In this document: in pieces, positions 1 to 64,000 of the stretch
How positions within the stretch are numbered: position 1 is the first letter of the stretch
Layout of the letters: each line of letters starts with the position of its first letter
Assembly: GCA_944392665.1 (NCBI GenBank)
Contig: CALXXJ010000001.1
Span: 96,754 to 160,753, forward strand
Origin: an uncultured Clostridia bacterium
Lineage (GTDB): Bacteria; Bacillota; Clostridia; TANB77; CAG-508
Length of the DNA: 64,000 nt
Direction of reading: 5' to 3'
Translations under genes and position numbers: made by a program
Notes under the pieces: model-generated
Seen by the model: the letters and a program-made list of their open reading frames with translations, nothing else
The model's database searches: none
What the model was told of the DNA's origin: nothing

Positions 1-309
1 ATTTAAAGCATTTTTTGAATTTTCTTTTGCTATATAGATTTCATCTTCTTGGTCTTCTATTTTAACAAAGCCAAAACCTTTTTGATTTTTTCTATAAATC
101 CCATCATAATAGACTGCATCTACTGGTCTATATTGATTTTTTCTATTTTTTTGGATTTTCATTTCCATTTCTAGCTTTCCTAATATCCTTAAAAGCTCAT
201 TATATTCACTCTTTGGAACATGCATAATCATGGCAATTTCTTTTGCCTTCATTGGTGCATAATCCTTATCTTTTATTAAATTTAAAACTTTCAGTTCCTG
301 TTCTTCCAT
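1..309 (-). CDS. rnr: Ribonuclease R, N-terminal fragment (gene runs off the left edge)
   Basis: Own translation from ATG at 309: MEEQELKVLNLIKDKDYAPMKAKEIAMIMHVPKSEYNELLRILGKLEMEMKIQKNRKNQYRPVDAVYYDGIYRKNQKGFGFVKIEDQEDEIYIAKENSKNALN. It has an HTH-like N-terminus followed by a cold-shock-type GFGFV motif, as in RNase R. secG-rnr synteny is common in Firmicutes. Absent from the ORF track because it is truncated by the window. Confidence 0.7.
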   Translation of the reverse strand, partial: MEEQELKVLNLIKDKDYAPMKAKEIAMIMHVPKSEYNELLRILGKLEMEMKIQKNRKNQYRPVDAVYYDGIYRKNQKGFGFVKIEDQEDEIYIAKENSKNALN

Positions 310-339
310 TAACATTCCTTTCTTTTTGGTATCCAATTT

Positions 340-420
340 GGGACGTTTCTGTTTGGGACAAACTCCCCGTCCTCTATGACAACCTAAAATTCAAAAAAAG
401 GGAAAAATGAGTCCGTCCCC
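340..420. repeat. Dispersed intergenic repeat, copy A (GGGACGTTTCTGTTTGGGACA plus inverted partial copies CCCCGTCC and GTCCGTCCCC)
   Basis: Read directly in the secG-rnr intergenic region. Same core as the copies at 4390, 6703, 18950 and 23363. Confidence 0.8.
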
Positions 421-436
421 AAAATCCCTTTTCTTT

Positions 437-685
437 TTATGCCATATATAATATTCCTAATACAATTGTTAATATTGCAAATACAATTGTTAATATCACT
501 GTCCATCTTTTTTGTTTTCCTTCTTTTGTTCTGCTTTTATTTTTTTCAAAGAAGTTATTAGTTGATGAACCTGTGATTGTTGAAGATAGTCCTGAATCTT
601 CTTTTGATTGTAATAAAGCCAATATAATTAATGCTAATGCTACTATAAAATATATAACAATCAATATCCATTTTGCTATTTCCAT
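437..685 (-). CDS. secG: Preprotein translocase subunit SecG
   Basis: 82 aa with two TM helices flanking a G/S/T-rich loop (LLQSKEDSGLSSTITGSS), which is typical SecG size and layout. Sits next to rnr. Confidence 0.75.
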   Translation of the reverse strand: MEIAKWILIVIYFIVALALIILALLQSKEDSGLSSTITGSSTNNFFEKNKSRTKEGKQKRWTVILTIVFAILTIVLGILYMA

Positions 686-890
686 GTTTTATCTCATTCC
701 TTTCTCTTGTCTAATTGAAAAATTACATTCTAATTATATCCTAATTATTTTTTACTCTTTTTCAATTTGCTAATCGTTTTTTACTCTCGAATTATACTTT
801 GCTATTTTAACATATATTTTTATAAAATGCAAATGTTTTTCACATAAATAGCAATTAATTTTCATTATATGTTACTTTTACAATTCCTTA

Positions 891-1847
891 TTAATTTTCA
901 TTTATAATTTTTTCAATTGATTGTTCTCTCATTTCTTTTATAACTTTACAACTATTGTTTAATTTTTTTTGGTCTTTTTCATTTAATTCAAGATTTAATA
1001 ATTCTCTTACTCCATTTTTATTGATGATTGCTGGTACACCAATATAGATATCTTCTTGTCCATATGCATTATCTAAATAAGTAGAAACTGTTAAAATAGA
1101 ATTTTCATCATCTAAAATAGCTCTTACTAGTCTATTTAATGCCATACCAATTCCATAATATGTTGCTTTTTTCTTCTCAATAATTTCATATGCAGCATTA
1201 ACAACTTCTTCATGCATTTTATTTAATTTATCCATTGGATGATGATTATCTTTCATAACATCTGTGATTCTTTTACATCCTACATAACAATGTTCCCATG
1301 GTACAAATGAAGAATCTCCATGTTCTCCCATGATATATGCATGTATATTTTTACTTGATATTTTTAAATATTGTCCTACTATATATCTTAATCTTGCTGT
1401 ATCTAAAACTGTTCCTGAACCAATAACTTGATTTTTTGGTAATCCAGATACTTCTGCAACAACATATGTCATTAAATCTACTGGGTTACTTGCAACAACA
1501 ATAATTCCATTAAATCCACTTGCCATAATGCTTTTTGTAATATCTTTCATAATTTTTGCATTGACTTCTGCTAATTCTAATCTTGTTTGTCCTGGTTTTT
1601 GTGCAATACCTGCTGTAATGACAACTACTTGTGCATCTTTACATTCATCATAATCTCCTGCTCTAATGATCATTTTTTGTGGTGCATATGGTAATCCATG
1701 TGCTAAATCCATTTCTTCTCCAATGGTTTTATCTTTATTAATATCTATTAAGATAAGTTCTTGAATTCCTCCTCTGTTTAACATTGAGTATGCCATACTC
1801 ATTCCAACAAATCCTGTTCCTACTAAAACAACTTTTCCTTTTTTCAT
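891..1847 (-). CDS. ldh: L-lactate dehydrogenase
   Basis: Contains KVVLVGTGFVG (Rossmann GxGxxG), DINKDKTIGEEMDLAHG, VITAGIAQKPGQTRLEL and GEHGDS, all canonical L-LDH motifs. The ORF track starts at 1874. The ATG at 1847 (MKKGKVVLVG) is preferred because of an AAGGA about 9 nt upstream and the usual LDH N-terminus. Confidence 0.9.
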   Translation of the reverse strand: MKKGKVVLVGTGFVGMSMAYSMLNRGGIQELILIDINKDKTIGEEMDLAHGLPYAPQKMIIRAGDYDECKDAQVVVITAGIAQKPGQTRLELAEVNAKIMKDITKSIMASGFNGIIVVASNPVDLMTYVVAEVSGLPKNQVIGSGTVLDTARLRYIVGQYLKISSKNIHAYIMGEHGDSSFVPWEHCYVGCKRITDVMKDNHHPMDKLNKMHEEVVNAAYEIIEKKKATYYGIGMALNRLVRAILDDENSILTVSTYLDNAYGQEDIYIGVPAIINKNGVRELLNLELNEKDQKKLNNSCKVIKEMREQSIEKIINEN

Positions 1848-1994
1848 ACAATCCATTCCTTTCTCTTTATTCATTTTCCTACAATAGTATACTACTTTTC
1901 TCTTGAAATTTAAAGATTTTTTGTATAATTTATTTTACTTTTTTCTATACTTATGATATAATTTAGCAAATAATCAAAGTAAGGAGTGCTATTT

Positions 1995-2534
1995 ATGAGT
2001 TCACATTCAAATAATACTACTACTTTGGCTGAAAATAAGGTATTAATCCTATATATTTTAAATCTAATTGATGGAGATATTGTTCAAGATGGATTGTTTA
2101 AAATTATTTCTTCTATTAATAACTTAAATTATTTTTATTTTAAACAAATCTTAACAGATTTAATTGATTCAAAGCTAGTAGGTGTTTATACAAAAGAAGA
2201 TGAACAAGTATTAAGAATCACTACTGAAGGAAAAAATGCATACATTCTAACCAAAGATGTTATGCCTGGAATATTAAAATTAAAAGCAGATAGTGTTTTC
2301 AAAAAAGAGTTTTCTAATATTGAGGAAGCTTCTTCTGTTATTGCTGAATTTACTCCAAAAGATGAAAACAATTATACTGTAACATTAAAAATCGTAGAAA
2401 ATAATGAAACCATTTTTGAAGTAAAAACATATGCTGGCTCAAGAGAAAGAGCTAAAAAAATTGTGGAGAATTGGAAAAACCATGCCAATACTATATATCC
2501 CAATATTTTGAATACTTTATTTGAAGGTAATTAA
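1995..2534 (+). CDS. DUF4364-like small cytoplasmic protein (putative winged-helix regulator)
   Basis: The only plus-strand gene. TAAGGAG RBS 8 nt before the ATG at 1995. The N-terminus LAENKVLILYILNLI...NYFYFKQILTDLIDSKLV resembles the clostridial DUF4364 family as I recall it. Not verified by search. Confidence 0.5.
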   Translation: MSSHSNNTTTLAENKVLILYILNLIDGDIVQDGLFKIISSINNLNYFYFKQILTDLIDSKLVGVYTKEDEQVLRITTEGKNAYILTKDVMPGILKLKADSVFKKEFSNIEEASSVIAEFTPKDENNYTVTLKIVENNETIFEVKTYAGSRERAKKIVENWKNHANTIYPNILNTLFEGN

Positions 2535-2573
2535 TAACAATAGTAAAATTTTATCCATCTAAGCATGATATCT

Positions 2574-2611
2574 AAAAAACTCGTAAATGAACTAAACATT
2601 TACGAGTTTTT
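2574..2611. terminator. Bidirectional rho-independent terminator between convergent genes
   Basis: AAAAAA-CTCGTAAATG-aactaaa-CATTTACGAG-TTTT: a 10-bp stem with an A-run on one side and a T-run on the other. Confidence 0.65.
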
Positions 2612-2668
2612 ACATATTCAATTTTAATTTGGTCGAATTCAAACACTTTTAATTATTAATATTTATTT

Positions 2669-4351
2669 CTAGAATATTGTTATTCTAAATCCAATACTCC
2701 AATATGTTTGTGTACTAGTATTATTGCTTCTAGTATTTACAGTTAGTTCAGAAGAAGCACTGCTCTCATATGATCCACCTCTTATAACACATGGTTGAGA
2801 ACCTATATTTGAATTTTCCAAAGTCCATTCCCATACATTTCCTGCTAAGTCTAATATATTTTGTTTTCCAAAAGCAGTATTGGCTCCTGTTGATAACAAT
2901 ACAGATCTTGCTGAAGTTTTATCATAAGGTGCTTGTAGCCATTGTGAACCATTATTTAGTGAATATTGCGCACTTTCATTTACTATATTGTATATACTTG
3001 ACTGATAATTTCCCCAAGATGTACTATTATTTATTAGTTGAGATTGAATTGTTCCAATCGCTGTTCCCTGTGCTACTGCCTTTGCCTCTATATATTTTTG
3101 TACTAAATCCCATTGAATACCAAATAATAGACTTCCTGAATATCCATTTGTACTTGTCTTACTTGCCAATGTTTGTGCTTGACTACATGTTACCCAATTG
3201 ATTGGATATTGATTTGGTTGAGACATTGGAACTAAATCTGCAATAGATGCACTACCATTATTTCTCTTTGTATTTGTTCCAGCTTCATATCTTGATATAT
3301 AGAAACCTCCATGTTGATAAACACTCTTTAACATTTTTTGCTTTAACTCAGTATATTCACTACTTGATAATCCTGTTGTGTCTTCTGAATAATATGTATC
3401 ACTTGCTGAAGTTCCATTTCTATATGTTGAAGCATAAGTATGTAAATCATTTTCAATTTTTTGATATTCTTCATCTGTAAAATCTTTTATACTAATACCA
3501 GCTGTTGGATATACACTTGCAAGTTTTGGTACTTCTATCCAAACATACTCATTTCCAGAAGAATCTTGAATAACTAATCCTGTTTCTAATGTTGTGCCTT
3601 CTACTTGTGTGAAATCAGAATTTGGTAAATATGGTCTCGTACCAGGTCCATTTGGTAGATTTCCTGTTCCTCCTATAATTTCATCATTTGCTTGATATGA
3701 ATCAATACTTAACGTGATATCCATTGCTGAAGTGGCATCTGGATTGTCTATAAAATATTTTCCTACTGTATATCCCCACTCTGTATCTAATTCATCATTA
3801 TCCCCTGGCCATTTAGCTGTCACTTCTAAGTATGCATCATCCTGTGCTGCTACTTGCAGAGAATGTTCGATTTCCAGTGTGAATGGAAATTTTTCAGGAT
3901 CATTGATGATAATTCCTTTTGACAAGAGTTCTCCTGTTTCTGGATCTGACTCTAATGTTGGTTCTGCTATCATTATATAATTTTCTGTTGTAGGTTGTTC
4001 TCCTTCTGGTACTAATTCATAAGAGACTCCAACAATCGATATTGCTTGTATTTGATAGCTTAAATCTACTAATGCTTCTCCATTATTTAAAATATCTACT
4101 TTTACAACTTGATCTTCCATCTGTGGATATAATGTAGGAAATTCAATTCCAATTGGATTTTCCTTTTTTTCACCATTTATATAATATTCCATATCCCATG
4201 CTGCCACATGTATGTTTAAGCTTGGATTTAATATTTTTGTATAGGCAAACCATGCAAATGTGGTCATAATAAGGGTAAAAATAACGATTAAAAATTTTCT
4301 AAATTGATTCTTTTCGTTTGATTTTCTATGTTTACGCAATATATTGCTCAT
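2669..4351 (-). CDS. Secreted or anchored protein: TasA-class N-terminal signal (TFAWF) plus C-terminal FGE/SUMF1 (formylglycine-generating-enzyme-like) domain
   Basis: N-terminus KFLIVIFTLIMTTFAWFAYTK. The following region is homologous to the 9394..10098 product (AAWDMEYYING...LYPQMED versus TPWDVRYYVDD...LYPGMPD). The C-terminus has GGFYISRYEAG, LAGNVWEWTLE, RGGSY and IGFRI, which are FGE-sulfatase family signatures. Confidence 0.8.
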   Translation of the reverse strand: MSNILRKHRKSNEKNQFRKFLIVIFTLIMTTFAWFAYTKILNPSLNIHVAAWDMEYYINGEKKENPIGIEFPTLYPQMEDQVVKVDILNNGEALVDLSYQIQAISIVGVSYELVPEGEQPTTENYIMIAEPTLESDPETGELLSKGIIINDPEKFPFTLEIEHSLQVAAQDDAYLEVTAKWPGDNDELDTEWGYTVGKYFIDNPDATSAMDITLSIDSYQANDEIIGGTGNLPNGPGTRPYLPNSDFTQVEGTTLETGLVIQDSSGNEYVWIEVPKLASVYPTAGISIKDFTDEEYQKIENDLHTYASTYRNGTSASDTYYSEDTTGLSSSEYTELKQKMLKSVYQHGGFYISRYEAGTNTKRNNGSASIADLVPMSQPNQYPINWVTCSQAQTLASKTSTNGYSGSLLFGIQWDLVQKYIEAKAVAQGTAIGTIQSQLINNSTSWGNYQSSIYNIVNESAQYSLNNGSQWLQAPYDKTSARSVLLSTGANTAFGKQNILDLAGNVWEWTLENSNIGSQPCVIRGGSYESSASSELTVNTRSNNTSTQTYWSIGFRITIF

Positions 4352-4389
4352 TTATATATTTTACCCTCCTTTTCTCATTTGTATATTCC

Positions 4390-4429
4390 CTTTTTGTCCT
4401 TTTGGGGACGTTTCTTTTTGGGACATTTT
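4390..4429. repeat. Dispersed repeat, copy B (left arm of a perfect 40-bp inverted pair)
   Basis: CTTTTTGTCCTTTTGGGGACGTTTCTTTTTGGGACATTTT. Its exact reverse complement lies at 6703..6742. Confidence 0.9.
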
Positions 4430-4436
4430 ATAAAAT

Positions 4437-5342
4437 CTACATTTCTTTTTCTATTTTTTCTATTTCTTCTCTTGATAATTTTGTTACTTTCATGATTGTT
4501 TCAATTGGCATTTTTTCTTTTAACATTGATTTTGCTATTTCTTTTTTGTTTTGTTCAATTCCTTGTTCTCTTCCTATTTCAATTCCTTCTTTTTTACCTT
4601 TCTTTATTCCGTGTTCTTCTCCACTCTTAAATCCAATATCTTTTCCTGCATCAAATATTGAGTTTTCATCCCTTATTGCCTTCTCTCTCAAAAATGCTAT
4701 TCTTCTTTCTTCTTCATCTCCTGTTAAGTATTCATATTCTTCTTGTGCCTTTTTGATTTCTTTATTTTTACTCATAGCATTTTTTACCTCCTTCTCATCT
4801 ATTTGACTAATAAAATCCATCCACATATCTAACTTTGTTTTCATATCTTTTCTTTGTTTCTTAAATTTAGGAATTTGTATAAAATGGATTTCTATTTTAT
4901 CTGTTAATATTTTATATAAATATTCTCTTCTTAGTCTTGCAATTTCATGATATGGACCTTCGTCAAATTCGTTATAATCTAATATATTAATAGCTATTAC
5001 CTTTTTTATTTCTTTATAGTCCGCACCTTTTTGTAAAACATTATAATATAATCCTGACCAATAAAATAGTGTTCTTTCAATCATATTATATCGATTTATA
5101 ATTTGAATTTCAATATTTACAATTGTCTCTTCATCCACTTTCGCTTTTAAATCTAAAATTCCCAATTTATTACTTTCTAATTGTCTTTCTAAATTCGTAT
5201 CTGCTATTACTTCAATACTTTTTATTTTAATTTGTAAAATTGAATTCAATAAATCTTTTAATATACTTTCATTTCCCTTTTTAGCAAATATTTTCTTAAA
5301 TATGTAATCATTTGTTACTTTTAATTGTGTCTCTCTATTCAA
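4437..5342 (-). CDS. Rpn/YhgA-like PD-(D/E)xK recombination-promoting nuclease / putative transposase
   Basis: N-terminus NDYIFKKIFAKKGNESILKDLLNSIL...LGILDLKAKVDEETIVNIEIQ is characteristic of the Rpn (PDDEXK_2, TIGR01784-type) family. The C-terminal half is a charged helical tail. TTG start at 5342 with AGGAGG 7 nt upstream. Confidence 0.7.
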   Translation of the reverse strand: MNRETQLKVTNDYIFKKIFAKKGNESILKDLLNSILQIKIKSIEVIADTNLERQLESNKLGILDLKAKVDEETIVNIEIQIINRYNMIERTLFYWSGLYYNVLQKGADYKEIKKVIAINILDYNEFDEGPYHEIARLRREYLYKILTDKIEIHFIQIPKFKKQRKDMKTKLDMWMDFISQIDEKEVKNAMSKNKEIKKAQEEYEYLTGDEEERRIAFLREKAIRDENSIFDAGKDIGFKSGEEHGIKKGKKEGIEIGREQGIEQNKKEIAKSMLKEKMPIETIMKVTKLSREEIEKIEKEM

Positions 5343-5897
5343 TAAATTTCCTCCTTTATTTTACTAAATTTTTCTTTTTTCTTCAACTCTTTCTTATTAT
5401 TTTTTGAAATTTTATAAGACTTTTTGTTGTACCTCAATATAAGAACAGTAAACGTGTCCAATCGTTCAAATTCTAAATAATAGTGGATTTTTTATTGAGT
5501 AAAATTTGATATATTGATATAAAGCTAATGAAATTTAAAATCATTCTAAATATAATAAAAAACTAATAATAGAATACAAAATTAATTAATAACTAAACAT
5601 TTTTTATCTATGTATATATATAAACACATTCTTCTAATTTTTTCAACAACATATGCACACTTTTCGTCGCAAATTTCGACAAAATAGTTTTATTCTTAAT
5701 GTCCAGATAAAAATGTCTCAAAGAGATACAAATCTCAATAAGACATATAATTTTTTGAAAAACTATATACTTTTTCAAAAAATTAGTGTATAATTAAATA
5801 AATATTAGAATACTATAATATTGTAGATAGATATTCTACTAGGTCTGAAATAGTTTACTAAATTAGGACCTGACCCGAGTTGATGCCAAGCGTCAAC

Positions 5898-5925
5898 AAA
5901 AGCCATTCATACGAATGGCTTTTTT
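5898..5925. terminator. Rho-independent terminator (bidirectional potential)
   Basis: AAA-AGCCATTC-atac-GAATGGCT-TTTTT. It lies 17 nt downstream of the minus-strand DUF3800 stop. It could also end a plus-strand transcript. Confidence 0.6.
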
Positions 5926-5941
5926 ATGTTTTCTTCTCACT

Positions 5942-6685
5942 TTATATTCTTTTATTTTTTAACAAATTTATAATATGTCTAAAATCTTTACCTCTAAAGA
6001 AAAATTTTTCAGCATTAGTAAATGGAATATTATTTTTCCTTTTATAATCTAGTTTATCAATTACAGTTAGCATATCTGAAACTTGAAATAATCTTTTCTC
6101 TGTGTGATTAAATTTTATTCTTCTTTCTACTTTTGCATTAGTAACGAATAAAGTATCTAATATAGTCGCTAATGTCTCTTGTCCATTATCATAGTAAATA
6201 ACAATTTTATCAAATGCATCTAGGTAGTCTTGATTATTACTTATAAAATTACTAATATCTCTTGCTAATATGATATTTAATTGCATTTTTTTATTTATAT
6301 ATCTTTTATCTACTATAACAGTTCTTATTTTAACTTTTACTCTAATTGAAAAATAAAATATTGCCCAAAATATGCTTTTTCTTTTTTCAAAGTTGAAATG
6401 AGAGTAATCACCTCTTTTGGCAATAAGATATGCTAAATGAATCATACCATTGTAATGAAGAGCACCTAATTTTTTATTTAGATATTTTAATTCATTTTCT
6501 ATTGAATTAGAACTTTCATGTAATGTAAAAGAAACTGCATATAAATCTGAACTTCCTTTCACAAAGCCAAAATCTCCACTTTCATCTACAAATATATTTA
6601 ATCGTTTTATTCTTGATATGTCATATATAAGAATATTGTAAAGAGAAACGTTATAAAGAAACCAAAAATGTCCCCAATTGGACAC
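5942..6685 (-). CDS. DUF3800 family protein (start uncertain)
   Basis: NIFVDESGDFG is the DUF3800 N-terminal signature. The first ~25 codons of the tracked ORF (to 6757) are encoded by the dispersed repeat (VLLGTFLFGTF), so they are probably not coding. The only in-frame canonical start closer to DESG is the GTG at 6685, which has a weak RBS. The true N-terminus may be disrupted. Confidence 0.5.
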   Translation of the reverse strand: MSNWGHFWFLYNVSLYNILIYDISRIKRLNIFVDESGDFGFVKGSSDLYAVSFTLHESSNSIENELKYLNKKLGALHYNGMIHLAYLIAKRGDYSHFNFEKRKSIFWAIFYFSIRVKVKIRTVIVDKRYINKKMQLNIILARDISNFISNNQDYLDAFDKIVIYYDNGQETLATILDTLFVTNAKVERRIKFNHTEKRLFQVSDMLTVIDKLDYKRKNNIPFTNAEKFFFRGKDFRHIINLLKNKRI

Positions 6686-6742
6686 AACTCTCAATAAGAC
6701 AAAAAATGTCCCAAAAAGAAACGTCCCCAAAAGGACAAAAAG
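6665..6742. repeat. Dispersed repeat, copy C (partial unit 6665..6684 plus right arm 6703..6742 of the 40-bp inverted pair)
   Basis: AAAATGTCCCCAATTGGACA ... AAAATGTCCCAAAAAGAAACGTCCCCAAAAGGACAAAAAG. Confidence 0.9.
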
Positions 6743-6782
6743 AACCATAATTACCAAACTATTTGTTTGATTATTATGGTTC
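6733..6782 (-). terminator. Rho-independent terminator after the major TasA-like gene
   Basis: Minus-strand reading: GAACCATAAT..(CAAAC-aaata-GTTTG)..ATTATGGTTC followed by TTTTT. Confidence 0.5.
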
Positions 6783-6831
6783 TTCTTATTATATTTATCA
6801 TCTCATTCTATATTTTCATATTTTTGGGATA

Positions 6832-8112
6832 TTAGCCACCTACACCATCTGTTGCTGAACCTGGTTTGCTTAATCCAACATCAATTGTTAATCCTCCACC
6901 TAGTGAAGCATAGTTGATACAGTCAACGTCTTGTCCTTCTAGCCATACATACATTCTCATATGGATATATTTACCTGGTGCAATTGCAAAATCAGTTGTA
7001 CCATCTTTAACACTCTTTAATTGAATTGGATTGTCTGCTATGATACCTGTATTAGGTGTTTTTACTGTATTTTGTTTTACTAATCCAGCTGCTGCTGCTG
7101 CTGTATCCCAATTATATATATCAGCTATAGTTTGTGAAACAGATGTTGCTGTTAAAGCATATGTAGGTACTGGATCATCTGCATCAAATCTACTTGTACC
7201 TGATGTTAAACTTGTTCTATCTGTTGATGATAATGTTAATTTGTTGTTATTTTGTACTATGTAATCAACATGTGCTGCATATGTTGTAATTGTTGGACTT
7301 GTTCCAACTTGTGCACCACTTGCATTTGGTTCCCAAATAGCTACATCTGTGATTAAACGATCAGCACCAGTAGTCGCTTGTAATATATCTGCTTGACTTG
7401 GTGTATTATTAACTAATGTCGTATCCTCTAAATCTGAATCCTCATCAAATATAGCAAATGCTACTCTTAATGTGTTTTGTAAACCTGTTGACTCTCTTGA
7501 TGATTCATTTAAATTAATTGATGAATTGCTTTCAATTCTAAGTAAATCTTTTGTATTTCCTGTAATCGCTTCTGTTGAAGAAGAGTTTTGTAGGAAGAAG
7601 TCAATTGCATAATATCCTGAATCAGCATCAGCTGCTAATTTTGCAACATTAGTTAATTTCTTTCCTGACTCAACATCTCCTCTATACATATTTAAATCAT
7701 TTAATCCAATACCTTCATTGCTTTGTGCTGTTGTAGAAGCTGGTAATAATTCACTTGGTACTAAATTTGTACGTGCTTGATAAGTATACTCTCCACCTGC
7801 ACCTTGTTTCCAAGGATTTACTAATGATACCATATCATCATCTGTCCATCCATTGTTTGTATTGGTTTGTGCAAAATATGCTGATGCATTATCTGTCAAA
7901 TCAATTTCGTTTGCCCAGTTTAAAGCATCTAATGAAATTTGTAGACCTTCAGCTACGTTTACTTGTCCTTCTAGTCCACCTAATGTTACGTTTCTCTGTG
8001 TAGAGAACCACGCATAGGTTGCTACAATCAATAAGATTGCTGTAAATGCTACTAATAAAATTAATGCATTTAATCTTTTTCTTGAGTTTCTTTGAATGTT
8101 TTCTTCTCTCAT
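6832..8112 (-). CDS. TasA/camelysin-class secreted fibre-subunit candidate (SipW-cognate signal), paralogue 1
   Basis: N-terminus ALILLVAFTAILLIVATYAWFSTQRNVTLGG. Good RBS (AAGGGAG). Clear paralogue of 61080..62216, sharing ATYAWFSTQRNV, TGLQNT.RVAFA, DVAIWEPN, DYIVQNNNK, QTIADIY.WD and WLEGQDVDCINYAS. Has its own terminator. Confidence 0.85.
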   Translation of the reverse strand: MREENIQRNSRKRLNALILLVAFTAILLIVATYAWFSTQRNVTLGGLEGQVNVAEGLQISLDALNWANEIDLTDNASAYFAQTNTNNGWTDDDMVSLVNPWKQGAGGEYTYQARTNLVPSELLPASTTAQSNEGIGLNDLNMYRGDVESGKKLTNVAKLAADADSGYYAIDFFLQNSSSTEAITGNTKDLLRIESNSSINLNESSRESTGLQNTLRVAFAIFDEDSDLEDTTLVNNTPSQADILQATTGADRLITDVAIWEPNASGAQVGTSPTITTYAAHVDYIVQNNNKLTLSSTDRTSLTSGTSRFDADDPVPTYALTATSVSQTIADIYNWDTAAAAAGLVKQNTVKTPNTGIIADNPIQLKSVKDGTTDFAIAPGKYIHMRMYVWLEGQDVDCINYASLGGGLTIDVGLSKPGSATDGVGG

Positions 8113-8209
8113 TTTTTACTCCCTTTCTTTCTTTAAATTTATTTATATAAAAAAACTTATAAACATTTTAGTCTTTTGTGTGATTTGTTCACAAAAGTTT
8201 ACAACATAA

Positions 8210-9010
8210 CTATCGTTCATCTTGCGGAATTTCATCTTCTTGTAAAATATGTTCCTCTGTAAGTGTCATATGCATTTTGATTTCTCCACCTATTAAGTCG
8301 TCTAAACATTCAGGATCATCTCCCTCTACCCAGACAACAACAGTCCATTTATCAATATCGCCTACTTCGAAATTTTCTGTTAAATCTAACATAACAGTAT
8401 CTTCATCTTTAAAAGGTGTTGTCTCAGGTTCTGGTTCTCCTGTTTCTCTATTATTTTTTGCATAAACTACTCTTTCGCCATTTTTAAATACCATAACTCT
8501 AATTGCTTCATCTACATTTCTTACAACATCATCTATTTTTATGGTTGTCCAATAATTTATAGTGTCTTGTCCCATATTTTCTGCATAAAATGTATATGCT
8601 ATGTAATTTCTACCATTATGTGAGCCATTTCCTTCATTATCTATATTTTCTGGCAACCAATTTATAGAAATATCTGTAAAAAATTCTATGTCTTTTGATC
8701 TTAAAAATGTTCTTGTATATTTATTTTCTGGGTCTTCATAGATAACTAATCCACTTTCTCTTCCATATTCACTATCTAGTGTTACTGTAAAATTTTCTCC
8801 TTTATAAAATATGGATAATACGATATATACATTAACTAAAAGTAATATAACTAGTACTAAAAATATTTCAAAGGCGATACGTCTTTTGTTTTTTCTTTTT
8901 TCCTTTTTTGCCTTCTTTTCTAGTTTTTCACCAAGTGTTGCTTCATCAATTTGTTCTTCAAGTGTTGGTGTATCTTGCATTTGCGTATTTGTTGTTTCTT
9001 CATTTGCCAT
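8210..9010 (-). CDS. Membrane-anchored extracellular protein sharing the C-terminal W[LV]EG.D..C motif with the TasA-like paralogues
   Basis: Acidic/basic cytoplasmic N-terminus, one TM (IAFEIFLVLVILLLVNVYIVLSIF) and an extracellular domain ending VVWVEGDDPECLDDLIGGEIKMHMTL. AGGTGA RBS. A consensus promoter lies upstream. Confidence 0.75.
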   Translation of the reverse strand: MANEETTNTQMQDTPTLEEQIDEATLGEKLEKKAKKEKRKNKRRIAFEIFLVLVILLLVNVYIVLSIFYKGENFTVTLDSEYGRESGLVIYEDPENKYTRTFLRSKDIEFFTDISINWLPENIDNEGNGSHNGRNYIAYTFYAENMGQDTINYWTTIKIDDVVRNVDEAIRVMVFKNGERVVYAKNNRETGEPEPETTPFKDEDTVMLDLTENFEVGDIDKWTVVVWVEGDDPECLDDLIGGEIKMHMTLTEEHILQEDEIPQDER

Positions 9011-9059
9011 ATTATCACCTAAGTTCCTCTAAAATATTTTTTCAACATTTTATACTAAA

Positions 9060-9088
9060 ATTATACTTAGTCTTATATTTTTTGTCAA
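9060..9088 (-). promoter_or_regulatory. Consensus sigma-A-type promoter (TTGACA-17-TATAAT)
   Basis: Minus-strand reading: TTGACA (9088..9083), 17-nt spacer, TATAAT (9065..9060). It lies ~45 nt upstream of the 8210..9010 start. Confidence 0.6.
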
Positions 9089-9099
9089 CGAATTTGTTA

Positions 9100-9132
9100 T
9101 TACATTTTTGTTACATTTTTGTTACATTTTTC
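9100..9132. promoter_or_regulatory. Three perfect tandem 11-bp repeats (TTACATTTTTG) immediately upstream of the -35
   Basis: Read directly. The 11-bp phasing of T5 tracts suggests curved DNA, an UP-like element or a regulator site. A related triple repeat lies at 62314..62346. Confidence 0.55.
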
Positions 9133-9181
9133 CTGTTGATGTACCATTTTTTTATAACTTATGTCCATCAAAATGTTTTAG

Positions 9182-9382
9182 TAGAATGCTGTTAAATGAT
9201 ATTGAATAAATTTTGAATGTGATTGAAGATATTTTAGAATTTGTTATTTAATTTATTGAGGGATGTTCACGGTACTCACATAGTGAGGGTCTGAGTGAAA
9301 GAGGCTCAATAAATTATGTTACAAATTCTTAAATATCGTATTGAACCGAAAAATTTATGAAATATCATTTAACAGCATTCTA
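9182..9382. repeat. ~200-bp imperfect palindrome (MITE-like element or long structured RNA)
   Basis: Perfect 22-bp termini: TAGAATGCTGTTAAATGATATT (9182..9203) and its reverse complement (9361..9382). Further arm pairing occurs at ATAAATTTT, GATATTT, AGAATTTGT and TAATTTATTGAG. The GC-richer apex is GGGATGTTCACGGTACTCACATAGTGAGGGTCTGAGTGAAAGAGGC. Confidence 0.65.
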
Positions 9383-9393
9383 ATAGAATATTT

Positions 9394-10098
9394 TTATGTA
9401 TCTGCATTTGGATGAATCATAGAACTTGTTATTTTTACAGTTATTTCAATTGCCTTAGAAGGATCATTTGCTTCATCTTGATAATATTCATAAGCACCTT
9501 TTCCAAACTTTGTATCTAAAATATCTTTAGCTAGATTTTCATCTTCTGTTCCATTACCTTGATACTCCCAGCTTGCCTGATACTTGAAGGTTGCTCCAGC
9601 ATTTGGCGTTGTCTCATCATCTTTATATTCTCCATCCAATCTTGCTCTATCATATGTATAACTGATATCAAAAGGATATTCTGTATCATCTGCAAATATA
9701 TGTACTGTATTCCCATCAGTTTGAATCATATTATTTTCTTTTAGTTGATCTAATACCTCTTGTCCAAACACTTTTACAGATGTTAATTCATATTTAATAC
9801 TTGTACTTGTTGTACTCATATTATATATGCGCACAATATCTTCTCTATCAGGCATACCTGGATATAATTCATCTATTGTGAATGTAACACTCTCATCTAA
9901 CATTTCCTTGTCGTCTACATAATATCTAACATCCCAGGGTGTTATATTTGCTTCCAATCCACTCATATTAACTGGTTCATTTGCATTAAACCATGCATAG
10001 GTATTTATTATTAATATTACAGAAAATATCGTAATTAATAGAATTCTAGCTGGAACACTTCGCTTTTTAATTCTTCTAATTTCACGTAATATATTCAT
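9394..10098 (-). CDS. TasA-class secreted protein (SipW-cognate signal TYAWF)
   Basis: N-terminus ARILLITIFSVILIINTYAWFNANEP. GGAGG RBS. N-domain homologous to the N-domain of 2669..4351. Confidence 0.8.
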   Translation of the reverse strand: MNILREIRRIKKRSVPARILLITIFSVILIINTYAWFNANEPVNMSGLEANITPWDVRYYVDDKEMLDESVTFTIDELYPGMPDREDIVRIYNMSTTSTSIKYELTSVKVFGQEVLDQLKENNMIQTDGNTVHIFADDTEYPFDISYTYDRARLDGEYKDDETTPNAGATFKYQASWEYQGNGTEDENLAKDILDTKFGKGAYEYYQDEANDPSKAIEITVKITSSMIHPNADT

Positions 10099-10113
10099 AA
10101 TACCTCCATTCTA

Positions 10114-10962
10114 TCATTTGTTTTTCCTATTTCTTGTATTTTTCTCTTGTGATTTATTTTTTGTAGTATTTATTGTTTTATCATAATATTGTCTCATCTT
10201 TTCATTTATTAGATTTTCAATATTCTCATCATCATCCTCTTTTATTTCTTTATCTTCTATATCATCCTCTGTAACATCATAAGCTTCTTCTATATCTTCA
10301 TCTGCCTCTTCTGAAATATCTTCTTCCATTTCTTCTATGTCTTCCTCAGAAAAATCTTCATCCAGTATATCACCGGTATTAGCAATTTTCTTTTTTTTAC
10401 GCTTCTTTTTTGTTTTTTTAGGAGTATTAAATGCTATAAATACATTTAACACTAAAATAATAACGATAGCAAATATAGAATATATATTGGTTGCTAAATC
10501 ATACAATATTGTCAAAATACTTGATCTATATGTTACAACACCATATATTTGGTCTTCTCTAATTTGAGGATCTTCAACACTATTACTTTGTAAACCTTTT
10601 GCATGGAAAATCAAGTCGCCATTTTCATCTGTATCAATTGCGACAACATTATGCATGATGATTTTTCCTGAATATTCTCCAACTCGACCTAAATATACAA
10701 TATCATCCCCGACTTTAATATCTTTAGGATTTACTTCTTTACTAATAATCACTTCTCCTACTTCATATTCAGGCTCCATACTTCCAGTGATAACTCTAAA
10801 TATTTTATATCCACCTATTGATTGATTATTTGCAGATATTCTTTGTAAAACAATTACCATAGTTAAGATTAAAGCCATTATGACAAGTATTTGATATAGT
10901 ATAATTAGTACTGTTTTTATTATTTTTTTTGCATTAATTTTTGGTCTATTATCCTCCATCAT
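10114..10962 (-). CDS. SipW-type signal peptidase I paralogue with long acidic/basic C-terminal tail
   Basis: TM, then ITGSMEPEYEVGE (catalytic Ser box), MHNVV (His box with N in place of R), AKGLQSN..EDP, a second TM, then KKTKKKRKKKK and a D/E-rich tail. Confidence 0.75.
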   Translation of the reverse strand: MMEDNRPKINAKKIIKTVLIILYQILVIMALILTMVIVLQRISANNQSIGGYKIFRVITGSMEPEYEVGEVIISKEVNPKDIKVGDDIVYLGRVGEYSGKIIMHNVVAIDTDENGDLIFHAKGLQSNSVEDPQIREDQIYGVVTYRSSILTILYDLATNIYSIFAIVIILVLNVFIAFNTPKKTKKKRKKKKIANTGDILDEDFSEEDIEEMEEDISEEADEDIEEAYDVTEDDIEDKEIKEDDDENIENLINEKMRQYYDKTINTTKNKSQEKNTRNRKNK

Positions 10963-10965
10963 AGT

Positions 10966-11589
10966 TTAACCCTCTATCTTATAATTATCTCTCAATTTTT
11001 TTATTTCATATTTTTTTCTTTTTATTTTTCGACTATTTATCACATTGTCTCTAAAATTAATCAAAATGCATATAATCACTATCAAGATACATACATTTAC
11101 AAATCCCCTTACATTTTGTATGTAATTTACTATTTTTCCCACTTTCGGAATAACAAAAACAGCTTTACCATATATATTTTGCATATCTACTGGTTCTTTA
11201 TCTTCTACTTCGTTATTATCACCTTTCGTAATAAATTTCACTTCTCCTTTTTCTTTTGTAATATCTTCGATTCTATGTGAAATCACTCTATCTTCTTGTT
11301 TAAATGTGATAATATCCCCTTCTTTTAGTTCTTCTGTGTTACAACTTTTTACAACAGCTAAATCATCTTTATAAAATGTTGGCTCCATACTTTCAGAAAC
11401 AATGTTAAACATATATATGCCAAAAATATGTTTTTCTTCTTCTATTGATAAGATTAAATTCACTATAAAAAGAACGATTAAAATAATCAATATAATAAAC
11501 TTCACTATCTTTTTGGTTCTTTTTTTATTTTTTATTTTATGAGAAATTTTCTCAACATCATATTCCAATTTTGTTCTCAGCCCCATCAT
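10966..11589 (-). CDS. SipW-type signal peptidase I paralogue (canonical motifs)
   Basis: VSESMEPTF, VISHRIEDI, TKGDNNEVEDKEPV and a C-terminal TM. This is the S26B archaeal/ER-type layout seen in Bacillus SipW. Confidence 0.8.
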   Translation of the reverse strand: MMGLRTKLEYDVEKISHKIKNKKRTKKIVKFIILIILIVLFIVNLILSIEEEKHIFGIYMFNIVSESMEPTFYKDDLAVVKSCNTEELKEGDIITFKQEDRVISHRIEDITKEKGEVKFITKGDNNEVEDKEPVDMQNIYGKAVFVIPKVGKIVNYIQNVRGFVNVCILIVIICILINFRDNVINSRKIKRKKYEIKKLRDNYKIEG

Positions 11590-11669
11590 TTTCTTTTGTC
11601 TTTTATTGTATTAGAAAAATCAGCTCTTATTTTGGAGTCCATGCCAGATTTTTCCTGTATACAACAAGG

Positions 11670-13289
11670 TTAAAATTTCTTTATCATTTCTTTTACATTC
11701 ATGATATATTCTAAATCTTTAATAGAAAATTTGCTTTTTTGAATATTATTATAATTATTTATAATTTTTACTTTTCTAATTAAATCTTCTATACTATCTT
11801 CTTCAAAATTTTCTTTTGAAATTTGCATTCCTAATAATTTATATTTATCTTTTATGATAATTGATAATTCTTTAGTATCACTTATATTTACATGATTGAT
11901 TACTGTAAAATTAGAAAAATTAACAAACTTTCTTATTTTTTCAGCTTTTTCTCCAATTTCTTTGTCTGTGATATCTTCATTATTTTTTATCATTACCTTA
12001 GCCATATATCCATAATAACTACTTGCAAATTTTATAACATCATATAATGATGATGTTTCATCTAGGTTTTGAAGTATTTTTTGTTTTATCATTTCTTCAT
12101 CTAATTGCATATATGTCTTTTTCAAATCTAAAACCAAATTGTTTCTTTGTAAAATAGCAATACTGTCTTTCTTTTCTTCTTTTTTTCTATCAAAAAATCC
12201 TTTATTTGGTTTTTCAATTTTAGCATTTAATTTAAATATTTCTGTTTGTAATTTTTTGATTTCTTCTTTTATTAACTCATATTGTGTTTTCTTAACTTTT
12301 TTATCTTTGTTGGCTTCTGCATTTTTTAATAATTCTTGTCTTGTTTGCAAAACCTCTTCTACTAAGAATTTATATTCCAAATATTTTGCATATTCTGTTA
12401 AATTCGTATTTAATTTATCAATATTTTCATCTATTTCTCTCTTTTCAGTTTCTGATAATTTTGTAACATCTTTATTGGTTAATTCTAAATATATTCTCTT
12501 ATAATTATCTTCTTTATAATCATTAATATTTAGGCTACCTGTATAAAATTTGTCAAGAATGTTTTTGTTGTCTGTTTCTTCTATTTGATTTTTTTGTTTA
12601 ATTAATTCTGCCTTTTTTTCTTCTACACCTTCTAATGTCAAAGAAAGACTTTTTAGGATTTCTTGTGCTTTCTCATTATAAAATTTGTCTATTTGGTTTT
12701 CATATCTGTCATAAATATATCTTATATTAACATATAAATGTGATACCACTTCTGAACATTGCCAATATACTTTTTCAAAAGTATTTTTTACAGCTTCTGA
12801 ATTAATATCCCCTTCATATGCTTCTCTTAATAGAACTTCCATATATTTTTTTGCATATTCACTAATACAAAAATCTTCAGCTGTTAGCTTGATTCCTACT
12901 TTTTCAAATTGTTTTACACTAAAAATAAGTTCTTTGTTTAATCTTTCTAAATTGCTCTTATAGTACCCATTTACATTATATACGACACGATCTAATCCCA
13001 TTTTTTCAAATGAAGAACGTGTATCTGTATTTTTTTCAGCCATGTCATATTTTAATATTTCTTGCTCTAATTGAGGAATCTCTTTATTTTCTTCAACTGT
13101 CGTTAATTCAGTATATCTATCTTCTATTTCTTTTAACAATTTTTCATTAAGATTTTCGTATTTTTCAGTCATATCACTTATGGTTTTTAATAATGTTTTG
13201 ATTGCTTTTATCCCATTTCTTGGTAGTACTGAAATGACTTCTTTATCTGTTGTAATTTGTTTTTCAATATTTTCTACTAACTCTTTCAC
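11670..13289 (-). CDS. Cytoplasmic coiled-coil protein, unknown function
   Basis: 539 aa, K/E-rich heptad-like sequence, no TM or signal. GTG start at 13289 with GGAGG 7 nt upstream. The start overlaps the stop of a small upstream ORF (GTGA). Confidence 0.7.
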   Translation of the reverse strand: MKELVENIEKQITTDKEVISVLPRNGIKAIKTLLKTISDMTEKYENLNEKLLKEIEDRYTELTTVEENKEIPQLEQEILKYDMAEKNTDTRSSFEKMGLDRVVYNVNGYYKSNLERLNKELIFSVKQFEKVGIKLTAEDFCISEYAKKYMEVLLREAYEGDINSEAVKNTFEKVYWQCSEVVSHLYVNIRYIYDRYENQIDKFYNEKAQEILKSLSLTLEGVEEKKAELIKQKNQIEETDNKNILDKFYTGSLNINDYKEDNYKRIYLELTNKDVTKLSETEKREIDENIDKLNTNLTEYAKYLEYKFLVEEVLQTRQELLKNAEANKDKKVKKTQYELIKEEIKKLQTEIFKLNAKIEKPNKGFFDRKKEEKKDSIAILQRNNLVLDLKKTYMQLDEEMIKQKILQNLDETSSLYDVIKFASSYYGYMAKVMIKNNEDITDKEIGEKAEKIRKFVNFSNFTVINHVNISDTKELSIIIKDKYKLLGMQISKENFEEDSIEDLIRKVKIINNYNNIQKSKFSIKDLEYIMNVKEMIKKF

Positions 13290-13423
13290 GATTTTTCCTC
13301 CTCTAATTTTTTAACAGTTTCATATTCACCATTTAAAAATTTTAAAAAGCTTTCTACTTGTTTTTGGGTATCTAACAATTCATCATTTTCTAAATTAGAT
13401 GTTTTTATATTTTTTAATTCCAC
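13286..13423 (-). CDS. Candidate 45-aa small ORF, translationally coupled to the 539-aa gene
   Basis: Own translation: (GTG)ELKNIKTSNLENDELLDTQKQVESFLKFLNGEYETVKKLEEEKS. GAGGTG lies 6 nt upstream. Its TGA stop overlaps the GTG start of the next gene. Below the ORF-track length cut-off. Confidence 0.25.
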   Translation of the reverse strand: MELKNIKTSNLENDELLDTQKQVESFLKFLNGEYETVKKLEEEKS

Positions 13424-13458
13424 AAAGCTCACCTCTTTTACTTTTATCTTTTATTTTA

Positions 13459-14169
13459 TTAAGTTGTTGTTTCTTCTTCTGGTGGTATATATTGTGTAAA
13501 TGTCATTGTTGCTCGATATTTTAATGTTGTACGTAATTCATTTTGAGAAGTATTATTTTCAACTTGATTTGTCGTATCTTCATTTGTTGTATTATCATTT
13601 GTTGTATTTTGTTCTTCTCCTCTAAACTGGGTATCTGCTCTATTATCCATGGTACTTCCTTCACCGTCATTCCATCTAAATAAGACTCTGATTTCTCTTT
13701 TCTTCTCTCCTGCGCTATTTACTTCAGTTGTTGGATCAATAATACCTTTTATCTCGCTTGTTTCTGTTATGGTATGATCATCTCCATCAATAACTTCATA
13801 CCCATAGATTTCAAAATCCTCTAGTGGTGTTTCATTTAGTTGCTCTATAGAAAATTCATATTCAAATACAACATCTACCTCTGTATAATCTATTAACATT
13901 TCAAAATATCCAGTTTGTCCAGGCACTAAAATATCAGGATTTACATTTTCATTTTCTACAATGATAGGTTCCATTACTTCATTTAGTGTTTCTGCCTCAT
14001 GGACAATTTTATCATTTACTTTAACTAACCATCTTTTGATATTTGTATTATATGTTGTATCTACCTGTTCAAAATATCTCGCATAGGTTCTTTGTATAGA
14101 AAAAATGGTAATGATTAAAGAAATTACACATAATATTTCGATAATTCTAACCTTATTTTTTTTTCTCAT
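13459..14169 (-). CDS. Small anchored or secreted protein, TasA-related class (TYARYF signal end)
   Basis: N-terminus IIEILCVISLIITIFSIQRTYARYFEQ. Contains VPGQTGYFEMLIDY, resembling the PG..x.F beta-sandwich motif of TasA/camelysin-like proteins. N/T-rich C-terminal region. Confidence 0.7.
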   Translation of the reverse strand: MRKKNKVRIIEILCVISLIITIFSIQRTYARYFEQVDTTYNTNIKRWLVKVNDKIVHEAETLNEVMEPIIVENENVNPDILVPGQTGYFEMLIDYTEVDVVFEYEFSIEQLNETPLEDFEIYGYEVIDGDDHTITETSEIKGIIDPTTEVNSAGEKKREIRVLFRWNDGEGSTMDNRADTQFRGEEQNTTNDNTTNEDTTNQVENNTSQNELRTTLKYRATMTFTQYIPPEEETTT

Positions 14170-14246
14170 TCCTTTTCCTTTCCATTTTTTTTCAATTTTT
14201 CTTTTATGTACTCTTCTTTTTCGTTTTTCTTCGGTTATTGCTTTTA

Positions 14247-15098
14247 TTAATTTTCTCTTTCGATTTTCCTTACCCTTCTGTTTCTAAAAAATCTAAATGC
14301 TACATATATTGTTAGTGGTAATATTCCACAGAAATAGAAAACATATTTATTATTTAATAACATACAAATAAGTGATAAAATATACATTTTTGTTTGAACC
14401 ACACCATTTATTTGTTCTTCACTTATGACAGGATCTTCTAGATTGTTAGCAATACCTTTTGTATGGAAAACTCTTTTACCATCAACTTCTTCAATATCCA
14501 CAACCCTGTGAGTTACAAGCATTCCATTCATTGTACCTGTGTTTCCTTCATATGTCACATCATCACCAATTTGAATTTTATCTGTATCTACTTCTTTTAC
14601 TAATATTACATCACCAATTTGATATTTGGGAATCATACTTCCAGTCTGTACTCTAAATATCCTAAATCCTAAAAATGACTCTTGGTTATTTGTCACTTTT
14701 TGTACTACTATAATGATAGAGACAAATACAATAGCAATCGTTAGTATTTTTACAAATATATTCCAAATAAATGTGAAAACTCTGCTTCCAGTTTTTCTGT
14801 CCATTTTTATCCCTGTTGTTGTTCCCACCTTTGATTCTTCATTTTTTTCCTTTTCTTTGCTTTTTATTTCATTATTTTTTGTTTTACTTTCCTTTTCTTC
14901 ACTTTTTGTTTTACTATTTTTTATCTTATCTTCCTTTGTTTCACTTGTTGTTTTATTATTTTTTGTTGTGCTTTCCTTTCCTTTAGCTTTTGAGTCATCT
15001 TTTTTGGTTTTGCTTTCTTTTTTTACAGTATTTTTTTTAGTCTTGACCGCACCATTTTTGGTTTTCTCTTCTTCTCTTTTGTCCTTCTTGTTTTCCAT
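14247..15098 (-). CDS. SipW-type signal peptidase I paralogue with ~95-aa K/E/T-rich N-terminal extension
   Basis: QTGSMIPKYQIGD, LVTHRVVDI, TKGIANNLEDP and a C-terminal TM. Its start abuts the stop of the upstream gene (15098/15099). Confidence 0.75.
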   Translation of the reverse strand: MENKKDKREEEKTKNGAVKTKKNTVKKESKTKKDDSKAKGKESTTKNNKTTSETKEDKIKNSKTKSEEKESKTKNNEIKSKEKEKNEESKVGTTTGIKMDRKTGSRVFTFIWNIFVKILTIAIVFVSIIIVVQKVTNNQESFLGFRIFRVQTGSMIPKYQIGDVILVKEVDTDKIQIGDDVTYEGNTGTMNGMLVTHRVVDIEEVDGKRVFHTKGIANNLEDPVISEEQINGVVQTKMYILSLICMLLNNKYVFYFCGILPLTIYVAFRFFRNRRVRKIEREN

Positions 15099-16220
15099 TT
15101 ATTTTAACCTCACTTCTTTTGCTTGTATCATATATTTTTCAATTCGTTCTTTAAATCTATCTTCTATAGGTTTTAAAGAAATTAATTTTTTCGTTTTCAT
15201 CACCAAGATTTTTTCTGAAATTAATTTATTCAACTCTTTCTCTGTCATATCTGGATTTAATTCTATAATTCTTTCTATCATGGCATCTGTTAATTGTTTT
15301 GCCAACTTATTATCTTCAACACCTGATTTTGCTTTTCCTTTTAATGTATTACTATCATCTGTCTTTCTAAAAATAGAATGTAACAAAAATATGTCTTCAT
15401 CTACTAATTCCTTTACAATTCCTTTTTCTTCATATTGACTCGTCTCATTAACTGTTTTATCATTTAATTCCATTTGCTCACTTAAATAGTTCCATAATTT
15501 TACAGCATATTGAAAGTTAACATTTTTTAACAAAACATTTGTCATTTTTAATGGTGCTTTTACATATGTTGCTTTTTTGGCAACCAATGTTTGATAAACC
15601 TCAGTTTGTTTTAACATTTTTAAAGATCTTTCTATACTTGCTATTCTCTCTGCTGTTTTTTCTGTCTTTGTAATCCCTGTTATCCTTTCAGACTCATATT
15701 GCATCTTTACATTAATTTTTTCTTTTCCTAATTTGACTTCTGCTTGATAATCTGCTTTTTGATGATTTTTCCCTTTATATTCTTCATCATCTTGTTTTTT
15801 TCTTAAATACATATAATCTTCAATTAGTTTTATTAATGTATATAAAAATCTATTTTCATAATTAAGAAAAGTTTCTTCCTTATAGGCATTTAAAATCTTT
15901 TTAGGTGTTACTTCTCCACTTTTTTGATTAAATCTATCTACTAGATTTACATGTTTTGATAAATGTTTTACACTGTCTACTGTTACTTTTTTAATTAATT
16001 CTATTTTGATAATTTCTTCTTCTGTAACAATATTTTTTATTTCTTTCGTTAATGCTTTTTCTAAATATGGAATCGTAAATTCAACCATATCCATCCATTC
16101 ATCATTTTCTACAATATGGCTTCTATCTACATCCATCATTAACTTAGAATCAATTTTACTAAGAAACTTTGTTGAATTTTCTTTTTCCATATTGGCTAAT
16201 TTCACAATATTTAAGTCCAT
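15099..16220 (-). CDS. Cytoplasmic protein with possible McrC/DUF2357-like N-terminal region and no recognisable nuclease motif
   Basis: ETFLNYENRFLYTLIKLIEDY resembles the (D)TxENRF(L/V)K motif of McrC/DUF2357 partners of McrB-type AAA+ proteins. It sits directly downstream of the McrB-like gene. The ATG at 16220 (GGAGGG RBS) is preferred over the tracked TTG at 16241, which lies inside the palindrome. Confidence 0.6.
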   Translation of the reverse strand: MDLNIVKLANMEKENSTKFLSKIDSKLMMDVDRSHIVENDEWMDMVEFTIPYLEKALTKEIKNIVTEEEIIKIELIKKVTVDSVKHLSKHVNLVDRFNQKSGEVTPKKILNAYKEETFLNYENRFLYTLIKLIEDYMYLRKKQDDEEYKGKNHQKADYQAEVKLGKEKINVKMQYESERITGITKTEKTAERIASIERSLKMLKQTEVYQTLVAKKATYVKAPLKMTNVLLKNVNFQYAVKLWNYLSEQMELNDKTVNETSQYEEKGIVKELVDEDIFLLHSIFRKTDDSNTLKGKAKSGVEDNKLAKQLTDAMIERIIELNPDMTEKELNKLISEKILVMKTKKLISLKPIEDRFKERIEKYMIQAKEVRLK

Positions 16221-16233
16221 TTTTCCCTCCGAG

Positions 16234-16308
16234 GTTGCCAAAGGGGACGGGTTGATTTGGCAACTTTTTTTATGTAAGTTGCCAAATCAACCCGTCCCCT
16301 TTGGCAAC
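16234..16308. promoter_or_regulatory. Perfect 32-bp inverted repeat (75-nt hairpin) filling the intergenic gap
   Basis: GTTGCCAAAGGGGACGGGTTGATTTGGCAACT (16234..16265), an 11-nt loop, then the exact reverse complement (16277..16308). Contains the GGGGACG core of the dispersed repeat. Confidence 0.85.
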
Positions 16309-16310
16309 TT

Positions 16311-17864
16311 TTAAGACATCTTTTTAAGTCTTAATAAGAATTCTATACATTCACTCATTTTGCCTTTTCCAAAGTTTTTATCTAAAAACTCAATATAACC
16401 ATCAATTTCATCTCTAATTAAAGTTAAGTTTAATCCTTCAAATTTTCTTAATACTTTTTTAGCCATGAAATAGTCTACTGCTTCTGTTTCGTCTCCTCCG
16501 CAAGCTACATATACTGGCACAAATTTTCTCATATGTTTTACAATACGGTTACCAAATGCAACTCTAAAGTGTTTGATTGTATAATCATCCATGTCTTCTA
16601 TCTTTTTCAAAGTTGCTGGTGATATTGCATAATCTGTCATTGCTTTTTCAAATAAACCGTTTAAGTATGAGTAGTTTACGTCAAGAGCTTCCACATCATC
16701 TGGTTCAAATGCAACACCTTTTTCATTAATATCAATAGGCATTGCTCTATCATATACCTTATCTGTTACCATGAATGTTGAGTCGTCATTGTTAATTGTT
16801 CCGATATACCATGCATTTGGTGGAATCTGCAACTTTCCTTTGATTAATTTCTTTGGATCAGTTGGCCATGAACTTTGTACGATTTCAATTTTCCAATCTT
16901 TTGTACTGTGCATTTCTAGAATTGATAACATTTCTGCAAAATAATATTCCACACGCGCTAAGTTCATCTCGTCTAGGATAACTGTATAGATTTCATCTGT
17001 ATATCCTGCTTCATATAAATATGCTAAAAAGTCTGTTTCATTAAATTTCTTGGTGAACTCATTTAAGTATCCAAAAATATCTGTTCTATCTCTCCAAGAT
17101 GGTTGCACAGATGCAACACATGAAGGATGTTTTACAAAGTTACCCCATGCAAGAGATATAGATGTTTTACCAGTACCAGAAATACCTTGTAAAATAACAA
17201 GTTTAGTTGATGCAATTGCTGATACAAATAGTCTTATCATCTTTTCACTATAATATAGTTTTAACTTGCTTGCAGCAAAATTTCTAAACATATAACAAAA
17301 TTCTGGTAATGTGAAATTATTATGATAGTCTTTTTGTTTATATTTCGCAAATTCTTCATCTAATGCTGTTAACTTAGAGAACCTACTTTGTGTATTAGGA
17401 TCAATTTGTTCTTCATTATTTGCTTCTGATTGTGCGGCAGCAAGTGCAGCTTTATCTATACCTGCACTGATACCATTTGGATTTACACCCAATTCTGGTG
17501 ACTTCATATTTAACAATTTTAGTTTTTCGTCTACTAATTCTTCTACTTGTCCATTTAAGGTATCTATTTGTTTTAATAATTCTTCTTGGTCAATAATCTT
17601 TTTTCTCCATTTCATATGTCTTTTTAAGAAAAAGATTATAATTCCAACAATACCTCCAATAACGATTAGCATAAGAATAATTGCTAAACCTGTTAAAAAC
17701 CATTCTGAGACTTGAAAGTCATTTGCATAATGTTGGATAATTCCCCAATATCTTGGTATATTAAATATATTTACAATCCCATTCCAAAGACCACTGAATA
17801 TATCTCCAAATCCAGAAAAGAATTGACTTAAAAATTCAAATAAAAATCTTCCATATGTTTCCAT
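16311..17864 (-). CDS. Membrane-anchored McrB-like (AAA_5/COG1401-type) AAA+ NTPase
   Basis: N-terminal hydrophobic segments (FLTGLAIILMLIVIGGIVGIIIFFL) and a coiled coil (EELLKQIDTLNGQVEELVDEKLKLL). Then Walker A LQGISGTGKTS, SVQPSWRDRTDIFGY, Walker B plus the McrB signature VILDEMNLARVEYYFAEMLSILE, and IPPNAWYIGTINNDDSTFMVTDKVYDRA. AGGAG RBS. Confidence 0.75.
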   Translation of the reverse strand: METYGRFLFEFLSQFFSGFGDIFSGLWNGIVNIFNIPRYWGIIQHYANDFQVSEWFLTGLAIILMLIVIGGIVGIIIFFLKRHMKWRKKIIDQEELLKQIDTLNGQVEELVDEKLKLLNMKSPELGVNPNGISAGIDKAALAAAQSEANNEEQIDPNTQSRFSKLTALDEEFAKYKQKDYHNNFTLPEFCYMFRNFAASKLKLYYSEKMIRLFVSAIASTKLVILQGISGTGKTSISLAWGNFVKHPSCVASVQPSWRDRTDIFGYLNEFTKKFNETDFLAYLYEAGYTDEIYTVILDEMNLARVEYYFAEMLSILEMHSTKDWKIEIVQSSWPTDPKKLIKGKLQIPPNAWYIGTINNDDSTFMVTDKVYDRAMPIDINEKGVAFEPDDVEALDVNYSYLNGLFEKAMTDYAISPATLKKIEDMDDYTIKHFRVAFGNRIVKHMRKFVPVYVACGGDETEAVDYFMAKKVLRKFEGLNLTLIRDEIDGYIEFLDKNFGKGKMSECIEFLLRLKKMS

Positions 17865-17884
17865 CTTTTACTTCTCCTGTTTCT

Positions 17885-18931
17885 TTATTTTAGTATTACA
17901 TTATCAAAAATTGCTTTGTTACTCTTTATTTCTTTATATAATGCCAATTTTTGTGGTACAATCACCATTTTAAACATTTTTAATTTTTCTACATCTTCTA
18001 TACTTTTTACTGTATTATCTAATGTAATCGTAAAATTGTAACCTTTTTTTGTATATCCTAAAATACTTTTTTGATTTTTTATATAATCAGAGTACATAAT
18101 ATTCAAATGTATTTTATCTTGCAATTCTTGATTTCCTAGAATTGACAATATACTGTCTAATTTTTGTTTCTTTTTAAATAGTGTACTTGCAAATTCTGCA
18201 ATATATGTATCATCAAAATTTCCATTTACGATATCTGAAATGACAACAACACTTAATAATATATATTCTACTTGCAATTTATCTTCTGCAACAATTCCTT
18301 CATTATATACTTTTTCTATCGCTGCTTCACTATATTGCATAGGCATTTTTACCTTTTGCTCTAATGTCACAAAATATACATCATCTTTCCCTTTACTATT
18401 TTCAAATTGTAAAGCAAATTCATCTGTATCAAATTTATCTAAAAATACTTCTTTTTCAATCATATCTTTTTTGATTTCTTCATACAATTTTTTTTCAGTA
18501 CTTTGTGAAATTTCTATTTTAAATAACGCACTTGCTGTTTGTATCATTCTACTAATAATTTCTTTTATATTATCAATTGACTTAAAATTTTCTACATTTC
18601 TAACATTATCAAAAAATAAAATATATGCAAACAATTCCTTTAAATTATGAATTTTATTTAATTGTTCTTGCTTTTCATTTAAGTTTTGAGATTCTTCTTC
18701 ACATTTTTTCATTAGAATATCTTCTTTATATTCTAATTCTTCTAATATTCTTAAGTAAAATGCTCTTGCAGGTGTATCTGTATTTTGAATATTATAATAT
18801 CTAGCATTAATATATGTTTTTAAATATTCATTTACTAAATTTTCATCATATTGTTTATCCAACATGGTTTTCATGTATTTTTTTATTTTCTTTTCTGTAA
18901 ATGTTATATATGTATCCATTAAATTGTTCAT
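17885..18931 (-). CDS. Cytoplasmic protein, unknown function
   Basis: No TM or signal. The ATG at 18931 (AGGAGG 6 nt upstream; MNNLMDTYITF) is preferred. The tracked start at 18985 would translate the dispersed repeat. Confidence 0.65.
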   Translation of the reverse strand: MNNLMDTYITFTEKKIKKYMKTMLDKQYDENLVNEYLKTYINARYYNIQNTDTPARAFYLRILEELEYKEDILMKKCEEESQNLNEKQEQLNKIHNLKELFAYILFFDNVRNVENFKSIDNIKEIISRMIQTASALFKIEISQSTEKKLYEEIKKDMIEKEVFLDKFDTDEFALQFENSKGKDDVYFVTLEQKVKMPMQYSEAAIEKVYNEGIVAEDKLQVEYILLSVVVISDIVNGNFDDTYIAEFASTLFKKKQKLDSILSILGNQELQDKIHLNIMYSDYIKNQKSILGYTKKGYNFTITLDNTVKSIEDVEKLKMFKMVIVPQKLALYKEIKSNKAIFDNVILK

Positions 18932-18940
18932 TTCTACCTC

Positions 18941-19010
18941 CTGTTTGTCCATTGGGGACGTTTCTGTTTGGTCAATTTTGTCCATCGGTACCTGGTCCGT
19001 TTTGTCCCAT
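18941..19010. repeat. Dispersed repeat, copy D
   Basis: GTCCATTGGGGACGTTTCTGTTTGGTCAATTTTGTCCATCGGTACCTGGTCCGTTTTGTCCC. The 22-nt core at 18950..18971 is the exact reverse complement of 23363..23384. Confidence 0.85.
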
Positions 19011-19017
19011 TTCGTCG

Positions 19018-19590
19018 CTAAATGATTTGTTCTGCATTAATATCTAGTTTTACATATTCAATCAAATCAGAATATTCTGCATTCGTATCATTTTCCTTTG
19101 GAAATGTTACTTTAATAACATAATTATCTGTCAAATCTTCTCCTTGTGTCATTTGTGATGGATCTATTATGATTTCTCTGTAATATGTGCCATCTTCATC
19201 AGTAACGATATTTTGCTCTGTCGTTATAATTTCTCCATTTTTTTCGATTACATACTCTAATGGTAAATTTGTTGTTGTTGTTATTTTTAAATTATATTCT
19301 AAATCTGTTTCTGCTCTTTTGTTGATTGTTCCATCTTCATCTGCTTCAAAATTTGATACCGAAAAAGAATAGTCAAATGAATTATTTGATGGATATATAT
19401 CTTCTATGATAATACTTGCTGATTGAAAATCATCATGAAACATCCAGAAAGCAACATCTACATCTTTTTCTGATGTCGCCACTGTTTCATATCTTGATAA
19501 TGTATTTCTTATAAAAATAATAGCGACTATAATAATTGCTATTAAAAAAAGTATGATGATACTTTTTTTCAATTTTTTCTTATCCAACAT
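19018..19590 (-). CDS. Small anchored or secreted protein, TasA-related class
   Basis: N-terminus SIIILFLIAIIIVAIIFIRNTLSRYETV. The ATG at 19590 with an AGGTGA RBS is preferred over the GTG at 19602. It overlaps the upstream peptidase gene by 11 nt. Confidence 0.7.
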   Translation of the reverse strand: MLDKKKLKKSIIILFLIAIIIVAIIFIRNTLSRYETVATSEKDVDVAFWMFHDDFQSASIIIEDIYPSNNSFDYSFSVSNFEADEDGTINKRAETDLEYNLKITTTTNLPLEYVIEKNGEIITTEQNIVTDEDGTYYREIIIDPSQMTQGEDLTDNYVIKVTFPKENDTNAEYSDLIEYVKLDINAEQII

Positions 19591-20104
19591 CTTTTTTCTC
19601 ACCTATTTTTTCTTTATATGAAATCATCACTATAAATAATATTATCGTTATAATCATTGGTATAATAACATGCATATCTGTAAATACTTGTTTCCAAACT
19701 TCTACATTATTGATAATACATACTGCTTTACCTATCACTTGATCTTTTTTTATTGGCTCATCCTGGATATTGTTATAATCTCCTTTAGTAATGATAGTAT
19801 CTCCATCTATTTGTTCTATTCTATGTGTAATTAATACATCATCCTGTTTGTATGTTATAATATCATCTTCCTTTATTTCATCACCTATTTTAATGATTAT
19901 AATATCACCTACTTCTATGGTTGGTGACATACTTCCAGTTTCTGTACTAAGTATAGAATATCCAAATATATTCACATATTCTTTATTTTGTATGTTTAAT
20001 TGTATAAATCCCCATATGACAAGAATAGCAATGATACTCAATACAAAAATTATTAGGTCTACAATTACTTTTTTAATAATTTTTAATATTTCTTTATGGT
20101 TCAT
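19580..20104 (-). CDS. SipW-type signal peptidase I paralogue (canonical motifs)
   Basis: ETGSMSPTIEVGD, LITHRIEQI, TKGDYNNIQDEP and a C-terminal TM. It overlaps the upstream gene by 11 nt. Confidence 0.8.
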   Translation of the reverse strand: MNHKEILKIIKKVIVDLIIFVLSIIAILVIWGFIQLNIQNKEYVNIFGYSILSTETGSMSPTIEVGDIIIIKIGDEIKEDDIITYKQDDVLITHRIEQIDGDTIITKGDYNNIQDEPIKKDQVIGKAVCIINNVEVWKQVFTDMHVIIPMIITIILFIVMISYKEKIGEKKDVG

Positions 20105-20735
20105 TGCCTATCACTTCTCCCGTATATTGTTTTAAATTAATTTCTAATGGAATGTTTATCTTTGCATCCTGTGTTTGTCCCAATTCTGAATCAGCTTCAT
20201 TATTTTCTTCTACATTTTCCCATTCAAAATATAATCGAATATGATTTAAATATTTGTCATTTATTGTTGCAATAGGAATAATAGCCTCATGCTCATTGGT
20301 TTCATATGTGGTATATACATCGTCATTTGTCAATTGTTCTGTCTCTCCAGGCTTTTGAAAATAATTTTCTACATTTACTAATTTTAATTTTGCCTCTGCT
20401 ACTGCATCTAATTTTACATTTAATGTATATAAAATAGATACATCTGTATTTGTCGGGTCTATAATAATCTCAAAATATGCCTGTGTTCCTGGAGCCATCT
20501 TTTGGCTTTTAACATGTTCAGAATCCAAATATGTCAAATTGTCTTCTGTCATGTTAAAAGTCAAATTTTCCTCTCCTGAAGATATATCTGTTTCATTTAC
20601 TTTGATGGACCATGCACCTAATAAACTTGTATAATCTCCTTCTAATTGATCTTTATATAAAGCATACATGTTAGCTATTTGGAATAAGGTTATAATTAAC
20701 ATTATTAATACTAAAATTCTTAATAATTTTTTCAT
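20094..20735 (-). CDS. Small anchored or secreted protein, TasA-related class
   Basis: N-terminus LRILVLIMLIITLFQIANMYALYKDQ. Contains APGTQAYFEIIIDP (compare VPGQTGYFEMLIDY in 13459..14169). Its start abuts the upstream stop. Confidence 0.7.
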   Translation of the reverse strand: MKKLLRILVLIMLIITLFQIANMYALYKDQLEGDYTSLLGAWSIKVNETDISSGEENLTFNMTEDNLTYLDSEHVKSQKMAPGTQAYFEIIIDPTNTDVSILYTLNVKLDAVAEAKLKLVNVENYFQKPGETEQLTNDDVYTTYETNEHEAIIPIATINDKYLNHIRLYFEWENVEENNEADSELGQTQDAKINIPLEINLKQYTGEVIGNEP

Positions 20736-21533
20736 TTATTCTTCCTCTTTTGATGATTTTGTAGCTTTTGCTTTAGTAGTAGCTGTTGCTGCTTTTTTTG
20801 TTGTGCCTGTTTTTCTTGTTGTACTTGCTTTTTTTGCTGTACTAGTCTTTGAACCTGCACTTGTCTTGGTTCTTGTACTTGTACTTGCTCTAGTCGTTGT
20901 TTTTGGACTGGATGTTCTAGTTGTTCTTGTATTCTTCTTTGGTCTTACAACTTCTTCGTCTTCCTCATCATCTTCCTCATCTTCATCTGCCTCAATTTCT
21001 ATTGCTTCTTGTTTCTTTAGTTTGTTAAGATATTTAATTTCCATAACTAATTCAAATACTTCTTGTAAGAATAGTAATAATGATACCACTACGATACAGA
21101 ATAAATATCCCCATCTAGATTCTAATAGATTTAATATATATCCCCAACCTTCTATAACAATTGTATCATCAACTTTTCCTATAAAATAATCACTTGCATA
21201 ACGTTCTTCATTATCTACAATATATACTGTATGTGAACCTTGTTGTGTTTTTCCTTGTAAAGTTGTACTGATAACTTCATATTCTGAGCTATTCAATACT
21301 TTATACATAAATATTTCGTCACCAACTTGGACATTTCTATCATTTGTTTCTTTTATTAATAGTATAGAACCTTGTTTATATGTAGGCTCTAATGAATCAT
21401 CTGTGACTATATAAATTGTATATCCGCCTATTTCACTATTATTATAATCATTGTAAGATAGTAATAATACGGTTACTGTAATTGCAATGATAGCATATAG
21501 TACAAATAATATAGTTCCTAGTACTTTTTTCAT
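20736..21533 (-). CDS. Divergent SipW-like peptidase paralogue with acidic then T/K/S/A-rich tail
   Basis: TM, then TDDSLEPTYKQGS (Ser box retained). No clear [TS]HR or TKGD.N boxes. A second TM, then EDEEDDEEDEE and TTRTSSPKTTTRASTSTRTKT.... Confidence 0.6.
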   Translation of the reverse strand: MKKVLGTILFVLYAIIAITVTVLLLSYNDYNNSEIGGYTIYIVTDDSLEPTYKQGSILLIKETNDRNVQVGDEIFMYKVLNSSEYEVISTTLQGKTQQGSHTVYIVDNEERYASDYFIGKVDDTIVIEGWGYILNLLESRWGYLFCIVVVSLLLFLQEVFELVMEIKYLNKLKKQEAIEIEADEDEEDDEEDEEVVRPKKNTRTTRTSSPKTTTRASTSTRTKTSAGSKTSTAKKASTTRKTGTTKKAATATTKAKATKSSKEEE

Positions 21534-21591
21534 CTTTTATCTTCCTTGCATTATATATTTAGGTTTTTTATCTGGTTGTACCTATAAACCT

Positions 21592-22047
21592 TTATTCATT
21601 AGTTACTTTTTGTAATTGTATTGATTGTGTACCTGTTAAATTACCATTTAATATAACACTGATATCATATTGTTCTCCAACACCTAAGCTTTGAATCCAT
21701 GTTTGCATTTGTCCTAATACCTCTCCATCAGCACCAACTAAAATAGCATTTAAACTTTCATTTTCTACTGCAGTTTGTGTTGTGTTTAATATAGACATAG
21801 ATACCATTGTTTGATCTTGGTCATCTAAATATTCCATATAAATATTTGATACTTCCATATCGCTATATGTTGTGTCTGGTAATGGAATCACAGATTGTTG
21901 TTCTTCTCCAGTAGTTTCCTCATTATTGTTAACATTTCTAACAATTAAAACAATTGCAACCACTAAAATGATAATCGCAATAATGGCTATCAATATAATT
22001 CCTAACATTTTCTTACCTTTTCTTACTTTTCTAGTTTTTTTCTCCAT
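21592..22047 (-). CDS. Small N-terminally anchored extracellular protein
   Basis: Basic N-terminus, one TM (LGIILIAIIAIIILVVAIVLIV) and a ~100-aa beta-rich domain. AGGAGG RBS. Confidence 0.65.
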   Translation of the reverse strand: MEKKTRKVRKGKKMLGIILIAIIAIIILVVAIVLIVRNVNNNEETTGEEQQSVIPLPDTTYSDMEVSNIYMEYLDDQDQTMVSMSILNTTQTAVENESLNAILVGADGEVLGQMQTWIQSLGVGEQYDISVILNGNLTGTQSIQLQKVTNE

Positions 22048-22275
22048 GTTTTCCTCCTTCTTTTCTACATTTTTTTATACTTTTCTACTATATTTTATAC
22101 CATAACTTTTTTTTAAAGTCTATACTTTTACGAATAAAAATTATATATATTTTGTGACAATTCACATGCAAAATCATATACACTTTATACTTCCAAATAT
22201 TACCTATATAATATTGATTAGAACCCTATACATACAATGTACATATTGGGTTCTTATCAATATCATTTTTTATCT

Positions 22276-23155
22276 TTATGATTCATCATTTACTGTAATG
22301 ACAGATGTAGTATCACCTGAAGGATATGTATAATCTTGGGTCATATCCACTTTATAAAATTTAATATTTTTAGCAGATTCTTTGTCCATTGTAAAAACAA
22401 ACTTCTCCACATATCCATCACTATTGACTTCTTCACTACCTTCTAGTCTATTGATATATGCTTCATCATTTAAGTCAATTCTTACAACATTTGGATCAAA
22501 CTCTAACGAAACATTTCCTCCTGTATCATGAGTATTTATCATTTTTAAAGTTAAATAATTTCTATTTGCAACATCTTCTATTTCATAACTATTTGCTAAA
22601 ACTTGTTGTATTCTTAATGTGATTTCACAAGAAATTTCTTTTTGATATGGTTCTTGTGTGCTTGCTTTTATTCTAATCGTAATTGTGTCATTTTGTTCAA
22701 TTTGTGTTTTAGGTGTTACTACAATTTTTATCCTGCTAACATTATTTTGAGCTTCTCCCTCTTTTGCATATATGACTCCTGTTGTTTCTGTAGGCCCACC
22801 TTCTTCATTAATACCGTAAAGTTACTTTATCTGTATCTGGCGTTTCACACGAAAGAGCATACTCTAAATCATAATCTAACCTCAATAATGTATTTTGATA
22901 ACTATATAAATCAAAATTGATTTCATAATTATCTACACCACCCCAATTTTCATATTGGTAAGTCGCATTATCAAGAGTCAATAAATCACTTGTAAAATAA
23001 AATTCTTTTGAAGTAAAATATGCTTCTCTTGCTTGATAATAAATATATCTACCAAATACTGAACATGTAATGACTATTACAAGTACAATAAACAATAGCA
23101 TGGTTCTTTTTATTCTTTTTTCTTTTCTTATTCTTGCATGTTTTCTTCTTTCCAT
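22276..23155 (-). pseudogene. Frameshifted TasA-related anchored protein gene (115-aa and 88-aa ORF-track pieces belong together)
   Basis: Own translation: after the stop at 22808 the +1 frame is open all the way (YGINEEGGPTETTGVIYAKEGEAQNNVSRIKIVVTPKTQIEQNDTITIRIKASTQEPYQKEISCEITLRIQQVLANSYEIEDVANRNYLTLK) and runs straight into MINTHDTGGNVSLEF.... The span is 880 nt (3n+1). Both frames are open only in 22811..22821. Confidence 0.7.
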
Positions 23156-23322
23156 ATCTTTTCCTTTCTCGTTTTGGCTTTTGTCGATATAGTTTTTATT
23201 TTAATTTCATCATTTTTCTAAGTGGACTGAGGATTATTGTTTTTGAATTCATCGACGAATGTGCCGTGGAATAGATGTATAAATTCTTAGGTTTAAATAA
23301 ATGATGAAACTTAAATATGCTC

Positions 23323-23392
23323 AAAATGTCCAAATGGAAACGTCCCCATTGGACAAAATGTCCCAAACAGAAACGTCCCCAATGGGACATTT
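23323..23392. repeat. Dispersed repeat, copy E (two tandem ~33-nt units, opposite orientation to B and D)
   Basis: AAAATGTCCAAATGGAAACGTCCCCATTGGACAAAATGTCCCAAACAGAAACGTCCCCAATGGGACATTT. Confidence 0.9.
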
Positions 23393-23403
23393 CCGATTGG
23401 TCA

Positions 23404-26400
23404 CTAAGGAACAACAATAAATGATTTTCTAATGGTTTGTATTAATGTGTTTTGATAATATGCTTTAATTACTAGTTTATACTCACCTGTACTAATGCCT
23501 TCTTTAATTGCCGTTTCAAAATCAATTGTTTCAATGTTCTCTCCTTCTGTTGGTGTTTCATGATGTTTTTTCTCCATGATGACATATTCTTTACATCCAT
23601 CTGCTGTTTCTAATCCTTGTCCTTCATAATCTTCTGGTGTTTGCCATTCTGTACCATCAAGATTTTCCAAATAATCTTTTAAGTCAACTTGTGTATAACT
23701 AATTCCATTATAAGTGTAAGTATTTGTACCTGTTTCCTCTTCTTCTGATGTTGTATATGTGTCATTTCGTTTATATAACTCTACTCTGATGTTTGTCTCA
23801 TCTGTTGGTGATCCTACACTTACAGTTAAGTCTAGACCATCACCGCCATCAAGATTCTTTCTTGTATTTTTATTAATAATTCTACTTCCATCAACTGATT
23901 CTACTCCTGCTAGTCCTAATAGTTTATTAATAAATGTTATATAAATTTCTTGTTCTTGTTTTACTTCTCCTCCATAATATGATCCATCATCTGATGCAAA
24001 GAAGTAAATTTTTGCAATATATACACCCGCTGGTACACTGTTTTGACTTAATCTTAATTGATATTGATTTTGTATTGTAGATAATCCACTTGATAATGGA
24101 ATTCTGATAACACCATCTGTTCCTACTCTATAAACTGTTGATGTTGTTTGATCGATGACTCTTAAGTTTTGTACTTCTGGTGCTTTGATTCTTTCTCCAT
24201 GTTCATCTACAATTTCAATTGCCATACCTGTATATTTATCATAGTATTTTGTGTCTTGGATGGTTGTTCCATCTTCTGCTGTTTGTTCTGTTATGCTTGC
24301 ATCAAATGTGAATGGAATTGTTAAATTCTCATATACAGAATATGCTGTCTTACCATCAGTTGTTGTAACATTTTCTGTCATGATTGCATTTTTATTATAT
24401 AAGTTATAAACAATTTGTGTTTCTCCATTATCATATTTGATAGCTCCTGTATTGTTTCTTAATTCTAAATAGGTTTCTTGTGCTAATTGATCTGCTTGTA
24501 TATTAGAATCTTTGAAATCAATTGAAACATCATATTTTTCTAGTGCATAACCGAATCCTTGACTAATCTCGTGATAATATAGGCTATTATCATTTGCATA
24601 TTTGTCAGTTGTATCGGTTCCACCCATTTCTACAAAGTCTGATAAGTTGTATAGATATCTTGTTGTTCCCGAAGAATTGTCTGTTGCATCATAATCTGTA
24701 TCACTTGCTACTCGATAATAATATACTTTATTAACTGTATCACCTTGTCCATAATCTCTTATCGTAATTCCTGTACCTTGTGGTAAAGGCATTGTGGTTG
24801 ATAATACTCTATAATCTCCATTTGCATAGAAATCTGTTTGATCACCATTTACTTCTTTATATAGTACATAAGTGATATCTACTTGGCTATCTGTTGTGTA
24901 ATTTAATTTTGTCTTACTACTATTTGTAAATGTTGGAATATAGTTTTCTATATTTGGTGTTTGTTCTGTTTGAAGATTTACTGCAATTACCACTTTAAAT
25001 GTATTACCCATGCTTGCATCTTCACCTGATTTTGATTTTCCTGTTAAGACAATATTGACATATCCTAAATCTTTTGTCTCAGATATATTGATTGAACTAA
25101 ATATCTTGAATAGTAAAGTTCCTGCTGTGTTAGAATTGTCTGTCTTAAATATAGTATCTCCATCAAATGAACCATCTCCATCTGTATAGATGTTTGTTTC
25201 ACCTGATTGTTGCCATCCAGAATTTGATGTTTGCATTGTTAATCCAAATGTGTTATTTGCATTTTCACTATAAATTGGTATTTGCAATTTATTAATTAAG
25301 TTTACATCTGTATTTAATGCATTTGTTGTGATTCTATCAATTGAGAAAGTTGTACCATTATATGTTGCATTATCAACAAATGAATCAAAGTCTAATGTCA
25401 ATTCTGCTGTTGATTGTGTTCCAAATATAGATGCAATTAATTGTGTATTGTAATTTACAATATCTGCTCCAATAATCCAATCATAATAGGTTCCATAGTC
25501 TGTTACTTCTATTACTTGTGGCACAGCTGTGGTTGAACCTTCGCTGACAACATTTGTATAGAATCCATCAACTGTTGTGTCATGGTTTGGTTTATGTCTT
25601 CCTTCTACATATGTACCAGTTCCAAACATATTTGTTGTAGCTGTTCCATCATAATCTGGTGCATAAATGTCATATTCTTTATTGCCTGTGGTTCTGTTAT
25701 GTCTATACATTCCAAAGAATGCCATACCATTAACATCTCCCCAGATATCTTCATCATTTCTGTCTGTTAAATCTCCCTCTTCTTTTGCAAAGATTAGATT
25801 TACACCTTCAAATGTGTATATTCTGTTATCCACATTATTGGTTGCTGTATTGCCTGTAATAGATACTGTCTCTTCTGTTGTTGTTCCATCAGCATTTGTT
25901 AACAAGCTTTCAAATCCTCCAACCATGTTAAATCCTCTCTGTGTATATAGGGTTGTATTATCTAGTAAAGCTAATCCATTTGTAATTCTATTTAAAGTAT
26001 AACTTGTTTTTTGATAGTAATTATTTTCATCTTGTGCTCCTAGTAACTCTAAATATGAATTTTGTATAGATACTTTACCTGTTCTTTCGATTGAAGTCAT
26101 TGTATAGCTTTGTGATGAAGTTCCAAAATCTTTGATTCTTACTGTTGAATTGTCTGTTCCATCACTTGCTGTTGATGAATAGGTTGCATCTTTTCCAGCT
26201 CCGAATATACTTCCATTAAATGTGATTGGAGATTCTGTACTATTATCCATAAGGATATGTGTTTCTCCATACACACTAACTGTATTGTAATCTTCGTTCT
26301 CAGAATCGCCTGAACCATAAATGTTTCCATTTATGACAATATTTCCAGCTGCTTTGGTATCATCTGTTACAGCATCTTTACCAATATTGATGTTTGTTTT

Positions 26401-29400
26401 TCCATAAACAGTTGAATTCTTTGAACCTCCATTAATGTCATTCATGATTGTTCCACCTGTTATGTTTATGGTTGTAGAACCTACTGCATCATTTCTACCA
26501 ATTTCTGTACCAAGTCCTCCACCATAAAGTTCTCCATTTACTGTTGAATTACCTGTAATATTGATTGTTGTATTTCTTGTAATACCTTTATTTTGGTTTC
26601 CACCATAGATGTTTTGTGCGGTTGCATTGTTTATATTGATTGTTGCGTTTGTTGTTTCTCCACCATCACCTGTTCCACCTTGGTTTCCTCCAAAGATATT
26701 TGTTACTGTTGCGCCATTTTGTGTTACATTTGCATTTGTTACACTTGCGTCTAGTCCTCCACCGAAAACGTTGTTTGCATTTCCTGAATTTAGTACGACA
26801 TTTGTATTTGTTGTAAGTCCTGCATTTTTAGAACCACCAAAGATTGTATCAATTGTAATACCATCTAAGTTTACATTTGCAGTTCCTACTCCTGCATTGT
26901 TACCACCACCAAATACATTTGTAACATTTCCAGACACTAGGTTAACATTTGATGTTGTTACTGTTCCATTTGTGTTTGAGCCTCCATATATATTTGTAAC
27001 GGTTGCTGTACCTTCTAAGAATATGTTAGATGTTGTGGTTGTTCCACCGAAACCACCTCCATAAACATCAGTTACAGTTCCTGTTTGTAGATATATATTT
27101 GAAGTTGTTACTGTTCCATCTGTTTTTGGTCCACCATAAATGGTGTTTGCTGTCATTCCATTTAAGTAAATATCTACTTGATTTGTAAATCCTGCTGCAT
27201 CTGAACCTCCATAGATAGTTGGTGCATTTGCACATTTTACTAATTGGATATTAACAGTTCCTACTCTGTCATATTTTCCGCTACCATAGACTGTTCCATT
27301 GATTGTTGGTGTTACATCTTTTGAAGCATCTCCTATTGTTATATTTACATTTTGGCTTGATGTATCTGCATTTAGTTGTGCTTGTGTTGTCAACACATTT
27401 CCACCATAAATATCATTTAGGATTCCATCATAGATGTAAATATTGCTTGCAGTTCTAACTTGGTTTTGATAAGCGCCACCATAAACACTTCCTAATACTT
27501 GTCCGTTGTTTACAGTGATATTTGCGTTACCAGTTACACCAGAATTATTACCTCCACCATATACATCTCCTGTGATGATTGCTCCATTGTTTAATTCTAC
27601 ATTGGTGTCACCTGTAATTAATCCTGTATTTAAGTTAATACTTGTTCCATTGATGACTCCATTGCTTCCACCATAAATGGTTCCATCTACAGTAATTGTA
27701 CTATTAATAGTAATATAAGTGTTTCCTGTTACTTTTCCTTCTGTGACTGTTGTTGTATTTGAACCACCATAAATATTTCCTGTTACATTCGTACATCCTT
27801 GAAGATTCATTCTTGAATTTCCTGTTGATGCATCATTTCCACCATGTCCAAATATGTTTCCATTAATTTGACCACCGTAGAAATTGAATATATTGGCATC
27901 TGGTTCTCCATCTGCACTTGAATCTTTCGTTGTTGCCATTCTTGCACCACCATAGATATTTCCTGTTATATTTCCACCATACATATCTAATTGTGATTTA
28001 CCATCATTAAATCCATTGATTGATCTTAGATATATAACCGCATCTTCAGATGCTTTATGGAATTTATTTTCTCCTGTAAAGGTTCCACTTAAGATTTGAG
28101 TTGTTGCATATGTTCCTTCATAACCTAAATTATAATCTTGTGCTCCTTCACTATTATATGGATAACATCTATCTTCAAGTTCTCCCATTGCTAGATATCC
28201 TGTAATCACTAACTTGTCATTTCTAGCAATTGCAGATTCTTTCATTGTACCAATGATTACTTGATGTGAAACATACTTTCTCGTTGTAGATTGATTATTT
28301 AAACTACTTCCAATAATAATGTCATTATACTTACCAGCTTCTACAATCACTCTGTGATTTCCGATTGTTCCTGTTGCTTCTTCATCTTTATAATTACCTC
28401 CTACAACTCCACCAAATGTATATTTATCTTCTGGTGTAGAGATACCTCTTCCAAGAGTCACATCTCCATAGTTAGTAATTAAAATATTTGAATAATCACC
28501 TTTTGCTAAATAATCACTACCATCACTAACATTTGTAGAATCTGAATATAATTCAATATTATCAAATGTAATGTCACCTTCTACATCCATATTAGATGAA
28601 ATTTTCAATTCAGCACCACTTGTTCTATAATCCACACCTGCATATAAGCTTGTGATTGTAGCATTTCCTTCCAATCTTTCACTACTGTTCCATTCAATTT
28701 CATCCATAATAACAATGATATTATTTGATGCATTTCCTGAAGCATTTAGTTTACTATATGCGGTTGTTAAATCTTGAACTGGTGTTGTAGGTGATAGACC
28801 ATTATTACTGTTGTCACCATCTTTTGATACGAATATGACAGTTGCTTCTTGCCATACAGCTGTTAAGTTGGTTACTGTTCTTGGAATATCTGTATATAGG
28901 TCGTAAATTGTTGCATTCTCTTCTTGGAAGCCGTTTTCGTTTGCGACAGCCCATCCTGCAAAGCTATATGCAGTTTGCTCGCCATTTTCATACTTGAATG
29001 GTTCTGCAAATAAGTTATTATCACCATTGCCATAAATTTCTCCTATTGAACTTGCTCTATAAGTATCACTTCCACCATTTGTACCACTCTTGTTAACTCT
29101 CATTAACTCATGCACATAGCTTTGATGCATTTGTTCAAAATCAGGTGTTACGTGATATGTAACCATTGTATAGTTATCTGTATTATCACCTAATGCTGAT
29201 TTAGAGAAACTAATCGTTGTTGCATTGCTCTTATTTTCAAATTCATCTACTAATGTTTCTTTTTCAATGACTAATGAATAGGTTCCGATTTCTGTTAGAC
29301 CTGTAATATCAATTTGGTAAGATTCAGATACTTCTGTATCATCTTCTCCAAGAGGTTGTACTGTAATATTATCTATATTTGTAATATCTTCACCATCTTT

Positions 29401-32400
29401 GATAATTCTGATATCTGCTGCTTCTAAGTTACTATTTTCTAAGTCTAAGAAAGTATCTTGTCCTTTCACTGTAAAGTGAATTGTACCATTTGATTCGAAT
29501 TCTGATGTATCTGTACTCATATATCTCCAAACTGGTTTTCTATTATCTAAGTCAACAAATATATCTGTTGCCTCATTTGTATGTCCTTCTGTATCACTAA
29601 TCTTACCAGCTGGTATACTAATTTTTAATTGTTTAAATTCTTCTTCAAATTCGTCAAATCTAATTACAAAATCATATCCATATTCTGTTCTTACCGGTGT
29701 TATGGTAATTGGTAAGTCTGTTCTTTGGATATATTGTCCATCTCTATTTAGTTCGTAAATAGAAATATCGTCTGGTTCCAATATTGTATTAAAGTCATAG
29801 AATCTATCAGTACCTGAAATCGTTACTGTTGCATATCTTTGTGCATAACTGATATATTTCTCTTTATAATACAATTTAGGATTAATAAAGTCGACTACAA
29901 CATAATTATCTTCATCATCACCATCATCATTATCCACTACTATTTTTGTTTCAATGTTCGCATTTCCTGATGTATCTCTTACTTTATTTTCTGCAATTAC
30001 AAATTCGATTTTACCACTATGTCTTCTGAAAATTTCATTTTCTAAGTTTTCATCTAGTTCGAAGTTAGATAAGGTTAATGTATATCTAATGCCATTTCCT
30101 TCTCCATCTGGTATATCTGAACTTGTTAATTCTTTTGTTAAAGTATTTGTTACATCCATATCATCTACAAGTATTTGTTTAATATCATCAACAGTTAAAA
30201 TGTCACTTTCTAAGAAGTTTGTATCTACTGCATCAAATGTGATTGTTACTTGTTTATTTTCTTGATCAATTACTGGATTTATACCTTCTGCATACTTGTA
30301 TTCAATTGTTGGTTTTATAAAGTCTACAATGTTATTTCTAAATGCTGTATACTTAGGATTTTCTGTATCGTCTCCAATATCTGTTTCAACCCAATTTGGA
30401 TTTCCTACAGGTATTTGAGTGACTCTATTTCCAATTCCTGAAGTATCTCTTATGGTATTTTCCGCAATTTCAATTTTTACGGCTCCATCATATTGACCGA
30501 AATTTCCTAATGTTAATTCATATCCTACATCAGCACCATCAAGTTCTGCTTCATCTGTGATTTTTGTTAATGTTTTTGTAATTGTTGTGATTGGTGTATC
30601 AGGATTTTCACTGTTATCTACATATACATTGATATTATCTTCTGTTAATGTATCTTTTAGGAAGTAATCATCACGTCCTAATATCTTAACCGTTACTGTT
30701 CCTGTTTCTCCATCTCTATCTCTTGTGATACTACTTGTAGAATATTCCCATGTAGGTCTTGTAAAGTCTACAATGCTTTCTCTGAAAGCTGTATATTCTC
30801 CATTTGTGTCTCCTGGTTCTGTCCATGTTGCATTTCCTACCAAGATTTCTGTTTCTTTGTTTCCATTTCCAGATTGATCTTTTATGACTCCCTCTGGAAT
30901 AATAATGCTTGTAATACCTTGATTGTCTTCAAAATTACTTAATGTAATTTGATATGTAACTGCAGTTGCCGTTTTACTTACTTGTGCAACTTGTTTTACT
31001 ATGGTATCTGGATAAACAACTTCTCCATTATGTTTTACAACTTTCACTCTCATATTGGCAATACTATCAGCATTTTGTAAAGTTGTTGTTCCTAAGTATT
31101 TATCTGTTGCTCTGATTCTTACTGAGACAGTTCCTGTTTCAGTTTCTAAATCTCTGTTAATACCATTGCTTGCATTTACAACACTCAAATTATCTTCTGT
31201 CTTTTCAATTAATGGATCAATAACATCGACGATAATACCACTATCTGGATCATCTCCATCATCTGTATCAATTGTGATTGTTGTTGCTGCATTTTTATTT
31301 CCTGAAGTATCATCTATTTGTCCTTCTGCAAATACTAATTGTACGACACCACTGTAGTCTTGATATCCTTGTGAATTATATACTAATTCAAAGTTTGATA
31401 CGACTAATGTGTATTCATATCCATTTTCTATCGGTTGTGATGTAATCGTTGTCATTAAGTCATCTGTGATATCTGTCTCTGCTACATTAATTCTTACATT
31501 ATCTGTATTTAATGTACCATCTGCATTCATGATTGAACTTTCTACTAAATACTTATCTGTAACTGTGAATTTAACTGTTAGTGTTTTTGCATCATAATTA
31601 ATATCTGGGTTTTCTGCTCCTTCAACTGCTGAATATTGATATTTGATGACTGGTTTTATGAAGTCTACAATATCTTGTCTAAATGCTGAATACCTTGGAT
31701 AATCTGGGTCTGTATCTTCTAGTGGTTCATTTGCTTCTTCCCAAGTAATATTTCCTACTGGAATAGTTGTTTCTTGGTTTACATTTCCACTTTGGTCTGT
31801 GATGGTTCCTGCATCTATAACAATCTTTGTTACGCCACTTAAATCTGCAAAATTTCCTAATGTTAATGTATATCCTATAGCTACATCTTCTAATTGTGCA
31901 TTTTGTAAATCTGCACTTTCTGCAAGTGTTTGAAGTTCTGTACTATCTGTAATTTCTACTAATTCTTTTGATATTGTTGTCTCTTCTACATCATCTACAA
32001 ATACTTTAATATTTGCTGCTGTTAGAGAATTACTTGCATAGTATTTATCACTTCCTAGAATTTTAATGCTTACTGTTTCTTCTGTTCTGTCTATGCTGTT
32101 TACATTATGTGGTCCTGTCCATAATGGATTTACTACGTCAACGATGACTGGTTCATCATGATCTTCATGATTTTCTGGATCATCTATACCAATTGTGATT
32201 GTTTTTGCTACACTACTGTTGTTTGATTGGTCTGTAATTAATCCTTCTGGGAATGCCATTGTCATTGTACCACTATATCCAACTCCATTTTCTGTTTCTA
32301 GTCCACTGACAACAAGTTCATATCTTTCTCCAATCTTTGTTTGAACTCCGTTTATCGTATAATATATATCACCATTTGTTCTATATATGATATTTCCAAC

Positions 32401-35400
32401 AATTTGATCTGATGCTATTGTTTTCTTAGTTAATGTTTTTGTTGCTTTTGTCCAATCTGGTTCTGTTCCATCAACTTGTATTGTCATATTATCTGCAGAT
32501 ACTGTTGACTCTTTGAAGTATTTATCTGTTACATCAAATACAACTGTTACCGTTTTTGCATCATAATCTATAACTGTATCTGAATATTCATATGTATATT
32601 CTGGTTTTATATAATCTGTAAACATTGTTCCATCAGTATTTTTATTTGTATTTGTATCTTTTAATTCAAGCTTCGTCCAGTTTCCATCTTCATCATCAAT
32701 TTCTTCCATATTTCCATTTCCATATACATCTTTCAATGTACCTTTTAATGGTTGAATGGCTATATTACCACTCCATTCTTTAAAGTTCTTTCCGCTTTGA
32801 CGTAAAGCTTCTTCAAAGTTTGATAGTGTAATTGTATAGAAGATTTCTTTGTCTGTTGATTTTGCTGTATCTTTAACAACTGTTCTTGTAATATTTTGAC
32901 TTTCATCAAGTTCACCATCAATATAGATATTGATTAAATCTCCTGTTAGTGTACTTGTTACATTACTATCATAATTGATGTTTACGCCACCAGTTGTCTG
33001 TATTTCTTTTGCATTTCCTTTGATGACTATACTGATTGTTTGATTTTCTTCATCAATTGTGCTTGATACTTTTTCCCATTCTGGTTTGTAGATAGGATTT
33101 ATCGTTCCTTGTTTATAATTAATATTTGTTTCAGAATTTGTGTCTGTACTAAATCCTTTGAAATGATACATATCGTTGTAAATTGATTCTGGTGCATAAA
33201 TGATGGCTCCTGTTGTTCCACAATCTTCACAAAACCTACCAAATACTACTATTTTTGTAAATGCTGGTCCTAAATCTAAAGTTGTCATAGCTGTAGCTCC
33301 TGTTTTATAGAACATACCCTCCATGTTTGTTACATTACTTGTATCAAATTTATCTCCTAAATCTAGGCTCGTCATGGATGTATATCCTGTTTCACCAAAC
33401 ATACCTGACATATCAGTTACATTGCTTGTATCAAAATTATCCCCTAAATCTAGGCTCGTCATGGACGTATATCCTGTTGCATTAAACATATCGAACATAT
33501 TAGTTACATTGCTTGTATCAAACTTATCTCCTAAATCTAAGCTTGTCATAGCTGTAGCTCCTGTTATACCAAACATCTGATGCATATCCGTTACTTTGCC
33601 TGTATCAAACTCATCTCCTAAATCTAAGCTTGTCATTGCTGTATATCCTGTTACATGAAACATACATGACATATCAGTTACATTACTTGTATCAAAATTA
33701 TCTCCTAAATCTAAATTTGTCATAGCTGTATATCCTGTATAGATAAACATAGATGCCATATTAGTTACATTACTTGTATTTAATAATCCCATATTAGTAA
33801 TTGTTTCTACTGATTCACAAAATTCTGCATATCCTATATAAGCAAATAAGTTTCTTGAATCAGTATTACCAAATATCTCATCATTACTTCCAATATATAC
33901 TTTTACAGTTCCATTTGTATTTGTTTCATACCAAGCAATAATTGAATTATCACCTTGTGCTGATACATCCCAAGCTGTATTGTCAATATATGCTTTTGCT
34001 GAGAAATCATAAACTGTTTCTGGTATATCATCTACAAATGTTACATTATCTATATTTTGTCTTTGGATATTGGTATTTCCAAGAAAAGCACTTGACTCTT
34101 CTATACTTTCTGTTTCACTTCTTAATGTATTAAACACAATGACATCTGTCACCTTATTACCATTTCCAGATTGGTCAATTGCCACATCTGTTTGAATTTG
34201 GATTTTGATTTGATTTGTACTAAAGTCTAATCCTTCTCCATTAAGTGTGATTGTATATTGGTCTCCGATAACATCAGTTCCGTTGCTAGCATAAACTGTC
34301 GTTTTGTCTGCTACATTGATAGAAATATTTTCTGTTGAAACTTCTGCTCCATTAATCAATACTTTGATATTGTCTGCTGTTAAATTGCTATTTACAAAAT
34401 ATTTATCTGTAACCTTAACTGTTGCAGTTGCTGTCTTAGCATCTACATCTACTGATGAACTTACTTTCTCCCATAATGGGTCTACAACATCGACTGTTGT
34501 TGCCTCTCCTGGGTCACCTGCTAAAATGTTAAGTCCTGATGTAATGGTTGTTGCATTATTTCCATTTCCTGTTGTATCTACTACAACATCACTTGGAATT
34601 GCTACTGTAATGATACCACTATAATCTAATGTTTCTTTGCCTTCTAGTTTTTCTAATTGTTCAAGATGTGATAATTTTAAAGTGTATTGTTTTCCTACTA
34701 CTTGGCTTGTTCCATTGACGGTTGCTGTGATATCCTCTTCTGTTAATTCTCTTACCACTCCATGGAATCCTGTATCATCCCAGTTTGGTTCTTCTCCATC
34801 AATTAAGATATTCAAATCTTCTACATCTAATGTAGCTTCATTTAAGAATTTATCTACAATGTTAAATACCATCGTAAATGTTTTTCCATCATAATCAATG
34901 TCTGATGTATTGTATTCATATCTTACATCTGGATTAATAAAGTCTACAAAGTCTGTGATAGTTGTTGTTTCATCATTGATTGTATTTCCTGTGATATCTC
35001 TTGATGCACTAGGATTTACTCTAACTTCTATATCACCACTTAATTCTCTGTATTGTCTATTAGAAGTTATAAATTCTTCATCTGTTTCTACAAGTTCCGT
35101 AATTTCTAATGTATATTGATGTCCTAATACCTTTACTTCTCCATCGATGTTTGCTTTGATTTCTACTGTACTTACAAGATTTTTTGCTATTTGGTCATCA
35201 ATTTGTTTTCCATCTAACCATACTGTGATTTCATCTAATGTTACTGGATCTTCTGGGTAATAGTTTTTATCTGTTACATTGAAGATAACGGTTTCTTTTT
35301 GAAGTGCTTCGTCTTTCGTTTTTTGCACATCATACACTTCTGGGCCTGTTCCATCAATGTTTCCTAAGTCAAATGTCTGTTTATTAGTTGTATTTTCATA

Positions 35401-38400
35401 CGCATCTGTGATAACACCTGCTGCAATTTCTAGAGAAATTTTTCCACCATTTTCATTTCTATATTGTGCCGTATCTCCTACAATTGGATCAACTGGTGTA
35501 AATTCTGTGTATCCTTGTTCATCTGGTATGATATTGGTTAGTGTTAAAGTATATTCATATTCTTCATTTGGTGTAATTTCTTCTGGTCCACTTAATTCCT
35601 TACCAATCTCAGTTGATGGTTGTCCATTAACTATGATTGTAATATCATCAGTTGTTAGATCAAAGATACTTTCTGCTTGATTTAAGAATTTATCTTTTAC
35701 TCTTAATTTGATAACACCATTTGCTCTATCTACATCTCCCAATGTCCATACTGGATCTACAACATCGACTACTTCTTCGTCTCCGTCTGCTCCGCCTGGA
35801 TCATCTTTTCCAATTGTGATAGATTTTGCAGAACTAATATTTCCAGATTTATCTGTAACTGTTCCTGCTGCAAATGATAATGTCATATAACCACTATATG
35901 TATAACCATCACCATTGCCATCTGCATCTTCTTGGTCTAATCCAGTAATCACTAATTGATATCTTTCTCCAATTTTTGTATTTTCTACACCTTCTACAGT
36001 TGCTGTCAAGTCTTGTACTTTTGTTAATTGTTTCGTAATGGCATTATTTAATGCCGTTACATCATAATCATCGATATTTATCGTTATTTGACTTGCGTCT
36101 AAGTTTGAAAGTGTTGTACTTTGGAAGAATTTATCCACTACATCAAATACAATTGTTACTTGTTCTTCATCACCATGGATAATTTCCGTTTTTGCACTTT
36201 CATATGTGAATTCTGGATCAATAAAGTCTGTGAACATCACATTGTCTGTATTTTTATCTACTTTTGTTGTTTCTTCAATTCCATTATCTTGTCTAGCTCC
36301 ACCTTCTGCTAATTCCATGTTTTTGTTTCCATAGGTCATTCTATTTCCTTCTGCATCTGCTGGGCCTGTTGTATCTGATAAGGTTCCTTGTGCTACTTCG
36401 ATTCTAATATTACCACTCCACTCTTTGAAGTCTTTTCCAGTTCTTCTGGTTGCTTCTTCAAAGTTTGATAATGTTAATACTTGTAATACATCTTTTGCTC
36501 CTGTTCTCGTATTTGCAGTTTGTGTTGCTGTTCCGATTGTCTTTGTAACAACATCAGTGATTTCTGTATCTTCTATAAATACTTTAATATCATCTTGTGC
36601 TAATGAACTGGTTACATCACTAATGTATTCATCTACTGGCACTTCTGGATTTGTTGTTCCTCTTAATGTAATGTTGATTTTTGGATTATTTGCATCTGTT
36701 TCATCAATTTCAGATTGTTCTTTTTGCCATTCTGTTCTGTATTTTGGATTGATGGTTCCTTTTGCATAATTCATAGTTGTTGTAGAATCTGAACCTGCTT
36801 TGAAGTTGTTCAAATCATTATAGATTGCTTCTGGTGCATATATTGTTGCTCCTGTTGTTCCACAATCTGTTGCAAAATCTTCACTTGCTTCATATGTTTC
36901 ATCTTCTCCTACTACAGTTCCAGTTGCTATTTTTGTGAATGCTGGTCCTAAGTCTAATGTTGTCATTGCTGTAGCTCCACAAGAGTGGAACATTCTACGC
37001 ATATCTGTTACTTGAGTTGTGCTAAATAAGTCTCCCAAGTCTAAGCTTGTCAATTTCTTATTTCCACAACCATAGAACATTTCATTCATATTGGTTACTT
37101 TTGATGTATTAAACTTATCTCCTAATGTTAATGTTGTCATTTCATTATATCCACAATTAAAGAACATTCTTTGCATATTGGTTACATTACTTGTATCAAA
37201 TTTATCACCTAGATTTAAACTTGTCATGGCACTATAACCACAATGAGCAAACATATTACTCATATCTGTTACATTGCTTGTGTCAAATTTATCTCCTAAA
37301 TCTAAATTTGTTAATTTTGATTGTCCACATTGTTCAAACATATATGTCATGTTTGTTACCTTGCTAGTATCAAATAAGTCTCCTAAGTTTAATGTTGTCA
37401 TAGCATTTTGTCCACAAGAATCAAACATATATCCTATATCGGTTACATTTGATGTATCAAATTTTGTTCCTAAATCCAATGTTGTCATTGCATTTAATCC
37501 AGTTAATCTGAACATAGAATTCATATTGGTTACATTTGTTACATTTAATAATTCAATATTGGTAATGGTTTCTGTTGAGGTAGATTCTTCTGAACTTCCT
37601 ATAAATGCAAACAAGTATTTTGAATTTCTATTTCCAAACATCTCATCATTACTTCCGATATATAGTTTTATTGTTCCATTTGCACTTGGTTCATACCATG
37701 CAATAATTGAATTATCTTGCATTGCTGATACATCCCATGCTGTCGTATCAATATATGTATTTGTATATATGTCATATACATCTGCTGGTATATTATCTAC
37801 AAATGTAACATTATCCACCATATTTCTTGCTACTCCTGTATTTCCTAATAAAGCTAGTAATTCAATTTCACCAGTACTTTCATCTATATCATTACTTGTA
37901 TCGATTAATGTATTAAATAAAATCAAATCAGTCTCTTTATTTCCATTGCCTGATGCATCTAATACCAATCCTTCTGGTACTCTAACCTTTATTTGATTTA
38001 CAGTTGTATCTAATCCTGAAAGATTTAATGTATATTGCACTCCATATTGTACTGTTGAAGTTGTACCATTTACGACTCTTTGTTCATTTAATGGTGTACT
38101 TGTTAATTGTTTTGTAACACCTGTTGCTACATTTCCATTTACAATAATTTGAATGTTTTCGTTTGTCAATGTACTATTTGTAAAGTATTTATCTGTTACT
38201 TTAAATGTCATGATTCCTGTTTTTGCATTTACATTTACTGATGAAGATATTTTCTCAACTAATGGGTCTACAACATCGACTACTTCTTCTGTTCCAGTTC
38301 CTCCTGGTAAACTAATTCCTGAAGTAAGCGTGGTTGCATGATTTCCATTTCCTGTTGTATCTAGTAGCTTATCTTGTGGAATGGCTACTGTAACAACACC

Positions 38401-41400
38401 ACTATAGTCTAAGTAATTATCTCCGTCTTTTACTTGTAATTGTTCTAAGTTAGATAATGTTAATGTATATGTTTGTCCGATGACTTTTTGTTCTCCATTT
38501 ACCATACTTAGTTTGTCTTGTACTTGTAATGCTTTATTTACTTTTGTCCAGTCTGGTTCTACACCATCAATTCTAATTGCTAAATCCTCTAATGCTAATT
38601 TTCCTGAATCATAATATTTATCTACCATGTCAAATACCATTGTAAATGTTTTTCCATCATAGTCTATATCTGTTGTATTATATTGGTATATTACCTCTGG
38701 TTCAATAAAGTCTACAAAGTCTGTAAGAGTTGTTGTTTCTTCTTTGATTGTATTTCCTTTCATATCTCTTGATGCATTTGGATCAATGTGAACTTCTAAG
38801 CTACCACTTAGTTCTCTATAATCTCTACCTGAAGCAATAAATTCTGCATCATTTTCTACAATACTTGTAATTTCTAATACATATTGATGTCCTAAAACCT
38901 TGATTTCTCCATCCACATTTGCCTTGATTTCTGTTGTACTAATGATGTTCTTTGTGATTTGGTCATCAATTTGTACGCCATCCATCCATACGGTTAATTC
39001 ATCTAATGTTACTGGATCTGTTGGGTCATAGTTTTTATCTGTTACATTAAATACAAGAGTTTCTTTTTCAAGTGTTTCGTCTTGTGTTTTTTGTATATCA
39101 TATACTTCTAGATCTGTTTTATCAATCTCTCCTACATCAAGTACTTGTGTATTTGATTGATTTCCATATTGATCTGTTACAACTCCTGCTGTAATTTCTA
39201 GTGAAATATGACCACCATTATCATTTTTATATTTTGCCGTATCGCCTATGATAGGTTCAACTGGTGTAAATTCTATATATCCACCATCTTCTGGTGTTAT
39301 ATTTTGTAATGTTAATGTATATTCATATTCTTGATTTGGTACGATTTCCGTTGGACCTTCTAATATTGTAGCAATTGCTGTTGATGGTGTTCCATTTACG
39401 AAAATTGTAATAGAATCTTCTGTTACATTAAAGATACTTTGTTCTTTATTTAAGAATTTATCTTTTATACGAATTTTTACTGTTTCTGCATCTGTATCTA
39501 CTTCAGCTACGCTCCATACTGGTGATACAACATCCACATTTACTGCTTCATCATGTCCATCCTCTGTTTCTGGTTCATCAATACCTATTGTGATAGTTTT
39601 TGCATTATTTGTATTTCCAGATTTATCTGTTACGATACCTGCTGGGAATGCTAATGTCATAACTCCACTATAATTTTCTGCGTCTCCTTGGTCTAAGTCA
39701 GTAATCACTAATTGATATCTTTCTCCAACCACTGTATTGTCTACACCATTTACTGTTGCTGTTAAATCTGAAAGTTTTGTTAATGTTTTTGTTGCATTTG
39801 TTGCGACAACGCCTCCTACTGTTATGGTGATATTGTTTGCTACTGTGTCTGCTAATAGGTCTGTGTTGTCAAAATATTTATCTGTTACATCAAATACAAC
39901 GGTTACTGTTTTATTGTCATGATCAATTGTTGTATCAGCATATTCATAAGTAAATTCTGGTTTTACAAAGTCTGCAAACATAGTTCCGTTTGTGTTAGAT
40001 TCTATGTTTCCATCTTTGAATGTTACATTTATCCAACTTCCACTTTCATCTGTTTCCATCATGTTTTGGTTTCCATAAGCGTCTTTTAAAACATTTGCTG
40101 TATATGTGCTTGTATCTTCTCCTCTTCCACCTATCTTGATTTCTACATTACCACTCCATTCTTTGAAGTTCTTTCCGCTTTGACGTAATGCTTCTTCAAA
40201 GTTTGATAAGGTAATGGTATGTGTTACTTCTGCACTTGTTGCTGATGGGCTTGCTGCAGATACTGCTTTTGTAATACTTGGTGCTTCTTCCCCATCTATA
40301 AATACTGTAATTGCTGAATTTGATAAGCCTGATGTTACATTACTATTGTATTTAATATTTACACCATTTACAGTTTGTGTTTTATTTGCATTTGCTTTTA
40401 CGACAATACTTAATGTTTTGTTTGCCGTATTTAGTGAGCTTGAAACTTTTGTCCATTCTGGTTTGTATATTGGGGTTATGGTTCTTCCTGTTGAAACAGC
40501 TATTGCTCCTTCTGCTGTGCTTGTATCTCCACTACTTGTTTTAAATGATGTTCTATTTTTGTAAATTGCCTCTGGTGCATAAATGATTGCTCCAGATTTT
40601 CCACAGTTTGTTGCAAAATTGCTATTTGTATCTGCTATTTTTGTAAATAATGGTCCTAGGTCTAATGCTGTCATAGCTGATTGTCCACATCCCTCAAACA
40701 TACTACTCATGTTAGTTGCAGAACTTGTATCAAATTTATCACCTAAGTCTAAACTTGTCATTGTGCCAGCTCCTGCATAATAGAACATTCCAAACATATC
40801 TTCTACACTGCTTGTATCAAAATTATCTCCTAGGTCTAAACTTGTCATTGAAGTATTACCTACACTAGAAAACATATTTTGCATTGTAAGGACATTACTT
40901 GTATTAAATTTGTCTCCTAAGTCTAAGCTTGTCATTGCTGTATATCCTGTTCTATCAAACATTTGCGCCATGTCTGTTACCTTACTTGTGTCAAAGTTTT
41001 CACCTAAATCCAAAGTTGTCATTGCTGAACTTCCTGCTCCTGCAAACATTCCATTCATATTGGTTACATTTACTGTATCAAAATTATTGCCTAAATCTAA
41101 TGTTGTCATTTTACTAAAGCCTGTATTATAGAACATATGATTCATATCTGTTGCAAGTGTTGTATTGATAGCTTCTAATCCATTGATTACGTTTGTTGCT
41201 GTAGAATTTGAATCATATCCTATATGTGCAAATAAATAACTTGAATCTCTATTAGCACACATAAATGCGTCACTTCCAATATATACTTGATATGGTCCTG
41301 TTCCTGTATACCATGCCCAAATTGAACCATCTTGTGCTGCTGAAACATCCCATTTATTGTCTCCTGCATCTTCAGTACTTCCTAAGAATGTTACACTTTC

Positions 41401-44400
41401 TATATTTTGTCTTCTTAAATCTGCATTTCCTAAGAAAGGACTTGTTGGTTCTGTTTCAGTTGTTGCTGGCATTAAGGTTGTATACAATTTGATTTCATAA
41501 TCATCATTGATATTTCCAGATTGATCTGTCAAAGTACCTGCTGGAAGAACTACATTGACTTGATCTCTATCTGTTGGAACTCCTGTAATACTAATTGTAT
41601 ATTGTGCACCATATTGTCTTGTTGAACTTACTCCATTAACCATGACAGATTCATTTAATGCTGTTTCTGTACTTAGTGATATACTAACTGAACTTGTAAT
41701 ATCTGTTCTTGTTGTTCCTGTATATGCATATACTTTTATTTTATCCACTGCTAGTGAATTGCTTGCATAATAGGTATCTGTTCCATTTACTACGATATTA
41801 GCTGTTTTTGACATTAAATCTAATGATCCACCTGATGTTCTTCTCCAAATTGGTTGCACAACATCCACAACTATTTGATCACCTGTTTCGTCTGGAATGC
41901 TAACACCTGATGTGATTGTTTTAGCAATATTCTTGTTTCCTGTTCTATCAGCAATTTTATTTGCTGCAACACCTACAGTTACAATACCACTATAATCTAA
42001 TGTTGTATTTCCTTCTTTTATCTCTAATTCTTCTAAATTAGAAATGGTTAGCACATATCGATATCCTATAACTGTTGAGTCTACTGTTTCTACTTGTCCT
42101 GTTGTTTCATTTGTCATTTTTACATTTGTTGCTGTTATTTCTGTTGGCTCTGCAAGTTTTATGGTTACTGGTTCATTTTTTAGATTATATGTATGTTTAC
42201 CATCAGCCATTTGAATGGTTAAATCATTTAATGTCAATGTTCCACTTGTATAATATTTATCTGTTACGGTAAATGCCATTTGGAATGATTTTCCGTCTGC
42301 ATCTGTTCCGATTCTATCAATATCTGATGTCAAATATTCATAAGATAAATATGGATTTACAAAGTCTACAAAGTCTCCTGTAATCGTTGCTTTGTTATTT
42401 GTGTTGTCAGATTCATCTTTTACTGCATTTTCTGCAATGTCAATTGAAACTGTACCACTCCAATCTTTATATCCATTTGCATTGTTTGCAAGTTGTTCAA
42501 AATCTGATAATACTAATTTATATTGCATACCAATTAACTGTTCTGTTCCATTAATAGTTGCATATATTTCACCATTTGCTTTATAGGTAATATTTCCAAC
42601 TTTTTGATCTGCAGTTCTTGTATTTGCTGTTAGTGATTTTGTTAAATCTGCAGATTCACCATCTACATAAACTTGTATTTCATCAGCTTCTAATGGATCT
42701 TCTGTTGAGAAATATTTATCTGTCGCATTAAATATGATGGTTTCTGTCTTAGCTGTTTTATCAATTTGTGATGAAACTTTCATAATCTCAGGTTTTAATG
42801 TATCTATCATGCCTAAGTCAATGGTTAGTGCTTCATTTGTATTACTTGATGTATCTATAATTGTTCCAGCTGGTGCAATTATTTTTACATCTCCACTATA
42901 TTCTCTATAAATTCTTCCATTTTCAATTGCCGTTTTAAATGATTCTTCTGATTCTTCAAAGTTTGACAATGTTAATGTGTATTTTACTCCATTTGCCTCA
43001 GCTTCTGATACATTTTCCTCATATGTTTCAGTTTCTGAATCCCATTTGATATATGTTGGTGTACTTAATTCTTTTATCAATTCTGGTGCATTGATTGCCA
43101 CTCCATCTCCATCTAATACTTGTATTTGGGCTTTTAATTCATCCCCTGCTACAAGCATATTTGAGAAATATTTGTCTGTAGCAATTAAATCCATGGTTGC
43201 TTTTGTAACTCCATTTTCAAATACAGTATTGACATTTTGTACTGCCCAAATTGGTTTTACTACATCAACAATTTCTTGTTCTCCTGTTCCATCTGGTTCA
43301 TCAATTCCTATAGTAATTGTTTTTGCAATATTTGTATTATTTGAAGTATCTGTTGCAATTCCACTTGGAATGGTTATACTCATTGGTCCACTGTAATTAT
43401 GTCCTCTTCCTTGATCTAGATTTGATATAACTAATCTATATCTTTCCCCAACTTTTGTTGTACTATCTGGATAATAAATGTCTTCTACCTTTTGTAATGT
43501 TTTTACAACATTTTCATTTACATCTGATGCATCATTATCTAACATTTTTACTGTAATGTCATCTACTCTACTAGTAATTGTTGTACTATCAAAATATTTA
43601 TCTGTTATATCAAATTCAACGGTTACTGTTTGATCATCTTGATTAATATCTGTTTCTGAATAGGTATATGTAAATTCTGGTTTGATAACATCTGCAAACA
43701 TAGCATCTTGTGCAATATCTAAGTTTGTGTTTCCATATGTGTCTGCTAATATACCTTTCGCAAATTGTAATGATACATCACCACTCCACTCTTTATATGG
43801 TTTTCCTGCTTGTCTTGTAGCTTCTTCAAAATTTGCTAATGTAATCACATATCTTGTTTCATTAATTGAACTTTCTTCAACAATATTAGATATTAATCCA
43901 CTAACTGGTTCTTCATCAATATATACTGTTATATCATCAGCTGTTATCATTCCAGTGATATCACTTACATAATTGATATCTATATTGCCAATTGTTTCTA
44001 CTCTTTGTGCTTTTGCTTCTACAATAATAGTCATTGTTGGGTTTGCTGGATCTGTTACTTTATCTAAACTACTTGATATGACTTCAAGTTCTGGTCTATA
44101 GATTGGGTTTATGGTTCCTCTTGTATATGCAATCGTTGTTCCACTTGTATTATTTAATCTAAATGCATTGTTATTTGAGTAAATGGCTTCTGGTGCATAG
44201 ATAATCGCTCCAGATTTTCCACAATTTGTTGCAAAATTACTGTTTGTTGTTGGAATTTGTGTAAATACTGGTCCTAAATCTAATGCTGTCATGGATGTTT
44301 GTCCACAACCATTAAACATATTACTCATATTGGTTACATTTGTTGTATAGAAACTGTCACCTAAATCTAAATCTGTTAATTTTGCATATCCTGTATTTTG

Positions 44401-47400
44401 GAACATTGCACTCATATTTTGTGCATTTTCTGTATAGAAGTTATCTCCTAAGTTTAATGTTGTCATTGATTGATATCCACAATTTGCAAACATATTTTGC
44501 ATGTTTGTTACTAAACCTGTGTCAAACATAAATGCTTTTTGGCTACTTGTTGCACTTTCACTCGCATTTAAGTTTAGTGTTGTCATTGATTGATATCCAC
44601 AATTTGCAAACATATAACTCATATCTTGCACAGAACCTGTATTAAAGTTATCTCCAAATGTTAATGTTGTCATTGCTTTTTCACCACAGCCTTCAAACAT
44701 ATGACTCATATTGGTTACTCTACTTGTCATAAAATTATCGCCTAAATCTAATGTTGTCATTTTTTGAGTTCCACAATGTGCAAACATATAACTCATATTA
44801 GATACTCTTCCTGTTTGTAATAAATCAAGATTTGTTATTGTATTGGTTGCTGTGGTATTACTTGCAGATCCAATATAAGAGAATAAATAACTTGAATCTG
44901 TATTTGCAAATATTCCACCATTACTTCCAATATATACTTGATATGGTCCTGTTCCTGTATACCATGCCATGATAGATTCATCTTGTACGGCTGATACATC
45001 CCATTTTGTTGCATTTGCATTTTCTAAGCTTGATACAAATGTGATACTTTCTATATTTTGTCTTTGGATATTGTGTGGATTTCCTAAGAAGATTCTTGTT
45101 GCATCATTTCCTGCTGTTGCAAAACTTTCTCCTGATGCTGACATTAAACAACTATATAATACCATTTGTATTTCTTCACTTGTATTTCCTGATAAATCTT
45201 GTAATGTACTATCTGGTATTCTGATTTTTGCTTGTTCTCCATCTACATCAAATCCCGTTACTTTGATAACATATGTTACACCAATTTGTACTTGGGAACT
45301 TTGTCCATCAATTGTCCAATTTTCATATATTGGTGTTGAACTTTCTATCGTGATTGTTCTTCCTGATGTTTCATCATTGACAACAACTAATTCTCCATCA
45401 ATATATAATTCAATATCATCAACTGTTAATGAGCTTTTTGAGAAATATTTATCTGTTCCTCTTAATGTGATTGTTGCCTCTTGATTATTAATATCCACTA
45501 CTTGACTTTCTACTGTCCATACAGGGCTTACAATATCTAACACTTCTTTATTTCCAGTTTCATCTGGTAAGTCAATTCCCATTGTGATTGTTTTTTGAAG
45601 ATTTGTATTTGCAGAAGTATCTGATATTTTACCTGGTGCTAATGTAATCGTTACATTACCACTATAGTCTAAGTAATTTCTTCCTGTAGCAATTTCTGCT
45701 TGTTCAAGATTTCTGATAGTTAATGTATATGTTTTACCAATTACTTGGTTTGTTACAGATTGTACTGTTCCATTAACTGTTTTATTAAATGGTCCTACTT
45801 CTACTTTGTTCACTTCTGATAATCCGAATTCTACTCCTGGAATATCTTTCAAATTAATATAGTTTGTATCAACTGTACCATCTTGCATCATAATTGTTAA
45901 ATCATTTACTGTTAATGTACTATTTGCATAATATTTATCTGTTACATCAAATACAATTTGCACTTCTGTTTCTCCCTGTGCATTCTCTACTCTGCTTGTT
46001 TCTGAAGATTTATATATAATACTTGGATTGATAAAGTCTACTAAATCTCCTACCATTGGTTGGCCTTCACTTGTATTTGTTCCATCTGCTTTTCTACCAC
46101 CACTTGTATTTCCATATTGGTCTGTTGCAATACCTTCATCGATTTCAATAGATACGGTTCCACTGATTCCTTTGAAGTCATATCCATTTTCTAATCCTGT
46201 TGTTTCAAAATCTGATAATACTAATGTGTAACGTCTACCAATTGTTTGATTCATGCCATCAATTGTTGCAGTTAATGTTTCATCTAATTGTAATTCTTTT
46301 GTTACAATTGTTGTTTCTTCTCCATCAACAAAAACATGTATATCATCCACATCTAAATCGATTGAACCAAAATATTTGTCTGTTACATCAAATGTAATGG
46401 TTTCTGTTGGCTTCTCTGGTATTGGATTTCCAGCTTCTCCTACTGCATATATTTTGCTAGATACTTTTACTGTTTCAGGTTTAACTGTATCTTCATTTTT
46501 ACCTAGGTTAAATTCTTTAGCTAAGTTTGTATTTCCAGAAGAATCCTCTAATGTATTTTCTGGTATGGTAACGGTTATTGAACCACCTGTTGATTCTCTA
46601 TATAGTCTTCCGCCTTCTTCTCCATCTTCATATTTTCTTCTTGCTTCTAAAAATTCTTCATATGTTTCTGCTAAACCTTGTGATACGCTATCTGGTATGG
46701 TTAATGTATATTTTTGTCCATTTGTTACTGCAATAGGTCCAGTTATATTTACTTGAGATGTTATATTTGAACCTTTTAATGTTACTTGTATTTGGTTCTT
46801 TAATTCTTCTGCAGTTAAAGGATATTTAGAAAGGTATTTATCTGTTGCAATTAAATCTGCTGTTGTTTCTGTTAGATTTTCTATTTTCCAAATTGGATCA
46901 ACTACGTCAACGATAACTTCTGAATCATGTCCATCTCCTGTTGTTGGATCATCAATTCCTATGGTAATGGTTTTTGCTAAACTACTATTGTTTGCGTCAT
47001 CTGTTACCACTCCTGCTGGGAACGATAATGTCATTGGGCCACTATAATTATGCCCATCTCCACTATCTAATCCTTCAATCACTAATTGATATCTTTCTCC
47101 TACTTTGTGGTTATCTGTTCCATATACGATGTCTTCAACTTTTGTTAATGTTTTGGTTATAACTGAATTTGCTGCTGCATCTTCATCTACTTTTACCGTA
47201 ATGTTATTTGCATTAATGGTTGATTGTTTGAAATATTTATCTGTGACACTGAAATAGATTGTTACAATATTTGTATCAGTGTTGATCTCTGTATCATAGT
47301 ATTCATAAGTAAATTCTGGTTTGATAAAATCTGCAAACATTTCTGTATCATCTGATTTTTCTAAGCTTGGGTTTCCATAACTATCTACCAATGTATCTTT

Positions 47401-50400
47401 CATATATTTTAAGGTTACATCTCCAGCCCATTCTAAGAAACTCTTTCCACTTTGTCTTACACTTTCTGCAAAGTTGGTTAATGTCAATGTGCATGTTACC
47501 GTTTGTCCTTGTGTTGAATTTGCACCACTAATTGTTTTTGTAATTGTATCATTTGCACTTGCATCTCCATCTACACTTACTTCTACTAATGCAGTTGTTC
47601 CATTTACAAATTTATTTGTTACTGTTTTTGTGTAGTTTGCATAATTTGTAGCATCTACAGTTCCTTGTAATGTGATAGTTAATGTTGAATTTGTTGTATT
47701 TGCTGTAAAGGTTCCTACATTCCATTCAGGTTGATATTTTGGATTGATGGTTCCTCTTGTAAAGTCTATAGTTGTAGTTGAATTTGCACTTAATTTAAAT
47801 GCATTTTCATTTTCGTAGATTGCTGAACCTGCATAAATTGTGATTTCATCAGATTTTCCACAATTTTTCATAAAGTTTGTATTTGTATTTGCAATTTTAG
47901 TAAATGCTGGTCCTAAGTCTAATGTTGTCATAGATACTTGTCCACAGCCATCAAACATGTTTGACATATTTGTTACTGAAGTTGTATAGAATAATCCTCC
48001 TAAATTTAGACTTGTTAATTTTGAAGCACCAAAATTTTGGAACATACTGTCCATATTGGTTACTTTACTTGTGTTAAATTTATCTCCTAAGTCAAAACTT
48101 GTCATATTTGAATTTCCACACTCTTTAAACATGCTATTCATATACATTGTTTTACTTGTATTGAATTTATCTCCTAAATCTAGGCTAGTTAAGCTTTCAG
48201 TTCCACAATATTGGAACATAAAACTCATATCTAATACATTTGTTGTATCAAAATTATTTCCTAAGTTAAGAGTTGTCATTTCATAATGTCCTGTATTATC
48301 AAACATATTTGCCATATTAAATACTTTACTTGTGTTAAATTTACTTCCTAAATCTAAACTTGTTAGTTTTCTAAATCCTGTATTAATGAACATACTTTTC
48401 ATAGTGGTTACTTTACTTGTATCAAAATTGCTTCCTAAATCTAATGTTGTCATTGCATTATATCCACAATATTGGAACATATAACTCATATCTGTTACAG
48501 TACTTGTATCTAGTATTTCTAGATTTTTTATTGTCTCTGTCGCACTACATACATTTGAATATCCTATATAAGAGAATAAACGACTTGAATTTTGATTTGC
48601 TAGCATAGCACCTTCACTACCAATATATACTGTATATGGTGCTGAAGTTTGTTTTGTCCATGCTAAAATTGATTCATCTCCTAATGCTGATACATCCCAT
48701 ACTTGTTGTACCCCATCATCTGTTGAACCAGATATACCTGATACAAATTCAACACTTTCTATATTTTGTCTTTGTATACTAGTAGGTCCACCTAAAAATG
48801 GACTTGTATCATCACTTTCTGTTGAAGCTGATTTCAAACGACTATATAAAAGAATCTCATTTGCAGCACTCTGGTTTCCTGATTGGTCTTCGATTGCTCC
48901 TGCCACAATTTCTAATTTTGCCTCATTTGCATCTAAGTTAATACCTGTAATCGTAATCGTATATTCGGCTCCAATTTGCACATTCGAACTTACCCCATTT
49001 ACTAATCTAGTTTCTGTGATTGCTGTTGGACTACTAATTGATATAGAACCTGGTGTTGTTGCCACTCCATCTAAATAGAATTTTATATCACTACTTGTCA
49101 ATGTGCTTTGTTTAAAGTATTTATCTGTTGCTTTTACTTTTACTGTTGCTTTACGATTTGCAAGGTCTAAAGTTACACCATTTTCTACATTTGTCCATAC
49201 TGGATCAACTACATCAACAATAACGCCTGAACCATCATCTGGGTTGTCTGTATAGTTTTTCTCATCTATACCAACTGTGATTGTTTTTGCATTATTGGTA
49301 TTTCCTGATTTATCTGTTACCATTCCTCCTGGTACAGATAATGTAACAGGTCCACTGAAGTCTAAGTAACTTTTTCCTGTTGCAATAATGTCTTGTTGTA
49401 ATTCTGATAATGTTAATGTATATCTACGTCCTACAGTTTTTCCACTTTCTGTTATATTCTCTTCACTTAAACCAATATTAACTGGTGTTTGTTTTAAGTT
49501 TGTTCCATCCATTAATATGGTTAAATTATCTAAGCTAATATTTTCTGATGCATAATATTTATCTGTTACATCAAATACAATTTGTGCTGTTTTTTCAGTT
49601 TGATTAATATCTGCTGATGAATATTCATATGTAATAACTGGTCTTACAAAGTCGGCAAACATCACATTATCCATCATATGGTCTGCTGTTGCACTGTCTT
49701 TTATCTCAACTCGTTGCATTGTTCCTTGTTCATCTGATTGTTCCAACGTTCCATTTCCATAAGCATCTACAAGCATTTCACTTGCAATTTGTAATGCTAC
49801 ATTTCCTGCCCATTCGAAATATGATTTTCCAGATTGTCTTGTCGTTTGTGCAAAATTATCTAAAATAATTTCACATGATACCGTTTCAGCTGGTCCATTG
49901 ACAACCATTGAAAGTTCTTTTTGGATTGTACTTGCTTCTGCTCCATCAATTCTGACTCTAATTTTTTGGTTTGAGAATACAGAATCTTCTGATAATTCTC
50001 CATTTGAGAAATTGTTAGTTACTGTTTTTATAGCATCTGCATAATTTGTTGCATTAACTCTTCCTTCTAGTCTTACAATCAATCTTTGATTTGCTGAATC
50101 ATAGGTAGAATATGTTTTTGTCCATTCTGGTTTATATTTTGGAATAATGGTTCCTCTTGTATAACTAATTGTTGTTGAAGAATCTGTACTTAATTTAAAT
50201 GCATTTTTGCTTGAATAGATTGATGAACCTACATAAACCTTCAATGCTCCAGATTTTCCACAGTTTGTTGCAAAACCTGTATTTGTACTCGCAATTTTTG
50301 TAAATGCTGGTCCTAAATCTAAGCTTGTCATTGCTGTTTGTCCACATCCATTAAACATATTTGTCATATTGGTTACAGCTGTTGTATAGAATTTTTCTCC

Positions 50401-64000: not shown

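Follow-up and report, generated by a model that had tools for sequence, protein, structure and literature searches.

The question raised by this locus is what kind of element is formed by a short intergenic repeat that recurs among the genes of an uncultured Clostridia bacterium. An earlier note on the window, a stretch of 64,000 nucleotides, had offered three interpretations, namely a REP/MITE-like element, an array of binding sites for a regulator, or a recombination site. The copies listed there all exist, and none is expected by chance: with up to three mismatches allowed, GGGGACGTTTCTnTTTGGGACA matched five times in the window (339, 4404, 6707 on the minus strand, 18954, and 23359 on the minus strand), against no match in 100 dinucleotide-preserving shuffles. 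The core heptamer GGGGACG occurs eight times in the 64 kb (414-, 4404, 6722-, 16243, 16293-, 18954, 23341-, and 23374-), each time inside one of the listed intergenic sites. About 12 units lie in the window's 24 kb of ordinary genes (Table 1), and the sole reason why copies are missing past 23.4 kb is that two giant ORFs take up the following 36 kb. Reading of the sequence confirmed the two tandem units at 23319-23391 and the degenerate copy at 5698-5748. The palindrome at 16234-16308 proved to be perfect, with an RNA fold of -64 kcal/mol. Equally correct were the placement of a copy between secG (437..685) and rnr, the latter identified from conspecific contigs, in which the downstream gene encodes RNB/S1 domains, and of the copy at 18945 immediately before the AGGAGG of gene 17885..18931, as well as the spurious ORF extensions, found for 5942..6757 and 17885..18985.

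Table 1. Repeat units and related hairpins in the window
Feature	Position	Strand	Remarks
Unit A, TATCCAATTTGGGACGTTTCTGTTTGGGACA	330..360	+	Outer end adjoins rnr RBS
Type Z hairpin (second hairpin type), AGGGATTTTGGGGACGGACTCATTTTTCCCT	399..429	-	After secG stop codon
Unit B, TGTCCTTTTGGGGACGTTTCTTTTTGGGACATTTT	4395..4429	+	Between PDDEXK_2 gene stop and RBS of gene 2669..4351
Degenerate, AT-shifted copy (…ATGTCTCAAAGAGATACAAATCTCAATAAGACA)	5698..5748	-	One boundary of DUF3800 cassette
Partial unit, TGTCCAATTGGGGACAT	6667..6684	-	Profile match E = 0.039
Unit C	6703..6737	-	Identical to unit B over 39 nt
Inverted doublet (REPIN-like), variant hairpins	16234..16308	.	Two GTTGCCAAAGGGGACGGGTTGATTTGGCAAC copies, 13 nt apart
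Unit D and degenerate extension	18945..19010 (D = 18945-18983)	+	Outer end adjoins RBS of gene 17885..18931
Tandem units E1 and E2	23319..23391	-	14 nt past stop codon of giant ORF

The unit had been read as a periodic array of GGAC/GTCC half-sites, which does not hold. It is a hairpin whose variable stem reaches at most about 9-11 bp and closes a 13-nt loop, at the 5' side of which GGGGACG always stands. Complementarity is kept in at least 12 different stem sequences; stems seen are TGTCCA, GTTGCCAAA, GTTCCCATT, TGTACCTTT, TGTCTCTTT, CGGGATTTT, GATGTTTTT, CTGTTTTT, AGTGCA, CAGGGATT, and AAAGGAC. A contiguous Watson-Crick stem of at least 6 bp closes the loop begun by GGGGACG in 38% of 143 low-GC occurrences; shuffled sequence gives 0.7%, and other G-rich motifs give 1-3%. 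In a wider search, a stem of at least 5 bp was found in 144 of 180 distinct contexts, and 105 of these 144 share the helix register that leaves a 13-nt loop. Across 55 distinct contexts, 64.6% of cells pair (48.3% in shuffles) and the covariation score is 0.45 (0.21 in shuffles, 0.16-0.22 with the partners slid), neither value being reached by any of 500 shuffles. All of GC, CG, UA, and AU occur as core stem pairs, with few G-U pairs. For well-paired variants, the DNA folding energy lies between -7 and -11 kcal/mol, at z-scores of about -4 to -5. Exceptions exist: GGGACA replaces TGTCC at the 5' stem position in about 9 of 126 units and breaks the stem, and in the commonest subfamily the four loop-proximal pairs are mismatched, where alternative small hairpins are possible.

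Covariation of the half-sites as a stem bears directly on the proposal of a regulator binding-site array, in which the units would be double-stranded operators with GGGAC/GTCCC half-sites for a transcription factor or nucleoid protein with a large regulon. Motifs of the GGGAC type do recur within the unit, tandem arrays yield palindromes such as GGGACATTTTGTCCC, and several copies lie immediately upstream of an RBS. However, half-sites are swapped for unrelated complementary sequences, even with the strands exchanged (AGGGA…TCCCT), and such replacement with complementarity kept indicates that the hairpin is preserved and not a protein half-site. Regions at 3' ends and between convergent genes hold copies just as often, without bias for promoter regions or in orientation to transcription; neighbouring genes have no common function, and coding DNA does not avoid GGGAC (71 occurrences, 72.8 expected). 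An operator function is therefore highly improbable.

Comparison with related genomes, which the earlier note had proposed as a check, found the family in at least 80 loci of uncultured gut Clostridia with low GC content, which represent at least 41 species-level assemblies; a search of 2.9 million viral contigs gave no genuine copy. Context was evaluated on 126 profile matches in the window and the 80 loci listed, where only 5 of 104 clusters fall inside ORFs; dispersal is thus intergenic across the clade and, as described before, in both orientations. Units stand singly, in tandem, or as inverted doublets. Most are solo or tandem. Of about 80 clusters, 19 are doublets, whose outer ends point outward without exception and whose spacers measure 10-330 nt. 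The types of intergenic region occupied correspond to the background. The outer end abuts either a stop codon or an RBS; on the stop side, about half of the cases lie at -1 to +4 nt. Solo units have their nearest ORF at a median of 14 nt from the outer side and 105 nt from the inner one. PDDEXK_2 neighbours are not enriched near units (2 of the 80 loci listed). A CRISPR array is ruled out, in agreement with the earlier reading, by tandem units that abut without unique spacers and by the dispersal of the copies. Nor is the family a classical MITE: no direct repeats were visible around doublets on inspection, that is, no target-site duplication, and no DDE transposase is associated.

Such positions next to coding ends would also suit units that act mainly as RNA hairpins in termination, 3'-end protection, or processing and that are kept by selection instead of being spread by a transposase. 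Many units follow directly on stop codons, the consensus ends in a T run, doublets in operons would form very stable RNA duplexes (as calculated above for 16234-16308), and a given gene junction can retain its unit across species, for instance after ligA in L031, L075, and L084. Orientation to transcription is nevertheless unbiased, with about 23 sense and 22 antisense units in tandem gene pairs, and units precede an RBS or occupy divergent gaps just as often as they follow genes. Unit C directly follows the terminator hairpin of gene 6832..8112, so that a separate canonical terminator already precedes it. A loop of 13-21 nt is ill suited to intrinsic termination, the stems contain few G-U pairs, no Rfam family matches, and the transposase gene flanked by units (see below) would be left unexplained. 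A primary function in RNA is thus unlikely. A secondary, exapted role at the RNA level could exist, as secondary roles of this kind have been described for REPs of E. coli (PMC3733652).

Between conspecific strains, the unit sites turn over rapidly by changes in unit number, gain or loss of arms, and inversion of the spacer, and different family members can occupy the same stop-to-RBS gap. Unit A is the remaining arm of a doublet that is whole in other strains. At the site of unit B, one unit in the window compares with two tandem units in the sister species L078 and in L122, and the site of E1 and E2 holds either two units or one. The doublet at 16234..16308 fills the entire gap between stop codon and RBS, and other members of the family stand there in L130 and L135. 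The module of the type Z hairpin was also found in L044, L105, and L120-L128. Downstream of rnr, a composite element has its spacer inverted in L122 and L125 when compared with seven other strains; the 113 nt match with 100% identity on the opposite strand. Unrelated to the units, a 25-nt inverted repeat lies near 23220, and the segment that it flanks is inverted in L131 relative to L129.

These inversions speak for a reading of the inverted doublets as invertons or shufflon-like sites at which an invertase flips the spacer and thereby switches expression of a neighbouring gene; the one near 23220 does so by showing that inversion is in use elsewhere in the species. Against this, many doublet spacers measure only 10-13 nt (for example 16265-16277) and cannot invert, solo or tandem units predominate, and the spacer found inverted separates the ends of two convergent genes instead of preceding a gene. 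Neither the window nor the surroundings of units yielded an invertase gene, and arms of about 70 nt suffice for RecA-dependent or template-switch inversion. Taken together, this makes an inverton system very unlikely. Even less probable is a role as attC-like cassette boundaries in an integron-like system, or as portable homology by which cassettes are exchanged. In its favour, units border the DUF3800 cassette (5749-6704), which L078 lacks, and doublets occupy stop-to-RBS gaps much as attC sites do. However, this cassette was the single difference of its kind seen; units flank the housekeeping genes secG, rnr, ligA, and radA, and no tyrosine integrase was found in the window or the related loci. 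The earlier idea of a recombination site is true only in a loose sense: the arms mark inversion, deletion, and replacement between strains, but no dedicated recombinase is indicated besides the Y1 enzyme.

This enzyme is encoded by a gene located within an inverted pair of its own genome's units in all seven species examined (L095, L080, L148-151, L152-154, L155, L170, and L172). The type of the flanking units is each genome's own, with GTTCCC stems in L080, GCTCC stems in L155, and GGGGACAG in L152 and L172. In the six species whose neighbouring genes were examined (L095, L148-151, L152-154, L155, L170, and L172), the order of genes is radical-SAM, a small ORF, the transposase gene, and radA, and L095 matches L151 across the locus. 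The Y1/HUH protein is 256-264 amino acids long and contains the HUH motif NHVHLVIY and the catalytic-tyrosine motif RYIHQNP. Pfam Y1_Tnp matched with 62.5 bits (L095:775-1569) and 50.4 bits (L080:2796-3587; cut-off 23). The best NCBIfam model was REP-associated tyrosine transposase (RAYT) with 73.9 and 59.5 bits, respectively; the value of 73.9 is below the model's equivalog cut-off of 80 and compares with 25.9 bits for the IS200 model. An AlphaFold model (pLDDT 89.7) had as its best fold match in the PDB 4ER8 (E = 3.6e-7), ranking above IS200/IS605 transposases, and 4ER8, which is the E. coli RAYT, TnpA_REP, bound to a REP hairpin, was also the sole match in a profile-to-PDB sequence search. 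Residues 150-257 are modelled as a helical C-terminal domain, for which Pfam gave sub-threshold matches only (3H, HTH_3, HTH_23, and Sigma70_r4_2). The transposase gene lies outside the window. It was assigned to the window's species because P0004 (transposase) and this species share four samples and have matched coverage in two SPAdes assemblies (19.63 for P0004 versus 19.71 and 20.60, and 25.40 versus 27.30). The window's species is thus very probably one of the seven that bear the transposase.

A flanked gene for a REP-type transposase points to an element of the REP/RAYT kind and not to a regulator binding-site array. Most likely, the repeats are REP-like elements and substrates of a single-copy, chromosomally fixed Y1 transposase of the RAYT/TIRYT kind that resides inside an inverted unit pair. 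Of the REP/MITE-like interpretation, the REP-like part stands, based on hairpins, dispersal, doublets, and the flanked RAYT-like gene, whereas the classical MITE does not, for the reasons given above. By analogy to E. coli TnpA_REP and IS200/IS605, the transposase presumably binds and cleaves the unit hairpins, with GGGGACG as a putative recognition or cleavage tag. In single-stranded DNA, for example the lagging-strand template, a unit would fold into its hairpin, and the enzyme would recognise the hairpin together with the invariant heptamer, cut, and then rejoin single strands. Units and doublets would in this way be copied, excised, or exchanged at intergenic sites, and doublets might represent non-autonomous miniatures of the transposase-containing pair. 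The same analogy suggests that strain turnover and mobilisation of units are driven by the enzyme. Long inverted arms may also favour inversion, deletion, and slippage through ordinary recombination or replication errors, and the strain differences could all stem from homologous recombination, slippage, or imported alleles without any enzyme.

The closest known counterparts are the REP/BIME, REPIN, and RAYT (TnpA_REP) systems of Proteobacteria such as E. coli, Pseudomonas, and Stenotrophomonas. Common to both are short intergenic palindromes that are solo, clustered, or in inverted doublets, a single-copy, vertically inherited Y1/HUH gene flanked by units (the REPtron), a unit type that co-varies with the enzyme, and a major contribution to intergenic strain polymorphism. 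In proteobacterial REPs, however, the hairpin foot carries GTAG or GT[AG]G; both are absent from the 5' foot of the Clostridia units, which have their tag inside the loop, so that the geometry of recognition may differ from that of E. coli TnpA_REP. Further differences are the many stem families that one genome holds under a single tag, a low-GC Clostridia clade as host, and an enzyme about 100 residues longer, with the predicted helical C-terminal domain.

Longer RAYT-like proteins with a C-terminal HTH-like extension are known as TIRYT, described with their TIRtrons by Di Nocera et al. 2013 (PMC3733652); Quentin et al. 2018 (PMC6006769) treat them as equivalent to Y1 subclass 2.1. The modelled C-terminus and its sub-threshold HTH matches are reminiscent of these proteins. 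The inverted repeats that flank TIRtrons share a GGGG-initiated motif (consensus GGGGWSAS) (PMC3733652), which is fitted exactly by GGGGACAG in L152 and L172 and at seven of eight positions by GGGGACGT or GGGGACGG elsewhere. As in the Clostridia, flanking repeats of TIRtrons can belong to dispersed families and form dimers or clusters, but the published examples name no Firmicutes and the families are described as only moderately abundant (PMC3733652). Beside subclass 2.1 genes, no REP-like secondary structures were reported (PMC6006769), in contrast to the clear, covarying hairpins of the Clostridia. The system is classified as REP/REPIN-like and of TIRYT type, and its enzyme may belong to subclass 2.1. 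With IS200/IS605 elements (IS608, ISDra2), it shares the Y1/HUH catalytic fold, the lack of target-site duplication, and, by analogy for the Clostridia enzyme, recognition of subterminal DNA hairpins; those are multi-copy mobile insertion sequences, whereas the Clostridia gene is single-copy and syntenic across species. Correia/NEMIS and dRS3/NIME of Neisseria, BOX and RUP of pneumococcus, STAR of Staphylococcus, and ERIC are likewise small, structured, modular intergenic repeats. These MITEs and mosaic repeats resemble the units as strain-variable, GC-rich islands in AT-rich spacers near coding ends, but depend on DDE or other transposases or have no known enzyme, several make target-site duplications, and none has the Clostridia unit motif.

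It is conceivable, though somewhat doubtful, that the Firmicutes have here their first clear system of REP/REPIN type, with an enzyme of the long, HTH-tailed Y1 group (subclass 2.1/TIRYT), whose members had so far lacked identified hairpin substrates. If so, recognition would rely on the loop tag GGGGACG plus any complementary stem instead of a tag at the hairpin foot. The enzyme would actively swap whole stop-to-RBS modules, leaving identical coding flanks around different family members, and a compact gut genome would possess a built-in generator of intergenic, possibly regulatory, variation.

The dispersed repeat described in the earlier note is real and largely explained, namely as a new family of REP-like hairpins together with a transposase of the RAYT/TIRYT type (REP-associated tyrosine transposases and their longer relatives) in uncultured low-GC gut Clostridia. 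Its 22-nt core is matched five times in the window at up to three mismatches, compared with none in 100 shuffles, and the heptamer GGGGACG occurs eight times in the 64 kb, always within one of the intergenic sites which that note had listed. Reading of the sequence also bore out its individual copies: the tandem pair of units, a decayed copy, a perfect palindrome, a copy between secG and rnr, and one immediately 5' of the ribosome binding site (RBS) of a further gene. The identification of the repeat accounts for artificial ORF extensions. The G+C content of the window is about 28% and the minus strand holds nearly all genes; beyond 23.4 kb repeats are absent because the following 36 kb are filled by two giant ORFs. 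A search of Rfam at the gathering threshold returned tRNA only and no match to the repeat, and a literature search by the repeat sequence string gave nothing relevant. GGGAC as an avoided, restriction-like site, with a weak deficit outside the window repeats (4 observed versus 9.6 expected), was rejected, as the deficit vanishes across 438 kb of coding DNA (71 versus 72.8 expected).

By scanning the pattern GGGACGTTTCNNTTTGG over one genome per species, at least 118 matching stretches were identified. At least 80 had a G+C fraction of 0.35 or lower, all of which bore the full unit among the matches listed, and these came from at least 41 assemblies labelled uncultured Clostridia, Clostridium, Eubacteriales or Bacillota, with samples from chicken, rabbit, mouse, goat and others. 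The high-GC matches are without unit flanks and were discarded as chance. The commonest unit reads TGTCC(A/C/T)wTTGGGGACGTTTCykTTTGG(G)ACATTTT. Inspection of all GGGGACG in these sequences, including those outside the scan pattern, revealed many further versions in which the flanks differ yet remain complementary, for example with the stem pairs GTTGCCAAA…TTTGGCAAC, GTTCCCATT…AATGGGAAC, TGTACCTTT…AAAGGTACA, CGGGATTTT…AAAATCCCG, GATGTTTTT…AAAAACATC and AGGGA…TCCCT.

A contiguous stem of at least 6 bp was present at 38% of GGGGACG occurrences, versus 0.7% in shuffled sequence and 1-3% for other G-rich motifs. When the search was widened, stems of at least 5 bp appeared in 144 of the 180 distinct contexts. 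A single helix register is common to 105 of these 144, and its loop of 13 nt consists of GGGGACG and six further nucleotides. With 55 distinct contexts aligned without gaps, 64.6% of cells were paired versus 48.3% after shuffling, and the covariation score was 0.45 versus 0.21 (0 of 500 shuffles reaching it in either case); with the partners slid, it fell to 0.16-0.22. The unit is therefore a hairpin whose stem varies while the tag in its loop is invariant. The exchange of one complementary stem for another contradicts the alternative proposed in the earlier note, an array of half-sites bound by a regulator. At the core stem pairs, GC, CG, UA and AU are all seen and G-U pairs are few, which fits DNA-type pairing. 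The stem is broken in about 9 of 126 copies, with GGGACA instead of TGTCC, and the commonest subfamily has mismatches at the pairs nearest the loop.

Four arrangements are seen: solo units, 34-nt tandem arrays (among which a 1.6-unit form with terminal GGGACACATCT is frequent), inverted doublets whose arms are 10-330 nt apart, and composite palindromes of two hairpin types. CRISPR is excluded; the earlier note had already called the spacing unlike that of a CRISPR array. The TGTCC ends point outward in every doublet and adjoin gene boundaries. ORFs were called by a simple script, and the distances to them are therefore approximate: where a unit adjoins a gene end, about half the stop codons are found at -1 to +4 nt; where it adjoins a gene start, 0-8 nt separate it from the RBS; and the nearest ORF to a solo unit is at a median distance of 14 nt on the TGTCC side and 105 nt on the opposite side. 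Units lie over tandem, convergent and divergent gene pairs as the background does, and their orientation to transcription is even, which together argue against a strand-specific RNA leader, promoter or operator role. RNA-level roles such as termination, stabilisation or processing are unlikely as the primary explanation, given this even orientation, the positioning of units before RBSs, the separate terminator beside unit C in the window and the scarcity of wobble pairs, but might occur as side effects. CggR, CtsR and Spo0A operator boxes, sigma-factor promoters and type III antitoxin repeats were dropped as explanations because copies occur at 3' ends and in both orientations. No target-site duplications were seen around doublets by inspection, and none of five pattern matches in viral contigs was a genuine unit.

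Contigs encoding proteins identical to those of the window allowed a comparison of conspecific strains, which differ almost exclusively at repeats. The secG-rnr gap holds a complete doublet of about 235 nt in one strain group, a single arm plus 24 unrelated nucleotides in the window and three others, and an 11-nt duplication in a third group. Units B and E comprise one or two units each, depending on the strain. The palindromic site of the window, which has a DUF2357 gene downstream, carries a GTTGCC palindrome in most strains, a 240-nt doublet of the common type in strain contig L130, and a composite palindrome plus a different RBS in L135. The coding flanks of L135 are 100% identical (sampled 100-nt windows, to 1.5 kb upstream and 1 kb downstream), and it is therefore possible that its allele is an old one imported by homologous recombination. 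A composite palindromic element with a unit and a second hairpin, of type Z, on each side was found in L120-L128 between the stops of rnr and a DUF3953 gene, just left of the window start, with a spacer of 170-260 nt. In two strains this spacer has the reverse orientation (opposite strand, 113 nt at 100% identity) and contains about 90 nt of additional inserted sequence; in another strain it has shrunk to 77 nt. A role of the doublets as invertons fits one locus; however, many doublets have short spacers, and solo units occur. For arm inversion, slippage and deletion, a special enzyme is unnecessary. Across species, at the junction after ligA, the family members in L031 differ from those in L075 and L084.

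A transposase was found by an HUH motif search over the ORFs of fetched loci, which yielded two proteins of 264 aa (L095) and 263 aa (L080). They match Pfam Y1_Tnp with 62.5 and 50.4 bits (cut-off 23), and their best NCBIfam model, "REP-associated tyrosine transposase", scores 73.9 and 59.5 bits, which is under the model cut-off of 80 and far above the IS200 model. Both carry the motifs NHVHLVIY and RYIH(Q/K)NP, and each gene has two inverted flanking units with the stem type of its own genome. In the gene context of five further family members (84% to 56% identity), the same locus was found, i.e., radical-SAM enzyme, small ORF, transposase gene and radA, with disA after radA in L155. In all five an inverted unit pair flanks the gene; read along the coding strand, GGGGACG comes before the gene and its complement after it. 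The gene therefore sits within what is, in miniature, a doublet. The arms at the L152 and L172 loci carry GGGGACAG. In a metagenome protein collection the family has 1884 members at E ≤ 1e-10, many of them on contigs some 1 kb long; assembly broken by the repeats on either side would give this pattern, and the repeats thus probably account for contig breaks.

In the window, no Y1 transposase gene was found. Family member P0004 and the window's species occur together in four samples, and in two SPAdes assemblies their coverage is matched (19.63 versus 19.71 and 20.60; 25.40 versus 27.30); P0004 is thus very probably the transposase copy of this species. ERZ24773442 and ERZ26781233 are among the samples in which the species occurs. 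The predicted structure (pLDDT 89.7) has 4ER8, the E. coli REP-associated tyrosine transposase with a REP hairpin, as its top PDB match (E = 3.6e-7; target TM-score 0.72); the IS608, ISDra2 and IS200 transposases rank below it. In a profile-to-PDB sequence search, 4ER8 was the sole and marginal match (E = 0.046), and a single-sequence search against PDB sequences gave no match. HTH-type matches to the C-terminal domain were all sub-threshold. The start of the Y1 gene is preceded, at about 40-70 nt, by a conserved hairpin, AAAAAGTATAGCA-N15-TGCTATACTTTTTTT, in every species examined; its conservation is unusual for a terminator, and it may regulate the transposase gene.

Positions of features in the window and in loci of related species or conspecific strains (L numbers)
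Feature	Location	Strand
Unit B	4395..4429	+
PD-(D/E)XK gene	4437..5342	-
TTGTCGAAATTTGCGACGAAAAG motif	5660-5682	-
Decayed copy	5698-5748	
DUF3800 cassette	5749-6704	
Unit C	6703..6737	-
Same-strand gene run	9394..23155	-
Signal-peptidase-like genes	10966..11589, 19580..20104	
Palindrome	16234-16308	
Gene preceded by a copy	17885..18931	
115-aa gene	22808..23155	
Single AAGTGGACTGAGGATTATTGTTTTT arm	23220-23244	
Tandem units E1/E2	23319-23391	-
Giant ORF, 9437 aa	23404..51717	-
Giant ORF, 2547 aa	51602..59245	-
Deleted PD-(D/E)XK copy	L086:3542-4065	
Invertible segment, two orientations	L131:3568-3909, L129:3576-3955	
Y1 transposase genes	L095:775-1569, L080:2796-3587	
Hairpin upstream of Y1 gene	L095:1590-1650, L148:1400-1470, L152, L155, L170, L172	

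The PDDEXK_2/Rpn-like gene of the window was rejected as mobilising enzyme, with homologues in 2 of 80 repeat-bearing loci among the matches listed. Its product is an Rpn-type PD-(D/E)XK 'transposase' that ends in an HTH_Rpn_C tail, and inverted units border the gene both in the window and in the sister species L078. An internally deleted copy of about 86% nucleotide identity, without adjacent units, lies at an unrelated place in another species (L086), which suggests movement of the gene between genomes. All-against-all BLAST of 521 ORFs for a recurrent unit-flanked protein family gave ligA orthologues only. Upstream of the PDDEXK_2 gene, the palindromic motif TTGTCGAAATTTGCGACGAAAAG with a Spo0A-box-like TGTCGAA was seen, also in L141 and L078, and a second time upstream of the DUF3800 gene in one strain. 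The DUF3800 cassette has a terminator of its own, and repeat units and the direct repeat CTCAATAAGACA form its boundaries; it is present in the window and conspecific strains and absent from L078.

The two giant ORFs, the smaller with DUF285 repeats, overlap by 116 nt and may therefore be one frameshifted gene or two adjacent genes; the larger product ranges from 9370 to 10118 aa among strains where complete. Upstream of the 115-aa gene lies a separate, classical invertible segment, bounded in other strains by the 25-nt inverted repeat AAGTGGACTGAGGATTATTGTTTTT over about 240 nt and inverted between L131 and L129 (94.6% identity, opposite strand). The window and L136 have a single arm and thus a half-deleted, locked form. 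A long series of genes on one strand follows directly downstream of the giant ORF. It encodes proteins without Pfam match, two of its genes are S24/S26 signal-peptidase-like, and it may form an operon related to surface fibres or secretion under this inverton.

Of the REP/MITE-like element proposed in the earlier note, the REP-like part stands, given the hairpins, doublets, intergenic dispersal and flanked Y1 gene. REP/REPIN-RAYT systems match in these features, in units that change together with the enzyme and in a single-copy, syntenic Y1 transposase within a unit pair; structurally, they differ only in the GTAG tag, which is absent here. Integron-like cassette boundaries are disfavoured: no integrase was found in the window or the loci, and core genes are flanked by the units too. 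For the REP-like system, the closest published description is the TIRtron/TIRYT class, RAYT-like proteins with flanking inverted repeats sharing GGGGWSAS, some of which belong to moderately abundant dispersed families, as dimers or clusters (PMC3733652). Quentin et al. equate TIRYT with subclass 2.1, long proteins with a C-terminal HTH, and found no REP-like structures next to subclass 2.1 genes (PMC6006769). Firmicutes are not named as hosts of such systems in the text of either paper. By analogy with TnpA_REP and IS200/IS605, the enzyme would bind the folded single strand of the unit, use GGGGACG as its tag, and cut and rejoin. Features of use to mobile-DNA specialists are the tag in the loop and not at the foot, the many stem families with one tag, the long Y1 enzyme and the fast turnover of whole intergenic modules.

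The finding accounts for a conspicuous GC-rich repeat class in a widespread group of uncultured gut Clostridia and extends REP/RAYT-type systems to a low-GC Gram-positive clade. The GGGGACG-loop hairpin is a candidate substrate for a group of long Y1 transposases for which the literature gives no clear targets (PMC6006769). Repeat sites are the main places of difference among otherwise identical strains, which matters for strain typing and might be relevant to expression differences between strains.

What the first reader, a model, noticed from the sequence alone, without database searches (positions are those of the whole stretch)
4390..6742. Perfect 40-bp inverted repeats bracket a 2.35-kb Rpn-nuclease + DUF3800 cassette
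**Seen in the sequence.**
- CTTTTTGTCCTTTTGGGGACGTTTCTTTTTGGGACATTTT at 4390..4429 is exactly reverse-complemented at 6703..6742.
- The interval contains only an Rpn/YhgA-like PD-(D/E)xK protein, a 560-bp AT-rich non-coding stretch and a DUF3800 gene.
- The DUF3800 gene's apparent 5' end is made of the repeat.
- The cassette interrupts the run of TasA-class genes (2669..4351 on one side, 6832..8112 on the other).

**Established knowledge.** Rpn proteins promote RecA-independent recombination and were first annotated as putative transposases.

**Inference.** This is a mobile or invertible insertion that uses the dispersed repeat as its terminal inverted repeats. Inversion would swap which flanking gene the repeat or leader faces.
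Basis: partly seen in the sequence, partly recalled or inferred. Interest (0 to 1): 0.65.

Follow-up and report, generated by a model that had tools for sequence, protein, structure and literature searches.

The report
REP repeats bracketing an rpn locus
The perfect 40-bp inverted repeats are two copies of a common intergenic repeat (a REP/REPIN family with its own RAYT transposase elsewhere) that sit on either side of an old, vertically inherited rpn defence gene and a recently captured DUF3800 gene fragment. I found no sign that this is a jumping or flipping cassette.

Summary
4390-4429 and 6703-6742 are a perfect 40-bp inverted repeat around an Rpn (PDDEXK_2) gene, a non-coding stretch and a DUF3800 ORF.

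The arms are not private ends of a cassette. They are copies of a 35-nt dispersed repeat, TGTCCnnTTGGGGACGTTTCTnTTTGGGACATTTT, found in many uncultured gut Clostridia. It usually occurs as short inverted doublets: 43 pairs in +/- order and none in -/+ order. In related genomes the same repeat flanks a Y1/HUH RAYT-like transposase. I therefore read it as a REP/REPIN-RAYT system.

- **rpn is old at this site.** It occupies the same position and orientation in at least four related lineages. It is absent from two outgroups, whose gap ends at the outer edges of the arms, and is secondarily deleted in one lineage.
- **The arms vary between lineages.** They are perfect here, 85% complementary in one relative, absent on one side in another, and a different but matched pair in a fourth.
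- **DUF3800 is a recent addition.** It is a strain-variable fragment copied from a serine-recombinase element, and it has lost its start codon.
- **No mobility seen.** There was no inverted orientation, second location or target-site duplication, and no recombinase among the window ORFs scanned against Pfam.

Verdict: an ordinary REP-bracketed accessory locus.

The parts
4390..4429 (+). Left arm of the 40-bp inverted repeat. It is one REP unit (core 4395-4429, orientation R on the + strand) plus 5 T-rich bases. It lies between the rpn stop codon (4437) and the ribosome-binding site of the 560-aa gene (start 4351).
   Evidence: nhmmer E=7e-10 to a profile of 188 repeat units
6703..6742 (-). Right arm of the inverted repeat, one REP unit. 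It lies just downstream of the terminator hairpin of the 426-aa gene.
4437..5342 (-). rpn gene, 301 aa. It has a PD-(D/E)xK nuclease domain and a C-terminal HTH_Rpn_C region. Orthologues differ in the number of GIEI/GKEQ four-residue repeats.
   Evidence: (precomputed PF27070)
5343..5730 (-). rpn upstream region (leader, promoter, ribosome-binding site). It is conserved with relatives that lack DUF3800 and contains the box TTTTGTCGAAATTTGCGACGAAAAGT (about 5659-5686) and degenerate REP-like units.
5753..5931 (.). Structured non-coding segment that arrived with the DUF3800 fragment. It is 85.6% identical to L154 4769-4947. It includes a bidirectional terminator hairpin at 5898-5923 and, folded as + strand RNA (5803-5930), four hairpins.
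5942..6611 (-). DUF3800 coding remnant, 86.9% nucleotide identity to L154 3009-3685. The native GTG start and the promoter are lost in this allele. It is absent from some strains of the same species.
6612..6702 (-). Variable segment just inside the right arm, made of degenerate REP-like units (half unit at 6670-6684) and the recombination junction ...AAGAATAAAACGAT. Strain L001 has a different 207-bp segment here.
6737..6787 (-). Terminator hairpin of the upstream 426-aa gene. It is ancestral (also present at the empty site) and overlaps the outer 6 bases of the right arm.
   Evidence: (pair I25)
332..360 (+). Another copy of the same REP unit, in the secG-rnr spacer. A remnant of a doublet's inner motif lies at 396-432.
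   Evidence: (L024/L074 type)
18949..18978 (+). Another REP unit, directly upstream of the ribosome-binding site of the gene whose likely start is the MNNLMDTY... methionine about 18 codons into the 17885..18985 ORF.
23323..23389 (-). Two tandem REP units just after the stop codon of the 9437-aa gene.
16234..16308 (.). Short doublet of a sister repeat variant (GTTGCCAAAGGGGACGGGTTGATTTGGCAAC): perfect 33-nt arms with a 9-nt spacer.
   Evidence: (L030 4876-4971)

Best explanation
**What the arms are (shown by comparison).** They are two copies of a 35-nt REP-type repeat native to this lineage of uncultured gut Clostridia. The repeat normally forms short inverted doublets (REPIN-like). By comparison with related genomes, it is associated with a single-copy RAYT-type Y1/HUH transposase that is itself flanked by the same repeat in the same polarity.

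**What lies between them.**
- An rpn gene that entered the spacer between the 426-aa and 560-aa genes before at least four related lineages diverged. It replaced that spacer's promoter and has been inherited vertically since.
- A fragment of about 0.86 kb holding DUF3800 and a structured 3' region. It was captured recently from a serine-recombinase element.

**History (inferred).**
- The DUF3800 fragment joined by illegitimate recombination at a 12-nt microhomology, AATAAAACGATT. It is already decaying, because its start codon is lost.
- The arms are near-consensus REP copies that come, go and are homogenised at the borders. The perfect 40/40 match here differs from close relatives' right-hand arm by as little as one base in the repeat core.

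**Function (inferred).**
- In the mRNA sense, the upstream arm acts like other REP units placed after gene ends: a weak hairpin followed by a U-run. The downstream arm sits in the rpn-560 intercistronic spacer.
- The pair is not an active transposon end or an inversion switch.
- rpn itself most likely works as an RpnL/RpnS-type toxic nuclease with a built-in antitoxin for phage defence.
For: **Repeat family**
- 190 hits in 112 loci (827 kb) from many Clostridia MAGs. There are 43 +/- pairs within 400 bp and no -/+ pairs.
- Conservation falls sharply outside TGTCC...ACATTTT.
- Single units facing 'R' sit a median of 3 nt after a stop codon, often TAA|TGTCC. Units facing 'R-prime' sit a median of 32 nt before a start codon.

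**RAYT link**
- In L038 and L106, inverted repeats of 40 nt (90%) and 56 nt (95%) of this family flank a 266-aa ORF. It matches Pfam Y1_Tnp at E=5e-17, and its best NCBIfam match is the REP-associated tyrosine transposase. It carries the HVHLV and RYIHQNP motifs.
- A 72%-identical copy lies in L109, from the species representative closest to the window.

**History of the locus**
- Empty sites: L142-144 and L162.
- Branching order from three flanking proteins.
- rpn orthologues at the same locus in L032, L133 and L125.
- A remnant left by rpn deletion in L159-161.
- Arm states across lineages.

**DUF3800**
- 86-87% nucleotide identity to L154-158, where it sits beside a large serine recombinase.
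- Strains with an identical Rpn but no DUF3800: L164 and L168.
- Start codon lost.

**Rpn identity**
- Profile matches and four-residue repeat variation, as described in PMC10400941.
Against: - The gap relative to the empty site ends exactly at the outer edges of the two arms. That is also what a one-step insertion of arm-rpn-arm would leave.
- In L125 the two arms are 95% alike but only about 71% like the window's arms. Some process keeps the arms matched, and I cannot say which.
- A distant rpn (38% identity, L061) at an unrelated locus also has the repeat downstream and a partial copy upstream.
- No RAYT lies in the window itself.
- A single REP unit folds only weakly (-2 to -3 kcal/mol), and one sub-variant lacks the small hairpin.
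- The RAYT scores 73.9 bits against NCBIfam's cut-off of 80.
Confidence: 0.7

Rival explanations
1. REPIN with cargo. The arm-rpn-arm interval was, or still is, a unit that the RAYT can move in trans, in the same way RAYT genes and short doublets carry the same ends. This would be how rpn reached this site.
For: - The gap limits coincide with the outer ends of the arms.
- The polarity matches that of all 43 doublets and of the RAYT flanks.
- L061 has a distant rpn between a partial and a full repeat at another locus.
- L027 has a membrane-protein gene between a +/- pair 1.07 kb apart.
- PMC10400941 states that rpn genes are not autonomous and probably hitch-hike.
Against: - There is one locus only in more than 40 contigs.
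- Inheritance is vertical across lineages.
- L133 keeps rpn without the downstream arm.
- Paralogues L129, L147 and L149 have no such flanks.
- About a quarter of intergenic spacers in the first 23 kb of the window carry the repeat, so flanking on both sides by chance is not rare.
Confidence: 0.15
2. Invertible segment. Recombination between the perfect 40-bp arms flips the 2.3-kb interval and switches expression of the downstream 560-aa gene, which lost its own promoter when rpn arrived.
For: - The inverted repeat is perfect.
- The ancestral promoter of the 560-aa gene is missing in rpn-bearing lineages.
- Several short contigs end in or just inside the right arm, and one Logan contig (L172) runs exactly from arm to arm.
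Against: - All 8 fetched contigs spanning both arms, and all related species, show one orientation.
- No tyrosine or serine recombinase was found among the window ORFs I scanned against Pfam.
- The contig breaks have simpler explanations, which I infer rather than checked against the assembly settings: a 40-bp repeat longer than a short assembly k-mer, and co-existing strain variants just inside the arm.
- The arms are ordinary REP copies, and relatives have imperfect or missing arms.
Confidence: 0.06
3. Rpn is the enzyme of the repeat, and the cassette is the autonomous copy of a transposon whose miniature derivatives are the short doublets.
For: - Rpn is annotated as a putative transposase.
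- The cassette has the same ends and polarity as the doublets.
- rpn is flanked by matched arms in three lineages and in L061.
Against: - A RAYT with the same flanks exists in three related genomes.
- Rpn loci sampled without reference to the repeat lack the flanks.
- There is no target-site duplication and no second copy.
- PMC10400941 found no evidence that Rpn proteins transpose and notes there is no known autonomous PD-(D/E)xK transposase.
Confidence: 0.04

Closest known systems
REP/REPIN elements with their RAYT (REP-associated tyrosine transposase), as described in Pseudomonas and E. coli (PMC3116915, PMC3337134, PMC5581495)
   Same: - A short repeat confined to intergenic DNA, with many copies.
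- Inverted doublets with a fixed polarity.
- A Y1/HUH transposase gene flanked by the repeat in inverted orientation and sitting at a conserved chromosomal site.
- No target-site duplication.
- Units placed within a few bases of stop codons.
   Different: - The host is an uncultured, low-GC gut Clostridia lineage.
- The single unit is only a weak palindrome.
- Doublet spacers are very heterogeneous in length (about 10-320 bp) and sequence.
- The RAYT carries a C-terminal extension of about 120 aa.
- In this window the pair brackets rpn and DUF3800, not the RAYT.
Rpn (YhgA-like) recombination-promoting nucleases, RpnL/RpnS toxin-antitoxin defence genes (PMC5350276, PMC10400941)
   Same: - A PDDEXK_2 nuclease domain with conserved D64, E78 and Q80.
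- An HTH_Rpn_C tail.
- Four-residue repeat number varying between close relatives.
- Patchy presence or absence between lineages.
   Different: Those papers report that rpn genes lack flanking inverted repeats. Here the gene sits between matched inverted repeats, but these belong to the host's REP family.
Invertible promoter and gene switches of Clostridioides difficile and Bacteroides (from my own knowledge)
   Same: Inverted repeats bracket a segment upstream of a surface-protein gene.
   Different: Those switches rely on a tyrosine or serine recombinase, and both orientations are found in populations. Neither feature was seen here.
Miniature inverted-repeat elements such as Correia elements of Neisseria (from my own knowledge)
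   Same: Short intergenic elements with terminal inverted repeats, often co-transcribed with neighbouring genes.
   Different: Correia elements make a TA duplication and have conserved interiors. These doublets show no duplication and have unrelated interiors.

Membership tests
REP/REPIN-RAYT system | Short repeat, many copies, confined to intergenic DNA | tested here: met
The first 23.4 kb of the window holds 7 full or near-full units, one half unit and a sister-variant doublet. 15 hits fell inside crude ORF calls, which is expected because the unit has no stop codon in its sense frames.
REP/REPIN-RAYT system | Two units in inverted orientation with a short spacer (REPIN doublet), fixed polarity | tested here: met
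   43 +/- pairs 47-335 bp apart (start to start) and no -/+ pairs.
REP/REPIN-RAYT system | Each unit is itself an imperfect palindrome with a conserved head tetranucleotide | tested here: inconclusive
   Only a 4-5 bp stem (GTCC/GGAC), -1.9 to -2.9 kcal/mol, z from -0.5 to -2.6. A CGTC is present. The GGGACAATTGGGGAC sub-variant lacks the stem.
REP/REPIN-RAYT system | A Y1/HUH (RAYT) gene flanked by the repeat in inverted orientation | tested here: met
   L038 and L106 have Pfam Y1_Tnp at E=5e-17 and 1.5e-17, with flanking inverted repeats of 40 nt (90%) and 56 nt (95%). L109, the closest species representative, has the repeat on one side before the contig ends. For the L038 protein, NCBIfam REP_Tyr_transpos scores 73.9 bits, just under its cut-off of 80. 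No RAYT lies in the window itself.
REP/REPIN-RAYT system | RAYT cuts and joins the repeat as single-stranded DNA | not testable with these tools
   This needs biochemistry.
Autonomous transposon or insertion sequence with terminal inverted repeats | Encodes its own transposase | tested here: not met
   The only enzymes inside are Rpn (a PD-(D/E)xK nuclease) and a DUF3800 remnant. PMC10400941 finds no evidence that Rpn transposes.
Autonomous transposon or insertion sequence with terminal inverted repeats | Target-site duplication at the ends | tested here: not met
   The flanks tatattcc| and |aaccataa share nothing. No duplication was seen at the 43 doublets either.
Autonomous transposon or insertion sequence with terminal inverted repeats | Copies at different genomic sites | tested here: not met
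   All contigs with the same or a near-identical Rpn carry the same neighbours. Orthologues in relatives are at the same site.
Invertible DNA switch | Both orientations present in populations | tested here: not met
   8 contigs from 8 samples span both arms in one orientation, and related species agree. Short-read assemblies are a weak test for rare flips.
Invertible DNA switch | A tyrosine or serine recombinase acting on the repeats | tested here: not met
   None was found among the window ORFs I scanned against Pfam; the two giant genes and several small ORFs were not scanned. One acting from elsewhere in the genome cannot be excluded.
Rpn (RpnL/RpnS) family | PDDEXK_2 or Transposase_31 nuclease domain plus a C-terminal helical/HTH domain with variable four-residue repeats | tested here: met
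   PF12784 at E=1e-52, TIGR01784 at E=3e-47, PF27070 precomputed. Orthologues of 281-341 aa differ by GIEI/GKEQ units.
Rpn (RpnL/RpnS) family | Separate translation of the small C-terminal antitoxin; anti-phage activity | not tested
   The only hint is that L125 carries the C-terminal domain as a separate 95-aa ORF.
DUF3800 | Match to PF12686 above the curated cut-off, with an intact gene | tested here: inconclusive
   The match is 26.6 bits against a cut-off of 21. The native GTG start is lost in the window allele, and codon 3 is TAA in the L001 allele.

The most novel reading that the evidence does not exclude
Pairs of this REP repeat in +/- order act as carriers. Whatever lies between them (rpn here and in L061, the RAYT itself, a membrane-protein gene in L027) can be moved by the RAYT in trans. 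This would give non-autonomous defence genes such as rpn a vehicle. The arm-to-arm gap relative to the empty site would then be the footprint of one such event.
Probability: 0.12. Interest if true: 0.7.

Novelty: new member of a known kind. Interest (0 to 1): 0.3.

Why it matters
- It removes a false lead. A perfect inverted repeat around a 'putative transposase' looks like a transposon or a switch, but here it is a by-product of a repeat-rich genome.
- It documents a REPIN-RAYT-like system in uncultured low-GC gut Clostridia, whereas the systems I cite were characterised mainly in Proteobacteria.
- It gives a dated, stepwise history of a small defence locus: empty site, then rpn insertion, then repeat turnover at the borders, then capture and decay of a foreign gene fragment.
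- If the cargo reading were true, it would suggest how rpn genes move.

Tried and rejected
- **Rfam.** The whole window at gathering threshold gave only a tRNA. The interval searched at E<=5 gave only sub-threshold noise.
- **PADLOC.** Nothing meaningful for Rpn or DUF3800. The only hit was a weak 15-bit 'putative invertase' match to the Rpn C-terminal helix, which I regard as spurious.
- **PDB sequence search with the RAYT.** No hit at E<=0.01.
- **Metagenome scan with an Rpn alignment.** Only 9 confirmed loci came back. Two are the same locus, and the more distant ones have no repeat flanks.
- **Rpn as the enzyme of the repeat.** I considered this seriously when the short doublets appeared. 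I dropped it once RAYT genes with the same flanks were found and unbiased Rpn paralogues proved unflanked.
- **Contig breaks at the right arm as a sign of inversion.** Rejected. Variants just inside the arm co-exist (L001, L007, L008 and L164 types). I also infer, without having checked the assembly settings, that the 40-bp repeat exceeds the k-mer used for the Logan contigs.
Full report
**1. Observation**

The 40-mer CTTTTTGTCCTTTTGGGGACGTTTCTTTTTGGGACATTTT at 4390-4429 is exactly reverse-complemented at 6703-6742. No pair appeared in 100 dinucleotide shuffles. All genes in this part of the window run on the minus strand.

Between the arms lie:
- rpn at 4437-5342 (Pfam PDDEXK_2 E=1e-52; NCBIfam Rpn family E=3e-47);
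- about 600 bp of AT-rich non-coding DNA;
- a DUF3800 ORF (26.6 bits against a cut-off of 21).

GC content is 19-27% inside the interval and 30-36% in the flanks. There is no target-site duplication.

**2. The arms belong to a dispersed repeat**

A profile built from 188 units finds copies at 332-360, 4396-4428, 6704-6736, 18949-18978, 23323-23352 and 23355-23389. It also finds a half unit at 6670-6684 and a sister variant at 16234-16308. All are intergenic.

Almost all are MAGs of uncultured Clostridia from chicken, wild-animal, mouse, goat and human gut samples.

In those loci (827 kb, 190 hits):
- 43 neighbouring pairs within 400 bp are in +/- order, and none are in -/+ order.
- The consensus is TGTCCaaTTGGGGACGTTTCTgTTTGGgAcATTTT.
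- Conservation drops from 80-100% to about 40% immediately outside this 35-mer.

The doublets are 65-353 bp long, show no target duplication, and have unrelated interiors. Some share a roughly 277-bp nested palindrome, and some hold terminator-like hairpins.

Single units show a clear placement rule:
- Units reading TGTCC...ACATTTT in the direction of transcription sit a median of 3 nt after the upstream stop codon, very often as TAA|TGTCC.
- Units in the opposite sense sit a median of 32 nt before the next start codon.

**3. The gene that goes with the repeat is a RAYT, not Rpn**

In L038 and L106 a +/- pair about 1 kb apart encloses a 266-aa ORF:
- It matches Pfam Y1_Tnp (E=5e-17 and 1.5e-17).
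- For the L038 protein, the best NCBIfam match is the REP-associated tyrosine transposase (73.9 bits, cut-off 80).
- It carries HVHLV and RYIHQNP motifs.
- The flanking inverted repeats are 40 nt (90%) and 56 nt (95%).

A 72%-identical copy lies in L109. That contig belongs to Chicken_24_mag_33, the species representative closest to the window at 93-98% nucleotide identity over most of the shared locus (85% in the most diverged block). It has the repeat on its upstream side and sits at the orthologous position.

This is the defining layout of REP/REPIN-RAYT systems (PMC3116915, PMC3337134). PMC5581495 notes that RAYT Group 1 also occurs in Clostridia.

Caveat: a single unit is only a weak hairpin.

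**4. History of the locus**

Identities of three flanking proteins give the branching order ((((window, L001), L032), L133), L125), L142. The states seen are:

| Lineage | State of the site |
|---|---|
| L142-144 and L162 (outgroups) | Empty site. Upstream gene, terminator hairpin, about 42 bp with a TTGTAC-N17-TAAAAT promoter, ribosome-binding site, 559-aa gene. No rpn and no repeat. |
| Window compared with the empty site | The difference starts right after the terminator's T-run and ends at GGAATATACAAATGA. These are the outer ends of the two arms. |
| L125 | rpn present, same position and orientation (83% protein identity). Arms are 39 nt and 95% complementary, with a different sequence (by my count 25 of 35 core positions match the window's). 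|
| L133 | rpn present (91%). No downstream arm. |
| L032 and L146 | rpn present (89%). Arms 85% complementary. |
| L159-161 | rpn deleted, leaving its leader, ribosome-binding site and first codons. |
| L164 | Same species as the window. Arms differ at 2-3 positions. |

Within the repeat core, the window's downstream arm differs from that of L032 by one base, at the single variable position of the core (TTTCTnTTT in the repeat's own orientation): the window has T there on both arms, while L032's downstream arm has G.

So rpn is an old insertion inherited vertically, while the repeats at its borders turn over. It is missing only from the outgroups and, by secondary deletion, from L159-161.

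**5. DUF3800 is a recent passenger**

- **Source.** Window 6611-5935 and 5931-5753 are 86.9% and 85.6% identical to L154-158. There the 225-aa gene follows a 596-aa serine recombinase, and a 354-aa gene separates it from the structured 3' region.
- **Strain variation.** L164 and L168, which carry an identical Rpn protein, lack the fragment.
- **Two alleles exist:**
  - L001 keeps donor upstream sequence, including a promoter, but has TAA at codon 3.
  - The window type has replaced the promoter and start through a junction at the 12-nt microhomology AATAAAACGATT.
- **Reading.** The apparent start 'made of the repeat' is read-through of a stop-free repeat. The gene is probably decaying.

**6. 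Tests of mobility and inversion**

- Eight fetched contigs from eight samples span both arms. All have the window's orientation and neighbours.
- Every contig carrying the same or a near-identical Rpn shows the same locus.
- No recombinase domain was found among the window ORFs I scanned against Pfam.
- Some contigs break in or just inside the right arm.
  - Four different sequence variants co-exist just inside that arm.
  - I also infer, without having checked the assembly settings, that a 40-bp repeat longer than a short assembly k-mer causes such breaks. Logan contig L172 runs exactly from arm to arm.
- Rpn paralogues found by protein similarity alone (L129, L147, L149) have no such flanks.
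- L061, a 38%-identical rpn found through the repeat scan, has a full unit downstream and a partial one upstream.

**7. What rpn is**

- Orthologues of 281-341 aa differ by GIEI/GKEQ units in the C-terminal helix.
- This is the hypervariable four-residue repeat of RpnL/RpnS toxin-antitoxin defence genes described in PMC10400941.
- That paper also reports that rpn genes lack flanking inverted repeats and are unlikely to be transposases.

**8. Conclusion**

The perfect inverted repeat is real, but it consists of two copies of the host's REP family. The interval is a composite of an old rpn insertion and a recent, decaying DUF3800 fragment.

- **Best explanation (0.7):** a REP-bracketed accessory locus with no current mobility or inversion.
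- **Main rival (0.15):** the repeat pair once served as a RAYT-mobilisable frame that carried rpn into the site.
- **Other rivals:** inversion (0.06) and Rpn-driven transposition (0.04) are poorly supported.

On novelty, this is a new member of known kinds: a REPIN-RAYT system in uncultured Clostridia, and an Rpn defence gene.

Noticed in passing
window 5803-5930 (+ strand); homologue in L154 4769-4947: A 128-nt stretch folds into four hairpins ending in a terminator (-39.2 kcal/mol, z=-6.0 on the + strand; z=-3.3 on the minus strand). Compared with the L154 copy, one hairpin shows two compensatory pair changes by my reading of the alignment (G-C to A-U and U-A to C-G). It may be a small RNA convergent with DUF3800. 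It has no Rfam match.
   Followed up: partly
loci L013-L124 (for example L048 5335, L060 1213, L066 6037, L118 5555): Single repeat units in the sense orientation abut the upstream stop codon, a median of 3 nt away and very often as TAA|TGTCC. This suggests either a target preference for TAA or selection linked to translation termination.
   Followed up: partly
window 18949-18978 and 23323-23389: A second large +/- repeat frame (36 nt, 92% complementary) encloses 4.3 kb holding seven small genes, among them two ORFs I took to be SipW-type signal peptidases (not checked against profiles). I could not test whether this block is an insertion in relatives.
   Followed up: no
L125 4522-4560 and 6373-6411: In this related lineage, rpn is flanked by a matched pair (95% complementary) of a different sequence, TGTCGCATTAGGTTCGTTTGTCTATGCGACATTTT. 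So the two arms have changed together. The variant was found only at this locus among the fetched loci.
   Followed up: partly
L125 5001-5993 and 6041-6328: Here rpn is split into a 330-aa nuclease ORF and a separate 95-aa HTH_Rpn_C ORF. This looks like a free-standing version of the small antitoxin part.
   Followed up: no
L161 1-2100 (also L159, L160): In this lineage rpn is deleted down to its leader and first codons. An inverted duplicate of the 426-aa-type gene lies convergent with a fragment of another copy. A different palindromic element of about 250 bp fills the spacer.
   Followed up: no
window 15099-17864: The 517-aa protein matches the PADLOC candidate defence family PDC-M26A (E=3e-36), and its neighbour carries DUF2357. 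Together they may form a defence pair. The sister-variant repeat doublet at 16234-16308 sits between the two genes.
   Followed up: no
window 23404-59245: Two giant ORFs of 9437 and 2547 aa fill more than half the window. They contain many 87-nt (29-residue) leucine-rich-type repeats and longer repeats of about 3.6 kb.
   Followed up: no
window 6832-8112 and 2669-4351: The genes flanking the interval matched no TasA or camelysin profile. The 560-aa protein has only a weak FGE-sulfatase domain match. The 'TasA-class' label rests only on my reading of an N-terminal anchor with a YAWF-like motif and on the neighbouring SipW-type peptidases.
   Followed up: partly

Follow-up and report, generated by a model that had tools for sequence, protein, structure and literature searches.

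The closest described relatives of the module studied here are found among the McrB-like GTPases, whose NxD branch was defined by Bell, Makarova, Wolf and Koonin (eLife 2024, PMC11090510). The same paper named the CoCoPALM systems in three sentences and deferred their analysis. Their GTPase was described as carrying an N-terminal transmembrane (TM) segment and an FtsB-like coiled coil, their McrC homologue as usually fused to a coiled coil as well, and the accompanying genes of the signal peptidase family were interpreted as pilus assembly factors (PMC11090510).

We analyzed a window of 64,000 nucleotides, the whole stretch of DNA that begins above. By its sequence, one of its modules appears to belong to the CoCoPALM class, with an NxD GTPase bearing an N-terminal TM segment and coiled coil, an adjacent DUF2357 McrC homologue and signal peptidase genes. 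The architecture itself had thus already been named, and the initial annotation went too far in regarding both of its readings of the gene pair, a repurposed membrane motor or a nested defence module, as undescribed. Absent from the CoCoPALM paper are the five SipW paralogues, the at least seven signal-anchored proteins, the giant adhesin and the conserved 348-aa EAL-like neighbour reported here. We lean towards the view that the module is no restriction system but a GTP-driven, membrane-tethered device that assembles or regulates a surface filament dependent on SipW. The ORFs and motifs quoted in the initial annotation were all found at their positions, and the cluster comprises the following features:

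19018..23155, minus strand: upstream part of the cluster as a whole, with conserved gene order
22276-23155, minus strand: gene for a TM-anchored protein of about 290 aa, frameshifted
within 19018..23155, minus strand: 151-aa TM protein
20736-21533, minus strand: SipW_265
within 19018..23155, minus strand: secreted 213-aa protein
19580-20104, minus strand: SipW_174
19018-19602, minus strand: secreted 194-aa protein
17885..18931, minus strand: X348, cytoplasmic protein of 348 aa, with an N-terminal helical bundle and a C-terminal alpha/beta domain in the AF2 model
16311..17864, minus strand: membrane-tethered McrB-like GTPase of the NxD branch, 517 aa, from its ORF and McrB match
15099..16220, minus strand: McrC-like partner, 373 aa (380 aa from an upstream TTG at 16241), from its Pfam DUF2357 match
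14247..15098, minus strand: SipW_283, SipW-type signal peptidase of 283 aa (TIGR02228, 82.2 bits; cutoff 51.85)
13459..14169, minus strand: secreted or anchored protein of 236 aa (N-terminal signal anchor; motif RTYARYF), from its ORF and predicted TM segment
13286..13432, minus strand: small ORF for a soluble product of 45-48 aa, called in six of six assemblies of the same species
11670..13289, minus strand: 539-aa K/E-rich protein without TM segment (14.8% K, 13.0% E)
6832..11589, minus strand: downstream part of the cluster as a whole, gene order conserved across species
10966-11589, minus strand: SipW_207 (TIGR02228)
10114-10962, minus strand: SipW_282 (TIGR02228)
9394-10098, minus strand: secreted 234-aa protein with NTYAWF
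8210-9010, minus strand: TM-anchored 266-aa protein
6832-8112, minus strand: secreted 426-aa protein with ATYAWF

The GTPase gene is subdivided as follows:

17745..17864, minus strand: residues 1-40, aromatic and Gly-rich (METYGRFLFEFLxQFFSGF...), from invariant alignment columns
17625..17699, minus strand: residues 56-80, TM helix (Kyte-Doolittle 19-residue mean up to 3.27)
17502..17624, minus strand: residues 81-121, a basic stretch followed by short leucine-zipper-like heptads, from sequence and heptad count
17385..17501, minus strand: residues 122-160, variable linker with insertions of 0-40 residues across the alignment
17160..17186, minus strand: residues 227-235, Walker A (GISGTGKTS), invariant in the family alignment
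16962..16979, minus strand: residues 296-301, Walker B (ILDEMN), invariant in the family alignment
16782..16793, minus strand: N358-N-D360-D361, variant of the McrB signature (NxD then D), from the family alignment

E. coli McrB was the only PDB match of the GTPase in phmmer searches (E=2.7e-5, residues 203-375), and the family profile again retrieved E. coli McrB only (1.5e-5), with no match to MoxR or RavA, the former having been named as an alternative clade. In Pfam, the 517-aa protein had no match at E<=0.1. The McrB-type AAA+ core described earlier is intact, with Walker A, Walker B, the sensor-1 Asn and one Arg all preserved. The Walker B motif pairs with IIDEIN of E. coli McrB in the phmmer alignment, the signature stretch INNDDST corresponds to residues 357-363, and R373 sits inside the invariant DKVYDRA. 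Taken alone, the window protein can also be read as NxxD in an ungapped alignment to NTAD of E. coli McrB. We assigned NxD to it because the family-wide pattern decides over that reading: N-x-D is present in all of the approximately 140 aligned representatives (clustered at 50% identity), and the next residue is nearly always D or E and rarely Q, G or A. Identity to the orthologues in 80 other species ranged from 57 to 95%.

Of the TM segments proposed for the GTPase, the helix at residues 56-80 is certain. It is followed by KRHMKWRKK, and the GTPase domain is therefore cytoplasmic according to the positive-inside rule. The second segment is only possible, as the N-terminal Phe/Gly-rich stretch (about residues 5-35) scored below 1.0 on the Kyte-Doolittle scale in the window protein. 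Several relatives have a second predicted TM segment at this position, and residues 1-40 may be either a first TM segment or an amphipathic stretch associated with the membrane. The coiled coil is present and short, with about five heptads over some 35 residues (88-121). The FtsB homology reported for CoCoPALM could not be reproduced with the window protein, as its N-terminal fragment had no DivIC match in Pfam; DivIC or FtsL_2 matches, all sub-threshold, occurred in the N termini of two of seven relatives.

For the next gene, the suspected McrC likeness was borne out by a Pfam DUF2357 match in the N-terminal domain of the product above the gathering score (E=1.5e-7; 31.4 bits, cutoff 23.3), and PF09823 was found in 120 of 120 partner homologues among the matches listed. 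The initial annotation saw no PD-(D/E)xK block in the window protein. An alignment of partners from 33 species likewise shows no D...(D/E)xK pattern that is conserved, and no nuclease family matched the partner in Pfam, PADLOC or NCBIfam. Its AF2 model is poor (pLDDT 54.7), with a beta-hairpin at residues 148-183 and only helices thereafter; a degenerate nuclease fold is possible. At 373 aa the window partner is short. The coiled coil that CoCoPALM homologues usually carry is not evident in it, and its C-terminal half is helical in this low-confidence model. The partners in three related loci (L087, L091 and L096) are longer (623-668 aa), with obvious long coiled coils.

The pair shares with canonical McrBC the AAA+ GTPase core and the position of the DUF2357 partner gene immediately downstream. 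It differs in its family signature (NxD instead of NxxD), in the TM anchor that stands where McrB has its DNA-binding N-terminal domain, in the lack of a PD-(D/E)xK motif in the partner, and in its setting, a vertically conserved surface-protein cluster instead of a mobile restriction context. CoCoNuT (CnuB/CnuC) systems have a GTPase of the same NxD branch with a coiled coil N-terminal to it, and CnuC of types II and III is also devoid of nuclease residues (PMC11090510). However, the window cluster lacks both the HEPN or other nuclease and the CnuH helicase (types II and III), as none of its conserved genes matched a nuclease, HEPN or helicase family. Its coiled coil spans no more than about 35 residues, compared with the long one of CnuB, and the GTPase has a membrane anchor and SipW neighbours. 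In PADLOC, the GTPase core matched the candidate defence model PDC-M26A (2.7e-36), although over positions 314-435 of 724 only. The partner and the neighbours matched no PADLOC model, the second PDC-M26 component was not found, and we found no mention of PDC-M26 in the literature searched.

SipW-type genes do surround the pair, as initially described. The start of SipW_283, which has a 110-aa K/E/T-rich cytoplasmic N-terminal extension, abuts the partner stop codon (15098/15099). With 111.2 (SipW_207), 82.2, 70.4 and 63.0 (SipW_282) bits, four of the five paralogues score above the TIGR02228 cutoff, and the fifth reached 37.6. In total, the cluster encodes five SipW-type peptidases, together with seven or more secreted proteins that bear signal anchors, and adjoins the gene of a giant surface protein; its coding strand has no terminator-like site from 23341 to 6737.

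In the tapA-sipW-tasA operons of Bacillus, as in archaeal bundling pili with their SipW-like peptidases, an ER/archaeal-type signal peptidase (TIGR02228) is likewise encoded beside its presumed substrates. The secreted proteins of the window carry T-[YF]-A-[WR]-[FY] just behind the signal helix, which we take to resemble the TasA/camelysin cleavage region, and A-W-F is invariant at this position in those of the downstream part. In contrast to the window cluster, those systems have no cytoplasmic NTPase, and unlike the products of tapA-sipW-tasA, the window proteins matched no TasA, camelysin (Peptidase_M73) or pilin model in Pfam or NCBIfam, nor did their family profiles find TasA in the PDB. 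They are putative fibre subunits. The 236-aa protein, a putative SipW substrate or fibre subunit, is kept in 64 of 80 loci; beyond the species group of the window, its gene is mostly found on the opposite strand. The two proteins described as cytoplasmic flanks of the pair, X348 and the 539-aa protein, indeed have no hydrophobic segment. The latter, however, does not adjoin the pair but lies two genes downstream, the start of its gene sharing 4 nt with the small ORF. It is K/E-rich, as noted before, probably largely coiled coil, had no family match in Pfam, PADLOC or NCBIfam, and was present at varying positions in 28 of the 80 loci. It would be an accessory cytoplasmic component.

A full-length relative of the GTPase was found in at least 538 species-representative genomes, the carriers being hundreds of small-genome gut bacterial species. 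We compared gene order in 80 loci, which represent the closest relatives within one broad lineage, so that their synteny partly reflects shared ancestry. The overall arrangement came back in 80 of 80 other species, and chance does not account for it. The partner gene directly follows the GTPase gene in 80/80 loci and is itself directly followed by a SipW gene in 72/75; any SipW gene is present in 79/80, and X348 lies directly upstream of the GTPase in 70 of the 71 loci with room for it. The GTPase is the best conserved and slowest-evolving product of the cluster, with a median identity to the window of 60%. The 266-aa anchored protein reaches 50%, whereas the partner, X348, the peptidases and the secreted proteins lie at 25-41%.

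We also inspected a small sample of 10 distant loci, with GTPase identities of 34-46%; nine informative ones encode a TM-bearing GTPase and one a TM-less GTPase. SipW and secreted-protein genes recurred in five of those nine, and giant LRR or adhesin proteins adjoin the GTPase in two TM-bearing loci without a SipW gene. The TM-less relative (about 40% identity) has a helicase/VWA/kinase context of CoCoNuT type. The choice between SipW and restriction neighbourhoods, proposed earlier as a check, therefore gave surface-protein contexts for TM-bearing relatives and a CoCoNuT-type context for the TM-less one. One relative (L094) is located beside a holin and phage-like genes, and no relatives were found in 2.9 million viral contigs. 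The pair is thus an integral, vertically conserved part of the SipW/secreted-protein cluster, not an inserted defence island, which favours the repurposed membrane motor of the initial annotation.

By analogy with E. coli McrBC, the GTPase would form a hexameric ring, and the DUF2357 'finger' of the partner would enter it and stimulate GTP hydrolysis; GTP specificity is assumed from the same analogy. Instead of placing a nuclease on DNA, the GTP cycle would work at the membrane, where it would organize, power or gate the steps by which SipW substrates are processed and polymerized into a surface filament, and might also serve display of the giant adhesin. Contact may involve the N-terminal membrane segment, which is conserved, and the cytoplasmic tails of the peptidases, which are long and charged. 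The 348-aa and 539-aa cytoplasmic proteins would be accessory parts, of which X348 may be a degenerate EAL-like regulatory subunit. To our knowledge, the known SipW/TasA-type fibres require no cytoplasmic NTPase, and a motor role is unexplained for that reason.

It may be that the module is a regulatory switch and not a motor, which we consider rather unlikely. The GTPase, its partner and the EAL-like X348 would then respond to a signal in the cytoplasm, for example a cyclic dinucleotide or the level of GTP, and would in turn gate SipW processing or the display of the filament or adhesin. FimX-PilZ-PilB in type IV pili and LapD in adhesin retention are analogues of such a switch. The near-constant place of X348 upstream of the GTPase is consistent with it, as are the Foldseek searches of the PDB with the AF2 model of X348 (pLDDT 69; below 50 at residues 166-260), in which EAL domains made up about half of the top 50 matches, led by those of MorA, LapD, MucR, FimX, RocR and YkuI. 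Probabilities were 0.8-0.99, but the matches are weak in E value (0.01-0.6) and TM score (0.3-0.44). The X348 sequence had no Pfam or PDB match, only 1 of 27 family members matched Pfam EAL (E=0.035), and hhalign comparisons with three PDB EAL domains and two locus-encoded EAL proteins gave probabilities below 0.1. Moreover, the invariant residues of the X348 family do not correspond to the catalytic or binding residues of EAL domains. A genuine Pfam EAL gene nevertheless lies between the GTPase and partner genes in one related locus (L092), and in another (L091) the module has a GGDEF gene and two EAL genes at its flanks. The weak EAL-like fold signal of X348 and the bona fide EAL/GGDEF genes in the two loci are new with respect to the literature.

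We regard as quite improbable a role in quality control, in which signal anchors left uncleaved, precursors that have jammed or the giant adhesin would be drawn from or through the membrane by the tethered ring. Other membrane AAA+ proteins clear substrates, and a membrane-tethered enzyme of the AAA+ ring type, next to many signal-anchored substrates and five peptidases, would suit this task, as would the two distant relatives that adjoin giant surface proteins in the absence of SipW. No protease or unfoldase signature was found, however, and the invariable retention of the DUF2357 partner favours the McrBC mode of action, where the pore is filled by the McrC finger and not used for threading (PMC11090510).

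It is very unlikely that the pair is a CoCoNuT-like descendant of type IV restriction that acts at the membrane against phages or plasmids and is merely nested in a surface-protein locus, as the ancestry common to the GTPase, McrBC and the CoCoNuT branch, the PDC-M26A match and the phage-like neighbours of L094 are outweighed by a conserved cluster without nuclease, HEPN or helicase, a PADLOC match limited to the AAA+ core, synteny with SipW genes fixed across 80 species, the lack of viral relatives, and a GTPase that is the most conserved cluster gene, the opposite of what typical defence genes show. A McrB-like or PADLOC match at such loci should thus not be equated with a defence system.

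The filament module that we favour can be extended to a more specific proposal, which is possible though doubtful: in small-genome gut Bacilli and related Bacillota, a membrane-tethered GTPase ring of McrBC descent, plugged by a nuclease-less McrC relative, would be the obligatory cytoplasmic engine or gate of an unrecognized kind of SipW-dependent surface filament, perhaps under EAL-type (cyclic-dinucleotide) control. If so, its assembly principle would be distinct from those of type IV pilus ATPases, sortase or chaperone-usher pili and passive TasA polymerization. If the favoured reading itself is right, evolution has made the motor of a restriction enzyme into a component of a machine that assembles cell-surface structures. 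This machine would be conserved, and probably core, in a large group of gut bacteria of humans and animals that are still uncultured. The CoCoPALM branch, so far only named, would acquire a function, and cytoplasmic nucleotide hydrolysis, possibly together with second messengers, would be coupled in a new way to Sec/SipW fibres and giant adhesins.

All genes from about position 59245 down to 6832 are carried on the minus strand, in DNA of 25 to 35% G+C. The McrB-like gene and its associates are found there in the following transcription order.

17885-18931, minus strand: X348, a cytoplasmic protein of 348 aa, first of the set
16311-17864, minus strand: the AAA+ protein of 517 aa (here the GTPase), second
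15099-16220/16241, minus strand: its partner, 373/380 aa, third
14247-15098, minus strand: a SipW-type peptidase, whose start abuts the partner stop codon
13459-14169, minus strand: a signal-anchored protein of 236 aa
13286-13432, minus strand: a small open reading frame (ORF) of 45 to 48 aa
11670-13289, minus strand: a K/E-rich protein of 539 aa, last of the set

Four further SipW-type peptidases and several signal-anchored proteins (194 to 426 aa) are encoded around this set, and two giant ORFs, of 2547 and 9437 aa, lie upstream. No terminator-like site was found on the coding strand between 23341 and 6737. With 140 sites found and 124 expected, a promoter scan of this AT-rich DNA was uninformative. 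A perfect TTGACA-17-TATAAT at 9060-9088 (minus strand), just upstream of the gene for a 266-aa anchored protein and within the terminator-free cluster, may be an internal promoter, the scan overall being not above background. Just past the downstream end of the cluster, 4437-6757 holds an Rpn-family PD-(D/E)xK transposase-like gene (PDDEXK_2, 1.2e-52) and a gene of the DUF3800 family; no other gene in the vicinity suggests a mobile element or defence.

One frame change and a second, possible one were seen upstream. The end of the 2547-aa ORF (51602-59245) overlaps the 9437-aa ORF (23404-51717) by 116 nt (51602-51717), and an N-terminal signal anchor is present in the former but not in the latter at its listed start; the two may be one surface-protein gene of about 11,900 aa with a frame change. 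The TM-anchored gene preceding X348 is a single ORF of about 285 to 315 aa in most species, and in the window (22276-23155, minus strand) a +1 frame change near 22810 divides it in two. Four other species and six independent assemblies (loci L007-L010 and L001-L006, respectively) have this shift at the identical codon. Both halves are open and conserved, as is the junction DNA (GATAAAGTnACnnTACGGTATnAAT), which could reflect programmed +1 frameshifting, a conserved split or a shared pseudogene.

The motifs quoted for the AAA+ protein in the initial annotation are all present, and its description as McrB-like was confirmed by PDB searches with the single sequence (E = 2.7e-5, residues 203-375) and with the family profile (1.5e-5), both of which returned E. 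coli McrB only. As these searches gave no MoxR or RavA, a MoxR-type assignment was rejected. Pfam returned nothing at E ≤ 0.1, and the McrB identity is thus drawn from the PDB matches and the motifs. The PADLOC candidate model PDC-M26A matched the AAA+ core only, at 2.7e-36. Walker A (227-235), Walker B (296-301), the sensor asparagine N358 and R373 are invariant in relatives, so that the GTPase, judged from its sequence, looks active.

The initial annotation had also read TM segments in the AAA+ protein. Hydropathy supports one unambiguous helix, at residues 56-80, followed by KRHMKWRKK, and the NTPase should therefore face the cytoplasm. The first 40 residues or so are aromatic/Gly-rich and strongly conserved; their hydropathy in the window protein is too low for a TM, yet in several relatives a first TM is predicted here, and the anchor may thus be a TM hairpin. 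After the TM helix come about five heptads (88-121), then a variable linker (122-160). Matches of the N-terminus to FtsB/DivIC were sub-threshold and obtained in two of seven relatives.

The partner matches Pfam DUF2357 above the gathering score (E = 1.5e-7), an assignment precomputed for all 120 partner homologues listed; Bell et al. (PMC11090510) equate DUF2357 with the McrC N-terminal domain. Three conserved blocks were found in an alignment of 33 species: DUF2357 itself (about residues 40-135, with YENRF and an invariant residue, K108 in the numbering of the 373-aa form), PIKKTNVILKNVNFQYAxKLWNYL and DETFLL. The alignment contains no D...(D/E)xK arrangement, in agreement with the earlier reading of a McrC/DUF2357-type partner lacking a PD-(D/E)xK block. 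The AlphaFold2 (AF2) model, built from 24 sequences at 67 to 96% identity, was poor (pLDDT 54.7), with a long beta-hairpin at 148-183 and helices only thereafter. Its Foldseek matches (TolC, CapZ) were set aside as meaningless, and PDB sequence and profile searches with the partner gave nothing meaningful. Because the motif is absent and the model too poor, the support for a nuclease-less partner is at the motif level, and a degenerate nuclease fold is possible.

We then compared the locus across species. The exact GTPase protein is present on 19 metagenome contigs, with identical gene order at six loci among the matches listed, and its 90%-identity cluster includes a hypothetical protein of 'Clostridium sp. 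28_12'. A scan with one genome per species found a full-length relative in at least 538 species. The genomes are recorded as MAGs of uncultured Bacilli, 'Tenericutes', 'Mollicutes' or 'Clostridia'. Among them are complete chromosomes of 1.26 and 1.55 Mb, and the species are probably RF39-like. At the best 80 loci of these species, which are nearest relatives and hence not independent, the partner lies directly downstream of the GTPase gene on the same strand (80/80; gap of -27 to +100 nt). Where there was room, a SipW gene directly follows the partner (72 of 75 loci) and X348 directly precedes the GTPase (70 of 71). At least one SipW gene was found in 79 of the 80 loci and a secreted-protein homologue in 77. 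The 236-aa gene runs in the direction of the cluster within the species group of the window, and in most of L011-L086 it occupies that position in reverse orientation.

Across 74 non-close species, median identity to the window was 60% for the GTPase, 50% for the 266-aa anchored protein (8210-9010), the best conserved cluster gene after it, 32 to 41% for the peptidases, 35% for the partner, 29% for X348 and 25 to 34% for the secreted proteins. Restriction or defence genes are not expected to be fixed in place and the slowest-evolving of their cluster; the GTPase gene is both, and in this it is unlike such a gene. No nuclease, HEPN or helicase match was obtained in any conserved cluster gene, and a pattern-based search of limited sensitivity found no GTPase relatives in 2.9 million viral contigs. 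The initial annotation had offered two readings, a defence module nested in a surface locus and a McrBC-like motor repurposed at the membrane; the former is the weaker and the latter the better.

An exhaustive search for the wider GTPase family among 1.84 billion representatives yielded 8291 relatives at E ≤ 1e-3, of which 739 reached E ≤ 1e-30. GT(A/I)N-x-D is present in all of the approximately 140 representatives aligned, with (D/E)-ST after it in nearly all. One group bears TM segments, with N-terminal regions of about 95 to 520 aa (mostly 95 to 380); the other is TM-less, most members having N-terminal regions of 330 to 540 aa. Gene contexts were examined for 11 distant representatives.

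Gene contexts of distant GTPase relatives (identity to the window protein)
L087 (46%): two GTPase/DUF2357 units beside an adhesin-like protein and a protein of more than 3176 aa; no SipW within the 8-kb flanks
L088 (41%): secreted protein, SipW, GTPase, DUF2357
L089 (34%): anchored protein, secreted protein, GTPase, SipW
L090 (36%): three-TM form, alone with a 663-aa partner
L091 (46%): GGDEF, EAL, anchored, secreted, SipW, GTPase, DUF2357, SipW, then further on EAL
L092 (44%): secreted, SipW, GTPase, EAL (325 aa), DUF2357
L093 (42%): contig too short for neighbours
L094 (38%): X348-like, GTPase, DUF2357, adjoining holin-like genes
L095 (42%): TM-less, beside superfamily-1 helicase, VWA, kinase and PP2C genes (CoCoNuT-type context)
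L096 (43%): three secreted, SipW, GTPase, DUF2357 (668 aa), SipW
L097 (44%): GTPase and DUF2357 between giant and small LRR surface proteins; no SipW

This small sample served as the co-occurrence test proposed in the initial annotation: membrane-tethered members were found with secretion or surface genes, and none with restriction-modification genes. The DUF2357 protein of L091 (623 aa) has a long EEARLAEEAR coiled coil. At L087, the two tandem GTPase genes (4475-9554) encode almost identical C-terminal regions of about 370 residues and different TM N-termini; a 668-aa coiled-coil DUF2357 protein follows the first and the adhesin-like protein the second.

Four of the five window peptidases pass the TIGR02228 cutoff, and several have long charged cytoplasmic extensions. 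These are highly charged in SipW_283 (14247-15098; N-terminal, 110 aa) and in SipW_282 (10114-10962) and SipW_265 (20736-21533; both C-terminal, about 100 aa), and may be cytoplasmic docking sites; we know of no such extensions in B. subtilis SipW. The signal-anchored proteins have a common layout, in which a basic N-terminus and a hydrophobic helix precede (T/N)(Y/F)AW(F) or a related motif, A-W-F being invariant in two families. This motif is similar to the region at which SipW cleaves TasA and camelysin. Neither models nor PDB entries for TasA or camelysin were matched by the window secreted proteins, and PDB searches with two of their families gave nothing meaningful; for this reason, we infer rather than assign their role as fibre subunits. 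The same C-terminal motif, W-x-E-G-x-D-x-(D/E)-C...GG, occurs in the 426-aa secreted protein (6832-8112) and in the 266-aa anchored protein; W390, E392, G393, Q394, D395, D397 and C398 are invariant in the 426-aa family.

X348 had no sequence match in Pfam or in PDB sequence and profile searches. In its AF2 model, built from a shallow alignment (pLDDT 69), an N-terminal helical bundle and a C-terminal alpha/beta part are both predicted with confidence. A resemblance to EAL domains was first noticed by eye in the alignment, and EAL domains (MorA, LapD, MucR, FimX, RocR, YkuI) make up about half of the top 50 Foldseek matches of the model in the PDB, weakly so (E 0.01 to 0.6, TM 0.3 to 0.44). 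Profile-profile comparison with EAL sequences (hhalign) was negative, Pfam gives no EAL support and no EAL catalytic residues are conserved in the X348 alignment. Bona fide Pfam EAL and GGDEF genes occur at two distant loci, an EAL gene (325 aa) between GTPase and partner in L092 (3396-4373) and GGDEF and EAL genes flanking the module in L091 (485-3098 and 11446-14295). Given these two contexts, a possibly EAL-like X348 is kept as a lead, taken from the Foldseek ranking and gene context. The L091 and L092 lineages hint at a recurrent link of such modules with cyclic-di-GMP signalling.

The module had been put forward as undescribed, which proved incorrect, since its class has been named. Bell, Makarova, Wolf and Koonin (eLife 2024, PMC11090510; preprint PMC10542128) described a McrB branch whose signature is NxD in place of the longer NxxD, 'usually followed by E or a second D'. 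In its CoCoPALM class the GTPase carries a fused FtsB-like TM and coiled-coil domain, coiled coils usually occur on both McrB and McrC homologues, and the account is deferred to a 'forthcoming publication' (PMC11090510). The window module shares NxD, TM plus heptads, the DUF2357 partner and adjacent signal peptidases with CoCoPALM; as to the partner coiled coil, the C-terminal half is helical in the low-confidence model. In contrast, it lacks the NxxD, DNA-binding domain and nuclease of canonical McrBC and the associated nuclease or helicase and long coiled coil of CoCoNuTs, and matches one component only of PADLOC PDC-M26, partially. Literature searches found 'CoCoPALM' in no paper later than Bell et al., no mention of PDC-M26, and no paper linking McrB to SipW, McrB to signal peptidases in a pilus context, or RF39 to SipW; an apparent SipW-McrB match was an E. 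coli strain genotype only. The anatomy given earlier for the pair is upheld. The window module is a new, well-conserved member of CoCoPALM, a class named but never characterised, and we assign it to this kind with high confidence.

The module combines, in conserved linkage, intact NTPase motifs, a membrane tether and a DUF2357 partner without a nuclease motif. By analogy with E. coli McrBC (PMC11090510), the GTPase would form a hexameric ring whose hydrolysis would be stimulated by a finger domain of the partner. The gene context suggests that the output would act at the membrane, with the SipW peptidases or their signal-anchored substrates as targets, and would organise, power or gate filament or adhesin assembly, with X348 and the 539-aa protein as putative cytoplasmic accessories. 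We regard this overall explanation as fairly probable, and consider the chances even or a little better than even that the module acts in the assembly or regulation of the surface structure rather than in defence or in an unrelated process.
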